Source of the DNA: a virus | Lineage: Duplodnaviria; Caudoviricetes | Direction: 5' to 3' (one strand) | IMG/VR virus record: IMGVR_UViG_3300035208_003115 | Length of the DNA: 64,000 bases | Shown: positions 1-64,000 of the stretch, one piece after another | Position numbering within the stretch: the first letter of the stretch is position 1 | How the letters are laid out: every line of letters begins with the position of its first letter | Notes under the pieces: model-generated | Seen by the model: the letters and a program-made list of their open reading frames with translations, nothing else | Database searches by the model: none | Told to the model about the DNA's origin: nothing | Made by a program: the position numbers and the translations under genes

Positions 1-58
1 GGAAGAACGGTAGGTTGTGGACCTATTCGCCGGAGTTCGATTCTCCGTAGTTACCCCA
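1..58 (+). tRNA. tRNA-His(GUG), 5' end truncated by window edge
   Basis: Anticodon arm GTAGG-TTGTGGA-CCTAT, T-arm CGGAG-TTCGATT-CTCCG, C discriminator (His identity), encoded CCA at 56-58. Confidence 0.9.
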
Positions 59-71
59 TTAAGGAGTTGTT

Positions 72-449
72 GTGGATCGTCCTAAATATGTAAATAAGTT
101 TATAGAGTTGGCGAAAAAAGTTTCCCGTAATGGGATTCATCATCGCTATCTGGTTGGTGCTGTCCTGGTAAAAAATGGTCAACCCATTGCTTGGGGTTCC
201 AATAATAATAAGACACATACCCTTATGATGGGGCAAACTCTTCATGCAGAGATCTCCTGCTTAATCGGTAAGAGATATCGTGACCTACATAACACGACAA
301 TGTTTGTAGCAAGAACATCAAAGAAACACAATATCGTGGGTATGGCTCGCCCATGCCCTACTTGCCGTAGTATACTTACTAGCTTTGGAATCAAAGATGT
401 ATATTTTACGGGCGAGAAAGGTATTGTAGATTACCTGAAATTGTGCTAG
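72..449 (+). CDS. Zn-dependent cytidine/dCMP deaminase-family protein
   Basis: VGAVLV, HAE and PCPTC zinc motifs; GTG start after AAGGAG. Confidence 0.85.
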   Translation: MDRPKYVNKFIELAKKVSRNGIHHRYLVGAVLVKNGQPIAWGSNNNKTHTLMMGQTLHAEISCLIGKRYRDLHNTTMFVARTSKKHNIVGMARPCPTCRSILTSFGIKDVYFTGEKGIVDYLKLC

Positions 450-472
450 ATTAACCGAGCTAGGAGAGAACT

Positions 473-985
473 ATGCCAATAGATTATTCCGCAGTTATAG
501 AAGAGTTCATGAAATATGAGCTCGATCCAGCAAGACTCAAAGAATCAAATATTTATGGAAAGCTCCTAATGGTTCGCGAGAACATGGATCTTTCCTCTAC
601 CGCTAGAGCCAAAGCCGCAGATGGTTTTGTCGCTGGAGCGATTGCTGTTATCGCTACCAAGGCTGGAACATGTAAATATTGGGAACGTAAGCTTAAGGAA
701 GAAGTTAAACATCTGCGGATCGGGAAACGCATTCATTATAAAACAGTTCTACCCGACGGCATTGCCCGGATGAGTAAACAGTATAATGACTGGCTTGACG
801 AACAGGTTAGTGCCGACGCTGAAGTAATTGAGTGCGAGAAGAAACAAGCTTTGGCGGAGTCTTCGAGAGCCTATTGGGAATTTTTATTAGAGGCTCTTAA
901 GGAAATGGGTAAGCGCATTGATTCTGCCGGGATGCTGACCGCTGTTGAAGAGAAAAGAAACCCTCCGGTAGGACTCGGTAGCTAA
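473..985 (+). CDS. Helical protein, possibly UvsY-like recombination mediator
   Basis: SD AGGAG; predicted long helices; near recA. Function is inferred. Confidence 0.45.
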   Translation: MPIDYSAVIEEFMKYELDPARLKESNIYGKLLMVRENMDLSSTARAKAADGFVAGAIAVIATKAGTCKYWERKLKEEVKHLRIGKRIHYKTVLPDGIARMSKQYNDWLDEQVSADAEVIECEKKQALAESSRAYWEFLLEALKEMGKRIDSAGMLTAVEEKRNPPVGLGS

Positions 986-1233
986 TGCCTAACTTCAATT
1001 TTGAATGTAATAATAAGAAATGTGCCCATCAGTTTGATGAGATATTTCTTACTTTCAAGGACTATGAAGAACAGGGCCCTCCCAAATGTCCGAAATGCGG
1101 GAAAGATTCAACTCGTATTTACTGGATGATAAACGGAGAGTCAATGAATATTAGATATAAGGGCCTTCCTATGGGGGATGGTCCTTCTGCTGGGATTACA
1201 AGTCTAAGCAGTAGATATCCAAAGGGGAGATAA
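985..1233 (+). CDS. FmdB-like zinc-ribbon protein
   Basis: MP.F.FEC....C...F...CPKCG pattern; TAATG coupling. Confidence 0.75.
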   Translation: MPNFNFECNNKKCAHQFDEIFLTFKDYEEQGPPKCPKCGKDSTRIYWMINGESMNIRYKGLPMGDGPSAGITSLSSRYPKGR

Positions 1234-1664
1234 TGACAGATAAGAACTATGAAATAATGGAGTTCCGCATTGTCGATAGGATGGAAGGAGTGGATCCCGC
1301 TCTTCTTAGCGATCCCTATTTCATGTTTAAACTGCTCTTGGAGGCAGCAGAACTTGCTGAAATGATCCCCCTAAATGCTAATATGCAGTTTTATCCTCGT
1401 GATCCCGAGAATCCACAATTTTTGGGGATATCTTATTATCTCACTGTATCAGCTTCCCACCTTGATATTCATACATACTCCAAAGAGGGTTTCTGTACTT
1501 TAACCGTAGCGGTCTGTAAGGAGATTGACAATGCCAGAAAAGCCTACGAGCACATCCGGGGAGCTCTTAAGCCAGCTCACTGCGAGCCAGTTGAGACAGC
1601 TCCAGAAAGACGTATCTCAGCTAACCCCCCTAAATCGAGACCTAAAAAGAGACGAAAAAGCTAG
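1233..1664 (+). CDS. speD: Divergent pyruvoyl-dependent decarboxylase proenzyme (AdoMetDC/SpeD family)
   Basis: GISYYLTVSASHLDIHTYSKEGFCTLTVAVC aligns to the SpeD signature G.S....L.ESHISIHTWPE.G....D.FTC. Confidence 0.7.
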   Translation: MTDKNYEIMEFRIVDRMEGVDPALLSDPYFMFKLLLEAAELAEMIPLNANMQFYPRDPENPQFLGISYYLTVSASHLDIHTYSKEGFCTLTVAVCKEIDNARKAYEHIRGALKPAHCEPVETAPERRISANPPKSRPKKRRKS

Positions 1665-2163
1665 ACAGGAATCTCTTAGGCTCTATGATGAATTTAAGGC
1701 TGGGTATGAGAAGGCCTTAGAGCAACATTCAATCGGATGTGTCGAGGATACGTTCGGAAATATAAACGTAGAAATTCCCGTTGAAAAGATTGATTCGCTC
1801 AAGGCTGCTCTTCAGAATCTTTGCGAGGAAACTTTATCAGAGTTTTTGCACCTATTGGTTCCTCTTGATACTGCCGAGTACTATAAAGGGGTAGAGAATC
1901 GTTTATTCGATATTAAGAAGAGACTACAGAATAGGCCTCTAACTATTGATGCGCTCCCAACTATTGCTTTTGATATAGCAACAAAAGGAGCGAATCCTGC
2001 TGTTTTAGAAGAATTCCAGTCTCTTTATAAGAGAGGAGTCGCCGAGGCGATAGAAGCTACGATTAAGGATATGGGTTCTTTCAATGAAACTATTGAACTT
2101 AGAAATGCGATGTTGACTTCTCTCATAAATTTAGGTACTATACAGTCTCAAGAAACCTGCTAG
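1531..2163 (+). CDS. Hypothetical helical protein
   Basis: ATG at 1531 after AAGGAG; overlaps the 3' end of the speD-like gene out of frame. Confidence 0.65.
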   Translation: MPEKPTSTSGELLSQLTASQLRQLQKDVSQLTPLNRDLKRDEKARQESLRLYDEFKAGYEKALEQHSIGCVEDTFGNINVEIPVEKIDSLKAALQNLCEETLSEFLHLLVPLDTAEYYKGVENRLFDIKKRLQNRPLTIDALPTIAFDIATKGANPAVLEEFQSLYKRGVAEAIEATIKDMGSFNETIELRNAMLTSLINLGTIQSQETC

Positions 2164-2174
2164 GAGGAAGTTAG

Positions 2175-3308
2175 ATGCCACGTGGAAGAAAGAAAAAGGA
2201 AGTAACGGAAGTTTTACAAACCGTAGGAACGCGGAATAAATCAAACGTTGTAAGTTCAGATGCTATGCGCGATCAGTTAGAGAAATCTGTTCTCAAAGAG
2301 TATGCACATCTCTTCAGCACCATGCCAGATAGACGGGATAATCTTTTTAAGCTAGATATCCCTGGCTTCAATTATATTCTTGGTGGTGGTCTTCCCCGCG
2401 GTCAAATCATTCATATCTATGGTCCCGAGGGAACCGGGAAAACTACACTAGCCATGCATATCATGGCGTCAATTCAAAAACAGGGAGGACGTGTTTATTG
2501 TCTCGACTCCGAAAACTCTATGGACTGCAATGTTGCTAAAAATATTGGCGTCAATGTCGATGAGGTTCGTTATTTAAAAGAGATGCCCAATGGGGAAACT
2601 GCTCTCGATATTGGAGAGAAGGCTATCCGAGCCAATTTATGCGACTGTTTAATCTTTGATTCGGTCGCGGCCTTAGTTCCCGAAGCAGTTAAAGAAGGGT
2701 CTAATCTCGATAAACATATCGGTGATAAAGCACGTATGATTTCTCAGGGCCTCGACAAGTTAAATAATGCCACGGTAAATTCTAATGCTGTTATCGTTTT
2801 TGTTAATCAGCTTCGAGCTAATATTAGTAAGATGCCGAATGCGCGGCAGTGGATTACGCCGGGAGGCAAGGCTTTACCGTTTTATGCTAATGTTAATATT
2901 CACGTTAGCAGGGTGGCTCCACTGAAAGAGGGCGAGAAAGTTATTGGTCAACAGGTAAAGTTAAAGGTAGAGAAGAATAAGATAGCTCCCCCAATGAGAG
3001 AGGTTATTTGTAACCTCATTTTCGGGCAGGGGTTCCGTAAGGATATGGATCTTATTTTATCTGCTAAGGATGCAGGGATTATCAAACAGAAGGGTAGTTG
3101 GATTGAATACAACGGAGAATCAATCGGTCAGGGATTGAACTCCGCAGTTGAATATGCAAAGACGCATGAGAACTTTCTACAAGAGCTGGAGGATAAATTA
3201 TATGGGGACATACCCGTTGCCACAGAACCAGAAACTGTTGCCAGTGAGGCCAACAACAGTTCTGAAGTTCAAAAACCTGAATCCGGAGACATCAGCGCAG
3301 ACGCTTAG
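2175..3308 (+). CDS. recA: RecA/UvsX recombinase
   Basis: Walker A GPEGTGKTT, FDSVAALVP, NQLR, GGKALPFYA, KNK, GSWI. Confidence 0.97.
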   Translation: MPRGRKKKEVTEVLQTVGTRNKSNVVSSDAMRDQLEKSVLKEYAHLFSTMPDRRDNLFKLDIPGFNYILGGGLPRGQIIHIYGPEGTGKTTLAMHIMASIQKQGGRVYCLDSENSMDCNVAKNIGVNVDEVRYLKEMPNGETALDIGEKAIRANLCDCLIFDSVAALVPEAVKEGSNLDKHIGDKARMISQGLDKLNNATVNSNAVIVFVNQLRANISKMPNARQWITPGGKALPFYANVNIHVSRVAPLKEGEKVIGQQVKLKVEKNKIAPPMREVICNLIFGQGFRKDMDLILSAKDAGIIKQKGSWIEYNGESIGQGLNSAVEYAKTHENFLQELEDKLYGDIPVATEPETVASEANNSSEVQKPESGDISADA

Positions 3309-3513
3309 TGTTGAAAGAGTATCACTAGTTGAAAGCTTGGGAAATCAGATAGAGGGGCTTCAAAGTGAGATTAGTAGCAAGAAGGAGTGGATTGCTTTCC
3401 ATCAGACTTTGATGGAGAAGCAAGAGTTAGAGCTGGGGATTATGATTGATGCTCTTAATGAATTAGAAAATAGTGCTCATATCCTCAAGCACATCCAAGG
3501 GAGACCATTTTAA
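3202..3513 (+). CDS. Hypothetical coiled-coil protein
   Basis: ATG 3202 after GGAGG; heptad-like C-half; TAATG coupling to next gene. Confidence 0.55.
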   Translation: MGTYPLPQNQKLLPVRPTTVLKFKNLNPETSAQTLSVERVSLVESLGNQIEGLQSEISSKKEWIAFHQTLMEKQELELGIMIDALNELENSAHILKHIQGRPF

Positions 3514-4016
3514 TGAGTAAGACAACAGCTGACCAAGCCAAGGAAGCGTTAGATACCTTTAATGATCTGAAGAAAGATATCGATAAAATTAAAGATAGCG
3601 TAGATACCGCTATGAACGAAGCGTCTGCTGCCACTAAGAAGTTTGAGGGAGCTACTACTGCGGTCAAAGAAATGACACAGGCTATTATGCTCCATGAGAT
3701 GTCTCTTCGTAAGCTCTATATGGGGTATACCGCCCAGTCAATTCTCTCAGATGCTCTGATTCGCTACATGGCAGGATATGAGAAGGGCGACTATCTCAAA
3801 GAGATGGAGAAGGTAGCCGAGAAGGGTGGGGATGTTCAGTTGGCCGACATGGAGATTAAGAACAAGGATTTCGATGTTCGTCGGCTGTCAGACATCGCTC
3901 AGGAAATTGCAGATGCCCAGGCTAAAGCTACCGAAGATGCCAAGAAGATGAGGGATCTTTCTGAGTCTACAATTGTTGCACCAGACGGTAAACCAGTTCT
4001 GCGCGTAGTTAAGTAA
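3513..4016 (+). CDS. Hypothetical coiled-coil protein
   Basis: 167-aa helical A/K/D/E-rich ORF; SD GGGAG. Confidence 0.75.
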   Translation: MSKTTADQAKEALDTFNDLKKDIDKIKDSVDTAMNEASAATKKFEGATTAVKEMTQAIMLHEMSLRKLYMGYTAQSILSDALIRYMAGYEKGDYLKEMEKVAEKGGDVQLADMEIKNKDFDVRRLSDIAQEIADAQAKATEDAKKMRDLSESTIVAPDGKPVLRVVK

Positions 4017-4025
4017 TCCTCCTAG

Positions 4026-4100
4026 CAGGGATTTGGTCGCTGGTTGTCCAACGAGTGGAATGCGCAGACTACTGGTTCGGAGAGCCAACGACCCTCTTTG
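4026..4100. other. Long intergenic imperfect hairpin (candidate ncRNA or cis-element)
   Basis: Nested pairings GGTCG/CGACC, TGGTT/AGCCA, TCC/GGA, AAC/GTT, AGTGG/CTACT. Confidence 0.5.
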
Positions 4101-4109
4101 AGGAACTAT

Positions 4110-4739
4110 ATGGATATCCAGGAATTAGAAATCGCAATAAAGAAGATTCTAGATAGTGAGTCAAACACTGTCGATTTATTTGGGCATCCCTCTACCATGA
4201 TAGACTCGGATCGGTTTTGGAGTTGTGCCCAATCTATTGCTTTTCGGGTAACAGAATTGCTAGCAAGGCAGAAAGCGTATTCTTCCCCTATAGTTTCAAC
4301 TATAAATGGAACGCTAGTTTCTTTAATCCCTGTAACGATCAGAGAATTAACCGTATCTAGAGAAGTCTCCAGGCTAGGATTCCTAGACACGAATGTGAAT
4401 ATAGCTATATCGACAGCTTTATCTGGTCCGAATCTCACGATTTTAGAAAAGCTAGCAGGAGAGCTCAGCCGCAATGAGAAGCAGACAGACACAATGCTAG
4501 CTTTAATCCCAAAGACGGAGACGTCTAAATGCGGATTATCTTCTCCCAGCCCTGATGGTCCCTCCAGATCCACAGACACTTCTGGCAATTTTCAGGAACC
4601 CGCTGACAATCTATTTGATCAAAGGCCTCTCTATAGACAAGTCCAGGAGAGGGTTGAGAGATCTTCTTTTTTCGCTGATCGCGCTGATTATCAGGGGACT
4701 TCCGATTACAGGAATTATCCTTATGACGGATACCCTTAG
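4110..4739 (+). CDS. Hypothetical protein
   Basis: ATG 4110 after GAGGA (MDIQELEIAIKK...); disordered C-tail overlaps the Hjc-like gene antisense. Confidence 0.6.
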   Translation: MDIQELEIAIKKILDSESNTVDLFGHPSTMIDSDRFWSCAQSIAFRVTELLARQKAYSSPIVSTINGTLVSLIPVTIRELTVSREVSRLGFLDTNVNIAISTALSGPNLTILEKLAGELSRNEKQTDTMLALIPKTETSKCGLSSPSPDGPSRSTDTSGNFQEPADNLFDQRPLYRQVQERVERSSFFADRADYQGTSDYRNYPYDGYP

Positions 4740-4908
4740 TCTTTTCTCTTTTGCACTGAATCAATAATATCTTCTCTTTATTCCACGCAACAATATCAAA
4801 TACTCCATGAGAACCCGAAGCTCGGATACAGTTATAACCTTCTTCTTTTAGCTCCGTCATTGCTTTATACTCTGTATTTCTTCCTCTTATATAATTTGGA
4901 TTAGGCAT
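4525..4908 (-). CDS. Hjc-like Holliday junction resolvase (PD-(D/E)XK)
   Basis: GR..EYK....L.EEGY...RASGS.G.FDIVA....ILLIQCK; start re-called to MPNPNY. Confidence 0.8.
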   Translation of the reverse strand: MPNPNYIRGRNTEYKAMTELKEEGYNCIRASGSHGVFDIVAWNKEKILLIQCKREKTKGIRHKDNSCNRKSPDNQRDQRKKKISQPSPGLVYREAFDQIDCQRVPENCQKCLWIWRDHQGWEKIIRI

Positions 4909-5356
4909 ATGAGTCAAACCCCATAAAGGTATTCCCGGGTTTGGGATTTTCAGGGCCGGGGATATCATTCGCGTTCCGCATTTTCTTCTTGGCGGACTGG
5001 AGCTGGTCAGCAACCTTTCTTGTGGGGTCCTTTGGACTCATATCTTTCTGGATTGGGATCTGCAGGTCAGTAGAAGCATTTGGATATAGAGCTTGGAATT
5101 CTTCCTTTACAATATCCGTACAGTCTTTATGCTCTTTATTAAATCTTTCCTCGTCATTGTGTTCATGAGGAATCGCAGTTAATACATAGCTCTGAGCAAC
5201 TGATTTCCCATCTGCCTGTAAGTCAATCGCTACAGAAATCTTTACACCGGTTTGGTTTTTGATAATATAGCCACATAGTCTGTCAATTATATTGCTAATA
5301 GCCAACATTTCTGGGAATGGTTCTCCCTCATAATCTTCTGGTTCTAAAGTCTGCAT
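4901..5356 (-). CDS. Hypothetical protein
   Basis: 151-aa ORF with SD AAGGA. Confidence 0.7.
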   Translation of the reverse strand: MQTLEPEDYEGEPFPEMLAISNIIDRLCGYIIKNQTGVKISVAIDLQADGKSVAQSYVLTAIPHEHNDEERFNKEHKDCTDIVKEEFQALYPNASTDLQIPIQKDMSPKDPTRKVADQLQSAKKKMRNANDIPGPENPKPGNTFMGFDSYA

Positions 5357-5382
5357 ATTAGTTCCTTATGCATATTGGCTCC

Positions 5383-5766
5383 TTATAGTGATGCTAATAT
5401 TTTCCTTGCGATTGAGTCTGTATCAAGTTTATCATAATACCATATTTCAATGATTTGCCATCCTTGTTCTACGCACAATCTTCTCTTGAGAGCATCTCGC
5501 TTTAGCTGAACCTCAAAGGCATGTTTGGCCTTTTCTTTATCGCCATCAAATGCAACCGGTCCATCATGTTGTTCCCCATGACATTCAATAGCCATCTTGA
5601 GATCCAAGATAAACCAGTCAATATGGAACGGAGTTTTGGGAATAGGATATTCTTGATAGGAGCGGAGAGCACGAAGAATGGGGTGTGTGCGTAGGGCATT
5701 CCCTACAGCTCGGTGAAGCTTAGAGGCGCTTTTTCTATAACTGAATTTATGTCTTTTATAACTCAT
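5383..5766 (-). CDS. DUF559/Vsr-like endonuclease
   Basis: QEYPI....HIDWFI.....AIECHGEQH...D..K...C...GW.IIEIWY. Confidence 0.8.
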   Translation of the reverse strand: MSYKRHKFSYRKSASKLHRAVGNALRTHPILRALRSYQEYPIPKTPFHIDWFILDLKMAIECHGEQHDGPVAFDGDKEKAKHAFEVQLKRDALKRRLCVEQGWQIIEIWYYDKLDTDSIARKILASL

Positions 5767-5775
5767 GTCTCACCT

Positions 5776-5817
5776 AGAAAGGAATCCGCTGACTCCCTAA
5801 AAGGAACCAGCGGATCC
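5776..5817 (-). terminator. Probable intrinsic terminator
   Basis: Minus-strand stem ATCCGCTGGTTCCT-TTTA-GGGAGTCAGCGGAT followed by TCCTTTCT, downstream of 5851..6123. Confidence 0.6.
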
Positions 5818-5850
5818 ATCCTAGCATATTCCTACTTAAAGTTCAATCAA

Positions 5851-6123
5851 TTAGAAGTCAAAGACGTCTAATAGAGCGACTCCAGAGGCAGAAACCGTCC
5901 CATCATCGTTATATAGAGTCGCCTTGGCGTCCTCTAGATTAAAGGTGTGACCACTCTCCTGCGGACAATAGTACTGCCGCATTCCATAGTTAACCTTCGA
6001 AGAGGCTCCGACTGGCCCGAGAGGTGATAGTTCAATCTTCTTCTCTTCTGGGTGAAGGGGGCACTCTACGGCCCAGGATACTGGGACTTTTGTGTGCTTA
6101 AGATAACTAATCCGCTTACGCAT
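5851..6123 (-). CDS. Small Cys/His zinc-ribbon-like protein
   Basis: CPLH ... CPQESGH pairs; SD AAGGAG. Confidence 0.7.
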   Translation of the reverse strand: MRKRISYLKHTKVPVSWAVECPLHPEEKKIELSPLGPVGASSKVNYGMRQYYCPQESGHTFNLEDAKATLYNDDGTVSASGVALLDVFDF

Positions 6124-6145
6124 TTATAATACTCCTTTTGACCGA

Positions 6146-6484
6146 TTAGAGTGCTTGAGCTGTGGTATCGAATGGATAAGCAACTCCATCCAATCCGGAA
6201 GCGGGAGCGCCATCAGCAAGTAGAACTTTCGGATACATATAGCCCCGCTGGCTAGATTCATCCCAGTATTGCGAACCGTGCTGAGTTGTCATAGTAGAAC
6301 CACTCGTCAGCGCGATGTTTTCATTGTTGTGCAAATTAACATTCTTGCTCGCAGTATACGGATCCTCGTAGTAGTGCATTTGAGGTAGGCCCGGATAGTT
6401 TGGGTTGTCCGTAATTACTGCGTGCACTGGAGTTCCAGTAGGAAGAGCAGCGAAAGCTGGTCCCCAACCGATATCGTAACCCAT
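6146..6484 (-). CDS. Hypothetical protein (possible virion component)
   Basis: SD AAGGAG; P/G/T/Y-rich composition like the structural proteins. Confidence 0.7.
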   Translation of the reverse strand: MGYDIGWGPAFAALPTGTPVHAVITDNPNYPGLPQMHYYEDPYTASKNVNLHNNENIALTSGSTMTTQHGSQYWDESSQRGYMYPKVLLADGAPASGLDGVAYPFDTTAQAL

Positions 6485-6501
6485 TGATGTGCTCCTTTAA
6501 T

Positions 6502-6975
6502 TTATAGAAACTGACTGAACGGATCGATGTCAGTGGGATGAATATAATCCCCTCTCATTAGACCCGCTAAACCACTTGGCAATGAAGACTTCTGGGGAAT
6601 TGGTTTTACGAAGAAAGCGTGGCACGTATTACAGACCCAATAGGTCTCGTACTCGTTGACATCCCCGTAATAAGTAATAGTATCAATTCCCATTGAACCC
6701 TCATTCGCATACGGACGTTGGAAGGTCCACTGTAGACCTGATGGTGCAGGACGGAAGTACCCACTAGGATTAGAGTTCCATGTGGGCCGGCTAATACCGG
6801 ACACTTCAATCACACCATCATCGTTCACCGGTCCCATGGGCTGTGTTAAACCGTTGGGATTGAACTTATTTCTATAGGCCGGGTAGCTGATATCGCTACT
6901 ATCACATTCCGGACAGGCCTTTAGAAGGTCTATAGGAACCCCGTTCACGTAAGTCCTGAGCCTATATTCGCTCAT
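6502..6975 (-). CDS. Split zinc-ribbon protein with PSG-rich insert
   Basis: CPEC and CNTC about 95 aa apart; four SG motifs; SD GGAG. Confidence 0.7.
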   Translation of the reverse strand: MSEYRLRTYVNGVPIDLLKACPECDSSDISYPAYRNKFNPNGLTQPMGPVNDDGVIEVSGISRPTWNSNPSGYFRPAPSGLQWTFQRPYANEGSMGIDTITYYGDVNEYETYWVCNTCHAFFVKPIPQKSSLPSGLAGLMRGDYIHPTDIDPFSQFL

Positions 6976-7018
6976 TTATATACTCCATTCTGGGGTTCTT
7001 TATTACCGCTACACCTAT

Positions 7019-7026
7019 ATTCTAAC
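7019..7026 (-). promoter_or_regulatory. GTTAGAAT motif (candidate late promoter)
   Basis: One of five copies placed just upstream of gene starts. Confidence 0.4.
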
Positions 7027-7085
7027 AACTCTAGGTAACGCGATTCCAATATATGTCAACAAAATAATAACATTACTTATAAGCC

Positions 7086-7124
7086 ATAACACGAATAGTG
7101 CTATAGTGCACCTACAGTGTTATT
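7086..7124 (-). terminator. Intergenic hairpin, possible terminator
   Basis: ATAACAC/GTGTTAT and GTGC/GCAC stems just after the 7139 stop; weak U tract. Confidence 0.4.
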
Positions 7125-7138
7125 ATGCTCTCATTGTG

Positions 7139-7846
7139 CTAATTTGTCTCGGGAGTATACTGATAAATAAAGCCCGAGGGCTGAAGTTTGGCGACCTTCT
7201 TCCAGTCCATTTCGGCTTTAGATGCTATGAATCCATAGGGTAAAAGATGGGTTTTGACCCAGGCAATCCACTCGGGAGTCGCCGTGAGGGGAACCTCAAG
7301 CGCAGAGATGAATCCAAACCTTTCATCATCTAGATTTGGACGAGGATATGCCGGCGTAGCTTCTACGACATGGAGCTTATCGGCTACCCTATAGAGCTTA
7401 CTACGAACCAGCGTATATTCGGCCCAATTACCCTGATCAACAAAGACTACGTGGCACTTGGTATCCTTAGCTATTCTAAGAGCTAGCTCTCCTGTTTTCC
7501 CGTAGTAGTCCAGAACCCTATGATATTTAGGTTTTGCTTGCTCTATTGTCGCATGAATCCATTTAAGAATATCTAGATGTTTCATGTGAGTATGGTCACA
7601 TAGCCCATATAGTGGTTCGTCTGAGCCATTTCCCGCCGATGATATTTCTGCAATAACCTGTGGTTCTGTATCTCCCGTGAACTGAGATAGTGCCTGAATT
7701 GCTGGTCTTAGAATTTGAAATACGGCGCGGCCGGCGCTAGCTTCCGAGATTCCTATGAATTTCATCCAGTCTTTGCACTCCGGGAGGTTCATCCTCCACT
7801 CTGTTAGCTGGGCCATATTCTGTGGGACTACTCTTCTGATGGGCAT
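7139..7846 (-). CDS. Class I SAM-dependent methyltransferase-like protein
   Basis: RVLDYYGKTG (motif I-like), VVFVD, ...HLLPYGFI. Confidence 0.55.
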   Translation of the reverse strand: MPIRRVVPQNMAQLTEWRMNLPECKDWMKFIGISEASAGRAVFQILRPAIQALSQFTGDTEPQVIAEISSAGNGSDEPLYGLCDHTHMKHLDILKWIHATIEQAKPKYHRVLDYYGKTGELALRIAKDTKCHVVFVDQGNWAEYTLVRSKLYRVADKLHVVEATPAYPRPNLDDERFGFISALEVPLTATPEWIAWVKTHLLPYGFIASKAEMDWKKVAKLQPSGFIYQYTPETN

Positions 7847-7876
7847 TTTTTACTCGCTTGAATCGTTTTACCATTG

Positions 7877-7942
7877 GGGGTTAACTAACTAGTTAATCCC
7901 TTATTTAGTTCCTAGTTATAACTTATACCCTATCGGGTATAA
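7877..7942. repeat. Cluster of three palindromes
   Basis: GGGGTTAACTA-AC-TAGTTAATCCC; AGTTATAACT; TTATACCC-TATC-GGGTATAA. Confidence 0.7.
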
Positions 7943-7954
7943 ATAATTATGGTC

Positions 7955-8617
7955 TCATTGTATTGATTCTTTTCCCGTTTCTGTGTAGGCATTTGTCCTT
8001 GTAATTTTGCAGTATGTCATGATGCAGGGATTAACAGAACTATCTTCTATCCCAATAATCTCCATCTTATACTCGTTAGAGGAAATAGTTTCAAGCTTTT
8101 CTTTAACCGCCATTTTAACTCCTGGGCATCGTCTCCACCCATAGTCATGTAGTAAGATTACTCCTCCCACAACAAGTCGAGGCCAGAAGAAATCTAGTCC
8201 GTCTTTTGTGGCCCGATATATATCCGCATCAAGATGAACGAGGCTAAATTGTCTTTTCATCATATCTTCTGTAGCAGATAGGGGGAAGATGCCTTTGATT
8301 ATTTTGACATTCGGGGCATCACTCATATAATTAAGAACATCTTCATAGGGGTAGGCAAAGTCTCCCTTCGCGTGTCCACCTTGATCTTGTTCGCTTATGG
8401 GAATACCCTCGAATGTGTCAAGACTCCATACGGTTTTCTTATCATTTGATACGGCAAGCATTTTGCTCATCCCGCCACGGAATATTCCTAGCTCAGCGAT
8501 ATCCCCAGGAATTTCTATTAATTCTCTCGCACAATCAAAAACAGTTTGGGCGTTCTCTTTAGATAGAGCAGTCCGACTATGAAATCCTGTTTTCCACAAC
8601 TCTTCAAACGTATACAT
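7955..8617 (-). CDS. TylF/MycF-family sugar O-methyltransferase
   Basis: PGDIAELGIFRGG, LDTFEGIP, SLVHLDADIY, GGVILLHDY, CPGV. Confidence 0.9.
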   Translation of the reverse strand: MYTFEELWKTGFHSRTALSKENAQTVFDCARELIEIPGDIAELGIFRGGMSKMLAVSNDKKTVWSLDTFEGIPISEQDQGGHAKGDFAYPYEDVLNYMSDAPNVKIIKGIFPLSATEDMMKRQFSLVHLDADIYRATKDGLDFFWPRLVVGGVILLHDYGWRRCPGVKMAVKEKLETISSNEYKMEIIGIEDSSVNPCIMTYCKITRTNAYTETGKESIQ

Positions 8618-8618
8618 A

Positions 8619-9689
8619 CTACTCCTTAATGGTCGAGGATAGATAATCTCTAAGCTTGTTGGAATTGCGAGGCAGATTTATGGCCGTGGCTGAAGGATAG
8701 GCATTGGTAGGCGTAAAGTCGTTTATGAGTATCCGCCGTGCATGTTTTAAGCCGAACAGTATATTGTCATAGGAGAATCCTAGTATTTTTAGATGACGTT
8801 CGGTTATTACTCTTGCCCTACTGGGGCGTGATGTTGTAAGGATTATTTCAATCTTTCCAGTGTTACGCAATTCATTAAGATATGATATATTATCTTTTAG
8901 GCCGGGAGTAGAGCCCCAGGATTTCCCAATATACTCAGATGAGTTTTCCACGAGAACACCATCTATATCGACAAAGAGAGTCGCGAACTCAGAGCGGTAT
9001 CTGTCCCAGTCCTTTATCGTTCCCCAGTCTAAGTAGTTCTTAGCAGGATTATTTCTAAAACGGATTCCATCCAAGAGCATCTTATAGATGATATGGGATA
9101 TATATAGATCTTTATTTTCTTTTGCTAGGCCATCATAGTGTTCGAGATAATCGTTTGCCTCTGCAAAGCTATATGCCCCACAGCAAAATGAAGTGCTTAA
9201 TATCTTTTTCTCTGCAATTCCCGTGATAGAACCGTCGTGCCCTAGCGTGATATAACTCTTGTTTCGGGGATCAATCAAACCCGTTTGTTCTAATTGATAA
9301 GTTGCTATCCAGTTACCGGGCGATATATTGACTTCAAACTGATTATCACAATCTTTGATTATGATAGGTCCCCTAATATGACCTCTCCGGATTCCTAGCG
9401 CGACTGTATCGGGCTGACAATGAGTATCTTCTGGTTTTATAGCAACGAGCGTAATCCTTTTGCCGGGGGCTACTTTTTTAAGCTGGCGCGGTAGACTCTC
9501 TCCATACTCGTTTGCGAATTCCGCTAAAGTAGTAATACAGATAGCAGATATCTTTGATAAATCGAGAGTTCTGATACTTTCCATTAACATAGTATTCCCA
9601 TTGGGATGAGTCAGAGTCCATTTGGGACGGACATTAGGAAAGCGACTTGATGCTCCCGCTATCGGAAGAATTAATGTTGGCTTGCGCAT
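8619..9689 (-). CDS. Sugar/polyol nucleotidyltransferase fused to HAD-like phosphatase
   Basis: ILPIAGASSRFP..RPKW, KDCD, IAEK, DWGT; C-terminal FVDIDGVL..LTTSR. Confidence 0.85.
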   Translation of the reverse strand: MRKPTLILPIAGASSRFPNVRPKWTLTHPNGNTMLMESIRTLDLSKISAICITTLAEFANEYGESLPRQLKKVAPGKRITLVAIKPEDTHCQPDTVALGIRRGHIRGPIIIKDCDNQFEVNISPGNWIATYQLEQTGLIDPRNKSYITLGHDGSITGIAEKKILSTSFCCGAYSFAEANDYLEHYDGLAKENKDLYISHIIYKMLLDGIRFRNNPAKNYLDWGTIKDWDRYRSEFATLFVDIDGVLVENSSEYIGKSWGSTPGLKDNISYLNELRNTGKIEIILTTSRPSRARVITERHLKILGFSYDNILFGLKHARRILINDFTPTNAYPSATAINLPRNSNKLRDYLSSTIKE

Positions 9690-10495
9690 ATCTGAGCTCC
9701 CTTGTATCTATCTCGAAGGACGTTTAGTTCTTCGTCTGTTTTTATATAGGGGACGATTCGTAATAGATTTATTGCTTGGATTAAATCCTGATAACGTTTA
9801 TAGTCCTCAGAAAACATGAATCTTTCATTCAGTATGTTATCTAAATATCGAAGAGCAATATTTATCTGAACGTGGTCAAATGGTTTTCTATATTTTAATA
9901 GAAACCATTTATGGAATGTGTCTTGTCTTAGTTTCGTCATATCTATAACTGGAGCCTCTATATAGCTGTCAAGCGGATCCAATAACCAGACAATATTATT
10001 TTTATCATCAATAACCATATTCGCCAGTGTTAAGTCTCCATGACAAATCCCAACCTTAAGTATAAGAGGAGTATCAATTAGCTCATAAAGGGGGCGCGTA
10101 TCAAACCCCATCCGCCTACATGTCGGTGAAATAGCATCTAGCTTAGTCTTTATTTTTCCACTAACATCCTCTGGATAACTTAGTTCTTGATTGCTTTCTA
10201 TAAAGGTAGCTAATGATTCCGCTAGCCAATTTATCTGTTTCCGATTTGTTGTTTGCAGAAACTCAATTGCATCTTTCCCAAATAGAAAGGGCAGTTTGTA
10301 GCTAGCACTCTTCTCCCGGCATTGAAAAGAATATGGCTTCGGGAGTTGGACGCCTCCCGCCGATCTCCCAGCGAGTAACTGGATCTTTTTATGCTGAGCC
10401 TTAAGTCTATCTGGTTGCCCTGAATGCTTTATAATATATCCATCATGACATATGAGTCTTGCTCCGGAACCAGGCAAGAAGGGTAGTTGATTCAT
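9671..10495 (-). CDS. APH/choline-kinase-like phosphotransferase
   Basis: G.SGA, CHGDLTLANM, LLDPL; start re-called to MNQLPF. Confidence 0.85.
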   Translation of the reverse strand: MNQLPFLPGSGARLICHDGYIIKHSGQPDRLKAQHKKIQLLAGRSAGGVQLPKPYSFQCREKSASYKLPFLFGKDAIEFLQTTNRKQINWLAESLATFIESNQELSYPEDVSGKIKTKLDAISPTCRRMGFDTRPLYELIDTPLILKVGICHGDLTLANMVIDDKNNIVWLLDPLDSYIEAPVIDMTKLRQDTFHKWFLLKYRKPFDHVQINIALRYLDNILNERFMFSEDYKRYQDLIQAINLLRIVPYIKTDEELNVLRDRYKGAQICASQH

Positions 10496-10505
10496 TTCGG
10501 AAGTC

Positions 10506-11162
10506 CTAGATAAACTTCTCGCCGTTGAGAGCGTATAGAAGAGGTTGTTTAAAGTCAAGCTTGACACCGTTACGAGTTGCTAATTTATAGATGGTTTCCT
10601 CGGGATTTTCGGAAGATCCATAAATTTGGCTTACGCGGGCCATATCCTTGGTGTCCCATACTTTAAGGGCTGTTGGCAAATCGCTAATAGCGAACTGGTC
10701 ATTCATGCCTTTATAAACACAGACCGACGGCATAGTATATACGCCGGGCTTCATCCATTGCCCTATATCGTCTATTTTAATATCCAAATCAGGTCTCGAC
10801 AAAATAACCCCATCATATGGGATAGTAGTATCAGCGATTATCTCCAATCCAACCCTGGTTGACCAAAACTGTTTATAATTATTTTCCGGTTTCCATCTGG
10901 TTCCCGGTATTTTAACAACACGACAAAGTGTTGTTAGTCTACTTAGGGCCAGTTCTTTACTTGGTTCATTTAGTATTATTAGATTAAGCCAGGGATTAGA
11001 TTCCAAAAGAAGATGGCTATGCAGATGCTTCCATGTAATAAAATAGGCATCAACTTCATGCCCCATGGAGAGAAGATTATCCCGGTGTTCTTTTATCCGT
11101 CTATCGACATCCTCGAGCGAAGGACGGATGGGACCCCTCCATAGTACCCCATATCGAGCCAC
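10506..11162 (-). CDS. Putative glycosyltransferase-like protein
   Basis: G.IR...F.TW...YDGVILSRPDL...NDQFAI pattern typical of viral GT-A-like proteins. Confidence 0.55.
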   Translation of the reverse strand: MARYGVLWRGPIRPSLEDVDRRIKEHRDNLLSMGHEVDAYFITWKHLHSHLLLESNPWLNLIILNEPSKELALSRLTTLCRVVKIPGTRWKPENNYKQFWSTRVGLEIIADTTIPYDGVILSRPDLDIKIDDIGQWMKPGVYTMPSVCVYKGMNDQFAISDLPTALKVWDTKDMARVSQIYGSSENPEETIYKLATRNGVKLDFKQPLLYALNGEKFI

Positions 11163-12208
11163 TAAATGGCTCCTATCTGCTTAAAGAATTGAAGACAAAG
11201 TTTGATATGCTCATTCCTCTTTACTTCCCAGCGCTTCCGTATGTCCGACGGAACTTTGGCCGAATTAATATTCGCGTCTTCGTCTATATATTTTAGTTCT
11301 TTATTAGTAAGGATAAAGTTTAAAAGACTGGGATCGTTTGCTCCTCTTTTTACACTTTGATCCCACATTTGGTATATTTCGCGAGGAGTGGGACTAATTG
11401 GGTTAATACGGGCGACTACATCTATAGTAAAACCTGGAATAAGACTTTTCTTGGGACCTGCTTTTTTATTTGGGTCATCGTTCATCCTGTCAAACCACCA
11501 CTGCTTATCCTTATTATCATACTGCAGGACATACATGAGGGGAGTATTTCCTCGCTCTAGATGATGGCCGACATATCGTTTCATATTATTTACTCGAACG
11601 ATATACATTTTCCTATCGCCCCAACCTGAGTGCCAGACCATTGCCTCCTCTACTATTACCTCTGCTTCAGGTTGTAGTTTCTTAACAGCTTCTGTTATAA
11701 AAAGACCAACATCTTCCGTCTTGCCATAACGATTAAACATGCGGTCCCAGCCAGCGCTACCTTTTTCTCCGACCCGGGGCAATTGGACTATTGATGTTTG
11801 GGCTAGACAAATCGACTTTGCGACATATTCGGCAAAGTCTTCATCTGACTCTCCATTATGTCCGTAGTGGTGAAGGATATTAAGTAGTAACTGATAGTCT
11901 GAGAAGAACGTGGATTCGTAGAGTTTGCGGATTAAAGTAAGGCGCATATCTGCCCCACTTATAATGATATTCTTTAGCCCTTCTTTTTTAGCTAAATCTG
12001 ATTGTTTATTATGTTGGGTATGAATCTTCTCAACAGATAATACAATAGATTGAGGAAATTCCCGAGCGATATTGCGAGCGAATATTCCTATATCGCTTCC
12101 CCAGTCAATACATGAGAATGAGCGGTCTGTAGGGAAAACTGAGTGGAACGCCCCATATCTTACATCTGTGTTCTCTTTGTTTTGATAATCTGCCACAATC
12201 AACCCCAC
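11162..12208 (-). CDS. Methyltransferase with kinase-like C-terminal part (WbdD-like)
   Basis: CIDWGSDIGIF, VLSVE, LLLNILHH; C-terminal D...LNFIL......YID. Confidence 0.6.
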   Translation of the reverse strand: MGLIVADYQNKENTDVRYGAFHSVFPTDRSFSCIDWGSDIGIFARNIAREFPQSIVLSVEKIHTQHNKQSDLAKKEGLKNIIISGADMRLTLIRKLYESTFFSDYQLLLNILHHYGHNGESDEDFAEYVAKSICLAQTSIVQLPRVGEKGSAGWDRMFNRYGKTEDVGLFITEAVKKLQPEAEVIVEEAMVWHSGWGDRKMYIVRVNNMKRYVGHHLERGNTPLMYVLQYDNKDKQWWFDRMNDDPNKKAGPKKSLIPGFTIDVVARINPISPTPREIYQMWDQSVKRGANDPSLLNFILTNKELKYIDEDANINSAKVPSDIRKRWEVKRNEHIKLCLQFFKQIGAI

Positions 12209-12220
12209 ATATGTTAGATT

Positions 12221-12934
12221 TTAGTTATCATTTTTCTCTATATAAATCTGATTAGAGGAAACATTACATGAGCCGGCCCAAAATGTATTGAGCTGGTTCT
12301 CCGTATGCCATTCTTTACTCGGAACCCAAGAGCCAAGTTCGGCTCCTATATTCTGAGTACGTCCGAGTCGTGGTCTTACCTCGCTTCTTTCGCCTCGGGT
12401 AAAATGATTAACAGTAGTATCCCATGAAGCTCGTTTGCCTTCGTGGTCCCACTGGGCGCTCATATCTGTCCAGCGATTCTGCCAGGTTCCCCAGCCCCAT
12501 GGAGTAAACCACTTGGTCCTATAGACTGTGCTGAATAAAGAAGAATCTACAGTCTCTTTGTTATAGCCACAGACATTCATAATATCCGTGTCGTCAGCAT
12601 ATTTATCCCGAGCCCACTCCATAAATTCGAGAAAGTCTTTGGCCGGGACTACGTCATCTTCTAGAATTATAACAAAGTCGGACTCTTTAAACCCATGGTC
12701 TAGAGATGCGTGGACATTACGATTGCATCCAAGACGCATGGGATTTATGTGGAGAGTTTTATTTAGACCAGAGATTTTATCTATGGCATCTATTACTTCG
12801 GGGAACCCTGGCTCTGCGTGGATAAATATTTTATACTTCTCTATCCCATAGCAACTCTTCATTCCCTCGAGAACGGCCCGGGTATAACCGGGACGCCGAT
12901 AAACAGGCATTACTATGACTTTTTCGTATCGCAT
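12221..12934 (-). CDS. GT-A glycosyltransferase, GT13/GnT-I-like
   Basis: VMPVYRRPGY, VIILEDD, DFLEFM, PWGWGTW..RW, WD, RP.L.R..NIG..G. Confidence 0.8.
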   Translation of the reverse strand: MRYEKVIVMPVYRRPGYTRAVLEGMKSCYGIEKYKIFIHAEPGFPEVIDAIDKISGLNKTLHINPMRLGCNRNVHASLDHGFKESDFVIILEDDVVPAKDFLEFMEWARDKYADDTDIMNVCGYNKETVDSSLFSTVYRTKWFTPWGWGTWQNRWTDMSAQWDHEGKRASWDTTVNHFTRGERSEVRPRLGRTQNIGAELGSWVPSKEWHTENQLNTFWAGSCNVSSNQIYIEKNDN

Positions 12935-12948
12935 TTAAATTCCTTGAG

Positions 12949-13239
12949 TTAGACCTGTTCAGGATTGTCTCGATAAAGTCTATATTTCCCGAGCTTCAAT
13001 ACTAGGTGCTTCTCTACACCCGGAGAAATCATCTCCTGTTTGTCTACCAGACGAGACATAGCCCAACCGCCTTCCGGCGTTGAAGGACAGTATTCTTCAG
13101 TAGAAGAGGAGATATGAAAAGATGCGATTTCAGTATTCTGATCATTGCTAACCGAGATTACTTCACAATCAGGTGGAAGCCCCAACCATTTGGCCAGAGC
13201 TTCATAGGTCATCCGGAAGATGGCGCGATGTTTAGGCAT
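12949..13239 (-). CDS. Hypothetical protein
   Basis: ATG 13239 after GGAGGAG. Confidence 0.7.
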   Translation of the reverse strand: MPKHRAIFRMTYEALAKWLGLPPDCEVISVSNDQNTEIASFHISSSTEEYCPSTPEGGWAMSRLVDKQEMISPGVEKHLVLKLGKYRLYRDNPEQV

Positions 13240-13903
13240 TGCTATCTCCTCCTGTATTACTATCTGTAAAAAACTCAGTATTTCTATCGAGGGCCTGGGC
13301 ACAATTCATGCTTCTTACCGAAGACATGCTACGAGATAATAGGGTATATGTTTCGCTAATTCCCTTACTAGTTGCATCATAGTTTAGTGTGGATCCGGCA
13401 TAGCCACTAATTCCACCAATGCCTACAGATCCAGCTTCAGAGAAGGAATCGATATTGGCTCCCATGAATACGAATCGCCACATAGCTGTCTGGCATTCTT
13501 CAACTAGTTTCTTGAGATCATCTTTCTTAATCTCGCGACTTGAGTTTTCCTCGCCGTCAGTAATGACAACTGCAACAATCCGACCCGGGCGACTATCTTC
13601 GGGCATGGAATTGACATATTCCTTGGTCTCTTGGATTGCCTTATGCAGGCCGTCCAGAAGAGCCGTTCCACCTCTCGGGGAATAGGTCAGGTCATTCAGT
13701 TTGGGGACATTAGCAAGAGGAACTCCGTTGAAGTCTACTTGGTATTCATGGTCAAACTGGACCAGTGTCATAGTGGCCTTGCCTGGAAGCTTCTGTTGTT
13801 CTTCAAGAAAGTGATTAAATCCACCGATTGTATCTTTGGCTAGGGATGACATCGATCCCGAGCGGTCAATGACAACTGTAATATGTGTATAGTTCTGATC
13901 CAT
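13232..13903 (-). CDS. von Willebrand factor A domain protein
   Basis: MIDAS DRSGSM, GGTALLD, VITDGEENSS, FMGAN. Confidence 0.92.
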   Translation of the reverse strand: MDQNYTHITVVIDRSGSMSSLAKDTIGGFNHFLEEQQKLPGKATMTLVQFDHEYQVDFNGVPLANVPKLNDLTYSPRGGTALLDGLHKAIQETKEYVNSMPEDSRPGRIVAVVITDGEENSSREIKKDDLKKLVEECQTAMWRFVFMGANIDSFSEAGSVGIGGISGYAGSTLNYDATSKGISETYTLLSRSMSSVRSMNCAQALDRNTEFFTDSNTGGDSNA

Positions 13904-14397
13904 TATTTCTCTCCCTTAGTTAGATCCGCTTCTTCTGCAGCCTCGGCCATTTTTTCTTTTAGATCATCTGCCAACTTGACGGGGACCTCTCTGATTCCTT
14001 GAATCTTTTTCATAAGTTCCTCATTCATTGGAGCTAGCTCTACGACAATACAGTCTTCTTCTGTCATGGCAATATTCTGCCGGCTATCCATGATGGGAAC
14101 ATAGGCGGGACTTTTCATTTTCTTTCCATCTGCTCCCGTTACTTCCTTACCTGCTTCTGGGTTCTTGGTCATAACAAGAGACCTAATAGAACCGGTTAGG
14201 CCATGGGGCCCCGTTACAGACATCTTTACTTCTACGACTCCATTAAGACTCTCTCCCGTGTTGGCATCGAAGATTTGAACGTCCGGTCCCTTAACGCCTG
14301 TTTTTCCGGGGTTGGCCCAGATCCCTGTCATAATTGTATTCCCTTCAGGGGTCTTGTTTCCCGACTCAACGAGATAAGTAATTACGACTCTACGCAT
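13903..14397 (-). CDS. Hypothetical protein
   Basis: 164-aa ORF; SD AAGGA; TAATG coupling. Confidence 0.75.
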   Translation of the reverse strand: MRRVVITYLVESGNKTPEGNTIMTGIWANPGKTGVKGPDVQIFDANTGESLNGVVEVKMSVTGPHGLTGSIRSLVMTKNPEAGKEVTGADGKKMKSPAYVPIMDSRQNIAMTEEDCIVVELAPMNEELMKKIQGIREVPVKLADDLKEKMAEAAEEADLTKGEK

Positions 14398-14511
14398 TGT
14401 AGTTATCCTTTAATCAATTTTAAGACAGAAGAATATGGATAGGAAGTACTGAATGGTGATATCTCAGAGGTTAGCACGCAATTTCCTAGCACGTATTCTT
14501 ACAGCCTCAAT

Positions 14512-14590
14512 TGGTGGAGCGCCTGGGAATTGAACCCAGCTGGTATTCTCATTGCAAGTGAGACGACCACCCCATGCAGTCCCGCGCCCC
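14512..14590 (-). tRNA. tRNA-Ala(UGC)
   Basis: Acceptor GGGGCGC/GCGCTCC with G3:U70; TCTCA-CTTGCAA-TGAGA; T-arm CTGGG-TTCAATT-CCCAG; ACCA end. Confidence 0.9.
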
Positions 14591-14591
14591 A

Positions 14592-14665
14592 TGGAGCCCA
14601 CTGACGGTACTGCCCCGTCATCTCCACTTTACGAAAGTGGTGCATCTCTTCAATGCTTAGCAGGC
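14592..14665 (-). tRNA. tRNA-Thr(CGU), atypical T-loop
   Basis: GCCTGCT/AGTGGGC; D-stem GCAT/ATGC; CCACT-TTCGTAA-AGTGG; GACGG-GGCAGTA-CCGTC; TCCA end. Confidence 0.85.
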
Positions 14666-14685
14666 TTACGACAGTGCCAAGGGAA

Positions 14686-14805
14686 TTACTTGCGAAACTT
14701 GTTCAGGAAGCTACGGGTCTTGGCCGTCCACGTGGCTCCCCATCTGGCCCAGCTTGCTGCGCCAGCAGCAAACGTTATTGCTAGGATGATGAGGTTAGTC
14801 AACAT
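14686..14805 (-). CDS. 39-aa membrane peptide (not in ORF track)
   Basis: AAGGAG SD; MLTNLIILAITFAAGAASWARWGATWTAKTRSFLNKFRK. Confidence 0.6.
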   Translation of the reverse strand: MLTNLIILAITFAAGAASWARWGATWTAKTRSFLNKFRK

Positions 14806-15718
14806 GAATGGTCTCCTTGATTACTTCTAGTACCTTCTCTGGGATTATAGCAATATTGCACGGGTTGTTCAACTGGCAATGTGTAAAGCATGGAACAGGT
14901 CTACATACTGCTTCCTTGGGCCTAACTGGCTCTACATACCTCACAGATGGCCCAATTGGCCCCACAAACGGCCCTTTCTGACCCGATTCTTGCGCACAGC
15001 CCATGGTGGCCCCCATGACTATAACAGAGGGCAAATTGACTGATTCAGCCAGATATGAGGGCCCGCTATCAACACCTACATAGAACTTGGCTCTCTCTAG
15101 AACCGCTGCTGTTTCTTGGTACACTGTTTTACCACAGAGGTCTATTGTCCCGGGTACACGCTTGTCAGATCCGATGCCTATCTGAACTACTTCTATACCC
15201 ATGGACTTCTTTATCATGGATACTAATTTTGTGAAGTGCTGAATGGGCCAGTCTTTACTTGCGACTCGAGAGGTGGTATGGATAACGGCATAAGTATTAT
15301 TAGGAATAATGGGGGATATATTTTTTCTGGCCTCGTCGCCTATATTAAAGCGGATATGTTTATCTTTAATGGGAGTGGTTAATAGACCCGTCCTAGATGC
15401 GTACCAGTCAATCATATGAGAGTTACGAGTCTCAGGAGTGTGATGCCACATTGTATCGTAGTGGTTGGCCCTGGCCATCCGGGCTATGTGGTCAGATTGT
15501 TTCCCGCGGAGATATTGATATACATCGGGGTAAGAACCGCCATCATATAGAACGATATCATTGATCTCGGGGTTCCCCGCCAGTAGACCTTTATAGACCT
15601 TATTTGTGTGAAATCGAATTTGAACATCGGGGTATTGTCTTTTTATTTCAGAGATAATAGGGGTTGTCATTAAGACGTCTCCCATCGTCTGAAATAATAC
15701 TAGATCGAATATTTTCAT
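14795..15718 (-). CDS. Glycosyltransferase family 9
   Basis: MGDVLMTTP, YP, NPEI, SKDWP, DLCGK, YVGVDSGPSY. Confidence 0.9.
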   Translation of the reverse strand: MKIFDLVLFQTMGDVLMTTPIISEIKRQYPDVQIRFHTNKVYKGLLAGNPEINDIVLYDGGSYPDVYQYLRGKQSDHIARMARANHYDTMWHHTPETRNSHMIDWYASRTGLLTTPIKDKHIRFNIGDEARKNISPIIPNNTYAVIHTTSRVASKDWPIQHFTKLVSMIKKSMGIEVVQIGIGSDKRVPGTIDLCGKTVYQETAAVLERAKFYVGVDSGPSYLAESVNLPSVIVMGATMGCAQESGQKGPFVGPIGPSVRYVEPVRPKEAVCRPVPCFTHCQLNNPCNIAIIPEKVLEVIKETIHVD

Positions 15719-16851
15719 TTCCAGTCCTCTAATATATCCACTGTTCTAGTTGCGACCTTGGAGGCAATATTATGCCACTCGTATGGTTGCATATCAATGG
15801 CTGCTTTTTCTCCTAGCTTTTCCATCTCTTTGGGATGTTCGTAGGCCCAGCGCATTTGCCTTCGAAGGTCTCCAATGTCTGCATTCCACCACTCATGACC
15901 AGATTGAACGGGCTCTCTTAAAAGCCAGGGAACATCTGAAACGGGAATTTGCCGACACTTAACGAGAAGACCATTTGTTTCATTCATATAGGAACGATGA
16001 CCCGATGCATCTGTCATTATTGTCGGTACCCCACAGGCCATAGACTGCATAGTACCATAACTCCACCCCTCTCCTCGAGTAGGGAGAACATAGCAATTAG
16101 AAGCACGATGAAGAGATGCGATTTCATCATTTGTCATACTGTCTCCGAGGAATAGTAAATGAGCAGTTGACTTGTTGGCTGTTCTATATTTTATAATTAC
16201 GTCTTTAATCATTCTTTTGGATCTCTCGAAGTCCCCGCCGGAGTATGCCTTTAAGACAAGTGTAACGTTGTCCCTAGCTGAGAACTCTTGGAAATATGCG
16301 TTTAGGAGAAGATCTGGGCCTTTACTTGTTTTGTAGTCCATAATACTAAGGAATACAAACTCCTTCCTGCCTATAATTTTTGCAGGACTAATATTCGGGT
16401 TATATCTTTGTAGATTAACTCCTAGTGGAATTACCTGAATCTTTTTTTCGGGCAATCCTCCTTTGACGAAGGCTTGTTTTCCCCATTCTGTTGGAACCCA
16501 TATCTCATCTAATGGGACTTGTTTCTCTATCAACTGCCAGACATATGGGCACCGATCGGTCTCATATATGGTAGCGCAAATATTCGGAACACCCTGCTTT
16601 CGTTCTACGATTCTAGATGGTGGCATATGATTAATATAGATATGGTCATCCGGAAGAGTTGTTCGTTCCATTTCTTGGAGCTTAGTTAGTTGCATATTAG
16701 AGAATACATTTGAGATAGAAGACCAGTTATCCAGAGGGGTTAGTCTCGTCGGGACACCGATGTCATATAGTGCGAGCGACAACTCTCTAACGACTAGAGC
16801 TATTCCAGAGATGTCTTTATACGGTCCATAGATTTCTATTCCAAATGACAT
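15715..16851 (-). CDS. Glycosyltransferase family 4
   Basis: YETD, IWVPTEW, KGPDLLL, YVLPTRGEGWSYGTMQSMACGVP. Confidence 0.9.
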   Translation of the reverse strand: MSFGIEIYGPYKDISGIALVVRELSLALYDIGVPTRLTPLDNWSSISNVFSNMQLTKLQEMERTTLPDDHIYINHMPPSRIVERKQGVPNICATIYETDRCPYVWQLIEKQVPLDEIWVPTEWGKQAFVKGGLPEKKIQVIPLGVNLQRYNPNISPAKIIGRKEFVFLSIMDYKTSKGPDLLLNAYFQEFSARDNVTLVLKAYSGGDFERSKRMIKDVIIKYRTANKSTAHLLFLGDSMTNDEIASLHRASNCYVLPTRGEGWSYGTMQSMACGVPTIMTDASGHRSYMNETNGLLVKCRQIPVSDVPWLLREPVQSGHEWWNADIGDLRRQMRWAYEHPKEMEKLGEKAAIDMQPYEWHNIASKVATRTVDILEDWK

Positions 16852-17807
16852 TATCGATCTCCCAGATCGTGGTCTATCATCATTTGAATCAGTTTTTCAA
16901 ATGTGATAGTAGGTTTCCATCCTAGCAATTTTCTAGCATCTGAGGAGTCTCCACACAGAAGGTCTACTTCAGCCGGGCGAACAAAGCGATTATCCCGCCT
17001 TATGTATTCTCTCCAGTCTAAGCCCACATATCTAAATGCAATTTCAATTAGTTCTTGGACTGTATGGGTTTCACCCGTAGCGAATACCCATTCCCGTGGC
17101 TCATGGTGTTGCATCGCCATATACATACCTAGGGCATAGTCTTTTGAATAGCCCCAGTCTCTTTTGGCGTTAGTGTTTCCTAGGACCAGTTCTGTTTGTG
17201 CGCCATGCTTAATATTAGCGACGGCTTTAGTAATCTTTCGGGTAACAAAGTTCTCTCCTCGGCGAGGAGATTCATTATTAAAGCAGATGGCCGAGATACC
17301 GAAGAGATTATAGGATTCGCGATAGTTAATAGTAGTCCAGTGGCCGAATAACTTGGATATTCCGTAAGGACTCCTTGGATAGAATGGAGTCTTTTCGTTC
17401 TGGGGAGTTTCAGCTACTTTGCCAAACATCTCAGAAGTAGAAGCCGTAAGGAATTTTGACTTGAAGTCTGAGTTACGAATGGCCTCGAGTAGTCTAAGAA
17501 CTCCTAATCCTGAGATATCTGCAGTTGTAATAGGCTCATTGAAACTCACATGAACATGAGATTGAGCCCCTAGGTTATAGACCTCATGGGGCCTAATTGA
17601 TCTGAGAATTCTATCTAGGGAGGATTGATCCGTGAGATCTCCCTGGACAAGTTCTATGTTAGAAAGGATGGACTCTATTCTACTCGTATTGGGTGTAGAG
17701 GTGCGGCGCACGAGACCATATACTTTATATCCTTTTTCTAGTAGGACTTCAGCCAGGTATGAGCCTGTCTGACCGGTGATTCCGGTGATAAGAGCTTTCT
17801 GTTCCAT
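16851..17807 (-). CDS. gmd: GDP-mannose 4,6-dehydratase
   Basis: ALITGITGQTGSYLA, NLGAQSHVHVSF, STSEMFG, PRSPYGISK, ESPRRGENFVTRKIT, RDWG, RPAEVD. Confidence 0.97.
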   Translation of the reverse strand: MEQKALITGITGQTGSYLAEVLLEKGYKVYGLVRRTSTPNTSRIESILSNIELVQGDLTDQSSLDRILRSIRPHEVYNLGAQSHVHVSFNEPITTADISGLGVLRLLEAIRNSDFKSKFLTASTSEMFGKVAETPQNEKTPFYPRSPYGISKLFGHWTTINYRESYNLFGISAICFNNESPRRGENFVTRKITKAVANIKHGAQTELVLGNTNAKRDWGYSKDYALGMYMAMQHHEPREWVFATGETHTVQELIEIAFRYVGLDWREYIRRDNRFVRPAEVDLLCGDSSDARKLLGWKPTITFEKLIQMMIDHDLGDR

Positions 17808-19048
17808 TATACTTCCTCGGGTCTAATTCTTATGTTAGTTGTTTCAGTATCGATATTATCAAATAAGTTTTCCCACTTTTTAATAATTGGTGCCCAGTCG
17901 AACTTCTTGGCGAATTCTTGGGCATTACGTCCTAGCTCAGTCCGCATAGCTTTATTCATAGCTAGTTTATCCATTGTTTCTTTAAGATGTTTGACATCAA
18001 CGATAGCTCTTCGGATGTGAGAACCGGCTTCAACAAGAAATGACGCGACCTTAATTAGCCCCCCACCTTTTGATTGACCAATAAATTCTGGTCCAATAGT
18101 ATACGCCGGAACAATGTTTGGGATGCCCGCGGCCATTGACTCAATAATTGGTATACCGAATCCTTCACCCCAGGCAGTATTAACATGAACATCCATACAT
18201 CCGTAGATTAGACGAAGAACAGGAGGAGGGACTCCGCGGTTAGGATGGAGGTCGGGAGTCACATAAACCCTATCTGATATCCCGAATTCCAAACCCAGTC
18301 GGCTTAGTAACCACCCTTGATCTTGGTTGCAAGCATGAATTAGAAGTCTTGACTTAGGATGAGTCTTTATGTGCTCCGAGAACGCTTCATACAGGGCGGG
18401 GATATTTTTGCGAGGCTGGTTTCTTGCTACCATTCCGAATACTACTACATCATCAGATCCAAACATTTCTATTCTTTTTTGTGATCTAACTTCTTCCGGA
18501 AGGGGACTAGACCAAAGCCCAAAGTCAATTCCATGATATATCATTTCGATATCTCTATTGAGGGCCATTCCAGCAACTCGTTGACCGAATTGGCTAAAGG
18601 TTAATGGCGTGTCGATATATTGTAGGAAATTTTTCCACTTGTCGGGAACAGGCATTCCGTCGATAGGAACATAAGAAACCAAATGATGGTTTTTAAGATT
18701 GGGGTGCTCTAGAATCCAATCGACCATATAGATGTCCCCGAAGTAGACAACAATATCTGGCTTGAAGTCTTCGAGAATAGCATCTATAGTCTTTCCGCCA
18801 TTCTTATCTTTCATTGTCTTGTCTTCTTTAGAAAGACTAGTGTGATATAGCTTGAATGGGAAGTTTGAAGACCGAAGACCCTCATATGGATAGGTTGGTT
18901 CTTTGGCGGGAGGCTCGAACCACCCCTGGCATGCTATCTCATATTTTTTGGTAGCAGCCAGACGTAGTAAAATGTCGTGCGTAATTACTCCATAGCCAGT
19001 ATGAATGGATGGAGTTTGAGAACACCACAGAATTCTTTTTTTAGTCAT
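17807..19048 (-). CDS. Glycosyltransferase family 4
   Basis: P..HTGYG, YVPIDG, HGID, ARNQPRKN, GEGFGIPIIESMAAGIP. Confidence 0.9.
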   Translation of the reverse strand: MTKKRILWCSQTPSIHTGYGVITHDILLRLAATKKYEIACQGWFEPPAKEPTYPYEGLRSSNFPFKLYHTSLSKEDKTMKDKNGGKTIDAILEDFKPDIVVYFGDIYMVDWILEHPNLKNHHLVSYVPIDGMPVPDKWKNFLQYIDTPLTFSQFGQRVAGMALNRDIEMIYHGIDFGLWSSPLPEEVRSQKRIEMFGSDDVVVFGMVARNQPRKNIPALYEAFSEHIKTHPKSRLLIHACNQDQGWLLSRLGLEFGISDRVYVTPDLHPNRGVPPPVLRLIYGCMDVHVNTAWGEGFGIPIIESMAAGIPNIVPAYTIGPEFIGQSKGGGLIKVASFLVEAGSHIRRAIVDVKHLKETMDKLAMNKAMRTELGRNAQEFAKKFDWAPIIKKWENLFDNIDTETTNIRIRPEEV

Positions 19049-19071
19049 TACGAATAGTCCTATTGCGAAGA

Positions 19072-19293
19072 TTACTGATTATTTAGGTGACGGATTAAAT
19101 TAATAAGAGAGGCCGTTGAACCCTTACCAAAGTCTTCTGGTTTTATTTCAACTGTCTCAGTTTCGCCTTCATCAGTTGGAGTTATCTGTCCGGTTATATT
19201 CCCGTCTTTTCCAATGACGAGGATATTTCCCGCTTCATCAGCGATGTACTTGACCTTATCAGTTTTTGGATCTCTAAAACGCATCTGTCCCAT
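19072..19293 (-). CDS. Hypothetical protein
   Basis: SD GAGG; preceded by GTTATAAT motif. Confidence 0.7.
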   Translation of the reverse strand: MGQMRFRDPKTDKVKYIADEAGNILVIGKDGNITGQITPTDEGETETVEIKPEDFGKGSTASLINLIRHLNNQ

Positions 19294-19311
19294 ACTGAAC
19301 CTCGTGCTTTT

Positions 19312-19319
19312 ATTATAAC
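19312..19319 (-). promoter_or_regulatory. GTTATAAT motif (candidate late promoter)
   Basis: 18 nt upstream of the 19293 start, heading the GT4-gmd-GT4-GT9 run. Confidence 0.45.
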
Positions 19320-20131
19320 TAGTTTTTCTTTTCTATCCACTTACCCTTATTACACCTCGATTTATAGTCGCAGTTGTGGCACTTATATCCTATATCTGGG
19401 AAGTAGATGTCTTGTTCTATAGCCTTACATACCGAATTTACTATAGCTTCAAGCTGTATTTCTTGTTCATCATTCCTGTGGGTCGTATAGAACTGATTAT
19501 TAACATTCTCTAATACGAAGAAGCCTAACTCAGCCTTAGCTTCACCCTTCTTGAAGTTAGCCTTAGGATACATTCTCTCGAGAAAGTCTCCTATGAATTT
19601 CCGGTAGGCAACCATCTCGAGACTATTATAGCCATACATCTTAGACGCTTCGTAGCTAGACGGGCATAATTTGATCCCCATAAGCCTAGTCTGATCTGTC
19701 GTCGTATATGTGAGAAGATCAATCTTCCCCGTCAATGTGTGCTGTCCCAGTTGTATTGAATATGGATAGTCTATGCCAGTTAGAGATAGTGGGTTTTTGG
19801 AGAAGTACTTGTGAAGATGAAGCAGATTAAGCCATCCGTCATTACCTAGAGATTGTCGAGTTTTTCGACCGGATCCAGAAAAGTCTAAGGCGACATCTAG
19901 ATCGAGTTGGGGATACCAAATATTTTGCCAGGAGTCTTGAAGATATTTTATATCAGGGAGTGATCTCGATCCATACCACTCTTTGAAGAAGTTTATGGCA
20001 GTTACATAGAGGCAGGTCTTCCAGTGCTCTATAGCTTTAATCTGAAGAGTTGGAGCATCCAGCTTATATTTGAAGCGGTAGTAGAAGGGACAGCGAATAT
20101 AAGTAAGAAGTTCCGTAATACTTAGTTCCAT
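19319..20131 (-). CDS. RecB/AddB/Cas4-like PD-(D/E)XK protein, possibly inactive
   Basis: LS.TEL..Y.RCP, LTGKIDLL, C-terminal C..C.Y...C; motif III reads GIK. Confidence 0.75.
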   Translation of the reverse strand: MELSITELLTYIRCPFYYRFKYKLDAPTLQIKAIEHWKTCLYVTAINFFKEWYGSRSLPDIKYLQDSWQNIWYPQLDLDVALDFSGSGRKTRQSLGNDGWLNLLHLHKYFSKNPLSLTGIDYPYSIQLGQHTLTGKIDLLTYTTTDQTRLMGIKLCPSSYEASKMYGYNSLEMVAYRKFIGDFLERMYPKANFKKGEAKAELGFFVLENVNNQFYTTHRNDEQEIQLEAIVNSVCKAIEQDIYFPDIGYKCHNCDYKSRCNKGKWIEKKN

Positions 20132-20490
20132 TATTTCTTTACTTTCTTTTCTAGCATTGCCTGTTTAAGGATGGCTTTGGTCGCTTCGGTTTCGACCTTG
20201 GTTGTGAGGATGCAATAAGCGAGATGTTGCGCGGAGGTTAGCCCATAGGAATTGGCGGCGTAAACTAGTTTAGCCCATAGCTCATCGTCGGTGATGTCAT
20301 TGTAGCCTGCAATATATTTCCCCAAAGCTTCTGTTGCGAAGACTTCAGTTATATGGATACGACCGGTGGTGATATCCATTACAACCATAAATTTATCACC
20401 GCGAGACTCTAATAGCCCAAGCGCTAAGCCTAGACTATTAGGTCCCACTAGTGCAGGTTCTTTATTAAGAAGCTTAAAGTGCTCTGCCAT
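20131..20490 (-). CDS. Hypothetical protein
   Basis: 119-aa ORF; TAATG coupling. Confidence 0.7.
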   Translation of the reverse strand: MAEHFKLLNKEPALVGPNSLGLALGLLESRGDKFMVVMDITTGRIHITEVFATEALGKYIAGYNDITDDELWAKLVYAANSYGLTSAQHLAYCILTTKVETEATKAILKQAMLEKKVKK

Positions 20491-20496
20491 TACGAA

Positions 20497-20742
20497 TTAT
20501 ACGTTCGTATCGGTCTTAGCCGGGACAACATTGATGGCCTGAAAGCCACCCTTGCCATCGCCCATTTCGAAGGTAACTTCTTGACCTTCTACTAGAGTGC
20601 GATATCCCGGCATGTTAATATTGCTGTGGTGGACAAAGATATCCCCGCTTTTCCCATCGGCCCTTGGAGCCTCAGGAAGGATGAATCCATATCCTTTTGC
20701 AGCGTTGAACCACTTGATTGTACCTTTTAATTGCTCGCTCAT
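20497..20742 (-). CDS. cspA: Cold-shock domain protein
   Basis: GTIKWFNAAKGYGFI, DIFVHHS, TLVEGQEVTFE, QAINV. Confidence 0.95.
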   Translation of the reverse strand: MSEQLKGTIKWFNAAKGYGFILPEAPRADGKSGDIFVHHSNINMPGYRTLVEGQEVTFEMGDGKGGFQAINVVPAKTDTNV

Positions 20743-20760
20743 TGCTTTATATTCCTCTTG

Positions 20761-23214
20761 TTATTTATTTTGCCCGAGCTTTCCCATTGTCCCCTGGCCC
20801 TTTGTGGGGTCAGGCTTCATAAGAGAGACCGCGTGGCTTGCAGGACATTCCTGAAACTTACCAATTGTAGGGCGGAAGTAGAAGTATAGACTATCAGCGA
20901 AGACAGCCTGTTTGTTCTTCCCAACTTTCACCGAAATAATCGGATCTCGTTCCTCAGTAGTTCCTTGCTGATTTATTGTAACAAGCTTACTTCTTTCTGG
21001 CCCAATGTCTTTTAATTCGTTATATACGTGCATAATTACGGACAGGTCGTATTCCATCTGGGCAGTTTCAGAAAGGTCACTATTTTCAGGCCTTTGTCCA
21101 ATTGGAAGCTTGGTATACTCCATGGTTGCGAGCATGGCTACCCAATACTTCTCAGATAGGTTCTTAATTAGACCCGACATCTTTTTAAAGCGGATACGCT
21201 CATCCCATTCAGCGAAGTCCTGTGCTTTATGAAAGTTATCGAAGACTGTGAGGAACTTACTCTTGGGATGTCTTTCTTTATAATACTTAATCATTGTCTC
21301 GGTATAGCCTAGGGTGGTTCCGTGAGTAGAATCCTTTACAACAAGCTTCCCGCTCAGGAGTAAATCTTTAATGCTCTTTTTCCCCATCTCCCACTTTTCT
21401 TGAAGAACTCTTGCCTCTTTAGGATTCTTCCCATTGATATATCTCATTGGGTTGGTAACGAAATTCATTGGTAGTTCTTGATCTATGGCTACCAGACGAG
21501 CTAGAACCGTATCTCTATTGTCGTCAGTAGAATGGAACAAGACAACCGTATTGTTATTTAGATTTTTCGCTACGTTCCAGGCGATTGAAGATACGAAAGA
21601 GGACTTGCCATGATTGGGTTTGCCTCCGATACCAACCGCCCTCCCTTCTTGAAAGCCATTGATTGCTTCGTCTAGGGCTTTCCATCCTACGGGGATACCA
21701 ACAATATGATCCATACGGTGTTTCCAGTTTTCGGTCATTGCATCGAAAGCTTCAACCGTTTCTACTGCTCCCACACTATCCATTGAATCTGCTGCCTGGA
21801 ATTGCTCAATCATATCCCGATACGAACCAAAGATTTCTTTGGCGGCCGCAGGATTCTTACGTAGTTCTTTAATGGCTTGGTTGGCAATAGAGCGGATGCG
21901 TTCGCTGTTCTTAAACTCTTCTAGGCGACCGATCCTATCTACTTCGCTTTGGATTGCAATAAGTCTTACACCCGTATTATCGGCGAGTTCTTTAATCATC
22001 TTCTCTCTGCGGATGATGTTGGGCTCGGTAATGATAAGAGGAATCATTTTCTCGGCTATCTCTTCAGAAGAGGTCGCAGAATCGAAGTGGGTAATTCTCC
22101 ACTGGAAGCAGGACATCTTTTGTAGACCTTCCCAGAGTTCTCTCGCGTTAGTCGGAAGTGCTACTTTTAGATAATCGTCAGGGTCTAGTCCTTCGGGCAA
22201 CTGAACTATATCAACTTGAAGTTGCTGATTAGCGATAACATTATCGAGGATTCTTTCTACGGCTAGCTGTCCTCCGTTATCATTATCCAAACAGAGGATA
22301 ACTTTGCTAATTCCGCTTCTTAGAATAAGCTGGACATGTTCGGCTGTTAGGGACGTTCCTCCAATCGCTACAACGTTGTGTATTCCCTTTTCGTGCATAG
22401 TGATAGCGTCGGCATATCCCTCGACGACTATAAGCCCCTTCTCTCTTGAGGGGGTCTTGGCTAAGTGAAAACCATAGAGGATTTCTCTCTTCCGATATAT
22501 GGGACAGTCTTGCGAGGTATTGATATACTTGCTCTGGTGGGTTGTTGGGTCTGTTTCATGCTTCATATCTCTGGCCGAAAACCCAACGGGAGTCCCGCGC
22601 TCATCACAGATGGTAAAGATGAATGTATTCTCGTTGAACATATCCGGGCGGTATAGGCCAGACTTTCTTAGGGTCTGGTCAGAGACTCCACGGTTCTTTA
22701 GGTCATTAATGAATTTATTAAAGCTTTCGACTATCCCTACCCCGAACTTCTCTCCGATAGATATATCCCAGTTTCTATTTTTGAACAGTTCATCATAGCG
22801 GGCTTCATTATGTTTGTTGCGGGAACAACGGATAAGGATGTATGCTTCCTGATAAGCCTGATAGATTTCGGCTAGAGCTTGTTGCTCTGGTGTCATTTCT
22901 AATTCAGGAGGCTGAATTCCAAACTGTTCACATAGTTTCTTAACTGTTACATTAAGGAAACCTGGGCCAGATTGAGGTAGACCCTCGAGCATATTTGCGG
23001 CGTGGAATATGTTCCCGGATAGACCGCATCCATGGCAGTGAAAGACTGGGTCATTCGGAACGATGTTACAGCTGGGGGTAGAGTCCTCATGCGCAGGATT
23101 TATACATTTGAATTTGCCATTTGGAGCTATCTCAACCTTCTGGGATTTTAGATATTCATAGAGCTTCTCTTGTAGTGTTTCTAGACAAATACCTAGCGAT
23201 GGGTTCTCTAACAT
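20761..23214 (-). CDS. DnaG-type primase / DnaB-type helicase fusion
   Basis: CHC2 finger (C..PAHED.TPS..FHCHGC), GFSAR, KYIN, TOPRIM VEGYAD..CLDND..DPDD, Walker A GKPNHGKS, KNK. Confidence 0.92.
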   Translation of the reverse strand: MLENPSLGICLETLQEKLYEYLKSQKVEIAPNGKFKCINPAHEDSTPSCNIVPNDPVFHCHGCGLSGNIFHAANMLEGLPQSGPGFLNVTVKKLCEQFGIQPPELEMTPEQQALAEIYQAYQEAYILIRCSRNKHNEARYDELFKNRNWDISIGEKFGVGIVESFNKFINDLKNRGVSDQTLRKSGLYRPDMFNENTFIFTICDERGTPVGFSARDMKHETDPTTHQSKYINTSQDCPIYRKREILYGFHLAKTPSREKGLIVVEGYADAITMHEKGIHNVVAIGGTSLTAEHVQLILRSGISKVILCLDNDNGGQLAVERILDNVIANQQLQVDIVQLPEGLDPDDYLKVALPTNARELWEGLQKMSCFQWRITHFDSATSSEEIAEKMIPLIITEPNIIRREKMIKELADNTGVRLIAIQSEVDRIGRLEEFKNSERIRSIANQAIKELRKNPAAAKEIFGSYRDMIEQFQAADSMDSVGAVETVEAFDAMTENWKHRMDHIVGIPVGWKALDEAINGFQEGRAVGIGGKPNHGKSSFVSSIAWNVAKNLNNNTVVLFHSTDDNRDTVLARLVAIDQELPMNFVTNPMRYINGKNPKEARVLQEKWEMGKKSIKDLLLSGKLVVKDSTHGTTLGYTETMIKYYKERHPKSKFLTVFDNFHKAQDFAEWDERIRFKKMSGLIKNLSEKYWVAMLATMEYTKLPIGQRPENSDLSETAQMEYDLSVIMHVYNELKDIGPERSKLVTINQQGTTEERDPIISVKVGKNKQAVFADSLYFYFRPTIGKFQECPASHAVSLMKPDPTKGQGTMGKLGQNK

Positions 23215-23255
23215 TTTGATTGACTCCTCTTGAGTAGTTCTCGACCTTCATTAGA

Positions 23256-23284
23256 ACTATATCCGTACTCAAGACACTTGTCAA
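23256..23284 (-). promoter_or_regulatory. Sigma70-type promoter for primase-helicase operon
   Basis: TTGACA-N17-TATAGT. Confidence 0.8.
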
Positions 23285-23297
23285 AACATAATTAGTA

Positions 23298-23326
23298 TTG
23301 ACAATTACGCATACAACCAGTAGTAT
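23298..23326 (+). promoter_or_regulatory. Sigma70-type promoter for Cas4-like gene
   Basis: TTGACA-N17-TAGTAT. Confidence 0.65.
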
Positions 23327-23357
23327 AGTCTCGAGACTTCAGAACAAAGGGGTTGAC

Positions 23358-24314
23358 ATGGCCGTCAAAAGAATTGCACCGCAGGGTATCCTCGCAAAGA
23401 TCGATCAGCATATCACTAACCCGCCCAATTTCGATACTCGTCAGAGACACTTCTATCCTACTCAGGCTTCCTGTATAGACGATGATGGAAATGTTCATGG
23501 CTCTTGCCTCCGCAAAGTTGGCTTTGACATCTTTAGCATAGGAAAGTCTAATCCATTCAAGGCTGATACCTATTATACATTTGCTATGGGTCACCATGTC
23601 GAAGACATGCTTGTCAATTGGCTGAAAGAGATGGGTCTATTTGTTGCTCGGAATGTTAAATTCTTTAACTCTGATTTCTTTGTTTCAGGTGAATTAGATA
23701 TTATCGTCCGCGAATCCCCGGGTTCTAAGACTCTTATTGGGGTTGAATCTAAGTCATCTCATGGTCCATTCTTTAGAACAGAGGTTATTACCGGAAGAGC
23801 GGGACAACCTCCCAAGCCTAAAGATGAACACGTTATGCAGGTTATGCTATACTTGGATAACTTTAATCTTCCTTATTTCGTTCTCATCTATATCGGCCGT
23901 GATTCCTTCGATAGGACAGAGTATACTATCCGTTTAGTTGAAGATAAGAATGGGGATCAGTATCCAGAGATTTCTCGTCCGGACGGATCTTTTTATATTG
24001 ATAAAAGATTCGGTATGGCGAATATCTATAACCGCTATAAGGATATGATGCGCTACATGAAGACCGGAGTTCTTCCTCCCCGGGATTACACCCCTCTTAT
24101 GACTCAGGAAGAGATGGAAGCGGGTGTTGCTTCTGGGAAGATTACCAAGTCCAAGCTTAAGAAGTTCGAGGCTGGTGAGATTCTAACAGCGGATTGGCAG
24201 TGCAGATATTGCGATTTTAAAGACTTATGTCGCGGGATGGAAGCGGGAGAAGTGAAGAACTTTGTTGAGAGATTTAACAACAAGGAATTCAAGGTAAAGG
24301 AATATGATAAATAA
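23358..24314 (+). CDS. Cas4-like PD-(D/E)XK exonuclease
   Basis: SCLRK, GELDII, VESKS, QVMLYL, CRYCDFKDLC; ATG 23358 after AAGGGG. Confidence 0.85.
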   Translation: MAVKRIAPQGILAKIDQHITNPPNFDTRQRHFYPTQASCIDDDGNVHGSCLRKVGFDIFSIGKSNPFKADTYYTFAMGHHVEDMLVNWLKEMGLFVARNVKFFNSDFFVSGELDIIVRESPGSKTLIGVESKSSHGPFFRTEVITGRAGQPPKPKDEHVMQVMLYLDNFNLPYFVLIYIGRDSFDRTEYTIRLVEDKNGDQYPEISRPDGSFYIDKRFGMANIYNRYKDMMRYMKTGVLPPRDYTPLMTQEEMEAGVASGKITKSKLKKFEAGEILTADWQCRYCDFKDLCRGMEAGEVKNFVERFNNKEFKVKEYDK

Positions 24315-24505
24315 TGGAATGTCCCAGATGTCGCTTCGAGATGACCGAAAAGGAATATAATTGGAGCAGAAGAGATGGTTTAAATAATTCCCTTGCCGGT
24401 ATTATTCATATCCCTGCCATATATTTCAGGTGTAAGAACTGCTTTCATGAGGTTCATCGTAATTCAAGCCATGTTATTTCAGAGGCGAGATTTAAATGGC
24501 ATTAG
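24314..24505 (+). CDS. Small zinc-finger protein
   Basis: CPRC ... CKNC; TAATG coupling. Confidence 0.7.
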   Translation: MECPRCRFEMTEKEYNWSRRDGLNNSLAGIIHIPAIYFRCKNCFHEVHRNSSHVISEARFKWH

Positions 24506-25107
24506 AAGCCTATCCCAACTCTTAGATATACTTTCATATTCTTTACATCCCAGAGGTTTTTAATGTCGGGAGTAATGACTTCTGCCCCTGTCCATAGAGG
24601 GCCGAATGTCTGAGCATCTATCCAGATGCCTGCAGACTGAAAGCCCGAGCTACTAAGAATACCCATTACCCTACGAATTTCTCGCTTAACAATCTCCGTC
24701 TTCTTAAGTCTCTCAATCTCTGTAGTCGCTTCAACCAGACGAGTTGTTAGTGTGTCTATAATTTGTTTTGACTTTTCATCTTGAATAGCAACATTTCTCT
24801 TATGTGTGATAGAGGTTCTATAGACAGCTTTGCCCTGTCCGTCAAGGGCCAAAGCACCATTAGGAAGGATAATCGGTTCGATAATCTTAACCGTATCTTC
24901 TGTGTAGTTTTTCTTGTAGCTACTATACTCGTTTTGGATCGTTTCTTTATCTTGCTCGAGTTGAGTAACTTTTGTCTTGAGAGAGTCACGTTCTTCCACA
25001 ACCTTCTTATACGTAGGCATACCAATATAAACTACGCTTAGAATGATTGCTAATAATGCGATTCCCACTCCCACTTTTCCCTTATTCATCGACAGCCATT
25101 GCTTCAT
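24502..25107 (-). CDS. Spanin-like lysis protein
   Basis: N-terminal TM, coiled coil, C-terminal amphipathic beta-strands ending in Phe; follows endolysin and holin-like genes. Confidence 0.6.
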   Translation of the reverse strand: MKQWLSMNKGKVGVGIALLAIILSVVYIGMPTYKKVVEERDSLKTKVTQLEQDKETIQNEYSSYKKNYTEDTVKIIEPIILPNGALALDGQGKAVYRTSITHKRNVAIQDEKSKQIIDTLTTRLVEATTEIERLKKTEIVKREIRRVMGILSSSGFQSAGIWIDAQTFGPLWTGAEVITPDIKNLWDVKNMKVYLRVGIGF

Positions 25108-25119
25108 TTCAATTACTCC

Positions 25120-25485
25120 TTATTTATCTACGCTAGGATCAATGACAGATGCTGCGGTTAGCGTCTTGCCCTTATTGCCGGCCAGCCAAGCAGCTAGAGC
25201 TTCCATGATAGGACCTACATGTTTTCTCATACACCAGTTCATCCATGCAAGCGCCATTATCCCAACAACTGCGATGACGGCGACATCAGATACGAGCTTG
25301 CCTTTATCCAGAAGCTTCCAGGTCATCCAAGTTGTTATCCAAACAAAGACAGAAGCTTTAGATGGAAGGTCAACACAGATAAGCATCCCGATTCTATGGA
25401 ATAGGACGGTCCACCAATGAGTCCCAGGGTCTCCATATACAGGTTCGTAATGATTAAAGTTTTCGATACGCTCTCTCTCAGTCAT
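25120..25485 (-). CDS. Putative holin
   Basis: Two or three hydrophobic segments; between endolysin and spanin-like genes. Confidence 0.55.
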   Translation of the reverse strand: MTERERIENFNHYEPVYGDPGTHWWTVLFHRIGMLICVDLPSKASVFVWITTWMTWKLLDKGKLVSDVAVIAVVGIMALAWMNWCMRKHVGPIMEALAAWLAGNKGKTLTAASVIDPSVDK

Positions 25486-25487
25486 GG

Positions 25488-25940
25488 TTATTGACCGTCG
25501 AGTTCGTAGTGAGGCATGTCCCAGTCATCGCCATTTTGGAGTTCAAAGTCTCTATTCCAATCGCCACCCCAACGAATGGGGATCCCAAGAACTAGAGCCA
25601 TTCCTCGGACGACACCCGCAAAGTGAGCTGTGCTGGCATACTCTCTGGCCTTCTTAAGCTCTTCGGGGTTTAGACCTTTAAGATCCGGCCATCTTACGTT
25701 CGGCTTGTCCGCATACCAGCGCATAACATCTGCGGCCAATGATGGTTGTTTATTATGCTTAGATTGAGGATACCTGAGCTTGGAGTTACCAGCATTAAAT
25801 GCTGCGTCTTGTTCTGCTTGGCCTCTGTGACCGCACAGAACGGTGCAATCAATATGCTTGATTACTTCGTTGAATAATCTCTGGATTTCGGGATGAGCGC
25901 CGGAAAGATTATTAATAGACCTGTTTCCAAACTTGGGCAT
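25488..25940 (-). CDS. Endolysin, peptidase M15 (L-Ala-D-Glu peptidase-like)
   Basis: GHR..AEQ, SKH..SLAAD, RWGGDW, DMPHYEL; ATG 25940 after AGGAG. Confidence 0.92.
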   Translation of the reverse strand: MPKFGNRSINNLSGAHPEIQRLFNEVIKHIDCTVLCGHRGQAEQDAAFNAGNSKLRYPQSKHNKQPSLAADVMRWYADKPNVRWPDLKGLNPEELKKAREYASTAHFAGVVRGMALVLGIPIRWGGDWNRDFELQNGDDWDMPHYELDGQ

Positions 25941-25954
25941 GATATCTCCTATCA

Positions 25955-26095
25955 CTATATTTCATTCTCTATTCCATTATAACGGTAAATGCGGTTGAGG
26001 AGATCGAGCACAACGGAATTAACTTTATCGGGATCTTTAATATTGACAAGGGATTCTAACGCTCTGACGACATCTAAGATAGAAAGTTTACCCAT
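25955..26095 (-). CDS. 46-aa hypothetical protein (not in ORF track)
   Basis: AGGAG SD; MGKLSILDVVRALESLVNIKDPDKVNSVVLDLLNRIYRYNGIENEI. Confidence 0.55.
   Translation of the reverse strand: MGKLSILDVVRALESLVNIKDPDKVNSVVLDLLNRIYRYNGIENEI
25976..25983 (-). promoter_or_regulatory. GTTATAAT motif (candidate late promoter for lysis cassette)
   Basis: 35 nt upstream of the endolysin ATG. Confidence 0.4.
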
Positions 26096-26141
26096 TGGGC
26101 AACTCCTGTTGAGGTTTATAGCGCTTCCGCGGCCCTCCTTT

Positions 26142-26561
26142 CTATTTAGATATTTGGCTGATTACTTCCATCACTTTTTCTGGGGAGATAAAGGCATCGG
26201 GGTTGTACGGTTCAGATTCCCACGTATCAAATTGATTCTTCCGCATATACATTCTACCCTTAATTAGATTGATATTCTCCTTGTGACCAAAAATAAGAGG
26301 ATCAGATGTCCCCCATAATACTATAGCTTTTACTTTAATATCCCAGCAAAAGTGTTGAAGAAAACTGTCACAACATATTACGTGTTTGGCTTCTTTAAGT
26401 AGCTTCTCCAGTTTATCTAGGGGCTCCTTGACTACTTCAACGACTTCGTAGTCCACAGAGAGAAGCTTGAATAGCTCCTCCCAGTAAGGGTATTCCTTAG
26501 CGCTATGATTTCCATTGCGCAGTGGCCGGACGCCCCTTGAGTAGACTACTAGAGGCTTCAT
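26142..26561 (-). CDS. GT9 C-terminal lobe (split glycosyltransferase)
   Basis: AKEYPYWEEL, VICCDSFLQH, AIVLWGTSDP. Confidence 0.75.
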   Translation of the reverse strand: MKPLVVYSRGVRPLRNGNHSAKEYPYWEELFKLLSVDYEVVEVVKEPLDKLEKLLKEAKHVICCDSFLQHFCWDIKVKAIVLWGTSDPLIFGHKENINLIKGRMYMRKNQFDTWESEPYNPDAFISPEKVMEVISQISK

Positions 26562-27556
26562 ATTTCTACCCCATAGAGTTCAGCATATGCGTACTTGATT
26601 TCTTTGTCTTTCCATCCCTTATCAATGCAGTATTTAAATATATTATGTCTATCGGGGTTACACAGCTTTTGACCTTCAGCGAGACTTATACAATTCTCTC
26701 CCGGGAATAGTTCCGGATAGCATACGGCCAATACTACGTCCTTATACTTTTCTTTTATCTTAGGCAGTATTGATCGGAAAACTATATGGTCTCCCATCCC
26801 CGAGTCTAGATAACAAATCTTGTGTCCTTCGTATTCTCGGAGTGTTTCCCTATAGGCTATTTCGTCTCGGTCCCAATCTTCTTTCTGTCCGGAAGCTCTA
26901 ATCCCTCCCGTAGAAGCTCTGAAGTGATATGTGACAGCCGCTGGATCAACTATCAGCTTATACCCCTTTCTATATATCCCATAGGTGTGAAGGGTCTCTT
27001 CCCGGTGAGCGACGCAGCTTAAGCTAAGATCGAACTCTTGTATTCCTTTACGATAGAGATATGAACTATATAAATGTTCTACTTCTTTAATATCTGAATT
27101 GGGCCAATAGAACCATTGGCAATTACCATTATCAATATTTTTAATTGTATTAGGAGGAAAGTCTTGTTTGATTGTCCCCGGCGGTATAACTAGTCCGGCT
27201 ACAGCACCAACGCCATTCAGCATACGTAACTCTAGTATTTGGAGAACGGTAGGTTCAGCTACCTCGTCATCATCTATTCTCCATACGAGGTCAGTTGCCT
27301 TATCCTGAATCATCTGGTGGCCCCAGTGTTGACCACGGCCCAACCCATAGATAACTTCGAACTCAATTCGCTTAGTGTTGATTAAATCAAATAGATGCTG
27401 ATAGATGGGAGTCTCTCGCATCTCTATACGCGTGGACGAATCGTCATAGATGATGATTTTATCTGGTGTTCGAGTCTGGTTAATGACAGACATTAAAGCC
27501 ATGGGAAGTTGGTCATATCTATCTTTAGTACAGATGTCTACAGTTATATGCGCCAT
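26558..27556 (-). CDS. GT2 glycosyltransferase fused to GT9-like N-terminal lobe
   Basis: ICTKDR, NQT..PD, YDDS, RIDDD, HREET; C-terminal SGMGDHIVF..ILPKIKEKY. Confidence 0.85.
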   Translation of the reverse strand: MAHITVDICTKDRYDQLPMALMSVINQTRTPDKIIIYDDSSTRIEMRETPIYQHLFDLINTKRIEFEVIYGLGRGQHWGHQMIQDKATDLVWRIDDDEVAEPTVLQILELRMLNGVGAVAGLVIPPGTIKQDFPPNTIKNIDNGNCQWFYWPNSDIKEVEHLYSSYLYRKGIQEFDLSLSCVAHREETLHTYGIYRKGYKLIVDPAAVTYHFRASTGGIRASGQKEDWDRDEIAYRETLREYEGHKICYLDSGMGDHIVFRSILPKIKEKYKDVVLAVCYPELFPGENCISLAEGQKLCNPDRHNIFKYCIDKGWKDKEIKYAYAELYGVEI

Positions 27557-29709
27557 TAGTTGTCCTTGTAGACATAATCGCTATACTTCGTTTCTAGATT
27601 GTCGAAGATAAAGCGAGGAACTGATTCTTCCGTTATTGCCACGAACTGATACTCTATCGGCCTATCATAAAGATCTTTGCCAGCTTTGACTATTTCCTGT
27701 ATCCTATTCCTATCTTTGAACTTGTCTAGATTAAGATCTTGGTGGGCTGTAGATTCAATCTTACGAATGATTCCCTCCACTCCTCCAAAATAGGAGAAGT
27801 GCCAGCCTCCGTTAGAAAGTGTTTGTATATTTTTATCATAATCTTGAAAGTAGCGAGCATCGCAAGGGGTCATTGTTTTCATTATACCCCAAGGCAAGAT
27901 TCGAGCCCAATCCCACTTATCTTTGGCCTGGAGGTTTAGGTTATAGTAAAAAAGATCCATTGAGAATACATTAATACCAGTAGCAGGATTATACCTGCGG
28001 ACAGCATCTGCTTTTGGAATTTCGTCGGCATCACTTATTATAATAATATCCTCGTCTTTGCACCTATCGGCAAGAGCGGTTTTAAGGTGATCTCTTTGCC
28101 GACGTTCTATATACCAGGACTTATCAGTTAAATTTTTCATCTTATCAAGTTCGGGATAATTATCTAGAACAACGTGGATGATTTTATTCAGGTATTTTTT
28201 AAATCGCTCTTCATTAAGTTTAAAGTATAGAGGCTTAGGAATAACTCCGTGAGTTAGTGTAGCTTCACAAATGACGAAGTAGTCTACTACATCCCATAAC
28301 TCTTCTAGCCTTGCTTCTAGAAGATCGAATTCATTATAAAATGGGAAACAATCGTATATCTTTCCCTTATTCGTAGAGATGGATTTGATATCTCTCTTAT
28401 TGCAAAACCAGATTGTTGTAAATTCTCCAACATAGAAGAGGTTGAATTTCTCCTCGACAGCCCTCTGCACTCCCTCCCATGCTCCTAAATCATGACCGCA
28501 GAAGAGGGTATCGTCTCCGACCAATCGAGACCAGGCATCTATATCTGCGCACACTCCCTCGTACGTGTGATCGGCATCTATAAAAATCATATCGGGCTTA
28601 ACGCCCTTTTCGAGCAGTAAGTCGGAAGCGTTCTTTGAGTTCATTCGTAGCGGAATGATCTTACCTTGCTGGATAAGATCTAGGTTGTTCTGCATAAACT
28701 CATAGAAGGCATGATCTCCATCTTTCCATCTAGCCGAGACATGATTGGTATCTTGCTCAATTGGTGTTCCTGCCCACGTGTCAACGCAGTAGATAACTCC
28801 GCCTTCCATTAGATTATCGCCTAGAACTCTAGAGGATTTGCCATGCCAGGAGCCTATTTCTACAATAACCTTTCTTTTCCTAGCTTCTTTGCCGAGCCAG
28901 TATAACTCTCCGTCATTCATAAAGCCGTCGCATTGGGACGCCCGGGATATATCAACCGGATTATAGCGTTGTTTTAGTATCGCATCATTGCGAGCCATTA
29001 GTTCGGCCCATCCTGGATGGTTCTTAAATGTTTCATTGCCAGCATGATACATCGGATAATCACTAACCATGCGTTTCTGATTTTGATCTAAATATTCAAA
29101 TGCCGTTGGGAGAGATACTGTTTTGAAGCCTGCGTCCTGGGCCCGAGCACAGTAGTCCACATCTTCATCGAAGCCTGGTGAGAATATTTCATCTAGATAA
29201 CCAATAGTATCAATTACCTTACGTTTAATACATGCACAGAAGAAGATTAGGAATTGACGGTTAGCCGGCGCGTTATAAGAAAGCATGGGCCCAGTGATGC
29301 CTACGGATTCATCCGTTTCAAAAGGCTTTAGTAAATCGTTGAGCCATTTATTGTGGCCCTGGCCTAGGTCGAGGATTTGCACATCATTATTAAGGGGGAT
29401 GATATACTCGCCCGTAGCTATCTTCATGCCCTCGTTGGTAGCCCTAGTATAGCCGAGTCCTTCGTCGAACCAGAGTAGTTTGAATGGAGAAGGGCTTATA
29501 GCGTGTCCAGAGTCATCGGGGTCATCGATGCCCCGTAACCGATATTCTAGACTCTCAACATATTCTCGGGTGTTATCAGTGCAACCATTGGCGACAATAA
29601 TTACTTCGACATCGGTAAGGTCTGTATATTTTATGATGGATTCTAAGCAGGGCTTAAGTAGATCTGAGCAGTGGTTAAAACTAGGAATCACTATGCTAAT
29701 TTTTGGCAT
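27556..29709 (-). CDS. GT2 - methyltransferase - GT17 tri-domain protein
   Basis: ISIVIPSFN..LNND..EDVD; VEIGSWHGKS..FIDADH.Y..GHD; YDCF.FYNE.DLLE.RL.EL...SDADEIP...GGWHFSY. Start re-called to MPKISIV (29709). Confidence 0.9.
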   Translation of the reverse strand: MPKISIVIPSFNHCSDLLKPCLESIIKYTDLTDVEVIIVANGCTDNTREYVESLEYRLRGIDDPDDSGHAISPSPFKLLWFDEGLGYTRATNEGMKIATGEYIIPLNNDVQILDLGQGHNKWLNDLLKPFETDESVGITGPMLSYNAPANRQFLIFFCACIKRKVIDTIGYLDEIFSPGFDEDVDYCARAQDAGFKTVSLPTAFEYLDQNQKRMVSDYPMYHAGNETFKNHPGWAELMARNDAILKQRYNPVDISRASQCDGFMNDGELYWLGKEARKRKVIVEIGSWHGKSSRVLGDNLMEGGVIYCVDTWAGTPIEQDTNHVSARWKDGDHAFYEFMQNNLDLIQQGKIIPLRMNSKNASDLLLEKGVKPDMIFIDADHTYEGVCADIDAWSRLVGDDTLFCGHDLGAWEGVQRAVEEKFNLFYVGEFTTIWFCNKRDIKSISTNKGKIYDCFPFYNEFDLLEARLEELWDVVDYFVICEATLTHGVIPKPLYFKLNEERFKKYLNKIIHVVLDNYPELDKMKNLTDKSWYIERRQRDHLKTALADRCKDEDIIIISDADEIPKADAVRRYNPATGINVFSMDLFYYNLNLQAKDKWDWARILPWGIMKTMTPCDARYFQDYDKNIQTLSNGGWHFSYFGGVEGIIRKIESTAHQDLNLDKFKDRNRIQEIVKAGKDLYDRPIEYQFVAITEESVPRFIFDNLETKYSDYVYKDN

Positions 29710-30238
29710 AATAGAAGTATACCTTTCTAACCCAAAGTTTAAATGCTTCTTGAGTCCTTGAGCCCTTTGCCCAGTTGCAACTGCCACAACATGCCACAAC
29801 ATTTCCGACTATATATCCTTTAGAGCTATCTATTCTATCAATACCGCTACCAATAAATGTGCCGTTTTTGATGCTATTCTTATAGATATTGCTAGGAGGT
29901 TGATTACAATAGAAGCAGTTTTGAGAGACTAGTGCTCTAAAATCACTCTTTGTTAGTGAGAACTCTATTCCTCTTGTTCGTGCAGCGCACTTAATCTTGC
30001 TCAAGGCCTGATTAAAGGCTGCTTCTCCTAAAGGAAGTTTTCTATTAGAACCTTCGTATTTCAAACACCCACACGACTTGGTATGGCCTCTATTTATCTC
30101 GTGCGAATTGGTTATTCTTATTTTTCCACAGTCGCACTTACACTCCCATAAAGCAAAGCCATTATAATTTCCTGGTAGTCTTTTGACTATTGTTAATTTA
30201 GAGATCTTACGTCCAGTCAGGTCTTTGAATCTAGGCAT
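29696..30238 (-). mobile_element. Free-standing HNH homing endonuclease gene
   Basis: DLTG...LT...W.C.CDCG...SCGC N-domain; CFYC..GIDRIDSSKGY..GNVV.CC..CN.AK nuclease domain; flanked by duplicated target-gene starts. Confidence 0.85.
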
Positions 30239-30240
30239 GT

Positions 30241-30297
30241 TTAGGATCTTACCGGACAGTGATTATAGGTGGGAATGACAATAGAGCATTTGGGCAA
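30241..30297 (-). pseudogene. Remnant original 5' end of the GT2 gene (18-aa mini-ORF)
   Basis: GGAGG-N7-TTG, MPKCSIVIPTYNHCPVRS*, versus current MPKISIVIPSFNHCSDLL. Confidence 0.8.
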
Positions 30298-30458
30298 GAC
30301 GATTCCTCCCCCCGCATAGATAAAGCATATAGACAAATTGATACAATATTTATGTAGGGTTAAATCTATATAATTATAGTGCAACTATTAGGCTTATTTC
30401 CGATACTGTAGTTACTACATACGCCAGAAGTTGAGTAGATCGAATGGTCATTTATCCC

Positions 30459-33400
30459 TTAGTACGAATACCTTACCTCCATTCCCCCAATGTATAGTGA
30501 TTTGGCTGAATCCGCCAGTGTTCTAACCATCGCCGATAGCCCCCAATCCACGTCGTTACTTGGGTAGGTAGCTGTTACTCTCGTAGGGGTTCCATCGTCC
30601 AGTCTGAACCATACACTGCTCCCCGGATGTATGTCTTTAACTATCTCTAGTCTGTGCTCTCCCGTGTCTATGGCTACGCCCGTATCAGTTACTGTAGGAG
30701 ATCCTGTCGCGTTATCGTTAACAAATTTAAAATTAGAATCGCTGGCCGATGTGTCAGCCCTCAACGCCATGTAATCTAATGAAGGCGTTGCGCTCGCCAT
30801 TGGCGTACTTGGAAACATCCCTGCCCAAAATCTTATGTTTGTCGTGCTACCGAGCTTGAACTTAATCGCAACCCTCCACGTGTAGGATGAATTGCAGGAA
30901 TCAAATCCTGTTTCGTAACTTCCTGCATCGTCATTAGTCGTTGCTGGCGTAGTATATAGCACGAAAGATCCCTCGGACGCCGAGTTAGCTTGCCCCACTG
31001 AGTTAACGTCTGTTAAGTCTACACCCGACGGTACCATGGCTCCGTTACTCGGATTCGCAAACCAAGCTTGAAACCCGCCCAGACCTCCTGAAGCCGTCCC
31101 CACACCTTGCCCCGGGAAAAATGCTTTATTTTGCCGTGGGGTTGCTTCTTTAGCATAAACATTCTCTGGAAGCTTAGCCGTCATGGAGCAATTCCCCATG
31201 GTAACTATTTGGCCTCCATTACCCGTTATAGCATACTCCGCTGAACCCGTTAAAAATACGCAGCTTATCATAACTCCCGTACTTCCTGTATAGCCCACGC
31301 ATCTGTCTGAACTGCTGCTTGCTACGAAGTTGCATCCATAGGCCGAGCCATTTCCCCAAATATTGACGCACGACCCGCTACTTCCAGACTGCTCTATCGT
31401 GCAAGAAGCAAAAAATCCGCCATTTACCGCGTTTATAGGAACTCCCCCGTTATAAGTATGGTCTGACTTTATATACGAGTTAATGAATGTGCCGCCGTTT
31501 ATGTTAATAAACGTGTAGCTTTTTGACCAGAACTCGCAACCTTCTATATAACAGCCTGAATTCGCAGCATTTGCCGCGTACGATCCTCCTGCCCCTCCGT
31601 CTACTGTACAATTCTTCATAAACCCGTATATATCGTTTATCATGCGCCCGTCGTACCAATGCATCGTTGTCGAGTGCAAATAGCAGTTAAACATTTTTCC
31701 GTACATGTTCACCATCATGTACTGAGCATGCTCTGCGGATGTTGAGGAAATATCGCAATCCCTCAAGGTCATATTTGTTGTTACATCTCCTGTGCATCGT
31801 CTCGTAGATGTAAGTCGGCAGTGAGTTAATACTACATCCGCACATGTCGTGCAACTAAAAGCGCAATCCGTCAGTCCGGATGTCCCTGTCTGATCTATCG
31901 TTAGATTTGTAAACTTATTCTCCGCCGCAGCCTGAGTTATAGATACCGTAGGGGTAGACGAGGATGTTATTATAACATCGCCTTGTCCTCCGCCGATAAA
32001 GTCTATATACCTAGTCTCGTCCGCGCTCGTTACGGCTATCTGTTCCGCGTAAACTCCGGGCATAATAATTACTAGTCCGTGCTGAGTTGAGGACAAAGCA
32101 AATGTGGTTGTTAAATAGGTCATTGCTGCGTTAATAGTTAGGAATGGACCCGTTGGGTTTCCGTCGTTTCCGTCCTTGCACACATACGCCGTAGCAGCGA
32201 AAGATGAACCCGATCCCGCTGCTCCTGAATAACCACTGTAACCCGATGTTCCGGCGCCTGAGTAACCACTGTAACCGGAAGTTCCTGCCCCCGAGTAACC
32301 CGAATAGCCACTTACACCCGTTAACGGAACTCCCCCTATTAAAAGAGAAGTAACACTTCCGTTTCCGATAGAAACCTGATTCGACGCTGTTGCCTCTGCC
32401 CCGTAACCGATGCACGTAACGTTAGAATACTCATACTGTGGTGTTAGCGTGTGCCCTGTCCCCGACCCTGCATCGGATATCTGAACTCCGTGATAGTCAG
32501 TGCCCGCTACATTTACATAGAAAGACACCGTATTAGCGTCTACTATATATACTTGATATACTTGACCGTCCGAAAGACTGGGTATAGACGCGGTTCCTTC
32601 CGTATACTTAACTAGTTTCCAAGTATCGTTTGATCCAAAACCATGTCCAGTTATGGTTACATGACTCAGCGTTGTATTTATATCTGTATTATCAAAAGTG
32701 ACGTCCCCGGAGGTATTGGGATTAAACGAATTGTTTATTTCGTGCCCTATAAAAGTATTGTATCCTCCCTGATTATAGCTTCCCGTGTTGTTTCCTATTA
32801 GCACGTTGTTGCTGCCGCAATTTGTATATCCGGTAGAAACCCCAAGCATACTATTCGACGATCCCGTATTATTTCTTCCTACATAGGATCCAAAAAAGCT
32901 AGCGGAGCCCCCCATGCTGCTTTCGCCTGCATACGACCCTATCATTGTGGAATATCCGCCGTTGTTGTGATACCCGGCGTGAATTCCCGCTAAAACTGAA
33001 AAGTAGCCTGTATTTTCATACCCAGTAGAAGGGCCTATGTGTACTGCGGCGCCCCCTGTATTATTGTGGCCCGCGAACACTCCGAACAATGTCGGCTCAC
33101 CACCAGTATTGTTGTATCCTGTTTGGAACCCAAACATTGCAGCGTAGTGCTCTGTATTTCCGTGACCCGCTCCGCTTCCAAAGAAGCAAGACTGGTACCC
33201 GGAGTTCCCGTATGCTGCGTTGTCTCCAAATGCCGTTACCTGCGCTCCTACATTATCGTAGGCGGCTTGGTACCCCACCGCTGTGAGAAAATTCCCTTCA
33301 CTATTCATCCCAGACTGATATCCAACGGCTATGGGATAGCTCCCTTTAACATTAGAGCCTGCTCCGTTGCCAAATGAAATACCATCTGTTGGTTGCCAGC

Positions 33401-36400
33401 TGCCATCCCAATAGTGGGTTATTCTTCTTGCTATGGAGGCGCTGTCTATAGAGTCTAGAATTAGGTCTTGGTATTTGTTATAGCCCGTTGATTCTTCGGG
33501 AGAACCTAGTTCTAGACTGTGGCTTCCTAAGTTAACATCATCTGTCGCTCCAGTATATGGAACATACAAACTTAAATCCCCGGCGTAGCCAGAGTACCCA
33601 GAAATCCCGGAACCGCTATATCCAGAATATCCACTTAAGCCGGAACCGGAATAACCACTCCTGCCAGAGTAGCCAGTATAGCCGCTCTTACCCGAAATAC
33701 CCGTATAGCCTGATGCTCCTGCAATCCCGCTTGTTCCCGTATATCCCGAAGCACCTTGTGCGCCACTGGCTCCAGTATATCCTGAACGACCCGATGCGCC
33801 AGTATAACCCGATGCTCCTGCAATCCCGCTTGTTCCCGTATATCCACTGGCTCCTACGACTCCACTTGCCCCACTCCATCCAGATTTGCCACTGGCTCCG
33901 GTGTAACCACTTTGTCCTGATGCTCCACTATAACCGGATGCGCCTATGGCCCCAGATGCTCCAGTATAGCCAGACCATCCGGATGAACCACTTGCACCTG
34001 TGTAACCCGATATTCCACTAGTTCCAGTGTACCCTGATTTCCCACTAGTGCCTGATACCCCGGTGTATCCACTAGTTCCACTAACTCCAGTATAACCAGA
34101 TTTGCCAGATACTCCTGTGTAGCCAGAGAGACCACTTGTTCCCGAAGCGCCGGTGTAACCACTTGTGCCACTAGCTCCCGTGTAACCAGAGAGACCACTA
34201 GTGCCAGACGTTCCCGAAGTTCCTTGAGAGCCAACGTTTCCAGTTCGTGCGAAATATAGACGGATATTATTTAGGTTTACCGGGGCTGTTCCAAAGGCAT
34301 GTCCACTATTTACTCGTAGTCGGATGTATGTAGTATAGGCTGTTACTGCTCCCACATTAAAATAAGAGAAGTTCTGGGTCGCGGAATCTATGTCTGTAAT
34401 ATATAAGTACCCTTTTACGCTGCTGGAGCTTGCTCCCCAATTATTGAAAGCATCACGATAATTTATGCCGTCTGCTCCTACGGAATTTATATAGACATAT
34501 GTTACTGAGGCGATGTCTGCGTCGTTAAAGCGAACTGAGCCATCGTTTGAAATACCGGCACTGGTGGTAGAATCAAAGTAGGCGGGAAATCCCGTGGTAT
34601 AGCCGCTTCTGCCAGAAATACCGGTATAACCTGAAACCCCTGATCCTGAAAATCCGGATGTTCCACTTATTCCCGTGTACCCTGATAGACCTGAAGCTCC
34701 GCTAGAACCGGTATATCCGCTTGTTCCTGATGCACCAGTATGGCCAGAAGTTCCTGAGGCTCCTGAAATACCCGTATAACCCGATTTACCAGAAACACCT
34801 GTGTAGCCAGACAAACCGCTCGTACCTGATGCTCCCGTATATCCTGAAGTCCCGGAAGCACCTGTATGTCCAGACCAGCCCGACCAACCGGATGTCCCAG
34901 TATAACCTGATCGTCCTGAAGTTCCACTTGCTCCAGTGTATCCAGACTTGCCGGATACGCCACTCGTTCCGGTATATCCACTCCATCCACTGGTTCCACT
35001 GGTTCCGGTATATCCTGAAATTCCTGAGCCTGAGTGCCCAGAAGTTCCCGATGTTCCTGTAAATCCACTGAGGCCAGAAACACCCGTGTATCCACTCTGG
35101 CCGGAGGTTCCAGACACTCCCGTATATCCGGACCAGCCGGAAGTACCTGATACACCTGTATATCCTGAAGTTCCGGTGTAACCTGATTTTCCAGATACTC
35201 CAGTGTAACCAGAAATACCTGAACCAGAGAAACCACTGACTCCAGAAGTTCCTGACCATCCCGAGGTTCCACTTGCTCCAGTATAACCACTAGTTCCACT
35301 AGCCCCTGTGTATCCGCTTTCTCCGCTTGCTCCTGAAGTACCAGTATATCCCGAACGTCCACTAACCCCTGTGTATCCGCTCGTGCCTGGCTCTCCGCTT
35401 GCTCCCGATGTTCCCGTGTGTCCAGATCGACCACTGGTTCCAGATGCACCGGTGTAGCCAGACTGCCCCGAAGTGCCAGTATATCCGGATAGTCCACTTA
35501 CTCCAGTATAGCCTGAAGCTCCTGAGGCTCCAGTGTATCCACTTGCCCCCACTGCTCCGGATGCTCCCGTCCATCCTGATTTACCAGATACTCCCGTATG
35601 GCCAGAAGTACCGCTAGTTCCTGACGCTCCTGTGTAACCAGAAGTTCCTGAGGCTCCGGTATAGCCAGATGCTCCAGCTGTTCCAGATGCGCCGGTATAA
35701 CCACTCGCGCCAGCTATCCCCGATACTCCAGTATATCCTGATTGACCAGAGGTTCCGCTAATTCCTGTATAGCCCGATTTACCTGATGTTCCTGTATATC
35801 CAGATATCCCGGAACCAGAAAAACCCGATGTTCCAGATACTCCAGTATAGCCGGAGATGCCCGAGCCCGAGAAGCCACTCTTTCCAGAAACTCCAGTCCA
35901 TCCAGACGTTCCCGAAGTACCCGAAGTTCCAGTATAGCCAGACGTTCCGCTAATGCCGGTGTATCCAGACTGGCCTGATGTACCGGTATAGCCGGATGTT
36001 CCAGAAGCACCTGTGTATCCACTTCTGCCTGAGGTTCCTGTATACCCAGAACGTCCACTAACTCCAGTGTATCCCGAGCGACCAGAGACACCGGTGTAAC
36101 CACTTACGCCAGATGCGCCACTATAGCCTGAAGTTCCTAATAGCGTAGACGCTGCTGCCCAATAGCCTACTGTCCCATTACTAGCCAATACCATTCCATT
36201 ATAGCCAACGGGGGTACTAGGGACGACACTAGCCTGGGCTTGTGTTAGGTGAAAATACTCCCCCGCAGTTCCGCCCTGTAGGCCCCCTAGGTTATTGTGA
36301 GAGGTGGCGGCAGAGGTTGAGAAGGTATTAGAAAAAGCAGAATCAATAGCGATAAATGTCGGGTCACCGTTCTTAAAGGTAGACCGACCTATTAGTTTAA

Positions 36401-38378
36401 AGTGAGCATATATATTAAGTGGTAATGTAGGGGGAACCGAACCGAGTGCAGCTTCTGCCGCAGAGGGATAGGAGTTGCGCCCATAAACCATAGCGAGATA
36501 GCCTGTATCACTTAGATACCACCACAAATTGGCATACTTATTAGGAAGTAAGTTTTGAAGTGTACCTGATCCGTTATCATATTGGGCATTAGGCCACTGT
36601 GTAACGTCTTCAACTTCGGTAAAGCCGGTTCCTCCATCTCTATACCAGACAGAGAATGTGTTAGCAATCGTAGGAGGGCCACCCACTGAAGTATCTATGG
36701 GAGAGATTATAAATTTAGTAGCTCGATCCCAGAGAGCTCCACCTGATAGAAGTATGTTTCGTGTTCCTGTTTCTCCTAGAATTAGGCCGCCGAGTCTTTC
36801 GTCTCGAGTTAGAGGGAAAGTATTATAGAATCTTTGCATAATCCCGCCGACTGCATCTTGAATACGCCGGGGATTATTAGAGATATAGAGTTCGTCGTCC
36901 ATTCTTGTAACATAACCAAGAGGGAAAATATCCTGATAGGTAATCTGGGTTGGAACCGAATAGTCGGTCGGGCCTGATCCCTCGAACAAAACAATTTCGG
37001 GATCGCCATCATTATAATCAACAGCAACCCATGTGACTCTCTGGTCTGTTAGTTCTGAAGAGGTGATTCCGTCCCAATTAGCGAATACAAGAGGGCTGGT
37101 ATCCTGGTCGTTAATGGCGATGGCCCCCGCACCAGAAGCGATAGCAATAGTCTGATTCCCTGCATCGGTTATTTCTCCACCACTTATCATTCCCGCACTA
37201 TAAGTATTAAACCAATCCATTAGGGTATTGCGTTCACTATTACTCGTATGGGCCAGGTTAACATTTGCAGAGCTAAGAGGAGTCGTGGGAATGCCGGCTA
37301 TATAGATAGAGCCATCAACCGCTGACTCGACTACATACGCTATGGTTTTTTGCAGATGGGGGGACAAAGGTAAGTCCCCCGTTAGTGCTCCCGGGGTTGC
37401 CCCAGATAAGTACATACGTGAGTTTGTCGGCCACGCACTAGTATCATAGCCATGTACAATTCCGAAAGTTGTGACAAAACCTTTTTCACCTACCGCAATA
37501 TCTTGAGTAGCAATACCCAAAATTCGGGCCTCAATAATCGAATCTGCGATAGCTTTTCTTACTAACTGAAAGTGGCCCGATACTCCAGAGGTATAGACAA
37601 CATCTCCATCCGAAATGGCCTCATCAGCTACAACCCGGATATAGTTTTCTTGTCCTATTTGTAGGGTTGGTCCGCCAGGCTCATCTAGAGCCAGGGTTTG
37701 GTGCTCAGAGTCCCAGTAGATTCTACCCGGGACACCACTTGTCCCCACTTGAGGAGATTGGTTAAAGATAATTCTATCAACAGTTAGAAGATTGTCTCCC
37801 AAATCAACATCTTGGGAAGCACCTGTATAGGGGATATAAATAGATGCTATCTCGCCAGACGAGAGGGCTCCTACTTGGTCCGCTGTTACCTCATGCGGGT
37901 TATCGGTATCTGTCGTGTGTTCGGTATAGGTGTCGGTTGTTATGACCGGATTATTAATCGTAGGAGGATAGGCCGCGTGAGATATGGCAAGCCATTCATC
38001 TAGGCTCAAATGGTAGAACTGGTCTATATCTGGCCAGGCTCCACCTTGTTTATTTTGCAGGTCATTATGATCGTGAGTATGCAGGTCTGTATTGCTTCCA
38101 TCTACGAGAGGAGTAAGACTTATGTCCCCGGTTGGGAGGGAAATAAAGAGGTCTTCAGCATATAGGCTATGGTCGCCCAGATTAACATCATTAAGAGCGC
38201 CAACATATGGAACATAGATGTCTTGAATTTCACCGGATGTGAGAGCCCCAATTTGTTCGGTCGTGACATTATGAGGGTTATCGAAGTCATTGATATGACC
38301 CGATAACTCAGCTTGCAATTCCGCGATGTCCTCAGGGGTTGTATCTGGGACGATAAGCGGGATCCACTCAGACGACAT
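30459..38378 (-). CDS. Giant tail fibre/adhesin with Gly-X-Ser/Thr collagen, YadA-like repeats and beta-helix
   Basis: NPHxVT.EQ.GA x2, Y.PY.GA..DV.LG x3, three GX(S/T) blocks, 16-aa repeats, C-terminal pectate-lyase-like pattern. Confidence 0.88.
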   Translation of the reverse strand: MSSEWIPLIVPDTTPEDIAELQAELSGHINDFDNPHNVTTEQIGALTSGEIQDIYVPYVGALNDVNLGDHSLYAEDLFISLPTGDISLTPLVDGSNTDLHTHDHNDLQNKQGGAWPDIDQFYHLSLDEWLAISHAAYPPTINNPVITTDTYTEHTTDTDNPHEVTADQVGALSSGEIASIYIPYTGASQDVDLGDNLLTVDRIIFNQSPQVGTSGVPGRIYWDSEHQTLALDEPGGPTLQIGQENYIRVVADEAISDGDVVYTSGVSGHFQLVRKAIADSIIEARILGIATQDIAVGEKGFVTTFGIVHGYDTSAWPTNSRMYLSGATPGALTGDLPLSPHLQKTIAYVVESAVDGSIYIAGIPTTPLSSANVNLAHTSNSERNTLMDWFNTYSAGMISGGEITDAGNQTIAIASGAGAIAINDQDTSPLVFANWDGITSSELTDQRVTWVAVDYNDGDPEIVLFEGSGPTDYSVPTQITYQDIFPLGYVTRMDDELYISNNPRRIQDAVGGIMQRFYNTFPLTRDERLGGLILGETGTRNILLSGGALWDRATKFIISPIDTSVGGPPTIANTFSVWYRDGGTGFTEVEDVTQWPNAQYDNGSGTLQNLLPNKYANLWWYLSDTGYLAMVYGRNSYPSAAEAALGSVPPTLPLNIYAHFKLIGRSTFKNGDPTFIAIDSAFSNTFSTSAATSHNNLGGLQGGTAGEYFHLTQAQASVVPSTPVGYNGMVLASNGTVGYWAAASTLLGTSGYSGASGVSGYTGVSGRSGYTGVSGRSGYTGTSGRSGYTGASGTSGYTGTSGQSGYTGISGTSGYTGTSGTSGTSGWTGVSGKSGFSGSGISGYTGVSGTSGFSGSGISGYTGTSGKSGYTGISGTSGQSGYTGVSGIAGASGYTGASGTAGASGYTGASGTSGYTGASGTSGTSGHTGVSGKSGWTGASGAVGASGYTGASGASGYTGVSGLSGYTGTSGQSGYTGASGTSGRSGHTGTSGASGEPGTSGYTGVSGRSGYTGTSGASGESGYTGASGTSGYTGASGTSGWSGTSGVSGFSGSGISGYTGVSGKSGYTGTSGYTGVSGTSGWSGYTGVSGTSGQSGYTGVSGLSGFTGTSGTSGHSGSGISGYTGTSGTSGWSGYTGTSGVSGKSGYTGASGTSGRSGYTGTSGWSGWSGHTGASGTSGYTGASGTSGLSGYTGVSGKSGYTGISGASGTSGHTGASGTSGYTGSSGASGLSGYTGISGTSGFSGSGVSGYTGISGRSGYTTGFPAYFDSTTSAGISNDGSVRFNDADIASVTYVYINSVGADGINYRDAFNNWGASSSSVKGYLYITDIDSATQNFSYFNVGAVTAYTTYIRLRVNSGHAFGTAPVNLNNIRLYFARTGNVGSQGTSGTSGTSGLSGYTGASGTSGYTGASGTSGLSGYTGVSGKSGYTGVSGTSGYTGVSGTSGKSGYTGTSGISGYTGASGSSGWSGYTGASGAIGASGYSGASGQSGYTGASGKSGWSGASGVVGASGYTGTSGIAGASGYTGASGRSGYTGASGAQGASGYTGTSGIAGASGYTGISGKSGYTGYSGRSGYSGSGLSGYSGYSGSGISGYSGYAGDLSLYVPYTGATDDVNLGSHSLELGSPEESTGYNKYQDLILDSIDSASIARRITHYWDGSWQPTDGISFGNGAGSNVKGSYPIAVGYQSGMNSEGNFLTAVGYQAAYDNVGAQVTAFGDNAAYGNSGYQSCFFGSGAGHGNTEHYAAMFGFQTGYNNTGGEPTLFGVFAGHNNTGGAAVHIGPSTGYENTGYFSVLAGIHAGYHNNGGYSTMIGSYAGESSMGGSASFFGSYVGRNNTGSSNSMLGVSTGYTNCGSNNVLIGNNTGSYNQGGYNTFIGHEINNSFNPNTSGDVTFDNTDINTTLSHVTITGHGFGSNDTWKLVKYTEGTASIPSLSDGQVYQVYIVDANTVSFYVNVAGTDYHGVQISDAGSGTGHTLTPQYEYSNVTCIGYGAEATASNQVSIGNGSVTSLLIGGVPLTGVSGYSGYSGAGTSGYSGYSGAGTSGYSGYSGAAGSGSSFAATAYVCKDGNDGNPTGPFLTINAAMTYLTTTFALSSTQHGLVIIMPGVYAEQIAVTSADETRYIDFIGGGQGDVIITSSSTPTVSITQAAAENKFTNLTIDQTGTSGLTDCAFSCTTCADVVLTHCRLTSTRRCTGDVTTNMTLRDCDISSTSAEHAQYMMVNMYGKMFNCYLHSTTMHWYDGRMINDIYGFMKNCTVDGGAGGSYAANAANSGCYIEGCEFWSKSYTFININGGTFINSYIKSDHTYNGGVPINAVNGGFFASCTIEQSGSSGSCVNIWGNGSAYGCNFVASSSSDRCVGYTGSTGVMISCVFLTGSAEYAITGNGGQIVTMGNCSMTAKLPENVYAKEATPRQNKAFFPGQGVGTASGGLGGFQAWFANPSNGAMVPSGVDLTDVNSVGQANSASEGSFVLYTTPATTNDDAGSYETGFDSCNSSYTWRVAIKFKLGSTTNIRFWAGMFPSTPMASATPSLDYMALRADTSASDSNFKFVNDNATGSPTVTDTGVAIDTGEHRLEIVKDIHPGSSVWFRLDDGTPTRVTATYPSNDVDWGLSAMVRTLADSAKSLYIGGMEVRYSY
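32209..32318 (-). repeat. Collagen-like block 3 (GYS/GAG)
   Basis: GVSGYSGYSGAGTSGYSGYSGAGTSGYSGYSGAAGSG. Confidence 0.85.
32745..33383 (-). repeat. About 13 tandem 16-aa YadA-head-like repeats
   Basis: Units such as GYQSGMNSEGNFLTAV and GSYVGRNNTGSSNSML. Confidence 0.8.
33579..34232 (-). repeat. Collagen-like block 2 (about 218 aa)
   Basis: Gly every third residue, Y position mostly S/T; exact 35-nt duplication at 33712-33746 and 33811-33845. Confidence 0.92.
34596..36137 (-). repeat. Collagen-like block 1 (about 514 aa)
   Basis: (GYT-GxS-GxS[-GxS])n with stereotyped GSG interruptions. Confidence 0.92.
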
Positions 38379-38390
38379 TAGGGACTCCGT

Positions 38391-38813
38391 TTAGTATTTA
38401 TAGAATGCGACGATGGTTCCGCTTAGAGGGGGAATAAGAGCGGGATTTGTGATAGAGATTATTTCGCTATCGAGGGTATAGTCTGTGTCTTGGATAAGAA
38501 GAACACCGCCTACAAATAGCATGAGACTTGTTGAAGGGATTGGAGCGTGTGCTAGAGTAAAGGTAGCATTGACTCCATCAATATCCCCCGTCGGAACCTC
38601 GCTCTCTACATATTGAACTATATCCCCGTTATCAACTGCGGCCTGTAGTTGGACTACTTGGCTTGCAAGGTTAGAAAACTCTTGGTTAATGACCGTCATT
38701 GCTTGTCTCATCTCTCGATGAGTCGATAGAGTCGTAATGTATTTAATGAGATATTCAACGGCTTCTGCGAGTCGCTTTATCTCTAAATCTTGTCGTGTGT
38801 TTACTGTGTCCAT
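38391..38813 (-). CDS. Virion structural protein
   Basis: Coiled-coil N-half; E.PTG.IDG.N.TFTL...P....L.LFV.G......DYTL beta-domain. Confidence 0.75.
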   Translation of the reverse strand: MDTVNTRQDLEIKRLAEAVEYLIKYITTLSTHREMRQAMTVINQEFSNLASQVVQLQAAVDNGDIVQYVESEVPTGDIDGVNATFTLAHAPIPSTSLMLFVGGVLLIQDTDYTLDSEIISITNPALIPPLSGTIVAFYKY

Positions 38814-39079
38814 TAGCTTGCTCCAGTTGCCTTGAGAATAATCCGAACTATAATCTCGGCGATTATAGCAACGACACCACCGGCAATGGCTCCATAGGCA
38901 AAAATCTTAGCCTTGAGTACTTCAAACTCTGTTCGAAGTTTGGAAAGGGAGGTTTTGACTCCCGCTTCACCGTTGATTTCTTTGTCATGCCGTTCCAATT
39001 CGGCAAGCACCAACCGCTGGTACATGAGCCAGCCGTTGCTGTGGCCATTACTCTCGTTATCCGGTTTGTCGGGTGGCAT
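38813..39079 (-). CDS. Small membrane protein (coiled coil plus C-terminal TM; holin/XhlA-like)
   Basis: C-terminal IFAYGAIAGGVVAIIAEIIV. Confidence 0.6.
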   Translation of the reverse strand: MPPDKPDNESNGHSNGWLMYQRLVLAELERHDKEINGEAGVKTSLSKLRTEFEVLKAKIFAYGAIAGGVVAIIAEIIVRIILKATGAS

Positions 39080-39129
39080 AGGTATGGGTCCATTGTTAGT
39101 CGGTATCCAGACTATAGAGTGTAAAGCTG

Positions 39130-39327
39130 TTATTTCTTACCAAGCGAAGAGGACTTCTTTTCGATAAAGTATGTCCGAATCAGCTCGTTACATTGAGCCT
39201 GTTCATCCTTTTTCTCTGCTCCCCTTGGCATATGCTCGCAGTTGTTGCTACAGATATGCTTTAGAAGATTTTTGAGTTTAGGGATACTCGACTCTTCTTG
39301 GCTAGAATAAGTTATAGTGGAGTCCAT
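39130..39327 (-). CDS. Hypothetical protein
   Basis: SD GAGGG; C...C...C pattern. Confidence 0.5.
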   Translation of the reverse strand: MDSTITYSSQEESSIPKLKNLLKHICSNNCEHMPRGAEKKDEQAQCNELIRTYFIEKKSSSLGKK

Positions 39328-39346
39328 TTAAAAACCCTCATTCGTA

Positions 39347-40837
39347 TTAAGAGATTTTAGTCGCTCTAATCGTTGTACGAACATATGTATATTCCGGGTT
39401 CGAACACGCGACATAAGGCGCAAGATAGACGGGAGTGCTGTCCGCCGCGATAGCGATTGTGAATGGTCCGGTAATGAGCCAATCATTTGTTACAGGTGTA
39501 GGAAACTGATGTAGAACTTGACTATTTCCTGGCCAGAACTGACCCAGAACTACGGTGCCCGATGCATTTGCTGGTACGCTCGGAAGATTTGAACCATTGC
39601 TCGCGGCCCATTTATAACTTGTTCCAGTATAATTGGGGTCGCCAGAACCGGGCGCCAGATTTGAGAACTCTATGGATCCTTCCATTTCCCATGTGCCCGT
39701 ATTTAGTGACACATAGTTATCTCCTGATATCTCAGCCCAGAATTGACAATCGGTAGTGAAGTTACTCTCTGCATAGGTCTTATCTAGAGAGAGAGGACCG
39801 ACAATATTGTCAGCATAGACGTAATCTGCATAGATGTTATTGGCGTGAACTTCGTTCCATGGATTGCCCGAGGCTCCCACTTGTACACTCGCACTATCGG
39901 GGAGAATACTGGCGTCAACTAATACCTCTCCAGATGTAATGGCGATAACCTCTACGCTATCAACGAGAACTCGAGTTCTTTCTTCAGAAGCAAGAACTAG
40001 TGTATTATTATCCCCGACAAGAGAAACGGCGGAGCCAGCAGACACGACTACGTTTCCAGAGCCATCAGATACTGCGGCCGCCTGATCTGTAAGAAGGGAC
40101 AAACTACTCAGAGATTGTATCCCATTCATACCCGTGTCAGTGATTGCTTTGATACCGGGAGCAACGTCTAGAACATCATCAACACCAGTAGCTCGAATGA
40201 GGTGATGCATTGTCTGGGTCCCCGTAACAGAAACCTGACCAGAAGGCAATGCGGGATATCCACTGATATCTGCTCGTAGTTCATTGATAGCAGCGGTTAC
40301 AGTTTGAGCGGTAGTATTTAGGGTCGTAGTTCCCATCTGCGTTTGTAGAACAGCAATGGCTGACTGGGCGTTTACAATATTAGCCTCAGCTGCATCGAGA
40401 TCCGTTCCAATGGTAGAGATGGTAGACTCGAGAGTAGCATGGGTCATCGTGCCTATATTTAGGAGATCGCCATGGTTTAGGCTTGATAGGTCTAGCTTTC
40501 CAATGGAGATGGATGCATCCGGGGCAAAATTGGCATCGGAAAGGCCACTAAGGGAATTAATGACAAGCTTATCACCGGTGATTGAATTATCTGTAATTTT
40601 AGAACCAGGAAGTGTCTCTTCCTGAATAATAAGACCAGAGATACTATTGTTGTCAAAGTCAAGACTCGTAAAAACTGACGCAGGAATAGCCTCGAGAACT
40701 GCGATCCGGTTGTTAAACCCGACCACATCCCGGGATAACTCGATAAACATGTTATCGATCTTGTTGACATCGGAGAATCTATCCCCGACCCCAGCACGAT
40801 AAATCCCTAGTAGTTTGCGATAGTTAAAGTTAGGCAT
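39347..40837 (-). CDS. Putative fibre/whisker protein
   Basis: SI.G.K repeats, coiled coil, L.TTAQT..AAINEL motif, P.....VG.SG.PW.EV.A motif; 10 SG. Confidence 0.75.
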   Translation of the reverse strand: MPNFNYRKLLGIYRAGVGDRFSDVNKIDNMFIELSRDVVGFNNRIAVLEAIPASVFTSLDFDNNSISGLIIQEETLPGSKITDNSITGDKLVINSLSGLSDANFAPDASISIGKLDLSSLNHGDLLNIGTMTHATLESTISTIGTDLDAAEANIVNAQSAIAVLQTQMGTTTLNTTAQTVTAAINELRADISGYPALPSGQVSVTGTQTMHHLIRATGVDDVLDVAPGIKAITDTGMNGIQSLSSLSLLTDQAAAVSDGSGNVVVSAGSAVSLVGDNNTLVLASEERTRVLVDSVEVIAITSGEVLVDASILPDSASVQVGASGNPWNEVHANNIYADYVYADNIVGPLSLDKTYAESNFTTDCQFWAEISGDNYVSLNTGTWEMEGSIEFSNLAPGSGDPNYTGTSYKWAASNGSNLPSVPANASGTVVLGQFWPGNSQVLHQFPTPVTNDWLITGPFTIAIAADSTPVYLAPYVACSNPEYTYVRTTIRATKIS

Positions 40838-40852
40838 GACATCTCCATATAT

Positions 40853-40860
40853 ATTCTAAC
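40853..40860 (-). promoter_or_regulatory. GTTAGAAT motif (candidate late promoter)
   Basis: ACTCGTTAGAAT, 15 nt upstream of the 40837 start. Confidence 0.5.
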
Positions 40861-40864
40861 GAGT

Positions 40865-43558
40865 TTACGAGATTTTAACTCTGTAACTTTGAAGTTTGGG
40901 CGTAATATCCTTGTTATTGGATTTAAGGACCGCCTTAAACCGGATTTGTTTGTGGGCTTCTGTATCTTGGGTGCTGTGGTAGGAGAACTTAATAATGCTT
41001 CTCTCGTCTTCTCGGGGGGTAGACCTGACATCAAGAAGGTTTACATAGGGATCCAAGCTGGAATTACCTACGATTTTGAAGTAAAGCTTGGGCATGACGC
41101 AGCCAGTCATGTCAATTTCTGTTCCATCATAGACCGGGAGAACCTGAGGGGTCTCATCGGAGAAGCTGCTATGGGCGGTATAGGCCTGGGACGGCGTAGC
41201 GTAGCATCCATCTTGAATGGTTGTCCATTCATGGCCAGCCGGCAGATATATCGGTTCCGTATATAGGGTATAATTAGTCTTAAAGATAGGCGGGAACAAT
41301 TTATATACCGCGTTACTTAGGTCTATTTTGGAACCCGTAATAAAGTAGACCTTGATATACCTCGCATAAACGGGGGTATCAAAGATAGTTGCACCGAAGA
41401 GCTCCATTCCCCCTGCTGGTAATTCAATATCTGGGCTGACTACAGTATAATCTATTCCGTCCATAGAGGCATAGACCCTGAAAGAAGTAGGAACCGATGT
41501 ATCAAGGGTAATCTGGAACTCGTTAACCCAACGCGGATTAACAACTTCGGGAGGACCCGGCTCTACGTCGGTGGCGAATTCCAAAAATGCACCAGCATTG
41601 ATTAGGCCGGATGGCGAGGTTACTGACATCGAGGCTCTAGAAAGGGGAATATCTGAACTTAGATATGATCCATCCCCGCGCTCTCCCGGCTCGAAAGTCT
41701 CGGCATAATCAGTTGTAAGATCCTGAAGCTTATAGGTCATAGGATTAATGATGACCTTGCCCATTTCTTGGTTATAGGTAAAGATTCCCAGGTTGTTATC
41801 TTCATAATCATTATAGAATTCAAACGGGGAAACATATCTCATATTCCAGGCAAAGTATTTATCGCAATTCTGGGAAATCTCTGCCTGATGTTGATATAGG
41901 TCATCTGTCGCTATCTGGTGAAGACCGTTACTGAGAGATACAATTCCATTAACCTTTTTACCATCAAGGATAAGAGGAGTTGCACCAAAGTCGATAGATG
42001 AACCTGCCTCATTATTTATTAGAACATTTGTAACGAAGTAGTCTTCTCCCAATCCGGATGGAGGGACTCTATACCCCGCGTTATTTTCGTATCCCGAATC
42101 GACCTCGATTCCCTCGTTCCTATATACTGATAGTGTCTGGGCAATCGTATCTCCATACTCAAGATTAATGGGGCTAATTCCCGAGATGTCAGAGGTGAGG
42201 TCTGATACTTCAATTGTTAGTCTCCCAGACTCTAAAGCCCACTGATGAAGGCCCGAAACGTCCGCAGTGCTGATCTCTGATTCGTTCGTCCCAAATGATC
42301 CCAAGTCTACAATCTTTGAGTATTTAATATTATCTACATTCGTTGGAGTAATGGGGATATCATTCTCGGCCCCAAGATTACCAGAGACAGTAAGGAAGTA
42401 TTCAATATCGGTGTCTACTGGTTTACTTTCGCATACTTCACACGCGACACGCCCGATTGGCCTATCTACATCTGGGAATGTAATGGGGATTGAATATAGT
42501 GTATCTCCGCCCACGGCATCGCTATACTGCGTGCGGATAAAGTTTATATTCTGGAATCCGATAACGAAGGTATGCCCATTATCTGGAACGTTTTTAGTAA
42601 TTAGGAAACGAAAGTGGGTAGCATATACGGTGTTGAAGCTAAGAGAAGCTGCTTGAGTCACGTATAGCGGGTTTGATGGGCTTGGTGCCTCTAGATACGA
42701 AGTCCCATCTTGGGAGTAGAATACCTGAACTTGTAGTTGGTTGTTATAGTTCGACATCTTCGTCTGGAATTCTACCCGGTTGATAGCAATCGGATCGAGC
42801 GGAGATACCCGAACGGTGAGTTGAGCAACCATGGGGTCGGAGTTTGTAGTCGTTATTTCCCGCTGCCAGGCTACTGCTTTGTTATTAAAGATGTCATTAA
42901 GCTCAGCTTGACTAAGAGAAACAACCGATAGGGTTGGATTTAGAACGGAGAAAGATATCTCTGTCGGTCTATTCTGGAGAAATTGTAGATTAATAACCTC
43001 ATCGGCCCAACCTATCCCCGGGATACCCGTTTCGGTATCTCTTGATAGCTCAACCTCTCCAGAGTCCACGTTAACCATAGCCGTTGTTTGATGCGTGGTG
43101 TCATAGGAAACTTTACTCTTATCATCAAAGGTATCGAAGAAAGAGTAGAGGAACCCATCTGTGTTATTTGCCAGTAATAGAAGGTTCTCAATACGGCCCA
43201 AAAGCTTGTTGACTCTAACTCTAATAAGATTAGCAGTCATCATGTATACGGCCAAACGGTCTGTTAGTGTCTTGGCATTGCTGATGAAGTCTCGGTATAA
43301 GATCTTAATATCTTCTGCGGCCGATGACTGGGTCAGATTCCACTTATTGAAATCTGACGGCTCCCGATAGGACAGATCTGTCTTTTCCCAGAGAGGTGTA
43401 TTTACAACGTATTCATCAGCTACTACATTGTAGTAGTCGGAAAGTTGACTAGATAGTTCACCCTCAACAACCAGGGTATCCGGTATCTCGCCATTTAGGA
43501 GATATCTCTTTATAATATTATCTGTTCTGATTGCCAGACGTTCCGATGAGACAGACAT
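40865..43558 (-). CDS. Baseplate/tail structural protein (paralog 1)
   Basis: Helical N-terminus, discoidin-like beta domains, C-terminal IRFKAVLKS....TPKLQSYRVK. Confidence 0.75.
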   Translation of the reverse strand: MSVSSERLAIRTDNIIKRYLLNGEIPDTLVVEGELSSQLSDYYNVVADEYVVNTPLWEKTDLSYREPSDFNKWNLTQSSAAEDIKILYRDFISNAKTLTDRLAVYMMTANLIRVRVNKLLGRIENLLLLANNTDGFLYSFFDTFDDKSKVSYDTTHQTTAMVNVDSGEVELSRDTETGIPGIGWADEVINLQFLQNRPTEISFSVLNPTLSVVSLSQAELNDIFNNKAVAWQREITTTNSDPMVAQLTVRVSPLDPIAINRVEFQTKMSNYNNQLQVQVFYSQDGTSYLEAPSPSNPLYVTQAASLSFNTVYATHFRFLITKNVPDNGHTFVIGFQNINFIRTQYSDAVGGDTLYSIPITFPDVDRPIGRVACEVCESKPVDTDIEYFLTVSGNLGAENDIPITPTNVDNIKYSKIVDLGSFGTNESEISTADVSGLHQWALESGRLTIEVSDLTSDISGISPINLEYGDTIAQTLSVYRNEGIEVDSGYENNAGYRVPPSGLGEDYFVTNVLINNEAGSSIDFGATPLILDGKKVNGIVSLSNGLHQIATDDLYQHQAEISQNCDKYFAWNMRYVSPFEFYNDYEDNNLGIFTYNQEMGKVIINPMTYKLQDLTTDYAETFEPGERGDGSYLSSDIPLSRASMSVTSPSGLINAGAFLEFATDVEPGPPEVVNPRWVNEFQITLDTSVPTSFRVYASMDGIDYTVVSPDIELPAGGMELFGATIFDTPVYARYIKVYFITGSKIDLSNAVYKLFPPIFKTNYTLYTEPIYLPAGHEWTTIQDGCYATPSQAYTAHSSFSDETPQVLPVYDGTEIDMTGCVMPKLYFKIVGNSSLDPYVNLLDVRSTPREDERSIIKFSYHSTQDTEAHKQIRFKAVLKSNNKDITPKLQSYRVKIS

Positions 43559-45063
43559 TATAGGTCCTCACGGGTTATTACTTGCAGGTCTAATCTTCTT
43601 AGAACCGGGGAGTAGAAGGGGATTAGATTAGGATCAAGGATAAGGTCTGGGTTCTTCTGCATGCTAACCCGATATCGGACCGCATTAGACTCTATCGTAG
43701 AGTTGAGATGATCGACCCCCTCTGTTAGCCCACTTCCGTCTACAGAGTTTACATACATAACTTCGGGATATAGCCCCGCTCCACCCATATAAGAAGGGGA
43801 CATTTCTTTCCAAGTCATTCCGCCATCGACAGAGATTTCGTGGTTTATCTCTGCCCCATTAGTATTCTCTCCATCTTCATACGCCAATCTTGGGAATTCG
43901 TTTGCGTCTATGAGGATCTGGGATATGCCCTGTGGAATAATATAGTCCTTGGAAACTAATTGAGACGAATCCGCATATTCTTTTCCTGCTATCTCGATGT
44001 TCTTAATCCCAATTGCCCACCGATATAAATCACGGATAGAGTCAAAGTATGGAGAAGTTTGCTCGATTAGAACATGGATATACTGCGCCTCCATTGGGAG
44101 GAAGCTATATCTGCCCTCTCCTGCATAATTACTCGTATAGGGAGCGAGAACAAACTGAGTATCGTTCGCCTCATCTGTTAGCAGCGCATCACGAATACTA
44201 AATAAGTCTATCCCGTCTGTCGATATATCGAGAGCGAGTATTTTGGGCCATGTTTTAGTTCCGTAATTATTGGGGACTATTCTTATATAGTTTATAATTT
44301 TGGGTGTCTTAAGTTTAATAGTAAAGTCCAGAACGAGTCTATACTCCTCGAACTCTGACGAGGTATGCTCGTACTGAAATAGATAAAAGTCTCCACTGGC
44401 TATCGTTTTCAGTAAAGAAGTATTGGCAAAGGCCGTTCCAGTACTGTTAACCGCCGAGATTGCAATGCTCTCAACATCTTCTTGTGTTGCTATTCCCTCT
44501 AGCACAGAACCCTTAGTAGCTAAGGTGATTATGCCTTGGACTGTATCAACGGCACATTCTGAATCCTGGACAAAGGTAGAGCCTATATCAAGTTGCGATA
44601 TATCATTGAAGTTTTCGACAAGTGTTCTCTTGTTCGGGTCTGTAGTAGAAGCATATAGCTCATAAGAGGCGAGACGAGCATTGGCAGATTTTAATTGTAA
44701 AAGAAGACCTTGAATATCTGCTGTAACATAGTTATGGTTATCACTAACCATCTTCCCGATTCGTTCTGCTTCTTTATATAGAGCCGTAAGATCTTGGCCA
44801 ACCGCGCTCCAAAAACTATTGTAATAGGAGGATGAGTTAATACTCCCATAGGGAATAGTCAGAACAGCTTCAGCCGTAGCAGAGTCCTGGAGACTATTAA
44901 GAAAATCCTGAATAGCCAACTGAACCGAGGACGTTAAATCTCCGCGAGATGAGTCATCTCTAACCGTGAATTTATTATCACGGATAAGCTGGTCAATCTC
45001 CTTTAGCTTATCCTCTAAAAGAGACTTAACTAGGGCGGATTCTTTGATTATGATTTCGGCCAT
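43558..45063 (-). CDS. Baseplate/tail structural protein (paralog 2)
   Basis: DL.ALY.EA, PKIINYIRIVP, IGIKNIEI, YSPVLRRLDL. Confidence 0.75.
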   Translation of the reverse strand: MAEIIIKESALVKSLLEDKLKEIDQLIRDNKFTVRDDSSRGDLTSSVQLAIQDFLNSLQDSATAEAVLTIPYGSINSSSYYNSFWSAVGQDLTALYKEAERIGKMVSDNHNYVTADIQGLLLQLKSANARLASYELYASTTDPNKRTLVENFNDISQLDIGSTFVQDSECAVDTVQGIITLATKGSVLEGIATQEDVESIAISAVNSTGTAFANTSLLKTIASGDFYLFQYEHTSSEFEEYRLVLDFTIKLKTPKIINYIRIVPNNYGTKTWPKILALDISTDGIDLFSIRDALLTDEANDTQFVLAPYTSNYAGEGRYSFLPMEAQYIHVLIEQTSPYFDSIRDLYRWAIGIKNIEIAGKEYADSSQLVSKDYIIPQGISQILIDANEFPRLAYEDGENTNGAEINHEISVDGGMTWKEMSPSYMGGAGLYPEVMYVNSVDGSGLTEGVDHLNSTIESNAVRYRVSMQKNPDLILDPNLIPFYSPVLRRLDLQVITREDL

Positions 45064-45065
45064 TG

Positions 45066-46898
45066 TTAACTCGAGTATTTTTTGTATTTGAGTGAATAGG
45101 ATCGGACAGACGGCGTGAGGAGCTTATTCGGGTCGATACTGCGCATGAATATCCGCAGATTAATTATAGCATTATCGAATCTCTCTGTCTCGACGACATA
45201 TGACTCTATTACTGGCTCATAGCTAACTGTAAAGTTAGATGTTCTTACCGTAGGCCAGCCAAGATTATCGCCTATAATCTGAACCGTTACCTTCTTTGTT
45301 GTAGGGTCCTGGACCAGATTATAGTGAGTCGTTTCGGTTAGTAGGCTTGAGTTCATTTTTACAACTATACTCGTAAGGTCGTCAACGCCAAACCTTGTGG
45401 TTGCAACCCAGTAAGGAGTAGAGTACGAACAGTCTAGAATCTCTGAATCTACACTTTCTCCTGCTGGAAGAATTGGTTGAGGAATAAGGGTTTCAGATGT
45501 CCCATCTGTATCCGAAAGAGATATAAGAACATCATACTCAATAGGAGTTAGCTCGGTAGAAGTCTGATTAGTTTCCAGTCCAATTGCTCCTAGTTTTTCA
45601 ACCGCCAGAGGATCCGAAACATAGATGCCGTTACTCTTATATTGAAGCTGGGATAACTCTAGCGTTTTGATCCCGTAGAGATACTCATATGTATCGACTA
45701 TCTCCGATTCACTGAGAAGGCTCTTATTAATTCCAAGTGCTCTTTTCATGTTGGTAGACATGGCAAAGTAGACACTATCGGGAGTTCCTACGGAGCTATC
45801 AATGTCGAGTTCTTGGCCGGTAGACAAATCAAAGAGCCTAGTAATTGTGTCGTTGGATGAATTTGTCATATATCTTAAGAGAGAGAAGTTGTCCTGCTCT
45901 ATCCCGAACTTAAGTTGTTCTGCATATATCGTTGAGAACTCAATTAGGGTCTTAGAGGTTAGCAAAATAGGATAGGTAAGCGAATCAATCGAAGTAAAGT
46001 CAGAGGTCGATAGTTTATTTTTCTTATAAGAGATGTTTGTAATCTTATAGGGATGTCTGGCGAATGGATCAATTATGATTCTAGATAGTTGTTGAACTCC
46101 CAGAAGAGTAACAATTAAGTCCGTGGTTGCCGGAGTAACAGGAACGGCTCCGTTAACATCAACAGTCTCCGCCCAGTATGTGGTTTTGTCGTTGTCTATG
46201 AGCTTCCCGAGAGCGTATGGAGCTTCTTCTTCGAGATAAATCCCACTACTAAGAGTCGTGATTCCTGGAGGAACTTGGTTCTGAATTTCAGCTGAGTCGA
46301 GACGATAGGCGATAGCCTTGTCAACCGGAAGATGGAGGGCTTCGTTTTCAACGACGGCGTCATATTCTTCCGATAGATAACCCGGGCCATCCACAATGAA
46401 GGGCTCATTATTTAGGGTCTGGTATCTCTCGAGTCGATTTGTATTATCTTCCTCAAAAGAATTAAATGATGAGGAGACATACCCATCCGTATTTGCGGAT
46501 AGGATCTCAAGAACATCTATCTTGCGTTCCATCCGACCTATTGCGGCGATAATAGACGAGAGATTGGCTTCGGTAATCTGGTTATGGTCAGAAGCTAATT
46601 GCCCAAGGAGAGCTGCCTCGGTATACAACGACTTGAGATCTCCTATTGCTTTAGACTCCATATCATTAAAGTTAGCAGAGCTGGTAAGGCCATTTTGGAT
46701 GGCCTTCTTCAACTTAAATGATGGGGTTCCAATTGTTGTTTCTAAGGATTGGAGGCCGGTCGCAAGGCGAGCTTCGTATTCTCCTAGTGTTGAAAGTTCA
46801 CCTGTGTTTATATCCCCGAACAGAGTATTAAGTAATCTCTGTCTTTGGCTAGACGGGATAGAGCTGAGATAAGTATTGAGATAAGACCAGGAGGGCAT
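45066..46898 (-). CDS. Baseplate/tail structural protein (paralog 3)
   Basis: DL.SLY.EA, LSRIIIDP, YGIKTLEL, LTPSVRSYSLK. Confidence 0.75.
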   Translation of the reverse strand: MPSWSYLNTYLSSIPSSQRQRLLNTLFGDINTGELSTLGEYEARLATGLQSLETTIGTPSFKLKKAIQNGLTSSANFNDMESKAIGDLKSLYTEAALLGQLASDHNQITEANLSSIIAAIGRMERKIDVLEILSANTDGYVSSSFNSFEEDNTNRLERYQTLNNEPFIVDGPGYLSEEYDAVVENEALHLPVDKAIAYRLDSAEIQNQVPPGITTLSSGIYLEEEAPYALGKLIDNDKTTYWAETVDVNGAVPVTPATTDLIVTLLGVQQLSRIIIDPFARHPYKITNISYKKNKLSTSDFTSIDSLTYPILLTSKTLIEFSTIYAEQLKFGIEQDNFSLLRYMTNSSNDTITRLFDLSTGQELDIDSSVGTPDSVYFAMSTNMKRALGINKSLLSESEIVDTYEYLYGIKTLELSQLQYKSNGIYVSDPLAVEKLGAIGLETNQTSTELTPIEYDVLISLSDTDGTSETLIPQPILPAGESVDSEILDCSYSTPYWVATTRFGVDDLTSIVVKMNSSLLTETTHYNLVQDPTTKKVTVQIIGDNLGWPTVRTSNFTVSYEPVIESYVVETERFDNAIINLRIFMRSIDPNKLLTPSVRSYSLKYKKYSS

Positions 46899-48922
46899 TA
46901 GAAGTAATTCCTATCTAGCGGAGGGTGAGCCGATACGACTTCGCCATTGTCATCTAGGATCGTGTCCACTATCTGTCCCGTTGTGTGGTCGTAGAACCTG
47001 ACAATAGGCATCACCCCTGCTGCTATATGCTTTTTACAAGTAGTAACTAAGTCTCTCATCGTAGACTGAATTGTCTCCGGAGTTTTTGTAGTCAAAGATG
47101 TCAGCTTCTCTATTGGTAACTGGATAATGACAACGGAGTTTCCGGGGAAAGTTGCCCCATCCCAGTTTCTGAACCTATACATTCCGTAGGTGTTTGCCTC
47201 GATTAGGTCCACACTATCTTGTGGTAGAGGGTTAATTAGTCCGCCCCCAAGGATTCTAGTATCAACTAAATTCTCGTCCGTTATATCTCTTATGGATGAA
47301 GAGGGAGAAAGGAATATCCTCGCGAGTTCCACAAACTTTGTCTGGTCATCACCCTCTTGAGGCAGATTGTTAGCCTTATATGCTTGATAGAACGCATCAA
47401 TTGTTGTTCCCGTTACGGATAAACCATTGGAGCTATCTACGATATTTTCGTCTGCATCAAATCGAATCCACTCAACTGTGCTAGGTAGAGTAAATGAAAG
47501 GTCTTCTAATGAGGAACCAACAATACCGGGGTACCCATAAGCCTTGGCTGGTTTGAGATATATCGAGATGCCACCACCCAAGATTGCTTTATTGGCTAGA
47601 GGGTTGAAGTTAATCTTGTTAAAGGTATATTCTTCTTCGATATAGTAGTAGCAGGCAACGATTTCATCAGTAGTATAAATCGCGTTATCCTTCTCGTTGA
47701 AGGCACTTCCATCGGGCATCGTTCCCTTTAATCCCGCGATTCTTACTAGCCCACTATTTCTATCGATGTCTTCGATATCTAGTTCTTGCCATCCAATTGA
47801 GGCCCAGTCTGGTGCCGTTTGAGAAAGAGCGGTAGTGGCCACTGCTGTGCTCGTATTAAGGCCCGCACTATTGATAATGGCGTTGACATCATTCGAAGTT
47901 GTGGACGGGTCGTGGATAGTTCTGTCTATACTCCGACGAATGTATATGCGTATATTTCTAAGCTCATCCGTGTCGTTAAACTTAGCGAGTGGTGTCTGCT
48001 TAAGTCTCAGCATATCGTTATCTATAAAAGTGGGCTTCTCAAGGGCCTGAAGTTTATATGGATATAGGGGCTTCCAGCTCTGGGAAGAATACTCGGGCAG
48101 AAAATATTCATAAACGTTGCCGTCTTGTATTCTTTTAAAGTATCCATTTGTAATCTGAACATACCAGGGATCAGTTTGTGAAGTTACCTGGACGGGATGT
48201 TTAACATAAATTTTGGTGGTTCCGATGTTCTTGATACTATATTCAATCCCGCTATCGGGTACGACAATAAGCCAGCGGTTATCGCCTCCTGGATTGGCGA
48301 CCAGGGTATACTCGTTGTCGTCTAGTATCTCTGTGTCTACTTTCGTATAGAGAGGTTCTACGGATAGGAGCCGTCTAACTTCATCTCGATTGCTCATATA
48401 GACTAACGTATAGGTCTCGTCTAGAGTATTAATAAGGTCGGTATATAGGGAGACAGGACTTACTGTTGAGTCAAACTTATAGTGATCATCCGGAACCAAG
48501 TCTCCGTTTTTATCATAGATTCTAATATTATAGGCCCCGCTAGGAGGCTTATCGGGAATGTAATCAGTTCCGAATCTATGGATATACCATAATGGTCTTA
48601 TGGGAATAGTCGGGTTAAGAGCTACTAGGGTATTCCCGTCGTTAGGAGTTGCATTACCATACTCGCTAGTAATTAGAAAATTATATGAGTCATTAATAAT
48701 GTTCCCCGTTCCCGCAGGATAGCTGATAATAGAGTTAGCGAAAAGAACACCGTTCTCAGGGAATCCACTGTAGGATCGATCAATAATCCGAAGATTACCA
48801 GCATCTCCCGATGGGTCCAACTCGGGCACATTGACATAGGCGAGGTTAGCCCCTTGAAGAGTTCCTAGCGGATACTCTTTTGGAACTGACCTCGAATATC
48901 TAAAATAGAAGTTACCGTTCAT
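46898..48922 (-). CDS. Virion structural (baseplate-region) protein
   Basis: PWY.QI.NG.F, NFNP, DTRILGGGL, WDG..FPGN, KKH.AAG; operon context. Confidence 0.7.
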   Translation of the reverse strand: MNGNFYFRYSRSVPKEYPLGTLQGANLAYVNVPELDPSGDAGNLRIIDRSYSGFPENGVLFANSIISYPAGTGNIINDSYNFLITSEYGNATPNDGNTLVALNPTIPIRPLWYIHRFGTDYIPDKPPSGAYNIRIYDKNGDLVPDDHYKFDSTVSPVSLYTDLINTLDETYTLVYMSNRDEVRRLLSVEPLYTKVDTEILDDNEYTLVANPGGDNRWLIVVPDSGIEYSIKNIGTTKIYVKHPVQVTSQTDPWYVQITNGYFKRIQDGNVYEYFLPEYSSQSWKPLYPYKLQALEKPTFIDNDMLRLKQTPLAKFNDTDELRNIRIYIRRSIDRTIHDPSTTSNDVNAIINSAGLNTSTAVATTALSQTAPDWASIGWQELDIEDIDRNSGLVRIAGLKGTMPDGSAFNEKDNAIYTTDEIVACYYYIEEEYTFNKINFNPLANKAILGGGISIYLKPAKAYGYPGIVGSSLEDLSFTLPSTVEWIRFDADENIVDSSNGLSVTGTTIDAFYQAYKANNLPQEGDDQTKFVELARIFLSPSSSIRDITDENLVDTRILGGGLINPLPQDSVDLIEANTYGMYRFRNWDGATFPGNSVVIIQLPIEKLTSLTTKTPETIQSTMRDLVTTCKKHIAAGVMPIVRFYDHTTGQIVDTILDDNGEVVSAHPPLDRNYF

Positions 48923-48925
48923 TGT

Positions 48926-50653
48926 TTACCAATCCCGTCTCCATGCTAGCCATCTTGTGTCTACTCCCCCGGGGTTTGGGAGATAGGAGTATCCAACCCA
49001 AGATATTTCAACACGACCGGGGTCTCCATTTCCTGGCCATGTTTGGACACTAGCAGAAGGAAAACCATACCATATTTTCCCATCCGCACCGCAACCACCC
49101 GTTCCATAACCGTTGTTGGAAACTGCAGCGCCACCCGAGTACCAGCCATCTCCTACTCTCGGCTTAGTGCTATGGCTCCTAATTACGAACGAACCACCAC
49201 TTCCGGGAGAGACATATATAGAGTTGCCCTCGGCATAATATACCCCAGTGTTAGATGCTGACGATACTACCGTAAGATTTGTTTGCCCCAATAGATTCGG
49301 AGTAAGGGATGTTGACCCAACTACTGGGGGCCGAGTGTATGACCCAGTTGAAGAGTATTCGGCAGATATACCCGGGGCCAGGCGCCCTGATCCACCGATC
49401 CCGCCCTGTCCTCCGTTGCATCTCGCCAGTTCATACTCGACGCTCGTTTTAGAATTATAGTATCTAATCCATGATGCTCCACCACTTATTGAAGAAACAG
49501 GGAGAACAGCTGATCCTTGATCTGCTCCAAGTGCCCAGTTATATACGCTACTATGATAGGGGTATCCATTGGCTCCAGTATAAATTATGAACCTATCACC
49601 AGCGTTAAATCCACTGATGGTAAAGGTGAGATACCCTCCCGGAGCTCCACCTGTTCCAGTAGACAAGCCAGTACCACTAAACGTGGCATTGTCTTTATTG
49701 CTATCCCAGATGGAAACAGCTCTGCCACCGCCGCCTCCACCACCCCAGAGTTTGAAGGTTAGGGAGTCAATGTTCGCGCCATTCGGAACCGTAAAGGTTC
49801 TAGTCTGAGCTGATGCAGAGAAAATTAATGGGGAGAATCTATTCGGATATGTTAGTTTTTGAACCAACACATTCTGTAAGAGATTCTCATATTCATTAAG
49901 TCTTTCTAGCCTTTCGTCTATTGTTAGTGGCCATATGCCACTTGTGTCCGGATAGACTGTTGTATCGGGAACAACGGGGATTCCGTGAGAGTCATAGCTA
50001 TAAACCAAGGGAGAGGGAATAACCCAACCCGATACCACGGCATAGGAGGAATAGTCATCAACCCCGATTACATTATTCATCGGGGGATAGCCACCCAGTT
50101 GACCCGAGACGATGGGGCTTATTGTGCTCCCCTGATTAATCGCCGTTATAGGATTGTAGGCAATAAGTCGAGGGCTACTAGGGCCCGACGCCGTATAAAT
50201 CCCCACTCTCTTATTCTCGATGAATACAGAAATCTCGTCTGTGATACTTTTTGTAAGAGAAACCCCGAAGGTTGTTGCTCCTTGGTTCCAGTAGCATGGA
50301 TCTGCCGGGAACGCCATATCTCCTATGGCATTTTCTAAGAGATTTATGCCATCAGAAATTCCAGAAGGAACGGAGTCTGGGTATCCGGATAGTGGGGCGA
50401 TATAGCTCGGGTTACAATAGGTTTCAATATCTCCGAGCCAACTAGCTAGGGTTTTTGTCCCACTAGTGATTGCTTCATTGTAGTTGAAACTTTCTAAGTC
50501 TCCCAATATCCGAGCGGTAATATCTATGCTTCTCCCAGCTTGGCTGAAGAGAACATCGAACGACTCGTGAGGGATAGGATAAGCCTTGCTGAATTCGGTT
50601 GTGATATAACCGATTCCTACGAGACTACTATTTTGGAAGACGTTATAACTCAT
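48926..50653 (-). CDS. Tail protein with glycine-rich domain
   Basis: FTVP...LWGGGGGGG...GGAPGGY...YGTGG.G...G.PGRVEI; SG-rich N-half. Confidence 0.75.
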   Translation of the reverse strand: MSYNVFQNSSLVGIGYITTEFSKAYPIPHESFDVLFSQAGRSIDITARILGDLESFNYNEAITSGTKTLASWLGDIETYCNPSYIAPLSGYPDSVPSGISDGINLLENAIGDMAFPADPCYWNQGATTFGVSLTKSITDEISVFIENKRVGIYTASGPSSPRLIAYNPITAINQGSTISPIVSGQLGGYPPMNNVIGVDDYSSYAVVSGWVIPSPLVYSYDSHGIPVVPDTTVYPDTSGIWPLTIDERLERLNEYENLLQNVLVQKLTYPNRFSPLIFSASAQTRTFTVPNGANIDSLTFKLWGGGGGGGRAVSIWDSNKDNATFSGTGLSTGTGGAPGGYLTFTISGFNAGDRFIIYTGANGYPYHSSVYNWALGADQGSAVLPVSSISGGASWIRYYNSKTSVEYELARCNGGQGGIGGSGRLAPGISAEYSSTGSYTRPPVVGSTSLTPNLLGQTNLTVVSSASNTGVYYAEGNSIYVSPGSGGSFVIRSHSTKPRVGDGWYSGGAAVSNNGYGTGGCGADGKIWYGFPSASVQTWPGNGDPGRVEISWVGYSYLPNPGGVDTRWLAWRRDW

Positions 50654-50654
50654 G

Positions 50655-52034
50655 TTATGTTAGCGTCACATTCTGGGTTGTTAGGTCATTAATCGCATCT
50701 GCTAGGAGATTCATATTCGCTTCAGCTTGCTGGAGACGAACATCAATAGCCAATGGAGCTGGTGTTCCATAGTAGCTTGAACCGATTACATTGGTCATCA
50801 TTGATGGCCATAGATTGATCATGCTGTTGACCATGAAGTCTTCTGCTCTCATGAGTCTCATCGGGATTGCAACCGGGATCATAATTGTGAAATAGTCACT
50901 AGCTGAAATAGATCCCTGGTCTTCACTCGCAATATAAACCGTTGGTAAACTTCCATGACCGCTAGCCTCAAAGCAAGCAAAGACCTGGACACCATCAGAC
51001 CTCATTAAAGGAATGCCGGCGTTGGTGTAGACCCTGGCTCTTAAGATATTAGGAGATGAGATTTCTTGGGCTATATCCGTAGCGTTTTTAGCGTAACAAG
51101 TTGTATCTGTTCCTTGAACCGGGGGGATTATTGCTCCCCGGGATAGGAACTCAATTATGTTCGTTGGTGAGGGCGAACAAGATGAGGCAATCCAAGTAGA
51201 TGTATTCCAGGCTTGGGACAAACCCACAGATACGTCAGTTCCTTTCCATGCCGGGTTAGGAACAACTCCATCTCCCTTGCGGATAACAACTTTCCAATTA
51301 GCATAGAAATATTTATTTTCTAGGAAAGTTATTTCCTCTGTTACCGACTTAGGGGCGGTATATGTTTCTAATGTTCCGCTTGTGTCAGCAATGAAACCCA
51401 GAGTTCTAGATGGATACGCGAGAGACCCAATATTAACCAGGGCCTGCATCAGCGACCCAATAACTGTTTGGTTAGGAGCAAGTATTACCATCTGGTAATC
51501 TGGGTTAGAGATATCACTACCGAATAATGCCTCGTTTGTGCCAGGCGTAAAATATAGACTTGTAATGTCTTGCCCCGCAGTGGTTCCAGCCGGAGGGGTG
51601 AAGCTTCCTTCATATGCCCGGACAATAACTTCTTGAGAAATGCTAAAGGCAGCCAGAGCTATATTTATTACCTTGTCCGTAAAAACAACGTTCTCTCCGC
51701 CCAGAAGATAAGTCGAGGAATTCATACTGAGAAGATATTTTCCTCCGTCATACGATCCGACAGTTACCTCGAGCTTATTAAGAAGCTTATTCCCGGTATC
51801 AAAGATTGCGGGTGTCGCAGGTATAATCGATCCAGGGTCAGATAGGAGACCGGCATTGCCAAGGACGGCGGCAATATTACAGATATTCCGTAGGAATGTA
51901 TTCCCGGTGGCCCTTAAGATTTGGTCAGAGGCCTGCTCAAACTTATTTGCGATAGTATTGAGCTTGCCTGCTGTTGGCATTTCACCTTCGATAAACACCG
52001 GCTTATCAAAGTTTATATCGATTTTGTCGTCCAT
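50655..52034 (-). CDS. Virion structural protein
   Basis: F.EGE.PTA.KLN N-terminal motif; operon context. Confidence 0.65.
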   Translation of the reverse strand: MDDKIDINFDKPVFIEGEMPTAGKLNTIANKFEQASDQILRATGNTFLRNICNIAAVLGNAGLLSDPGSIIPATPAIFDTGNKLLNKLEVTVGSYDGGKYLLSMNSSTYLLGGENVVFTDKVINIALAAFSISQEVIVRAYEGSFTPPAGTTAGQDITSLYFTPGTNEALFGSDISNPDYQMVILAPNQTVIGSLMQALVNIGSLAYPSRTLGFIADTSGTLETYTAPKSVTEEITFLENKYFYANWKVVIRKGDGVVPNPAWKGTDVSVGLSQAWNTSTWIASSCSPSPTNIIEFLSRGAIIPPVQGTDTTCYAKNATDIAQEISSPNILRARVYTNAGIPLMRSDGVQVFACFEASGHGSLPTVYIASEDQGSISASDYFTIMIPVAIPMRLMRAEDFMVNSMINLWPSMMTNVIGSSYYGTPAPLAIDVRLQQAEANMNLLADAINDLTTQNVTLT

Positions 52035-52035
52035 G

Positions 52036-55000
52036 TTATAATCCTGTCCATCTTAGATAAGAGAAGTAATCAATGAATTTCTCGTCGAGTCGGAGGGCAC
52101 CCTGCTGAAGAGGGTCTAGGCCTATATTAATTGTAGCACGCTTTTCTGGAATAGGAACGTCTTCGTACCATCCAGATGCGATTACTTCTACGTCTCCCGG
52201 CGTGATTACCCGAAGATTATCCTGAGTATGATGATCTAAATCTGCATTGAAGTATAGATACGTTCCAGAGGGAGTAGGGAGTGACCCTACCGGATGAGTT
52301 GGGGCATAAGTATCAAATGTAGTTCTAAGTCCTGCGGCATAATTAAGCATAGTCAGGTTAGAAGCAACAACAACTAACTTACCGAAGTCAGTCGGACTGT
52401 CATACTCGTCTACTTCATATGCCAAAAAGTTAGCGTGTCCCGAGTGAGCGGCGATGGGCCATACTGATGTCCCGTCAACTTTGAGTGAAGTGATGTCGAT
52501 ATTATGCGCGCTATCGCTAATCCCATCACCCAGATCAGAGAAATATCCCTGGCCTCCTATCGCCGTTCTAAAGTATCCATCATCTGAGCTATAGACCCAT
52601 CCAGAAGCGAGAGGTAGGGCTACATTATAGGAATCAGATGGACTCATAAATAGAATCTTAACTTCGTAGTCTCCGTATCCCGAAATATCCGGGTTAACAG
52701 AGTATAACAGCATGTCATCGAAAGATGTTCCAAGAGTTTTATTAGGGAAGAATGCAGACATAGCCCCAGACAAGGTCATCGCCCAACCCGTTAAAGAGTG
52801 TGATTCCCATGCCGGGCCGGTTGAAACTACCCATCCTCCGCCGATTGGGCGAATTGCGTTGTTAAATACAATTGCTTCTTGGTATGCCGTCGGTCCCCAG
52901 GGGGCATTTGCGTGTTGAGCCCAGTCGGTTCCGTCAAATGACCAAACCTCAGATGAACCGATAAGACCAGAGGAATCAATCTTATTAACTCCGCCTATTA
53001 CCCATAGCCTGTCTCTGTATACGACAGTAGCGAATCCAACCGACATGTCAAATGGTAATGTTCCCCAGCTTGTCCAGCTAATGCCGTCGTCTGAGTACCA
53101 CATATCATGGAGAGGAGCGCTGACACTTGCCATAGGATCTGCGGTATATGGGGCAAACGGAATAGCACTTTGATTTCCTGCGATAACCCATATCTTGTTC
53201 TGGAATGCAGTTATCCCACCCTGGACACGTGGACCCCATGGGCAAACGGATGCCGTCCAGTTTGTCCCATCTGTTGTCCTCCAAACGGCCGACTGGTTAC
53301 AGCCTCCTAGATCAAACAGTGTTTCGTTGGGTTCTCCTGGATGAAGAACAACCATACTGTTATAGGCAAGACCTGCATCAAAATATCCCTGGGGGCCATA
53401 GCCGACTGAGTTATCTTCGTTAATCCCCGCCCAGGTTCTCGACCACCTGCTACCATCTAGAGTTCTCCAGAGACCCGCCCAGGTCCTGGCATAAGTATAC
53501 CCCTTGAAACTGGCCGTTTGCTGATTGCTTCCATAGCGTTTCATCATGACTAGAGGGTGGCCATCATTAATATTAAATGGGGTTGCAGAGGAAGCAGAAT
53601 CTATATAGACCGGAAGTTCTGATATCCAGTTAGTCCCGTCTAAGGTTGAAGCCCTTCGGATATAGAGACTTGTTCTATCTGCTGCATTGACGATTTGTTC
53701 AACGGCCCAAAGTTTAGGAGTAGTTCCTGCCTTTGTTACATAGTAACCGACTTCATCTCCCCAGTAGAAGTCTACGATGGGGGCCGGGCGAGGAATCGAA
53801 TATGAATCCCAGTCTGTGGCATGGAAATCAAAAGCCCAATTTATACCTATCCCAGACGGATTAGCATAGAAATCACTAGGCCCCGAGATATATCCTGAAG
53901 CACTTATAACGTCAAGATCAATGGGGCTAGAATATGTTGCAATGGCCGTTCCATCAAACTGAGTTAAAACGGGAGTTCCATTTGGAGAAACTGTTCCTTC
54001 GTTTCCTGCTGCTAAGCGGAAATATATCTCTGCTCCTATGACAGGAAGACCATCTTCGTCTAGTAGTGTTCCCAAAAGTAGGGACTGGGAACCCCCAATC
54101 GGGAGGGTATTCGGGATTGCTTCTAACGAGAAGCTGTCATCATTTAGGACTTGCTTTTTATCGCTGATCCAAATGAATCCGTCATAACCCATTCCATGTA
54201 GGGGGTTGAAGTCCCACGGAAGTCTATGCCACTCTGATGCTGGAGTGCCTTCATATCTGATCGTAAGGCCTGAGTGGTCATGATTAATGGTAACAAGACC
54301 GCTCGTGTCAACGGTAAACTCAAATTGAGGGCTTGTGTCTAGGTCTGCAACATGTAGCCACTCAACTCCGGACGGAGCGACTACTCCATCTTGATCATAG
54401 AGAAAGTATGGGCTACTGAATGTTGGGTTTAGAAGCTGATATGAAACTTCACCAGAAGGAATTGTTTCGACTATCTCAGTAGAAAATAGATAATCTCTAT
54501 CGTCGTGAATATAGAAATTACCAGTGTGGATATCAGGTGACCATATATCCCCTGAGACAGGAACGATTCTAACAAGCAAGTCTTGAGAGTTGGGGTCAGA
54601 GACTCCGGACTGATAATAGATCCTGTCCACTCCCGAAGTCACTGAAGAGTAGAAGTCAGGAACTACATTTGTATTATTCGCGCCACCGTCAAATGGAGCT
54701 AAGTCCCAAATGAATGCAGAGGGGTCAGTTTCCCCAGAACCCCACAGAATGGGGAACGTTTCTAGTATCTCTCGAGTATAATCTACAAATCTTTCTGAGG
54801 CGATATTAGAACTTGGATCTACAACCGAACTATAGAAGGTCGGATCAAACAAAGGATTAATTTTAGCTATACCCGAAACAGTAGATGGATACTCTCCAGA
54901 AACATATATAGGATATCCGTCGTAGAACTCTCCATCATCGAATAGATTAGTTGGATATCCACTCTGGGGAAGCCATCCATAATAGTCGAGGGATGTTTCT

Positions 55001-56136
55001 CTGCTGACTCCGTTAATTAAACCTTGGATAGTTGAATTAGAACGGAATTTAAACACCGTAAGAAGACGGTCTTTATAATCTTGGTTGGATTCCCCGATAA
55101 GGCGAGGAGTATCAAATCTTAGTCCATATTCATCAAAATAGTTCCATACAGCTAGTGGCTCTCCAGAATATGCAACACCATCGATTATGGTTGTAGTATA
55201 TCCCTCATTTGTATAGAAGTATTTTTTATCATAGTCGAAGATGCCATAGTCGAAGTCAAGCTTGAACTTAACGACATCAACTAGGGACTGAGTATAGAAG
55301 TATCGATGATCGATATCTGTCGCTAACCCCGATATAAGCGGGTCGGCATAGACGACTTCATCAAACAGAGGGAGGACTCTAACATATTCGGTGTTCCCAC
55401 TCCAGTCGGCTTCTGTGTTTTCTTTTATAGGAATTCGGACATCGTAGACTCTAAAGGTTTCGCCAATTAGAGTGACGAGATAGTCTCCGTTTAGGCAGTA
55501 ACCTTGAATTAGACCTGATACTAGGGAGCCAGCAGAATCTAAAAGACTGACCTTACTAATGGGTTCGAAGTTCTGCGGTTGCGCATATGGGAGCTCCATG
55601 TCTCCGATTACGAAGAACTTCTCCATCTTGACTTCATCCGCCTCTTGGTATAGACGAATATAGGATGTCTTTTCTTCCTTCCACATATCTACATGCGGGA
55701 GATCGTAGGGAATATTTTCATCTACAGCGTTAAATGAAACTCCACTTGGGAGCCCGGCAGCTTGAACCCCTATCGCTGTTATCCGTGTTGGGGGGACAAG
55801 ATAGGTCATCTGGTCTAAATCTTCTACGATAGAGATAGGATTGGCGTCTCCAGTCGCAGTATGAACAACGTCTTCACTTAGTTCAATCTTTCTTGGAAGG
55901 CGAACACGTTGAATTTCACTTACTACGTTAATGTCGCAAGTGCTTAAGGCCATAACTCCAGAGGCAGTAGCATAGCTTCGTTGAACAATATCAAACTCGC
56001 GACCAATAGGCGCAAGTAACTGTTGCCCGACTGAACTTCGCTCAATCCGGAGTTTAGTCCAGCTTGGGTAATAGTTCGCCAGAGATTGTGTATTGAATGA
56101 ATAGTACTTGTCAACTACGCCGGAGGCATGGTCCAT
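52036..56136 (-). CDS. Large baseplate wedge/tail protein with Ig-like and Asp-box/Kelch propeller domains
   Basis: FDE.GL....RL.GESN..YK.RL motif; G.P..GA.I.F...T..DG.A.A.Y Ig-like; W.T.DG..W repeats; LWVIGG. Confidence 0.8.
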   Translation of the reverse strand: MDHASGVVDKYYSFNTQSLANYYPSWTKLRIERSSVGQQLLAPIGREFDIVQRSYATASGVMALSTCDINVVSEIQRVRLPRKIELSEDVVHTATGDANPISIVEDLDQMTYLVPPTRITAIGVQAAGLPSGVSFNAVDENIPYDLPHVDMWKEEKTSYIRLYQEADEVKMEKFFVIGDMELPYAQPQNFEPISKVSLLDSAGSLVSGLIQGYCLNGDYLVTLIGETFRVYDVRIPIKENTEADWSGNTEYVRVLPLFDEVVYADPLISGLATDIDHRYFYTQSLVDVVKFKLDFDYGIFDYDKKYFYTNEGYTTTIIDGVAYSGEPLAVWNYFDEYGLRFDTPRLIGESNQDYKDRLLTVFKFRSNSTIQGLINGVSRETSLDYYGWLPQSGYPTNLFDDGEFYDGYPIYVSGEYPSTVSGIAKINPLFDPTFYSSVVDPSSNIASERFVDYTREILETFPILWGSGETDPSAFIWDLAPFDGGANNTNVVPDFYSSVTSGVDRIYYQSGVSDPNSQDLLVRIVPVSGDIWSPDIHTGNFYIHDDRDYLFSTEIVETIPSGEVSYQLLNPTFSSPYFLYDQDGVVAPSGVEWLHVADLDTSPQFEFTVDTSGLVTINHDHSGLTIRYEGTPASEWHRLPWDFNPLHGMGYDGFIWISDKKQVLNDDSFSLEAIPNTLPIGGSQSLLLGTLLDEDGLPVIGAEIYFRLAAGNEGTVSPNGTPVLTQFDGTAIATYSSPIDLDVISASGYISGPSDFYANPSGIGINWAFDFHATDWDSYSIPRPAPIVDFYWGDEVGYYVTKAGTTPKLWAVEQIVNAADRTSLYIRRASTLDGTNWISELPVYIDSASSATPFNINDGHPLVMMKRYGSNQQTASFKGYTYARTWAGLWRTLDGSRWSRTWAGINEDNSVGYGPQGYFDAGLAYNSMVVLHPGEPNETLFDLGGCNQSAVWRTTDGTNWTASVCPWGPRVQGGITAFQNKIWVIAGNQSAIPFAPYTADPMASVSAPLHDMWYSDDGISWTSWGTLPFDMSVGFATVVYRDRLWVIGGVNKIDSSGLIGSSEVWSFDGTDWAQHANAPWGPTAYQEAIVFNNAIRPIGGGWVVSTGPAWESHSLTGWAMTLSGAMSAFFPNKTLGTSFDDMLLYSVNPDISGYGDYEVKILFMSPSDSYNVALPLASGWVYSSDDGYFRTAIGGQGYFSDLGDGISDSAHNIDITSLKVDGTSVWPIAAHSGHANFLAYEVDEYDSPTDFGKLVVVASNLTMLNYAAGLRTTFDTYAPTHPVGSLPTPSGTYLYFNADLDHHTQDNLRVITPGDVEVIASGWYEDVPIPEKRATINIGLDPLQQGALRLDEKFIDYFSYLRWTGL

Positions 56137-56138
56137 TG

Positions 56139-57368
56139 TTAGTTATACTCGATAACGATTGGGGTAAAGTCTATGTCGTGTTCATATCCCTGCATATTCT
56201 GCTCTACAAGATGCTTGTCATCAAAGAAGGCAGTATAGTTATAAGAGAGAGGCTCGCGGACCCTGTTTGTTATAAGAACCCCATCAACGATATCTGCAGT
56301 TGTTGGAGACCATATATAAACGGCCAGCTTATCTGCTGAGGTGTCTTCGTCTTCGACATCAAGAATTTCATTAGACACATCCATGATTCTTTGAATTAGT
56401 TCATTTCGTACAAAGCCTTCTCCCATTGGGATATTATTAACATAGTCGTATATTGCATCCTCAACTTGCTCAACTATAGCAGGCTTATCTAGCTCTGTGG
56501 TTGTTGGTCGGAATAGAATCTTTGCGTATGCCTCTATCCCGATATATCTTGGAGATCTTACTGTGCAGAACTCTCCTGCCGCGGTAACAGAGGAGACAGA
56601 GTTGAAGACGTTCTGGAGTATTGCTTCAGAAATGATGGGAGTAGAGCCGACTACGATAAGTCCATATGTCCCGATCCCGTGCATATAAGGTATCGGTAGA
56701 ACATCAGAGACCCCAGCAACAGATAGGGCTGCAAGACGGATAGAGGTTATGTTAGCAGCTTCTGCCGCTGTTACTGCCTTAGATAGAATGTATCTATATT
56801 CTTCGTCTGTCTGAACATCGCTTCCGTTATCGATTGCCTCTATGTTGGTTGTTAATAGGCCGGGGACATCGAGTCCATGGGCCACCAAGATATTGGGTCC
56901 CACATTAGAATCAGAGCCCGGGACAATCGCTTCGACTGATCCGATAGCGCTTACATCTCCATTGTTAAATGCTATATCAGAAGCTACGCGATATTGAATG
57001 ATTCCATCTTCTGATTGGACTAGCGTTCCGGTTGGGATTGGGTTAGTAATGCCGGGTAGAAGATCGAGAGATCTGGATGAACAATAGAATTTCTGAACAT
57101 TAGCCCGAGTTCCTAAAACAGATCCACCGCGGGGGACGTTAAGAAGAACCCCCATAAGATCCAGGCCATCGCCTGTTGCTGAACTTAGATATGACTGAGC
57201 GAGAGTAGAGTTTAATAGTTCGTTATTTTGAGAGAGCTTGGCATTAACAGCCCGGAGAATAGATTGGGTCAAGGTTCCGGCCGAGACCCTAGTTAGAGCG
57301 GAGTTAGCTCTAAGCATTGCCAGTGTTTCTAGGTTCATCAAGTCTACTGGCTTATTGACGATGGACAT
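56139..57368 (-). CDS. Baseplate J/gp47-like wedge protein
   Basis: YLSSATG..LD..G, IP.GT.V, EA..PG..SN, G.D.QTDEEYR, ALSVAGV.DV. Confidence 0.9.
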   Translation of the reverse strand: MSIVNKPVDLMNLETLAMLRANSALTRVSAGTLTQSILRAVNAKLSQNNELLNSTLAQSYLSSATGDGLDLMGVLLNVPRGGSVLGTRANVQKFYCSSRSLDLLPGITNPIPTGTLVQSEDGIIQYRVASDIAFNNGDVSAIGSVEAIVPGSDSNVGPNILVAHGLDVPGLLTTNIEAIDNGSDVQTDEEYRYILSKAVTAAEAANITSIRLAALSVAGVSDVLPIPYMHGIGTYGLIVVGSTPIISEAILQNVFNSVSSVTAAGEFCTVRSPRYIGIEAYAKILFRPTTTELDKPAIVEQVEDAIYDYVNNIPMGEGFVRNELIQRIMDVSNEILDVEDEDTSADKLAVYIWSPTTADIVDGVLITNRVREPLSYNYTAFFDDKHLVEQNMQGYEHDIDFTPIVIEYN

Positions 57369-57369
57369 A

Positions 57370-57786
57370 TTAAGACTCCTCTACCTGCAGGCCTTTTGTA
57401 TAGTTGAAATCGAATACCATTTGTGTGGCTTCTATCCCTACATCATTCTGAAGGGTAAGATAAGCGACGATGGTATCGATAGCGATTGGGATGACTCGAA
57501 GATCTATATCTTCCTTGGAAAAATACCCGTTCTGGGTCAAGGCTCTCAGTATCTCTGCTCTAACTAAACTTGCATTTTGCCGCGTGTTTGGTTCACCGAT
57601 AAAGGTATACAACCGGGATCCTATGGAGGGAAACGCTTCAAAATCGCCAAGGATTGTATATGTATTTAGAATTATATCCTGGCGTGTAGTTTGGTCAATA
57701 GAGGCTAGGGCCAAATCTCCACCGGAAGAAACCACTAGATCCCCATCATCCGACATCTGGATGTCTTGTCGGGTGTACGAAGCCAT
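57370..57786 (-). CDS. Baseplate wedge/sheath initiator (gp25/gpW-like)
   Basis: GDL..S.GDLAL, QDI.....T..GD....P.IGS.L..FIG.PN. Confidence 0.85.
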   Translation of the reverse strand: MASYTRQDIQMSDDGDLVVSSGGDLALASIDQTTRQDIILNTYTILGDFEAFPSIGSRLYTFIGEPNTRQNASLVRAEILRALTQNGYFSKEDIDLRVIPIAIDTIVAYLTLQNDVGIEATQMVFDFNYTKGLQVEES

Positions 57787-57802
57787 GATATTCTCCTCTT
57801 AG

Positions 57803-57810
57803 ATTATAAC
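57803..57810 (-). promoter_or_regulatory. GTTATAAT motif (candidate late promoter)
   Basis: ACTCGTTATAAT, 16 nt upstream of the 57786 start. Confidence 0.5.
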
Positions 57811-57815
57811 GAGTA

Positions 57816-58625
57816 TTAGACTGATTTTATCTGATTCATGTACTTAGTTATATTCCCTAGAAGTTTGGTTCCCGGGGGAGACCAGATTAGGGTGGGAATT
57901 GGCGTTACCGCCGTAGAAGGTATCTGGAACATAAGCATTGGGTTCAAGTGCCAGGCTCCCATTACCCTGACATCCTGTATTTGTGAGGTTATATTAACTT
58001 TACCAGCTATAGAAACGCCATTTTGAGCACTAACTTCAACGCCATTGTTATGGTCGGCTACTAGTCTTACCTCATCTTCGCCAATATAAACGTGCGCAAC
58101 CGGATCATCAATTAGGAGAGTCGGGTCATCTGTTGTGACCTTATTATCTCCAATGAACTCTCTTGGGACAGGCCGGGGTGGCTTAACTGTTATAGACTGA
58201 CCCTGAGGATGTTTCCGAAGGTTAATTCCTGCAGTTAGAGACTTAGCCTCTTTTACAATTTTACCATCAACAGGAGTGGATTTCTTTGTTCCTGATGATC
58301 CAAAAATAGCCGAAGAGATTCCATATTCTATATTCGGGACCGGGGTTGCCTTGGGTATCAGCTCTACACAAATTGGACTCTTGGGATCACCATGAAGTAA
58401 CCCAATATATGAGCCAGCGTTAATGGGATAATGGAGTCCAGGAGTTGGCTTAAGCCGAGCCTCAAACGTTTCATTGCCCTTTGTCGCTCCGGCCTGCATG
58501 CGACAAATAGCTCTCGTCTGATCGGGACTTATACTGTCAATATATACGGTCGTCCCTCTAAAGGAACGTTCCATCTCCGTGCGAGCGATATCTTGAGTTG
58601 CTTTAAGCGTAGTCTTATTTATCAT
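57816..58625 (-). CDS. Putative baseplate central spike-like protein
   Basis: Lies between hub and gp25-like genes; OB-like N-part and beta-strand C-part. Confidence 0.5.
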   Translation of the reverse strand: MINKTTLKATQDIARTEMERSFRGTTVYIDSISPDQTRAICRMQAGATKGNETFEARLKPTPGLHYPINAGSYIGLLHGDPKSPICVELIPKATPVPNIEYGISSAIFGSSGTKKSTPVDGKIVKEAKSLTAGINLRKHPQGQSITVKPPRPVPREFIGDNKVTTDDPTLLIDDPVAHVYIGEDEVRLVADHNNGVEVSAQNGVSIAGKVNITSQIQDVRVMGAWHLNPMLMFQIPSTAVTPIPTLIWSPPGTKLLGNITKYMNQIKSV

Positions 58626-61600
58626 AAATTCATTCCTGTAATGCTAGAATAGAACTCTTCTAGAGCTCCAGCTACTGTGTTAACGGACCCAGAGAGTCTT
58701 CTCCACTCACCGGCCATATTCTCCCATATCCCCCCGCGATGCGTAATGCCATCCAGACCAGCGTGGAAGGGCTTACCCATTAGAGAAAGTGGAGTAATCC
58801 GAAGTGGGCAGGCATAGTTGGGATCATCAATTCCTGCGAACATTTGGTAATAGGCAATAGGGCCTCCTACTGCCAAGGTTTTCATCATATTTAGGAATGA
58901 TACCTTTGTAAGAGCGGCCCAGGATTCTTTATTAATTAGAACCTTGGCAGCTCCCTTCGAACCATTGGCGACCATTCCGCCTGTTACTCCAGCTGTTGCT
59001 GCAAAGTTTCCCTTGGCTATCATCCAGTCTATTTCTGCTTCAAGACTTGATCCGGGTTTGGCTCTCATAATATTTTTGAGGGCGGCATTAACTTCCATCC
59101 CATTAGCCTCTGTTAGCTTAGATATCTGAGGGATAGATGCGTCCTTGAGGGAACGCGCTTTGTTGATTTCGGTAATGATTTTATATTTTGCATTATCTAT
59201 CTTTTTATCTGCCATAAACTTGAGAGTTCTACTACTAACCGCTTCTTTGGTGGCAACATCAAAAGTCTTGGCGATTGATTTATACTTACTGCCTACGAAT
59301 TTATACAGTTGGTTGCCAAGCGTCTTTCCCTTTTTAAACGCTTGGGCCGCAGCTTTATTAACAGCTTGTTTTGATAGAATAGAGGCCCCTGCTTGACCTC
59401 CTTTTGCGAGAGCCCCTGCTTGACCTATTCCTGGGACAACTAGAAGTGCCAACATAGCGACATCAAAGACCTCTTTAATAAGAGAGGCTGGACCCATTCC
59501 TTGACTGAGGATATCCAAATAAGCGTGTGGTTCGATGATGCTGACAAATCCGTTTTCGGCTGACATGACATGCGTTACAGATTTAACCTCTATGGGGCCG
59601 TACATCTTAGTATAATCATCGTGGATATAGATGACATCATATGGCTTAATCTCTGGATTCCCTAGGAGAACTAGGCGTCCTCCGTACATGTTTCTGACGC
59701 CTTCAGCGAGTATAGAGGTGGCATAATTTCTCGCCTGCTTGACCGTCTTAGCATTTTCAACCGGGATAGTGAGTTCGCGAGTAACCCTATCGTCTAGGGT
59801 TTCCCCTGCCTGTATTTGGAACTCATTATTCAGTTTATCTCCGAAGATAAGTTGAGGAAGGAATGGAGTATAGTAGTCCATAAAGTCATGGCGCTTATAC
59901 TTAACCTTGACCTGATTCCACATTCCTGTAAAGTTAGAACAAATCTTGTTATCAACGATATGCTCGTATCCGGAGGCAATATGGTAGTTTCTAAATCTCT
60001 TTTCAATGGGGCTATGACCGAATTCAGCTAGAACCTTCTGAAATTCCCCGCTGATATCAACGAGATTCTGTAATAAAATATTCCTAAAGACGGTGTGTGT
60101 CTTGAGGTCTGTCCTAAAGATGGGTCCAGAGAAAGAGATGCTACCATTATCTAGTTTCTTAATGGTGATTTCTCCTACCCGGTGATTAACATAAAAGTTA
60201 AACGGAATATGACCCTCGAAGCTAATCGAGTTTTTATTCTTTGTCTCGTCAGTAATCTGATTTAAATCCATCGGATTTCGACTAGATGTCGAGGTTGTTT
60301 TCTTGTCTCCTCCCGGAAGAAAGGTTCCCAATAGGAGTTGCCATATACTCGATAATTTGAACCAGCAGATAACAGCTAGAGGAGATTCAATTCCATACTT
60401 TTTGTATATCTTCTTCATTGGGCCGAGAAGACTTTTATCAAAGTCGGCCTGGTCCCCGATGAAAGGGATGTCCGTGGCTAGATTCTTTAGTTCTTCTTTA
60501 ACTTTTTTCTCATCTAGAATTAGGTCATACCTAGATAGAACGCCTTGAAGATTATCAAATAGGGCGACGTCCTTTTGGTCTATCCCCGTTGTCTGAATTT
60601 TCGCCCGAGATAGAGTGGCGTATACAGTTTGAACGTCAGTATCTCTATAGAAATCAAGGAGAGGGATAGTTCTTCCGCTAAGAGATTTAAGAATTGAGCT
60701 ACGAACAACTGGGTCGAGGTGATCTAGCATCTCTGATTTTAGTGGATCCGATGGCTGACTCTTAATAAGCTCTTTAGCTAAGCGTGCAATTTCTGCTTCG
60801 TATGGGTCGGTTTCTTTCTTGGCATAGATGGGGCCAGGACTTTCTTCTTTAGAATTAAGGCCGAAGTCGCGAGTGTCTGATTTTCTCTCGCTCTTTTGAG
60901 GTTCTTCTGTTCCTAGCTGGAACTGGATATTGCCAGTTGAACCATCTGAACCGATTGTGTTTAGGACATCAACAACTTTACAGTAGTCCATTAGCAGGCT
61001 CATGGTTCTGCCTTTGGCTCCCTCGGCGTGGTTCGCACGCCATTTAGCGAAGGCTTGATCAATCCGATCTTTGACCTTCATCCACTGGAGATAATTAAAC
61101 TCGGGTTTTTTGGCCTCTGGAGTTGCATCGTTGGCCATTTCCTCTTGAAACTTTTCTCTAACACTTTTGTTTGAATTCGGAGCTTTCTTATTGAGGCTTC
61201 TCCAACCTCCTCCTAAATCTGGAATTAGGTCGAGAGACAACTTCATATATTGTCTTGTGACTCCCAGATCCTGGGTATATTTATACCAGTCATCTGGACG
61301 GCCAAAGAAGACCGTTTCTCTGTCATCATACGGGACAACCTGGCAGATATAGCCGGGGTGAGCAGCCGCGATATCTTGAAGAGCATCCCACTTGGTCATG
61401 TTGTCAGCGTTATATGACTGTAGTAATCTCCATGTCCCGGGCTCTAATTCCTGATCGATATAAATGTTATCGTCAAAGGCTGGACCATCTATAAAGTCGG
61501 TGACCGTAGATGGAAGAATAGAGGCCTGGACAAGTCTGCCCAGATGTTTGACCTTAGAGTCTAGAAGCATCCACCAAATGAATGCTTTAGGAGGGCAAAT

Positions 61601-64000
61601 CCAGCCCAAGAAAGAACCAACGTTGGCCTCAGTAAATAATTCTGCGCCGTACGACTGGCAGATTATCTCGAATTTCTCGCCTCCGCCTACATCAGTAACA
61701 AAACCATTGAAGATAGTGGGCATGTCAGCGGGGTTCGCTTCATACCCCATCTTGATTTGAATCTGAGTTCCGGGCTGTAAGAAGAGAGATTTAATAGCCT
61801 TGTTAGTAAACGGGCTAGTTATTCTATCTTCACTGTTTCTTCTATCTGCAGCATGACTTTCTTTTGCAAACCTGGCCTGTAGATCCGTCAATGCTCCATC
61901 GTGGTTATTCAGGGATAGATGGACGACTGCTGACGGAGAAGCTTTTTCTTTATAGAACCGAATCGACTCGCATGACCTATAGTCGTAGAAGTTATCAAAT
62001 AGAAACCATTCCGGTGAATTCTCTTCCCGGAAGTATATCTTGTAAGTCGGATATGCCCGCGTCATGGAGAAATATTTAGGATTATTTAAGATCCCATTAC
62101 GAGCCTCAGATACGATATCCGGGATGGTTTTCTCGATGTCAACATTAAAGTCTTTGAATGAGGAGCGGAACATTCTATGTTCGTACTCTGCCTCTGCGAT
62201 AACAAGGGGAGACGTTTCAGAGCCAAACGCACCCATTGACTTGACGAGGCTATTAGATAAGAAGAGATCATTGAGACTTCTGAAGGTGCCAAAGTTTACG
62301 GGAGAGCTAGACTTAAGGAGTCCTTGCTTTCTTAAGGCTCTCGCCTGTTTATTGGCGGCCTCTTTCAGCTTATCAATAGACTTTTCGGCATCTGTTTTAT
62401 TAATAGTTTGCTTGTTTTGATCAGAGGAGTTAGTAGCAGTCTCTTCTTCTTTTCCGATAACATGAAATTCATTGGAAACATAATTGACTGTTCTTTCAAT
62501 GGCCATACATATCGAACTGGCTCCGGTCAAGCGACTTAGCGAAGAGGCGTCTGCGCTAACATTCTCCTCAATCGTTTTTGTGTCTTTGTGCGTTGAGCTA
62601 CCTATAAACGGGCTATATGATCTCATATAGAATGTGGGGTCTGTCATCAGAACCGGAGACTTTAGCGAACCGTTTGGGTTGCGTAGTAAGTTGCCGTCAT
62701 TATCTTCAAGCTGATATGCGAATGGAATACCCAAATCTGTGTAACAGGAAATATATACAGATCCGTCTATGATATCCTGGGGAAGATAGTCCCCAGTAAA
62801 TGAAGATCCCTTGTTTGTGATTCCGTATTGAAGAAGTGTTTCTCCACTATAATAATAGTCTCTATATTCCTCGCGGAGTTTGGCCGCCATATTCTTATCA
62901 TATCTTTTAATCATGACGTGATTTACTTCTTTAGCTGCCAGAACTGGGTCAACAAAATCTCCACCCCATTTAAAGTATTTACGGGCTATAGCTCCAATTT
63001 GAGACCATACGGCTGACGAAATTGATGACTTCGATATTGCTACTCCATTTTGGATTACACTAAAGTCAACCCCAACTCCGAATGTATGAGATGAGTTTTC
63101 AAAGTCTACTGCGGGGGTTCCATCAGCCCGTAGTTCTTCAGTCTTATCCCGGGGCCTCCAGGCAGATATCATTTCGAGATCAATCCCCAACGAGGAATTT
63201 ACTTCTTCCTTAAAACTATTGAATAGACTTAAGATGTCTGCTCGCAGAACGAAGTCGAGACCGAAACGAGAACGATATTCCGTAAAGACTTTTCCTCTCG
63301 CCGGGAGGACTTGTTCCCTAGAGGTTTTAATTCCCAGTAAGCCGAGCTCCCATCTTAGGAGATGAGGGCTACGAATCATCATTTCAAACCGGCGACAATC
63401 TCCATAGAGAATTGTTTGGACAGCGCCTGCCAGAAGAAAGGCTCTTCGGTTCTTATCTTTAGAGTCTTCAGTCCCTCTGTTTTGGGCATTCAGAGACTCA
63501 TAATCAAAGTCTGGATTTTTCTTTGCTTGAAGCATCATGAATACAAGAAACTTGGCCCATAGAGGGTGCGAGGTGAGGGCAGACTGTCCTGTCATCATCT
63601 TCCATATTTGGTTGTAGGCCTTACGACGACTAAAGTTAACGGTATCGACTCTCTTCCCATAGCCAGAAGCAATATCCCCTGCGCTCATATTCCCCTGATT
63701 GGGACGGTTAGGGTCAACGACCATGGGGGCATTTGGATTATCTTTCCCAATATATTCTCCGAAAAGAGTATCAATGCGGAGATCTGGCATCCCGGCAGCC
63801 GTATCATAGAGTGTTTTAGCTGCGGCTATTGCGATGGTCCCATGCAACAGGGCAAGCTTCTCTAGTGTACTTGCTGCACTTATAGCTTTCTGAATCTCCC
63901 ATTTCTCCCCTTCTTTTAGCCATCTAATAAAAGCATTTCTTACTAGACGAACCATGCTTGGAATTAGAATTGTTTCAGTGTACGATGGATTAATCTCGTC
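58622..64000 (-). CDS. Baseplate hub / tail-associated protein with M15 peptidase domain, 5'-truncated
   Basis: Frame open to window end; SAWR...SSH..G.GVDF...WGGDF....E.NH; PGT.IQI.MGY..FNG.V; G.LVLLGNPEIKPYD.IYI.D......GP.EV..VTH. Confidence 0.85.
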   Translation of the reverse strand, partial: DEINPSYTETILIPSMVRLVRNAFIRWLKEGEKWEIQKAISAASTLEKLALLHGTIAIAAAKTLYDTAAGMPDLRIDTLFGEYIGKDNPNAPMVVDPNRPNQGNMSAGDIASGYGKRVDTVNFSRRKAYNQIWKMMTGQSALTSHPLWAKFLVFMMLQAKKNPDFDYESLNAQNRGTEDSKDKNRRAFLLAGAVQTILYGDCRRFEMMIRSPHLLRWELGLLGIKTSREQVLPARGKVFTEYRSRFGLDFVLRADILSLFNSFKEEVNSSLGIDLEMISAWRPRDKTEELRADGTPAVDFENSSHTFGVGVDFSVIQNGVAISKSSISSAVWSQIGAIARKYFKWGGDFVDPVLAAKEVNHVMIKRYDKNMAAKLREEYRDYYYSGETLLQYGITNKGSSFTGDYLPQDIIDGSVYISCYTDLGIPFAYQLEDNDGNLLRNPNGSLKSPVLMTDPTFYMRSYSPFIGSSTHKDTKTIEENVSADASSLSRLTGASSICMAIERTVNYVSNEFHVIGKEEETATNSSDQNKQTINKTDAEKSIDKLKEAANKQARALRKQGLLKSSSPVNFGTFRSLNDLFLSNSLVKSMGAFGSETSPLVIAEAEYEHRMFRSSFKDFNVDIEKTIPDIVSEARNGILNNPKYFSMTRAYPTYKIYFREENSPEWFLFDNFYDYRSCESIRFYKEKASPSAVVHLSLNNHDGALTDLQARFAKESHAADRRNSEDRITSPFTNKAIKSLFLQPGTQIQIKMGYEANPADMPTIFNGFVTDVGGGEKFEIICQSYGAELFTEANVGSFLGWICPPKAFIWWMLLDSKVKHLGRLVQASILPSTVTDFIDGPAFDDNIYIDQELEPGTWRLLQSYNADNMTKWDALQDIAAAHPGYICQVVPYDDRETVFFGRPDDWYKYTQDLGVTRQYMKLSLDLIPDLGGGWRSLNKKAPNSNKSVREKFQEEMANDATPEAKKPEFNYLQWMKVKDRIDQAFAKWRANHAEGAKGRTMSLLMDYCKVVDVLNTIGSDGSTGNIQFQLGTEEPQKSERKSDTRDFGLNSKEESPGPIYAKKETDPYEAEIARLAKELIKSQPSDPLKSEMLDHLDPVVRSSILKSLSGRTIPLLDFYRDTDVQTVYATLSRAKIQTTGIDQKDVALFDNLQGVLSRYDLILDEKKVKEELKNLATDIPFIGDQADFDKSLLGPMKKIYKKYGIESPLAVICWFKLSSIWQLLLGTFLPGGDKKTTSTSSRNPMDLNQITDETKNKNSISFEGHIPFNFYVNHRVGEITIKKLDNGSISFSGPIFRTDLKTHTVFRNILLQNLVDISGEFQKVLAEFGHSPIEKRFRNYHIASGYEHIVDNKICSNFTGMWNQVKVKYKRHDFMDYYTPFLPQLIFGDKLNNEFQIQAGETLDDRVTRELTIPVENAKTVKQARNYATSILAEGVRNMYGGRLVLLGNPEIKPYDVIYIHDDYTKMYGPIEVKSVTHVMSAENGFVSIIEPHAYLDILSQGMGPASLIKEVFDVAMLALLVVPGIGQAGALAKGGQAGASILSKQAVNKAAAQAFKKGKTLGNQLYKFVGSKYKSIAKTFDVATKEAVSSRTLKFMADKKIDNAKYKIITEINKARSLKDASIPQISKLTEANGMEVNAALKNIMRAKPGSSLEAEIDWMIAKGNFAATAGVTGGMVANGSKGAAKVLINKESWAALTKVSFLNMMKTLAVGGPIAYYQMFAGIDDPNYACPLRITPLSLMGKPFHAGLDGITHRGGIWENMAGEWRRLSGSVNTVAGALEEFYSSITGMNL

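Follow-up and report, generated by a model that had tools for sequence, protein, structure and literature searches.

A candidate glycosylation module beside an essentially proline-free, collagen-like tail fibre in an uncultured phage

Among described systems, the closest to the locus analysed here is that of SgtA and BclA3 in Clostridioides difficile. SgtA is a GT-A/WcaA-type glycosyltransferase (GT) that is encoded beside bclA3 and adds beta-O-GlcNAc to the threonines, and also the serines, of collagen-like GPT repeats (PMC7157674). Its substrate, like BclA of Bacillus anthracis, is a collagen-like Gly-X-Thr/Ser protein of a surface filament. The bacterial autotransporter heptosyltransferases TibC and Aah (the BAHT enzymes, TIGR04414) offer another comparison; these are cytoplasmic enzymes of the GT9 fold that O-glycosylate a repetitive surface protein at many of its serines. 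Among phages, virion O-glycosylation was reportedly described in mycobacteriophages by Freeman et al. (2023, Cell Host Microbe). The acceptors there, as summarised in PMC12619734, are the C termini of capsid and tail-tube subunits, and a citing paper, PMC11256854, also treats the subject.

The window, a stretch of 64,000 nucleotides of viral DNA, comes from a large, uncultured phage with a contractile tail and contains its module of tail, baseplate, and fibre genes along with two blocks of glycan genes. Its baseplate proteins are distant relatives of those of Bacillus phage 0305phi8-36. An IMG/VR contig, G001, is syntenic with it over the whole region and retains both GT blocks. The fibre gene and its collagen-like parts are as follows.

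30459..38378, minus strand: tail fibre, 2639 aa (Pfam Collagen PF01391, E 4e-87, 12 stretches; tail-fibre PHROGs; 209 SG and 44 GS dipeptides)
34638..36137, minus strand: collagen-like segment 1, residues about 748-1247 (31, 66, 21, and 42 triplets by run detection)
33639..34241, minus strand: collagen-like segment 2, residues 1380-1580 (67 Gly-X-Ser/Thr triplets)

The fibre opens with an N-terminal domain, followed by the two collagen-like segments, a Gly-rich repeat region, and C-terminal beta-rich domains. Its match to PF01391 (E 4.4e-87) reaches 286 bits, the cut-off being 27.2, and Gly recurs unbroken at each third residue over long runs; in segment 1 the Gly-X-Ser/Thr triplets are interrupted by short G-[FHY]-S-G-S-G breaks. 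The proline-free Gly-X-Ser/Thr repeat amounts to ~680 residues. Five runs hold 227 Gly-X-Y triplets, with Y occupied by Ser in 154, Thr in 57 (Ser/Thr together, 93%), and Pro in 1. A collagen-like triple-helix protein is predicted, with a putative helix that has proline at 1 of 227 Y positions. The SG count, which the earlier note had put at well over 100, is mostly a by-product of the repeat: a Y-position Ser meets the Gly of the next triplet. Because 159 of the 209 SG sit inside the Gly-X-Ser/Thr runs, the z of 20.9 obtained with composition-preserving shuffles is trivial.

Directly downstream of the fibre gene, where it had previously been placed, lies the set of genes called block 2 here.

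30241..30297, minus strand: relic of the 5' end that the GT2 gene originally had, reading LPKCSIVIPTYNHC and then a stop, ~160 nt past the fibre stop
29696..30238, minus strand: HNH / endonuclease VII-type homing endonuclease within the GT2 5' end (phrog_1035, E 1e-21; phrog_374, E 2e-18)
27556..29709 (ORF 27556-29802), minus strand: soluble three-domain enzyme, GT2 + Methyltransf_24 + GT17 (Pfam E 8e-18, 4e-16, and 1e-32)
26558..27556, minus strand: second GT2, 332 aa (PF00535, E 2.7e-6, 27.9 bits against a gathering threshold of 23.3; 60% identical in G001)
26142..26561, minus strand: GT9-like C-terminal fragment, 139 aa (PF01075, E 8e-5; 68% identical to a 137-aa homologue in G001)

The fusion likely starts at the Met at 29709. 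Its GT2 domain (PF00535, residues 36-178) scores 65.3 bits against a gathering threshold of 23.3, and its GT17 domain (PF04724, residues 459-724) scores 113.8 bits against 26. In G001, a fibre of 3442 aa, again of the Gly-X-Ser type, is followed downstream by the same GT fusion, which is 61-63% identical, in the same place, and better conserved than most structural proteins. The HNH endonuclease, with no homologue in G001, is a later insertion that separates the fibre from the fusion gene; the relic beyond it was compared with the working GT2 start, MPKISIVIPSFNHC.

Is the pairing of fibre and GT2 peculiar to this phage? Relatives of the GT2 domain are encoded in 399 viral stretches, and linkage was scored on the best 80 loci, 49-50 of which also encode, on the strand of the GT2, a collagen-like ORF of the Gly-X-Ser/Thr type. 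When the loci are dereplicated at 70% identity, a collagen-like gene is found upstream of GT2 in 22 of the 29 clusters with enough upstream DNA, and these clusters share with the window and G001 the arrangement known from SgtA and BclA3, namely, an adjacent, co-oriented GT-A gene and Ser/Thr at Y. The gap between the two genes is often 4-83 nt, no dereplicated cluster has them on opposite strands, and a nearby collagen gene is missing in 7 of the 29. As a control, 80 viral loci that carry Gmd (1.33 Mb) were scanned, and none has a collagen-like ORF (Fisher p 6.5e-20); the phage types of this set are unmatched. GT2 is fused to at least one methyltransferase domain in all 10 other loci scanned, from a minimal form of ~420 aa to a protein of 1931 aa with four GT2 stretches, Methyltransf_24, and GT17; GT17 is also present at two viral loci, L019 and L021. 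The cultured phages of GenBank contain no close homologue of the fibre-adjacent GT2, and our literature search found no paper on a phage pairing of collagen fibre and GT. The link between this GT2 family and Gly-X-Ser collagen-like genes is tight and directional, and it holds in many viral contigs that are unrelated to one another. Adjacency falls short of proving an enzyme-substrate pair. Since so many unrelated phages have the two genes together, this phage probably coats its own fibre with sugars.

The likeness to SgtA and BclA3 is one of arrangement and enzyme type: a soluble GT-A (WcaA/GT2-type) gene adjoins the gene for a collagen-like substrate, and O-glycosylation of the hydroxy residue at Y, for which SgtA accepts Ser in place of Thr, is predicted here. 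The natural glycan of that system is extended and capped (PMC7157674), and an extended, capped glycan is likewise predicted from the genes of the phage. The differences are several. The carrier is a spore filament in one case and a phage tail fibre in the other, the repeat here is Gly-[Tyr/Thr/Ala]-Ser and essentially proline-free rather than Gly-Pro-Thr, and the enzyme gene lies downstream of the substrate gene, whereas that of SgtA lies upstream. Unlike SgtA, the phage enzyme is fused to a methyltransferase and GT17, and no TPR domain was detected among the Pfam matches of the fusion or 10 other GT ORFs. With the mycobacteriophages, as far as the sources above describe them, the locus would share phage-encoded, soluble GTs that act in the cytoplasm on virion proteins of the same phage, leaving glycans over exposed surfaces. 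It differs from them in its acceptor, a putative collagen-like fibre rather than capsid and tail-tube C termini, as well as in GT families, hosts, and scale, there being 8 GT domains here in addition to genes for sugar nucleotides and methylation.

The remaining glycan genes form block 1; replication genes (a nuclease and a primase-helicase) lie between it and the fibre.

17807..19048, minus strand: GT4 glycosyltransferase (Pfam Glycos_transf_1, E 3e-10)
16851..17807, minus strand: GDP-mannose 4,6-dehydratase, Gmd (Pfam E 2e-126; TIGR01472, 421.3 bits against an NCBIfam equivalog cut-off of 415)
15715..16851, minus strand: GT4 glycosyltransferase (Pfam E 1.5e-13)
14795..15718, minus strand: GT9 heptosyltransferase-like enzyme (PF01075, E 6e-14; weak PDB matches to WaaC and TibC)
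12221..12934, minus strand: GNT-I (GT13)-like GT-A glycosyltransferase (PF03071, E 5.5e-13; 58% identical in G001)
9671..10567, minus strand: APH-fold kinase, possibly a sugar kinase (PF01636, E 6.7e-6)
8619..9689, minus strand: 356-aa protein whose C-terminal part is weakly HAD/phosphatase-like (HAD_SAK_2, E 0.019; phrog_1238, E 1e-4)
7955..8617, minus strand: TylF-type sugar O-methyltransferase (PF05711, E 1.6e-17)

Over both blocks, Pfam supports 8 GT domains, two methyltransferases, Gmd, and one kinase. About nine GT domains had been claimed, the ninth being an unclassified GT that has no significant match. Two of four supposed methyltransferase domains stand, the TylF-like enzyme at 7955-8617 and Methyltransf_24 in the fusion, while the other two lack a significant match. 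Gmd holds at the equivalog level. From a proposed kinase/NTase/HAD module the APH-type kinase is retained, the NTase has no significant match, and the HAD assignment is weak. No reductase or epimerase that would complete a 6-deoxyhexose after Gmd was identified. The GT9-like enzyme and fragment recall TibC and Aah, from which the locus differs in that its fibre-linked enzyme is the GT2-methyltransferase-GT17 fusion. Membership of the GT9 enzyme at 14795-15718 in the BAHT family was rejected at 29.7 bits against a TIGR04414 cut-off of 200, and the fragment at 26142-26561 does not match that profile.

Our preferred reading, to which we give a probability of roughly 60%, is that the core of the locus is a fibre-glycosylation module, carrying out cytoplasmic O-glycosylation and methylation of the fibre in the way that SgtA serves BclA3. 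In the following scheme we infer the acceptor, the modified residue, the chemistry of the sugars, and what block 1 does. In the host cytoplasm, the GT2 domain would move a sugar from a nucleotide sugar to the hydroxyl of a Y-position Ser or Thr, and the fused methyltransferase would then O-methylate the transferred sugar. The GT17 domain and other soluble GTs would lengthen the glycan. Block 1 (Gmd, two GT4, GT9, the GT13-like enzyme, the TylF-type methyltransferase, and the kinase) would probably supply a 6-deoxyhexose and further extension or capping. The result would be a glycan-sheathed fibre. Such a sheath could stabilise a triple helix lacking proline and hydroxyproline, and it could also protect the fibre or adjust how it binds. 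The linkage of GT2 to collagen genes thereby lends support to the earlier proposal that the phage's soluble GTs act on virion protein, with the fibre as prime substrate, and the proposed methyl cap fits the constant fusion of GT2 to a methyltransferase. The tie of block 1 to the fibre is weaker than that of block 2, because replication genes intervene and because GT4, GT9, and Gmd in aquatic phages are usually interpreted as lipopolysaccharide (LPS) genes (PMC7029224).

What would glycosylation of the fibre entail? Sugar-sheathed, proline-free collagen would then be a feature of many uncultured phages of aquatic and environmental origin, changing how their host recognition, stability, and antigenicity are modelled, and many "LPS genes" near phage tail-fibre genes would require reinterpretation. 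The locus would also provide a compact, soluble, linked enzyme-substrate pair, a GT2-methyltransferase of ~420 aa and a Gly-X-Ser repeat, usable for glycosylated collagen-like materials.

Might the GT blocks, and block 1 especially, instead alter the LPS core, O-antigen, or capsule of the host envelope, acting against superinfection or for release and leaving the virion unmodified? This is how aquatic phage GTs are usually interpreted (PMC7029224 and PMC10202952), block 1 sits amid replication rather than structural genes, GT4 and Gmd are classic LPS/exopolysaccharide families, and the best equivalog matches of the GT9 enzyme are LPS heptosyltransferases. All of those matches, however, fall far under their cut-offs (75 bits against 467). 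Envelope remodelling also leaves the directional coupling of block 2 to collagen genes across many phages unexplained, and the two blocks are conserved together in G001. Nor do the glycan blocks contain a membrane-bound Gtr-type protein, ligase, or initiating transferase; no flippase, polymerase, or polyprenyl-phosphate transferase is among their Pfam matches, and none of their ORFs has a membrane-like segment (maximum 19-residue Kyte-Doolittle hydropathy, 1.47). O-antigen modification of the Gtr or Wzx-Wzy type was rejected, its required integral-membrane components (flippase, bactoprenol-linked GT, polymerase) being missing from the blocks. We regard envelope remodelling as unlikely. Phage GTs are also known to glycosylate phage DNA. 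Diverse glycans on viral DNA are the subject of a paper cited in PMC12619734, and hypermodified bases of this kind would evade restriction. Two related contigs, both partial, show no thymidylate-synthase-like hydroxymethylase, 8 GT domains plus sugar methylases far exceed known DNA systems, and the collagen adjacency would again go unexplained; DNA as the acceptor seems to us very improbable.

Does a Ser-Gly rule reach beyond the fibre? The earlier note had proposed Ser-Gly as a general O-glycosylation sequon, with SG sites dispersed across many exposed virion proteins bearing a methyl-capped coat, and had likened it to the Ser-Gly site of animal proteoglycans. In animals the site serves in the secretory pathway, and the phage setting is the cytoplasm. 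The analogy fails in other respects, as neither glycan block has a GT14 (xylosyltransferase) domain by Pfam and the SG flanks are hydrophobic, not acidic; the dipeptide is all that is in common. Two neighbouring non-repetitive proteins come into this comparison.

52036..56136, minus strand: 1366-aa virion protein adjoining baseplate J (28 SG and 7 GS, z 5.8)
56139..57368, minus strand: baseplate J / wedge subunit (Pfam PF04865, E 3e-19; phrog_6; 0 SG and 5 GS)

The dipeptide counts cited for the sequon were all exact: 28 SG to 7 GS in 52036-56136, 8 to 4 in 40865-43558, 10 to 6 in 39347-40837, 4 to 1 in 6502-6975, and 7 to 1 in the first 245 aa of 48926-50653, with no SG in baseplate J. Each protein was tested for SG and GS by composition-preserving shuffles, and the empirical null came from 302 phage ORFs that are non-collagen and 400 aa or longer (z(SG) with a mean of 0.2-0.3, an sd of 1.1, and a maximum of 3.5). 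Against this null the 1366-aa protein stands out and is the sole non-collagen protein with a robust SG excess, making one clear outlier among 13 non-fibre tail-module proteins. Of the other listed proteins, 39347-40837 (p 0.004, z 3.1) and 6502-6975 (p 0.02) are marginal, and 40865-43558 and 48926-50653 show no significant excess. The fibre's N-terminal domain leans to SG as well (12 against 5, z 2.9). Outside the list, GS prevails in 50655-52034 (2 SG, 9 GS), 58622-63955 (7 and 13), and the C-terminal parts of the fibre (11 and 26), as it does in baseplate J. The examples first chosen are a one-sided selection: pooled tail and baseplate proteins, minus the fibre and the 1366-aa protein, have 51 SG and 53 GS, where 44.5 of each are expected. 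The large non-collagen proteins of phages with the GT2-collagen module likewise show no SG enrichment over controls (mean z, 0.20 against 0.28). A general Ser-Gly sequon that is independent of the fibre repeat is not supported for virion proteins.

How, then, is the 1366-aa protein to be read? Its ten closer homologues retain the SG excess (z 2.9-9.7). Distant homologues show no such excess; they come from four phage genomes that are 99-100% complete, have no collagen fibre, and give only one weak GT2 match. In this family, therefore, the comparison with relatives that have almost no GT2 leaves the sequon idea unrefuted, though the contrast between the clades is one evolutionary event only. 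The flanks, [PAVIT]-S-G-[VILEYW], resemble X-S-G-X of the fibre repeat, and in the confident part of a predicted model 6 of 6 SG lie in loops or turns. These points, with the same lean in the fibre's N-terminal domain and in 39347-40837, are what a general sequon has in its favour; set against the even pool, the several large proteins that lean the other way, and the module-bearing phages, they leave it improbable. The turns in question come just before strands, and the family's excess derives mainly from ~10-13 positionally conserved columns, which speaks against a scattered sequon and for a clade-specific beta-turn (Ser/Asn/Asp-Gly before a strand) that is purely structural and unrelated to the GTs. 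So does the pattern of substitution: the Ser of SG is swapped to Thr in 7% of cases compared with 12% for other Ser, and replacements in the closest homologues are mostly the turn-like N/D/A-Gly. The Kelch-like part of the protein has no SG between residues 762 and 1055, and the dipeptide FD deviates equally (z 5.6) in the same protein, so large dipeptide deviations arise without any sequon.

We put the purely structural reading at about even odds. Against it, distant homologues share the domain yet have no SG at those columns, so that the fold needs none, an alignment that is itself uncertain at 25% identity. On the model, SG at these conserved beta-turns is most simply a clade-specific structural motif, with a second substrate possible; glycosylation is no likelier than a structural role. 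A further reading, which we hold to be doubtful, joins the protein to the fibre: the collagen-directed GT2-methyltransferase would recognise x-Ser-Gly-hydrophobic in the fibre and in exposed beta-turns of the 1366-aa protein, the clade having gained the module and then SG turns that extend the glycan coat, in a sequon-directed form of cytoplasmic O-glycosylation in a bacterial virus. Should Ser-Gly hold for this protein, phage protein glycosylation would have its first rule of the sequon type; the evidence so far makes it a lead rather than a finding. Lineage-private SG is near expectation in 9 of 11 family sequences, which counts against a sequon, and significantly higher in the other two (z 3.8 and 4.4), which hints at selection for SG content beyond the fixed sites.

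The true feature of this region is a conserved phage module, probably for glycosylating the tail fibre; its chemistry is in every part predicted from genes. Between 4.9 and 64 kb of the window, nearly every gene lies on the minus strand; the order is as follows.

Features of the window, from its end leftward
58622-64000, running past the window end, minus: tail-module protein, longer than 1777 aa and endolysin-like in its C-terminal part (phrog_20474, E 2e-42)
Between that protein and baseplate J: small tail proteins
Between the small tail proteins and the 1366-aa protein, minus: baseplate J (PF04865, phrog_6)
52036-56136, minus: virion protein of 1366 aa
Between the 1366-aa protein and the fibre: seven "virion structural proteins," of which some have discoidin-like domains
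30459-38378, minus: collagen-like tail fibre of 2639 aa
26.1-29.7 kb, minus: glycan block 2, following the fibre
Between blocks 2 and 1: small ORFs, a primase-helicase, and a PD-(D/E)XK nuclease
7.9-19.0 kb, minus: glycan block 1

Because of its endolysin-like part, the first of these proteins probably acts as a lysin associated with the tail or is tape-measure-like. Megablast with the structural and glycan regions found no DNA-level relative among GenBank phages. The baseplate proteins share 27 to 35% identity with their counterparts in Moorella phage MTATph1 and in phages like Bacillus phage 0305phi8-36, distant relationships that were the sole tblastn matches. A much closer relative is the IMG/VR contig G001 (105.9 kb), which is syntenic over the entire region, with protein-by-protein identities of 35 to 77%.

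The strongest result of the analysis is the linkage of the fibre to a GT2 enzyme. In G001, a 3442-aa Gly-X-Ser fibre is followed by the same fusion of GT2, methyltransferase (Methyltransf_24), and GT17 domains that block 2 carries, at 61 to 63% identity. A scan of IMG/VR with an alignment of the fusion returned 399 relatives, nearly all matching its N-terminal GT2 domain only. Among the best 80 of these loci, 49 to 50 contain a Gly-X-Ser/Thr collagen-like ORF, without exception on the strand of the GT, in which X is mostly Tyr, Phe, Ile, or Thr and Y is overwhelmingly Ser. Dereplication at 70% GT2 identity gave 37 clusters, and setting aside 8 with too little upstream DNA left 29. The collagen-like ORF lies upstream of GT2 in 22 of these 29 informative clusters, often ending 4 to 83 nt before the GT start; the other 7 have different contexts. 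As a control, 80 Gmd-centred viral loci (1.33 Mb) held no such ORF (Fisher p 6.5e-20 against the GT2 loci).

The enzyme itself varies in size. In all 10 of the other loci scanned for domains, GT2 shares its chain with one or more methyltransferases; the minimal form, GT2 plus methyltransferase, is about 420 aa, and the larger enzymes contain as many as four GT2 stretches. One such ORF of 1931 aa (L019:8957-14752), downstream of a collagen-like gene, carries Methyltransf_24 and GT17 domains besides its four GT2 stretches, and another of 2969 aa (L020:6825-15734), likewise downstream of a collagen-like gene, is a candidate giant single-chain glycosylation enzyme. The fibre of G001 (L018:1-9717) has Cys at Y in 58 of 547 triplets and Ser in 456, which may point to disulfides between chains or to a different modification. 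Bacterial genome contigs scanned with the fusion alignment gave no match, under patterns stricter than and different from those of the viral scan, so that the two are not comparable. In cultured phages, tblastn with the GT2 domain finds only generic GT2 at about 25% identity.

The junction of the two genes in the window (29696-30297, minus) has been interrupted. The original start of the GT2 gene lies about 160 nt past the fibre stop, and its first 14 codons persist as a relic that reads LPKCSIVIPTYNHC up to a stop. About 14 codons into the gene, an HNH/endonuclease VII-type gene of 180 aa has been inserted; downstream of it the working GT2 gene restarts with a near-duplicate N terminus, MPKISIVIPSFNHC. 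The insert is absent from G001. A promoter and terminator scan of the interval between fibre and GT detected none above shuffle background.

What might such an enzyme do beside a collagen-like gene? The nearest working likeness is the SgtA-BclA3/BclA pair, the phage side of the comparison being read from genes. SgtA of C. difficile, a GT-A/WcaA-type enzyme encoded beside bclA3, puts beta-O-GlcNAc on Thr of GPT collagen repeats, also accepts Ser, and begins a longer, capped glycan (PMC7157674). Mycobacteriophage virion glycosylation is a looser likeness. The TibC/BAHT system is excluded, since the TIGR04414 score, 29.7 bits, falls short of the 200-bit cut-off, and the module is judged to be neither a proteoglycan-type Ser-Gly system nor a Gtr-type O-antigen modifier. 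In the literature searched, no paper describes collagen-like phage fibres of the Gly-X-Ser type in company with GT2-methyltransferase enzymes.

No protein of either glycan block has a membrane-like segment. A GT-A gene next to the gene of a filament with Ser/Thr at Y, together with the lack of lipid-carrier machinery, points to direct cytoplasmic O-glycosylation: the soluble GT-A enzyme would modify Ser/Thr of the fibre repeat, the sugar would then be O-methylated, and other soluble GTs would extend it. In the cuticle collagen of Riftia, triple helices poor in proline are stabilised by glycosylation of Thr at Y, which suggests a reason why sugars might be required by a phage collagen that has no proline.

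Block 1 could plausibly supply and extend this glycan. Its Gmd would yield a 6-deoxyhexose precursor, its TylF-type enzyme would methylate deoxysugars, and it also encodes GT4, GT9, and GT13-like proteins and a kinase. Both blocks are kept in G001, and this co-conservation and the solubility of the proteins are the basis for plausibly linking block 1 to the fibre. The GT9 relatives found in viral contigs all belong to the same clade, so they give no tie between block 1 and fibres elsewhere. Its genes may instead be "LPS genes" in the usual sense, which is the interpretation that phage genes of this sort commonly receive (PMC7029224, PMC10202952) and stays a live alternative for block 1. Papers on aquatic phages take neighbouring GTs for modifiers of LPS or DNA. 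Glycosylation of phage DNA is unlikely here: two related, partial contigs contain no hydroxymethylase homologue, and modification of DNA would leave the linkage to collagen unexplained.

The gene content described in the earlier note was borne out for the most part. Pfam and NCBIfam support two GT2, two GT4, a full GT9 and a GT9 fragment, a GNT-I/GT13-like protein, and GT17, but not a ninth GT; the TylF-type and Methyltransf_24 methyltransferases, but not two further ones; and, from the remaining claims, Gmd (above its equivalog cut-off) and an APH-fold kinase, with a weak HAD and no NTase. The block 1 ORFs claimed as NTase, extra methyltransferases, and ninth GT matched nothing firm in NCBIfam, Pfam (E up to 5), or PHROGs. 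At 8619-10567 (minus), the kinase adjoins a protein with a weak HAD or "phosphoheptose isomerase" PHROG match; with two GT9-like genes in other parts of the blocks, these matches, all of them weak, hint at a heptose-type pathway. Block 1 also holds a tRNA-Ala(UGC) gene (14512-14590, minus) between a GT9 gene and an ORF without assigned function. Midway through the glycan block is a gene (13232-13903, minus) for a protein with a von Willebrand factor A domain (PF00092, E 6e-8), which lacks a homologue in G001.

The earlier note had placed the glycan on a Ser-Gly (SG) sequon scattered over exposed virion surfaces. Its observations are confirmed in part and its interpretation is supported in part: every SG and GS (Gly-Ser) count was exact, but the sequon is an over-reading, with the 1366-aa protein as a possible exception. 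In composition-preserving shuffles this protein was a clear outlier (28 SG against 10.8 expected, z 5.8), while the other non-fibre proteins were not. In an empirical null of 302 non-collagen ORFs, each 400 aa or longer and taken from 160 viral loci, z(SG) had a mean of 0.2 to 0.3, a standard deviation of 1.1, and a maximum of 3.5, so the 1366-aa protein is truly unusual. The fibre's own z(SG) of 20.9 is trivial, because 159 of its 209 SG fall in Gly-X-Y runs whose Y position (227 triplets) is Ser in 154 and Thr in 57, about 93% together. Its non-collagen parts are mixed, with 12 SG and 5 GS in the N-terminal 745 aa (z 2.9) and 5/15 and 6/11 in C-terminal parts. The protein at 39347-40837 reaches z 3.1, and several lean the other way (SG versus GS: 2 and 9 at 50655-52034, 0 and 5 in baseplate J, 7 and 13 at 58622-63955). 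Pooled, the tail module minus the fibre and the 1366-aa protein has 51 SG and 53 GS. The proposed scatter over virion surfaces is absent.

Is the excess in that protein a sequon? SG is its most deviant dipeptide, with Phe-Asp close behind (17 copies, z 5.6), and the Kelch-like part between residues 762 and 1055 is free of SG. A DNA-level cause is ruled out, as the 28 SG are spread over 15 hexamers, a codon diversity that leaves no DNA motif behind the excess. Ten homologues at 36 to 67% identity keep the excess (z 2.9 to 9.7). Its bulk comes from about 10 to 13 SG columns, each common to at least 5 of the 11 sequences. Nine of the 11 have about as many private SG as expected, and the other two exceed this at z 3.8 and 4.4. 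Ser of SG is conserved above other Ser and less often replaced by Thr (7% versus 12%), and where the closest homologues replace SG, they mostly have Asn-, Asp-, or Ala-Gly. An AlphaFold model of residues 1-770 from 4 sequences was unusable (pLDDT 39.8), and one of residues 285-640 from 33 sequences was good only for 506-640 (pLDDT 85 to 94). In that confident stretch, 6 of 6 SG lie in a turn or loop just ahead of a beta-strand. Foldseek found no significant fold match in the PDB for the modelled region. A conserved turn motif fits the site pattern no less well than a sequon does.

Distant homologues (24 to 34% identity) have no SG excess and carry other residues at the SG columns, in an alignment that is uncertain at this distance. 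Four of the five distant-homologue records searched are 99 to 100% complete large-phage genomes; in these genomes no collagen-like gene passes the Pfam cut-off, one weak GT2 match is the total for that family, and the copies of the protein have z(SG) of -0.3 to 0.9. In the SG-rich clade, every readable context (the window, G001, and a further contig, G008) has a Gly-X-Ser fibre. The GT is present in the window and G001, and the G008 contig stops within its collagen gene. No close relative of the 1366-aa protein without a GT was found, G008 ending where it does and the contig G007 being too short. The SG excess is thus unequal between GT-bearing and GT-less relatives, for this protein only and in a single clade contrast over that uncertain alignment, and the SG idea survives for it alone. 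The opposite dipeptide, GS, is over-represented in the neighbouring 459-aa protein at 50655-52034, minus (z 3.8). So it is in some of the 1366-aa protein's distant homologues (7 GS versus 2 SG, z 3.2; L191-L193, about 9965-11566).

Follow-up and report, generated by a model that had tools for sequence, protein, structure and literature searches.

A phage HNH endonuclease gene lies within the coding sequence of a glycosyltransferase (GT2) gene, and we consider it probable that it arrived there as a free-standing homing-type cassette that brought a replacement 5' end for the invaded gene. This reading builds on the anatomy of the locus, the orthology of a displaced gene start, a foreign middle tract, closely related loci without the HNH gene and the fold of the nuclease. 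In the following, the window refers to the whole 64 kb stretch of phage DNA analysed.

Anatomy of the locus

All elements of the locus, as read from the sequence, lie on the minus strand. The invaded gene (27556..29709) is intact and encodes a 717-aa fusion of GT2, methyltransferase and GT17 domains (Pfam PF00535, PF13578 and PF04724), which shares 83% amino acid identity with its counterpart in the closest HNH-less relative, L001/L108, across residues 1-715. The native 5' untranslated region of this gene is found at 30298..30343, collinear with positions 48-92 of L108, directly upstream of the L108 GT2 ATG. It carries a GGAGG Shine-Dalgarno sequence (30309-30305) 7 nt ahead of the start codon at 30297-30295, which is among the strongest ribosome-binding sites within the window. 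The start codon itself is TTG and not ATG, a correction to the initial annotation. It opens what we call copy A (30256..30297), i.e., the native GT2 codons 1-14 (MPKCSIVIPTYNHC), severed from their gene and identical in 14/14 residues to the L108/L001 start. Read directly, copy A runs on through PVRS to a TAA stop (30243-30241) and so forms a leader ORF of 18 codons (MPKCSIVIPTYNHCPVRS; 30241..30297), whose stop is followed by 2 nt ("AC") and then by the HNH ATG at 30238. The GGAGG, the PVRS ending and the 2-nt spacing are thus present on the minus strand as the initial annotation had described them.

Between copy A and the HNH gene lies a junction filler of 17 nt (CCGGTAAGATCCTAAAC; 30239..30255) that is missing from L108, in which codon 14 is directly followed by codon 15 (GAC); the filler bounds the foreign tract on the left. 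The HNH gene (29696..30238; 180 aa) ends with a TAG at 29698-29696, and the GT2 ATG (29709-29707; start MPKISIVIPSFNHC) is placed such that its first 14 nt overlap the 3' end of the HNH gene in a different frame. On the right, the foreign tract closes with copy B (29656..29709), the replacement GT2 codons 1-18 with an ATG start (MPKISIVIPSFNHCSDLL). Altogether the foreign tract spans about 600 nt (30255-29656), with L108-like sequence on either side.

Most genes of the window carry GGAG or AGGA 5-9 nt upstream of their start, whereas the HNH gene has no such motif and the GT2 gene just an AAGG at 12 nt. In phage T4, 6 of the 12 free-standing endonuclease genes likewise lack a Shine-Dalgarno sequence and have abutting or overlapping starts, which has been read as coupling or re-initiation (PMC2988022). 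With these signals, the leader ORF could drive translation of the HNH gene and relay ribosomes onward to the GT2 start; such a coupling at both ends would agree with our survey of the ribosome-binding sites in this phage and with the T4 description (PMC2988022). A promoter scan was uninformative, its 4 promoter-like sites comparing with an expectation of 2.9, and a terminator scan returned none.

The two gene starts and the HNH-less relatives

Copies A and B agree in 11 of 14 residues and in just 26 of 42 nt. Different codons are used for 8 of these 11 shared residues, and the overlap of the HNH end with a recoded GT2 start, as proposed beforehand, is confirmed. This similarity exceeds chance: a loose GT2 N-terminal motif occurs at only 4 places in the six frames of the window, two of which are copies A and B, and a scan for flank duplications gave 5 matches at the HNH locus vs. 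0 in a reversed-sequence control.

Compared with L108, copy A is identical in 36/42 nt (86%) and copy B in 30/42 (71%), while the 14 codons following copy B (codons 19-32) match in 41/42 nt, the highest value among 704 sliding windows (mean 0.758, sd 0.076). By itself, the identity of copy B ranks 218th of these 704 windows and is no outlier for the GT2 gene, so that the argument for a foreign copy rests on the contrast with the neighbouring stretches. Moreover, 9 of the 12 informative sites in codons 1-18 side with a second lineage, L002, over L108, against a gene-wide ratio of 167:415 (Fisher p = 0.001), a clustering that is significant for this pre-specified stretch only, since an equal cluster arises anywhere in the gene in 23% of permutations. 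L002-like patches are present at other places in the GT2 gene as well. The peptide PSFNHCSDLL is common to copy B and L002/L109. On the other side of the junction, the match to L108 ends exactly after CACTG in codons 13-14, and homology resumes from codon 19. The 9:3 ratio of L002-like sites and the abrupt L108 identity from codon 19 mark a donor flanking tract, as in co-conversion. The initial annotation had proposed a replacement N-terminus of 14 codons for the GT2 protein; the replacement is borne out, and its extent has to be corrected to about codon 18.

In L001/L108, the GT2 gene begins with exactly the residues of copy A, in a single copy fused directly to the GT2 body, as had been predicted for HNH-less relatives. 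The L108 5' untranslated region, Shine-Dalgarno sequence and codons 1-14 align with positions 30343-30256 of the window in a collinear match of 86 nt. L002/L109 keep the order of fibre and GT2 gene, and the HNH gene is absent. No HNH gene of this family was found in 72 related GT2 loci, nor in the records of L001 (149 kb) and L002 (106 kb). The HNH gene is therefore sporadically present among otherwise syntenic relatives, as is typical of free-standing homing endonuclease genes, in a comparison that comprises two lineages, each sampled twice in related samples, with 46 nt (L001) and 92 nt (L108) of sequence upstream of the GT2 gene. Neighbouring loci of the relatives often hold several GT2 genes. 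A large protein database contained no closer GT2 relative than the L001 protein; the DNA of the whole locus had no match among cultured phages, an exact search of IMG/VR with the junction sequence gave none either, and the L002 intergenic region offered no convincing source of the 17-nt filler.

The HNH nuclease

The HNH protein matches the HNH and endonuclease VII families of PHROG (E = 1e-21 to 1e-14), and its family profile matches PacI in the PDB (3ldy; E = 6.9e-8). An AlphaFold2 model (pLDDT 91.8) retrieved PacI (3ldy_A) as top and sole significant hit in a Foldseek search of the PDB (E = 6.9e-4, probability 1.00), with further HNH nucleases ranked behind it. According to this model, the protein has the beta-beta-alpha-metal fold of a PacI-like His-Me finger nuclease, and PacI (PDB 3ldy/3m7k; His-Me finger group 20, PMC5714182) is the closest solved relative of its nuclease domain.

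Across 42 homologues, C108-x2-C111 and C151-x2-C154-N155 show little or no variation, and they align to the CxxC...CxxCN of PacI; hence both CxxC pairs of zinc ligands and the metal-binding Asn after the second pair are in place, as are all family-invariant residues. At the DH position no His is found; instead, D134-R135 is invariant, as the DR of PacI, and the likewise invariant Y142 aligns to the Tyr of the PacI "GY". Classic HNH enzymes use a His as general base, PacI an omega-loop Tyr (PMC5714182). Both proteins share the pattern CxxC...G-x-DR-x-D...GY...N...CxxCN..K without a catalytic histidine and with a conserved tyrosine position. PacI, however, is a bacterial restriction enzyme, whereas the HNH protein is only about 20% identical to it, features an additional N-terminal zinc module (CxCxC...SCGC) and behaves as a mobile phage gene. 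Endonuclease activity and the cut site considered below are predictions.

The family, an uncharacterised but widespread group of PacI-like phage nucleases without a Pfam model, is scattered across 257 cultured-phage records, the best relative (P0002) being 57% identical. P0241, a longer member of the P0002 cluster, carries an N-terminal extension without relation to GT2. An identical HNH protein (P0001) is also encoded on a second contig.

Insertion model, alternatives and known systems

In the model we favour, a cassette of about 600 nt, comprising the 17-nt filler, the HNH gene and the foreign first ~18 GT2 codons, would have been copied into the 5' end of the glycosyltransferase gene. An allele of the L108 type, devoid of the HNH gene, may have been broken around codons 14-19 and repaired with an HNH-bearing donor as template, with the right crossover at about codon 19 and the left join just past codon 14, the latter being illegitimate or, should the donor have been organised in this way beforehand, homologous. 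The native codons 15-18 would have been lost in this process and the gene rebuilt with the donor N-terminus, so that neither an intron nor an intein would be required. The native ribosome-binding site and codons 1-14 would persist as the 18-codon leader ORF, which probably passes ribosomes to the HNH start 2 nt further on, itself devoid of a Shine-Dalgarno sequence, and then to the overlapping GT2 start. Copy B, in turn, may be resistant to cleavage by the HNH protein and could thereby provide immunity.

Since HNH genes are frequent residents of phage group I introns and copy A occupies a plausible exon-1 position, a self-splicing intron that holds the HNH gene and joins copy A to the gene body on splicing was weighed as well. 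We regard it as very improbable: a search of 29300-30600 against Rfam gave no match at E <= 10 on either strand, shuffled versions of the leader RNA fold equally well (z = +1.1), an in-frame TAA terminates copy A, just 17 nt of non-coding sequence ahead of the HNH ORF are left for a ribozyme, and the stretch downstream is the translated copy B, with an ATG of its own and a conserved peptide. An intron-encoded endonuclease of group I or II was therefore rejected for want of a ribozyme core, an Rfam match and excess folding, and an intein because the insertion is not in frame, a TAA and a frame shift parting copy A from the HNH gene. With respect to the insertion without splicing claimed initially, the missing intron signal and the scant room for a ribozyme uphold it at the DNA level; at the RNA level, splicing is presumably absent, too. 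Equally improbable, and contradicted by the relatives, is that copy A has nothing to do with the GT2 gene, being either what is left of a different GT2 paralogue or an ORF that arose by chance. SIVIPTYN is indeed a generic GT2 N-terminal motif and several GT2 genes often reside at neighbouring loci, but the match to L108 extends beyond any motif, with 14/14 residues within 86 collinear nucleotides that include the untranslated leader and its Shine-Dalgarno sequence.

The two remaining alternatives accept copy A as the displaced start. The first ~14-18 codons could have been duplicated locally when the HNH gene was inserted, with copy B diverging in place, e.g., under selection for escape from cleavage or against recombination between the repeats, and nothing being imported. 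Near-identical peptides with 8 of 11 shared residues recoded are the pattern that selection for recoding would leave, and no donor with a copy-B start was found. We nevertheless hold such an in-place origin to be unlikely, since relative to L108 it demands 12 changes within the first 42 nt of copy B and 6 more in the next 12, against 1 in the adjacent 42 nt and 6 in copy A, and since 9 of the 12 informative states of copy B already exist in the L002 lineage. It is likewise unlikely that the locus is an ordinary mosaic joint between two recombined phages, with the HNH gene as passenger or as a domesticated, immobile gene that did not make the break. Nuclease genes are common at boundaries of phage genetic exchange (PMC10448857), and L002-like patches recur along the GT2 gene; the foreign tract, however, is just ~600 nt long, flanked by L108-like sequence on both sides, and holds little beyond the nuclease gene and the piece of target it displaced, a footprint such as a cassette centred on a nuclease should leave.

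The closest known design to such a cassette comes from fungal mitochondria, namely the gene hybrids with endonuclease "mORFs" described for atp6, atp9, cox2 and nad3 of Glomus (PMC3630166) and, as reported there, for the atp6 hybrid of Allomyces macrogynus (Paquin et al., 1994). In both cases a mobile endonuclease ORF inside a protein gene brings a diverged foreign gene end that is fused to the gene, while a remnant of the native end persists next to it and resembles the relatives more closely than the inserted copy does. Native and inserted ends of the Glomus mORFs are 91-98% and 64-81% identical to relatives (PMC3630166), compared with the 86% of the remnant copy A and the 71% of the fused copy B. 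The fungal mORFs, however, replace the 3' end of an organellar gene, whereas here the 5' end of a phage gene is replaced; the HNH/PacI-like nuclease differs from the mORF endonucleases; and the displaced piece, unlike that of mORFs, keeps its ribosome-binding site and start, placed for a role as leader ORF. Mirrored geometry and a different nuclease family argue for the same design rather than for shared ancestry.

Among phages, the Seg and Mob endonucleases of T4-like phages, known for intronless homing with co-conversion of flanks (PMC2988022), resemble the HNH gene in lying outside introns and inteins, in their sporadic presence and in a short foreign flank, and half of the twelve T4 genes share its missing ribosome-binding site and its contact with a neighbouring ORF. 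Yet the Seg and Mob genes are intergenic, while the HNH gene resides inside a coding sequence and is compensated for by a spare gene start; the T4 review makes no mention of duplicated target ends ("duplicat" is absent from PMC2988022). MobE in nrdA of Aeromonas phage Aeh1 ("genes in pieces", PMC3045599) is likewise a free-standing, intronless HNH endonuclease within a phage protein-coding gene whose function is retained. That nrdA, however, is split into two reassembling polypeptides, whereas the GT2 gene remains in one piece with a replaced start and a severed piece of 14 codons. For a duplicated or replaced gene end beside a homing endonuclease, a literature search of incomplete coverage yielded no phage precedent.

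A second locus (L062) features a related HNH gene between two 61%-identical copies of the last 28 codons of a gene, whereas in about 20 relatives this position lacks an HNH gene and the gene end is present once. Based on the GT2 locus, at a 5' end, and on L062, phage HNH cassettes might possibly follow a general "break-and-replace" strategy of homing with a spare recoded end of the gene they cut, although we put this forward only tentatively. It could allow them to live in conserved coding (or tRNA) sequence without intron or intein. The displaced native start would then be exapted to serve as a leader ORF, setting the level of nuclease translation and handing ribosomes on to the gene with the new start.

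To our knowledge, homing endonuclease genes are thought to spare the target gene only when they reside in introns, in inteins or between genes. The GT2 locus would represent a fourth solution, in a phage, in which a replacement is carried for the displaced gene piece. Its scar of old copy, junction and new copy places the probable break and crossover within a few codons and consequently offers a ready-made, testable target site for the PacI-like phage nuclease family. For annotation, a short ORF of the "leader" type or a gene start of unusual divergence can be an insertion scar if it lies beside an HNH gene, and horizontal replacement of gene ends may be possible in units of about 50 nt.

Organization of the glycosyltransferase locus

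The window sequence places every feature of the locus on the minus strand. In order of transcription, the proline-poor, collagen-like fibre gene (2639 aa; 30459-38378, 3' end at 30459) is followed by a 161-nt spacer (30298-30458) and an 18-codon leader ORF, MPKCSIVIPTYNHCPVRS, which starts with TTG at 30297-30295, 7 nt behind a GGAGG at 30309-30305, and stops with TAA at 30243-30241. Two bases (AC) further on, the ATG at 30238 opens the 180-aa HNH ORF, which ends with TAG at 29698-29696; 14 nt within this end starts the 717-aa GT2 gene (ATG 29709-29707, N-terminus MPKISIVIPSFNHCSDLL), encoding GT2, methyltransferase and GT17 domains (Pfam PF00535, PF13578, PF04724). Over 14 codons, the N-terminal segment within the leader (copy A, 30297-30256) and that of the GT2 gene (copy B) share 11 residues and 26/42 nt. 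The layout described in the initial annotation is thus correct on the sequence, apart from the upstream start, which is TTG and not ATG.

A loose GT2 N-terminal motif matches four times in the six frames of the window, two of the four being copies A and B, and a protein-level repeat scan across the nuclease gene gave five matches at this locus, against zero when run on the reversed sequence as a control. A stronger argument against chance than either is provided by the relatives. An intron, the absence of which had already been proposed from the sequence, is very unlikely: Rfam yielded no match in 29300-30600 at E ≤ 10, the only non-coding DNA within the insert is a 17-nt filler, the leader region shows no excess folding versus shuffled sequence (z = +1.1), and copy B retains its own ATG and the conserved peptide. 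Nor does the layout fit an intein, as the frame of copy A is closed by a stop and the HNH ORF is read in another frame.

Relatives lacking the nuclease and the extent of the foreign tract

Searches with the GT2 fusion protein retrieved 72 loci (27 viral, 45 metagenome), among which only two lineages are close, L001/L108 and L002/L109; the comparison rests on these n = 2 lineages, both HNH-less. No HNH relative was found in the 72 GT2 loci or in the 149-kb (L001) and 106-kb (L002) records. The gene of L001/L108 (83% aa identity) opens with ATG CCT AAA TGC TCT ATT GTT ATT CCC ACT TAT AAC CAC TGC, translated as MPKCSIVIPTYNHC, matching copy A at 14/14 residues and 36/42 nt, whereas copy B matches the L108 start at just 30/42 nt. 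This bears out the prediction that an HNH-less relative would carry the upstream copy fused to GT2. In local alignment, L108 positions 48-133 (untranslated leader, GGGAG ribosome-binding site and codons 1-14) correspond to window 30343-30256, and the match stops exactly past CACTG in codons 13-14. In the 92 bases upstream of the L108 GT2 start, no nuclease gene enters the start, and stops occur in every frame. The second lineage, L002/L109 (61% aa identity), keeps the fibre-GT2 order with a 67-aa ORF where the HNH would be; its gene starts with MKVSVVIPSFNHCSDLLQ, with the PSFNHCSDLL spelling of copy B.

Codon-aligned to L108, the window GT2 gene shows 75% nt identity overall, or about 76% as the mean of 704 sliding 14-codon windows (mean 0.758, sd 0.076). 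Copy B codons 15-18 differ at 6/12 nt, and the native codons 15-18 are absent from the window. Counting the sites that distinguish L108 from L002 and at which the window matches one of the two, codons 1-18 side nine times with L002 and three times with L108, versus 167:415 gene-wide (Fisher p = 0.001, with the stretch pre-specified); since an equally strong L002-like cluster appears somewhere in the gene in 23% of permutations, the siding statistic is supportive but alone not decisive. Overall, the locus can be read as three blocks. L108-like sequence extends to codon 14 of copy A; next comes a foreign tract of about 600 nt (30255-29656, minus strand) with the 17-nt filler, the HNH gene and, from another lineage, GT2 codons 1-18; from codon 19 the sequence is L108-like again. 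Directly adjoining the tract, codons 19-32 (29614-29655) equal L108 at 41/42 nt, synonymous sites included, the highest value of all 704 windows. This identity could stem from an exchange that took place recently or from constraint on the nucleotide sequence itself, e.g., a nuclease recognition site.

A PacI-like nuclease and its predicted expression

The HNH protein has no Pfam-A match at E ≤ 0.01; it hits HNH/endonuclease VII families of PHROGs (E = 1e-21 to 1e-14). An alignment of 42 homologues revealed an invariant N-terminal CxCxCG...SCGC module and the C-terminal pattern C108-x2-C111...G132-I-D134-R135...Y142...N146...C151-x2-C154-N155...K158. The family profile matches the restriction endonuclease PacI (3ldy; E = 6.9e-8), including its DR...GY...N...CxxCN..K, a link found at the sequence level by profile search only; in an AlphaFold2 model (pLDDT 91.8), PacI is the sole significant Foldseek match, followed by other HNH nucleases. 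The catalytic histidine is absent, with an invariant DR in place of DH. PacI, a His-Me finger enzyme, also lacks this histidine and is active with a tyrosine instead (PMC5714182), so the missing histidine is no evidence of inactivity. The family comprises 258 database clusters at E ≤ 1e-10, with relatives in 257 cultured-phage records from many hosts, e.g., lactococcal 936-group phages, a scattered distribution as expected for a mobile nuclease gene. The closest homologue, P0002 (ENA, 57% identity), ends in ...RYAQG, the window protein in ...YYAKN. If spelled with TAT-GCC codons, the P0002 end would hold an overlapping ATG-CC start (MP...), and HNH genes of this lineage may habitually overlap an MPK-type gene start.

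Most window genes carry GGAG or AGGA 5-9 nt ahead of their start, and the exceptions mostly abut or overlap a preceding gene. The leader has one of the best ribosome-binding sites in the window, the HNH start lacks either motif, and ahead of the GT2 start there is just an AAGG, at a distance of 12 nt. This fits a possible translational relay from the old initiation region via leader and HNH to GT2. In T4, overlapping starts of free-standing endonuclease genes without a Shine-Dalgarno sequence were read as coupling or short-range re-initiation, keeping nuclease levels low (PMC2988022). A promoter-like TAGTCA-17-TATAAT (10/12 matches; 30161-30189, minus strand) lies within the HNH ORF, towards its 5' end, and a transcript from this candidate would carry GT2 with the HNH untranslatable; promoter-like sites show no excess (4 observed versus 2.9 in shuffled sequence). 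Both HNH-less relatives feature a consensus, promoter-like TTGACA-N-TATAAT just past the fibre gene (L108:1-92, as a pair within the 92 upstream bases; L002:4712-4760). Scanning 30298-30458 gave no equivalent, only TTGCAC directly abutting TATAAT, so the invaded operon may be transcribed by read-through from the fibre gene.

Downstream of the fibre gene, the window encodes three or more glycosyltransferases (17807-19048, 26558-27556 and 27556-29709, minus strand). In relatives L004-L009 and L111-L119, GT2 paralogues that share the N-terminal motif stand in tandem, two or three in number. This suggests a diversifying fibre-glycosylation module.

Precedents and proposed mechanism

Fungal mitochondria provide an established mirror image of this design, at the 3' end: in Glomus atp6, atp9, cox2 and nad3, mobile endonuclease ORFs bring a foreign C-terminal piece fused to the gene, and the native C-terminus, left behind downstream, resembles relatives more closely (91-98% versus 64-81% identity; PMC3630166). 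Allomyces atp6 is cited there as a further case (Paquin et al. 1994, as summarized in PMC3630166). Phage free-standing homing endonuclease genes are intergenic as a rule (PMC2988022), unlike the window HNH inside coding sequence, and Aeh1 mobE splits nrdA into two functional polypeptides (PMC3045599). In the literature, of which our coverage is incomplete, we found no phage precedent for a nuclease cassette replacing a gene end. Among 37 distinct loci with HNH relatives, one, L062 (1998-3798), has the same break-and-replace geometry at a 3' end: a 181-aa gene ending ...PRMPMYFSGKELREKVLQIAKEVFAT, an antisense 70-aa ORF, a 266-aa HNH (28% identity, same N-terminal CxCxC...SCGC module), a fragment ...PKMPMYFAGKELRDKVVAIARDIFNS* and the next conserved gene. 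The repeats represent the last 28 codons of the 181-aa gene (53/87 nt identical); in about 20 relatives that place holds no HNH and just one C-terminus. What is new at the window locus is the kind of host, the fact that a 5' end is replaced, and the survival of the old start as a potential leader.

The arrangement in the GT2 gene probably arose from a break in an HNH-less allele, close to codons 14-19, resection with loss of codons 15-18, and repair from an HNH-bearing donor whose nuclease gene overlaps the GT2 start, with a right-hand crossover at about codon 19 and a left-hand join after codon 14. The insertion interrupts the sequence spanning codons 14/15 in copy A, and copy B and the naive allele disagree at 12/42 nt before and 6/12 nt after codon 14; the carrier would therefore be expected to be protected from its own enzyme. 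If a remnant of the old start was already present in the donor, homology could account for both joins, and the whole unit of copy A, HNH and copy B would spread like an intron, however without splicing.

Follow-up and report, generated by a model that had tools for sequence, protein, structure and literature searches.

Results

P0001, a modular baseplate-peripheral protein of the receptor-binding type

The window, by which we mean the whole 64,000-nucleotide stretch of viral DNA analysed here, encodes the protein P0001 in a baseplate module (Table 1). The gene order, running from the gp25-like gene through Baseplate_J to P0001, is the same in the relatives G001 and G003, which were obtained by scans of viral and metagenome sequences together with a further fragment, G002, and small contigs; near-identical DNA was not found in known phages. 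P0001 matches PHROG 21059, "virion structural protein" (E=1.7e-26), and occupies the slot after the J/gp6-like gene that is also that of wedge-periphery proteins of the P2 gpI, Mu gp48, and T4 gp7 type, but it is 4–7 times longer than these, carries domains of the receptor-binding type, and has no Pfam or solved-structure match to these families. No sequence or profile match links it to the P2 gpI/T4 gp7-like wedge family. Pfam at E≤0.1 gave nothing for its N-terminal 384 aa, for gp162 of Bacillus phage 0305phi8-36, for CDS0049 of Moorella phage MTATph1, or for five small homologues, while the family profile, run against PDB sequences, returned nothing at E≤0.1 (two marginal matches had E values of 0.26 and 0.38) and Foldseek with the model of the N part returned nothing at E≤0.001. 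P0001 is a modular baseplate-peripheral protein of the receptor-binding type.

Table 1. P0001, its parts, and other features of the window discussed in the text (SG, Ser-Gly dipeptide).
Feature	Position (nt)	Strand	Basis or remark
CDS P0001, 1366 aa, SG-rich, baseplate-peripheral	52036..56136	-	ORF list and translation
Baseplate J-like wedge protein (T4 gp6/P2 J type), directly upstream of P0001	56139..57368	-	PF04865, E=2.9e-19; phrog_6
gp25-like baseplate wedge protein	57370..57786	-	PHROG baseplate families
P0001 N module, aa 1–752	53881..56136	-	Found conserved in every full-length homologue; 20 SG vs 5.3 expected
First gp162-like segment, aa 13–108	55813..56100	-	HMM alignment with 0305phi8-36 gp162 and MTATph1 CDS0049
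Beta-rich domain nested in the gp162-like core, aa 109–297	55246..55812	-	Model pLDDT 70–90
Second gp162-like segment, aa 298–384	54985..55245	-	Stretch with the widest conservation; 286 hits in the database at E≤0.001
Densest SG region, aa 467–623	54268..54738	-	8 SG in about 160 aa
Ig-like beta-sandwich (Big_1/intimin-invasin type), aa 680–740	53917..54099	-	Weak Pfam Big_1 hit; pLDDT 70–86
Kelch-type six-bladed beta-propeller, aa 753–1144	52705..53880	-	Indel borders; Pfam matches of homologues; VIA
C-terminal domain, aa 1145–1366	52039..52704	-	Common to all full-length homologues; 5 SG vs 1.8 expected
Collagen-like (Gly-X-Ser/Thr) fibre, 2639 aa	30459..38378	-	209 SG from triplet repeats
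Glycosyltransferase block adjoining the fibre gene	26142..29802	-	GT2 + methyltransferase + GT17 fusion; GT2; GT9-like fragment
Second glycan block	12221..19048	-	GT4, GDP-mannose 4,6-dehydratase, GT4, GT9, GNT-I-like

Domain layout

AlphaFold2 models were made for aa 1–761 from an alignment of 12 sequences (mean pLDDT 53.5) and for aa 680–1366 from 10 sequences (mean pLDDT 51.1), and both are of poor quality. The chain begins with a gp162-like attachment core, in which a beta-rich domain is nested, and continues through a conserved SG-dense beta region and an Ig-like domain to the Kelch propeller and the conserved C-terminal domain. Gp162, a low-copy virion structural protein, and CDS0049, both of them small virion proteins, are homologous to the two core segments. 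CDS0049 and its neighbour CDS0050, which is also homologous to P0001 and SG-enriched, hold, like gp162, the same baseplate-module position as P0001, which joins in one chain what MTATph1 splits into two genes. P0001 differs from all three by its nested beta-rich domain, its Kelch propeller, and a C-terminal domain of another kind, and its individual SG sites are not conserved in them. The nested domain, which is absent from gp162 and contains SG131, SG207, SG246, and SG269, is predicted as about three propeller-like four-stranded blades, and its top VIA matches are all beta-propellers (Z 8–9.8 over 105–136 residues). The Ig-like domain aligns with intimin/invasin domains at VIA Z 9.2–9.8 and an rmsd of 1.8–2.5 over 77–79 residues.

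The propeller had been described in an earlier note on this sequence as an Asp-box/Kelch propeller. VIA recovers a six-bladed fold of four-stranded blades (Z 10–11.3 over 200–270 residues) from a model whose first half has low pLDDT, the matches being the Kelch domains of LZTR1, KLHL7/12, and Keap1 and galactose oxidase, with sialidases at Z 9–10. P0001 itself scores 15.9 bits against PF01344, under the cut-off of 20.1, and among the 11 family members PF24681 is matched in two (E=3.2e-11) and PF01344 in four (E=9.2e-6). The motif [ST]-x-(x)-D-G-x-x-W recurs five times at intervals of about 60 aa, and because its Asp directly precedes Gly, it does not fit the canonical Asp-box spacing (S-x-D-x-G-x-T-W); no BNR match was found in Pfam, and one homologue has a weak Sortilin-Vps10 match (E=0.008).

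The propeller extends over aa 753–1144 by the homologue indel and over aa ~763–1120 by the fold. In half of the ten full-length homologues (P0006–P0010), a linker of ~25 residues connects the N module with the C-terminal domain. The earlier suggestion of a recent insert is supported in so far as the propeller is a separable inserted domain, but its recent age is not supported. The domain is common to lineages that are merely 32–37% identical overall, one event on the tree accounts for its presence or absence (support 95/94), and under midpoint rooting a loss is favoured over a gain, so that the difference appears from the tree to be a single old indel.

SG is in excess in P0001 and at the background rate in its propeller

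The tally of the earlier note was reproduced: P0001 contains 28 SG, with 21 in aa 1–761, 0 in aa 762–1055, and 7 in aa 1056–1366. The flanks are also as described there, with [PAVIT] at −1 in 19 of the 28 and [VILEYW] after Gly in 22, and the SG-free middle segment is indeed rich in both residues (24 Ser and 28 Gly in 293 aa). Shuffled sequences contained 10.8±3.0 SG over the whole protein and 5.4±2.1 in aa 1–761, and the observed count was reached in none of 5000 shuffles for either. SG is the most over-represented dipeptide of P0001, while neither the reverse dipeptide GS (7 vs 10.9) nor TG (5 vs 8.1) is enriched. The reading in which Ser and Gly are merely abundant and the whole pattern, including the gap, is noise is very improbable in view of the shuffles, the ordinary level of GS, and the recurrence of the enrichment at shared columns in ten homologues; for the enrichment it is rejected, and it stands solely for the part of the pattern that concerns the propeller.

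As to that part, the claim that SG skips the propeller was not borne out. Zero SG in aa 762–1055, where 2.3±1.4 are expected, is not significant against composition (P=0.08), and a longest-gap test, in which 28 sites were placed at random, gave P=0.03, which is marginal and post hoc. Moreover, the propeller borders in the earlier note had been fitted to the SG gap. With the borders given by the indel and the fold, SG1056 lies inside the propeller and SG761 and SG1123 at its edges, which makes 3 SG vs 3.7 expected, and in the homologue P0003 the domain contains two more SG, at reference positions 903 and 973. The propeller therefore shows no SG enrichment, rather than SG avoidance, and its SG number, which is that expected from composition, does not support the proposal that it is kept glycan-free. 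The propellers of five homologues sum to 8 SG vs 15.9 expected, and a mild real depletion is possible, although these sequences are related and not independent.

Three other sources of the dipeptide were considered and rejected. The codons for Ser and Gly at the SG sites are mixed, and a DNA-level motif was dismissed because of this diversity; collagen-like repeats were dismissed because P0001 lacks triplet periodicity, unlike the 2639-aa fibre, the SG of which thus have a different cause; and serine-hydrolase motifs (G-x-S-x-G) were dropped because the contexts are x-S-G instead. The spacing of the SG sites is not periodic.

Conservation of SG sites across homologues

All ten full-length homologues are SG-enriched (251 vs 83.4 expected in total), with 16–25 SG vs 4.0–5.4 expected in their N modules. 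The excess occupies 33 alignment columns common to at least three homologues, 8 of which are common to at least seven, compared with three such columns for the next most conserved dipeptides. Six SG sites are kept in at least nine of the ten homologues, and four of these (467, 501, 510, and 589) fall in the densest SG region, where SG561 is also kept in 8 of 9. Within the 33 shared columns, Gly is kept while Ser is lost 34 times and the reverse occurs 10 times; the residues replacing Ser are Thr (8), Ala (8), Asp (6), Lys (3), and nine others. The acceptor hydroxyl is not the conserved feature, because Ala or Asp replaces Ser as often as Thr does. Distant homologues retain Gly at 510, 589, and 747 behind varied residues and have SG at only 1.33 times expectation on average, and the strong preference for Ser before Gly is limited to the clade of full-length homologues.

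Hydrophobic residues make up fractions of 0.61, 0.50, and 0.61 at positions −3, −2, and +2 of SG, against a background of 0.37, and Pro stands at −1 in 27%. In those regions of the model where pLDDT is ~60 or higher, SG falls in loops and is for the most part no more than two residues away from the end of a strand (207, 269, 324, 561, 612, and 622). This location alone does not discriminate between turns and glycan acceptors, because turns are also typical glycosylation sites.

A functional reading other than glycosylation, in which the sites are hinges for baseplate rearrangement, contacts with partner subunits, or targets of a different modification that the propeller does not need, draws on the clustering of eight SG in the most conserved 160 aa (467–623) and on the six nearly invariant sites, which are more than a generic turn requires. 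We regard it as unlikely nonetheless: hydrophobic flanks and positions in loops next to strands are explained more simply by turns, the spacing lacks periodicity, and no kinase or other modifying enzyme could be tied to P0001, the APH-like kinase at 9671..10567 lying within the glycan block.

Glycosyltransferases and the question of glycosylation

At least seven glycosyltransferase genes lie in the window, together with those for a GDP-mannose 4,6-dehydratase and methyltransferases, and the cluster is syntenic in G001. This setting invites the proposal that SG marks the acceptors of an O-glycosylation system encoded by the phage, with the serines of the N and C parts glycosylated, in the manner proposed for the collagen-like fibre, and the propeller left bare for ligand binding. 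In mycobacteriophages it is established that phage transferases O-glycosylate the virion (Freeman et al. 2023, PMC10527164, cited in PMC12582341). A Ser-specific enzyme would fit the lack of TG enrichment, and the 3- to 5-fold enrichment of the N module, specific to the full-length clade, and the low SG sum of the five propellers also speak for the proposal. The window and G001 are the clade members whose context reaches far enough, and both combine the transferase cluster with SG richness; G002 and G003 are fragments that end short of the expected position, and the absence of glycosyltransferase hits in G003 is uninformative because this fragment ends 300 nt past the collagen-like gene, where the block would be expected to start.

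Nothing that was tested indicates glycosylated SG serines, and the distribution of SG among proteins points the other way. Apart from P0001, the baseplate and fibre ORFs of the window contain 51 SG vs 44.7 expected in sum, and in two related phages the enrichment is confined to the orthologue of P0001 (21 vs 6.4 and 19 vs 10.0); six other fibre and baseplate proteins encoded downstream, equally or more exposed, show no SG enrichment in any of the three phages. The non-structural ORFs of the window hold 40 SG vs 35 expected in sum, so the cytoplasmic proteins are not depleted either. The stronger constraint on Gly than on Ser and the ready replacement of Ser by Ala or Asp also argue against an acceptor, as do the hydrophobic flanks, which are unlike exposed acceptor segments, and the expected SG number in the propeller of P0001. 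The turnover of sites, a check proposed in the earlier note, gave 79 SG in columns common to at most two sequences, about the chance level, and therefore no sign of selection for the number of sites. Finally, the flanks of P0001 differ from those of the collagen-like fibre, in which Pro never stands at −1.

MTATph1, with a complete genome of 176,639 bp, offers a comparison with a phage in which a six-frame search detected no GT2 or GT4 and no glycosyltransferase is annotated. CDS0050 is partly homologous to aa 521–711 of P0001 (hhalign 95%) and is the most SG-enriched large protein of that phage (18 vs 7.1±2.5), which shows SG richness in a counterpart without any detected glycosyltransferase. 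The earlier note had asked whether SG sites are conserved in such phages; MTATph1 does not conserve the five reference sites that fall in the homologous segment, a point in favour of glycosylation, and the SG of CDS0050 stand at other positions with different flanks. On the whole, the glycan idea is weakened, not refuted.

Discussion

In its N module and C-terminal domain, the SG pairs of P0001 are probably structural turn motifs, with the propeller at the background rate. We infer that SG acts as a turn or strand cap. Each conserved SG would be a tight turn or strand cap in the context hydrophobic-x-[P/A/V]-S-G-hydrophobic, in which Gly would give the backbone geometry and the residue before it would be small and polar, in most cases Ser. 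The Kelch propeller, an independent domain whose blades follow a D-G-x-x-W grammar of their own, would look "skipped" because it carries SG at the background rate. A Ser-Gly-specific phage pathway whose acceptors are the SG serines of P0001 together with the Gly-X-Ser fibre, and which leaves the propeller bare as a ligand-binding face, is in our estimate improbable. If it were true, the adsorption apparatus of a phage would carry a glycan shield directed by a sequon.

The virion glycans of mycobacteriophages are reportedly attached to capsid and tail-tube proteins, at extensions of their C-termini. Like those phages, the present one has glycosyltransferases of its own, with virion proteins as the presumed substrates, but the candidate sites in P0001 are putative Ser-Gly turns dispersed over a baseplate protein. 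In eukaryotic proteoglycans, Ser-Gly xylosylation uses a Ser-specific motif with acidic flanks in disordered segments, whereas the SG of P0001 are flanked by Pro and hydrophobic residues within beta structure, and no GT14-type xylosyltransferase was seen among the transferases of the window. Our search of the literature yielded no publication that describes glycosylated Ser-Gly in a phage.

Gp45 of Staphylococcus phage phi11 is a receptor-binding protein with a five-bladed propeller platform, and the propeller of P0001 likewise belongs to a baseplate-attached protein and is plausibly a carbohydrate-binding module; it differs in being of the Kelch type and six-bladed and in forming an optional insertion between the Ig-like and C-terminal domains. 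The propeller probably has a role in receptor binding.

The present case carries a caution, since a striking motif count beside a glycosyltransferase cluster is no evidence of a sequon, and the domain taken as an "internal control" was here a separately evolving module. That a phage rich in glycosyltransferases glycosylates its own adsorption apparatus is a minority possibility. P0001 represents a family of modular baseplate proteins of very large size, found in a clade of large, uncultured myophages, for which no structure has so far been solved or predicted well; in this family the optional Kelch propeller marks a likely host-recognition module.

SG enrichment in the baseplate protein

The 1366-residue protein P0001 contains 28 Ser-Gly (SG) dipeptides, with 21 up to residue 761, none between 762 and 1055, and seven from 1056 onward, exactly as the earlier note had counted by eye. 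Shuffling of the sequence gives 10.8 ± 3.0 SG, and in the N part 5.4 ± 2.1 are expected against the 21 observed; none of 5000 shuffles reached the observed number in either case. No other dipeptide in P0001 is as strongly over-represented as SG (z = 5.2), and GS, its reverse, does not exceed expectation (seven against 10.9). SG sites use a mixture of codons, which indicates selection at the protein level. The enrichment is therefore real, and the earlier claim that it is no artifact of composition holds.

The excess is common to all ten full-length homologs, whose N modules (residues 1–752 in P0001) carry 16–25 SG against 4.0–5.4 expected and whose C-terminal domains (residues 1145–1366) carry 43 in all against 17.5. 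Altogether 251 SG, against 83.4 expected, are distributed over 98 alignment columns, of which 33 are common to at least three sequences and eight to at least seven, while other dipeptides have three such columns at most. The 79 SG in columns with two sequences or fewer are about what composition predicts, so the surplus comes from conserved sites and not from turnover that upholds a site density. Six sites, at residues 413, 467, 501, 510, 561, and 589, exist in at least nine of the ten homologs (eight of nine for 561), and eight SG lie within residues 467–623 of P0001.

The hydrophobic fraction around SG, 0.37 in the background, rises to 0.61 at position −3, 0.50 at −2, and 0.61 at +2, and Pro occupies position −1 in 27%. 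Such flanks are characteristic of short links that join two packed strands. Where members of the shared columns lack SG, 34 still have Gly and only 10 still have Ser; in those with Gly, Ser gives way to Thr (8), Ala (8), Asp (6), or other residues (12), and columns 510, 589, and 747 have Gly even in distant homologs, with a varying preceding residue. Gly is the constrained partner, and it is not the hydroxyl group of Ser that is conserved. Both structure predictions were poor overall, and the context of SG was drawn from parts with pLDDT of ~60 or more, where SG occur in loops and usually no more than two residues from the end of a strand (207, 269, 324, 561, 612, and 622), with the exception of SG1321 inside a long strand.

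The Kelch propeller

Residues ~753–1144 of P0001 are missing from five of the ten homologs (P0006–P0010, 992–1049 residues), in which a ~25-residue link joins the N module directly to the C-terminal domain. Homologs in which this region is kept have hits to the Kelch families PF24681 (E = 3.2e-11) and PF01344 (four members), and a predicted model of residues 763–1120, whose first half is of low confidence, resembles six-bladed Kelch domains, galactose oxidase, and sialidases over 200–270 residues (Z = 10–11.3). Five motifs recur in the propeller at a spacing of ~60 residues; their identity as canonical Asp-boxes was rejected because the pattern is [ST]-x-(x)-D-G-x-x-W. In the N-module tree, one change accounts for which homologs have the propeller (support 95/94), and loss in P0006–P0010 is favored because midpoint rooting sets a propeller-bearing sequence beside the propeller-less group. 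The propeller-bearing lineages are only 32–37% identical overall. The earlier proposal of a recent insert stands as to a genuine module but not as to its recency.

For segment 762–1055, composition predicts 2.3 ± 1.4 SG, so that zero has P = 0.08; a longest gap of 295 residues among 28 randomly placed sites has P = 0.03, for a gap picked post hoc, and the absence is striking only against the enriched flanking rate (7.6 SG expected), a comparison that presupposes its conclusion. The SG-free segment is, hence, much weaker evidence than the enrichment itself. With homolog-based borders, the propeller holds SG1056, plus SG761 and SG1123 at its edges, i.e., three against 3.7 expected, and homolog P0003 has two further SG there; the sum over the five propeller-bearing homologs, eight against 15.9, could at best point to a mild depletion because these sequences are related. 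The view that SG skips the propeller is correct in that the enrichment is absent there, but avoidance is not what the counts indicate.

A second, partial propeller-like β domain (residues 109–297; pLDDT 70–90) is nested in the gp162-like core of P0001. Its top structural matches are all β-propellers (Z = 8–9.8), it is absent from gp162 of Bacillus phage 0305phi8-36, and four SG lie within it, which means that a propeller-type fold is in itself compatible with the motif.

The explanation we consider likely is that SG would mark glycine turns or strand caps that are conserved in a β-rich baseplate module, and that the Kelch propeller, a separately evolving and probably ligand-binding domain, would carry SG at background frequency. 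That the conserved SG serve another role, e.g., as hinges or interfaces, seems improbable.

Genomic context and glycan genes

No near-identical DNA was found among known phages, and the similarity of P0001 to gp162 and to Moorella phage MTATph1 is confined to short segments. Downstream of P0001 lie six large fiber-type ORFs and a 2639-residue collagen-like fiber. Two of the downstream fiber-module proteins have F5/8 type C (discoidin) carbohydrate-binding domains, and the 897-residue one of the two corresponds to two separate ORFs in each of the related contigs G001 and G003. The very large protein upstream of the wedge genes has orthologs of 2140 (G001) and 2456 residues (G003) and no Pfam or PHROG match. 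The primase-helicase fusion is 53% identical to that of G001 over 751 residues; the latter is longer by ~430 residues, which may represent an intein or an inserted domain.

Features discussed in the text (window coordinates unless stated)
Feature	Position	Strand	Remarks
P0001 ORF	52036..56136	minus	1366 aa; contractile-tail baseplate module
Partial propeller-like β domain	55246-55812	minus	within P0001
Baseplate_J gene	56139..57368	minus	PF04865, E=2.9e-19; immediately precedes P0001
gp25-like gene	57370..57786	minus	precedes Baseplate_J gene
Large protein	58622-63955	minus	at least 1777 aa; upstream of baseplate wedge genes
F5/8 type C proteins	40865-43558 and 43558-45063	minus	PF00754, E=5e-7 and 2e-3
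Collagen-like fiber	30459-38378	minus	2639 aa
Glycan gene set	7955-19048 and 26142-29802	minus	gene content and order kept in IMG/VR contig G001
Primase-helicase fusion	20761-23214	minus	817 aa
Primase-helicase fusion, G001	L018 3759-7520		1253 aa
CDS0049 and CDS0050, MTATph1	L021 5215-10852		519 and 1363 aa; adjacent, slightly overlapping

The glycosyltransferase (GT) genes adjoining the collagen-like fiber gene encode a GT2-methyltransferase-GT17 fusion (748 residues), a GT2, and a GT9-like fragment; two GT4, GDP-mannose 4,6-dehydratase, GT9, a GNT-I-like enzyme, a TylF-type O-methyltransferase, and an APH-like kinase are encoded elsewhere. G001, whose P0001 ortholog is 35% identical, is syntenic throughout, glycan genes included, and the GT cluster exists in both members of the full-length clade with far-reaching context. 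No GT was found in fragment G002 or G003, but this is uninformative because G003 stops 300 nt past its collagen-like gene, at the point where the GT block should begin.

O-glycosylation of the SG serines of P0001 is conceivable for a motif in exposed turns and a phage that clearly makes glycans, but we regard it as unlikely. The collagen-like fiber would be a more plausible and natural substrate, since its gene lies directly upstream of the first GT block; the glycosylation of collagen-like proteins in spores of Firmicutes offers an analogy. This fiber (3442 residues in G001, 2579 in G003) has two long, almost proline-free Gly-X-Ser/Thr tracts (GYTGASGTSG...), Gly/Asn-rich repeats, and a Cys-rich C-terminal part. 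Several results argue against Ser-Gly acting as a general sequon: the 209 SG of the fiber stem from Gly-X-Ser triplets, with flanks different from those of P0001; the other baseplate and fiber proteins are at expectation (51 against 44.7), as in G001 and G003, leaving the P0001 ortholog as the only enriched one in all three phages; and the non-structural proteins are not depleted (40 against 35).

MTATph1 provides a partial control, i.e., an SG-rich counterpart without a detected GT, given that six-frame searches of its complete genome (176,639 bp) found no GT2 or GT4 and no transferase is annotated. Its N module is split into CDS0049, aligning with reference residues ~3–104 and 298–384, and CDS0050, aligning with 521–711 (hhalign, 95%), so that genes of the baseplate module have undergone fusion or fission. 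Among the large proteins of MTATph1, CDS0050 has the strongest SG enrichment (18 against 7.1 ± 2.5), but the five reference SG sites of the aligned segment are not conserved. SG turns conserved in phages lacking GT, named in the earlier note as contrary evidence, were therefore not found in MTATph1. Together with the SG frequency in distant relatives as a group, only 1.33 times expectation, this makes the strong preference for Ser a property of the clade of full-length homologs. Once decomposed, the SG statistic is ordinary. P0001 adds a new protein, for which the models are poor, to the modular baseplate receptor-binding proteins.
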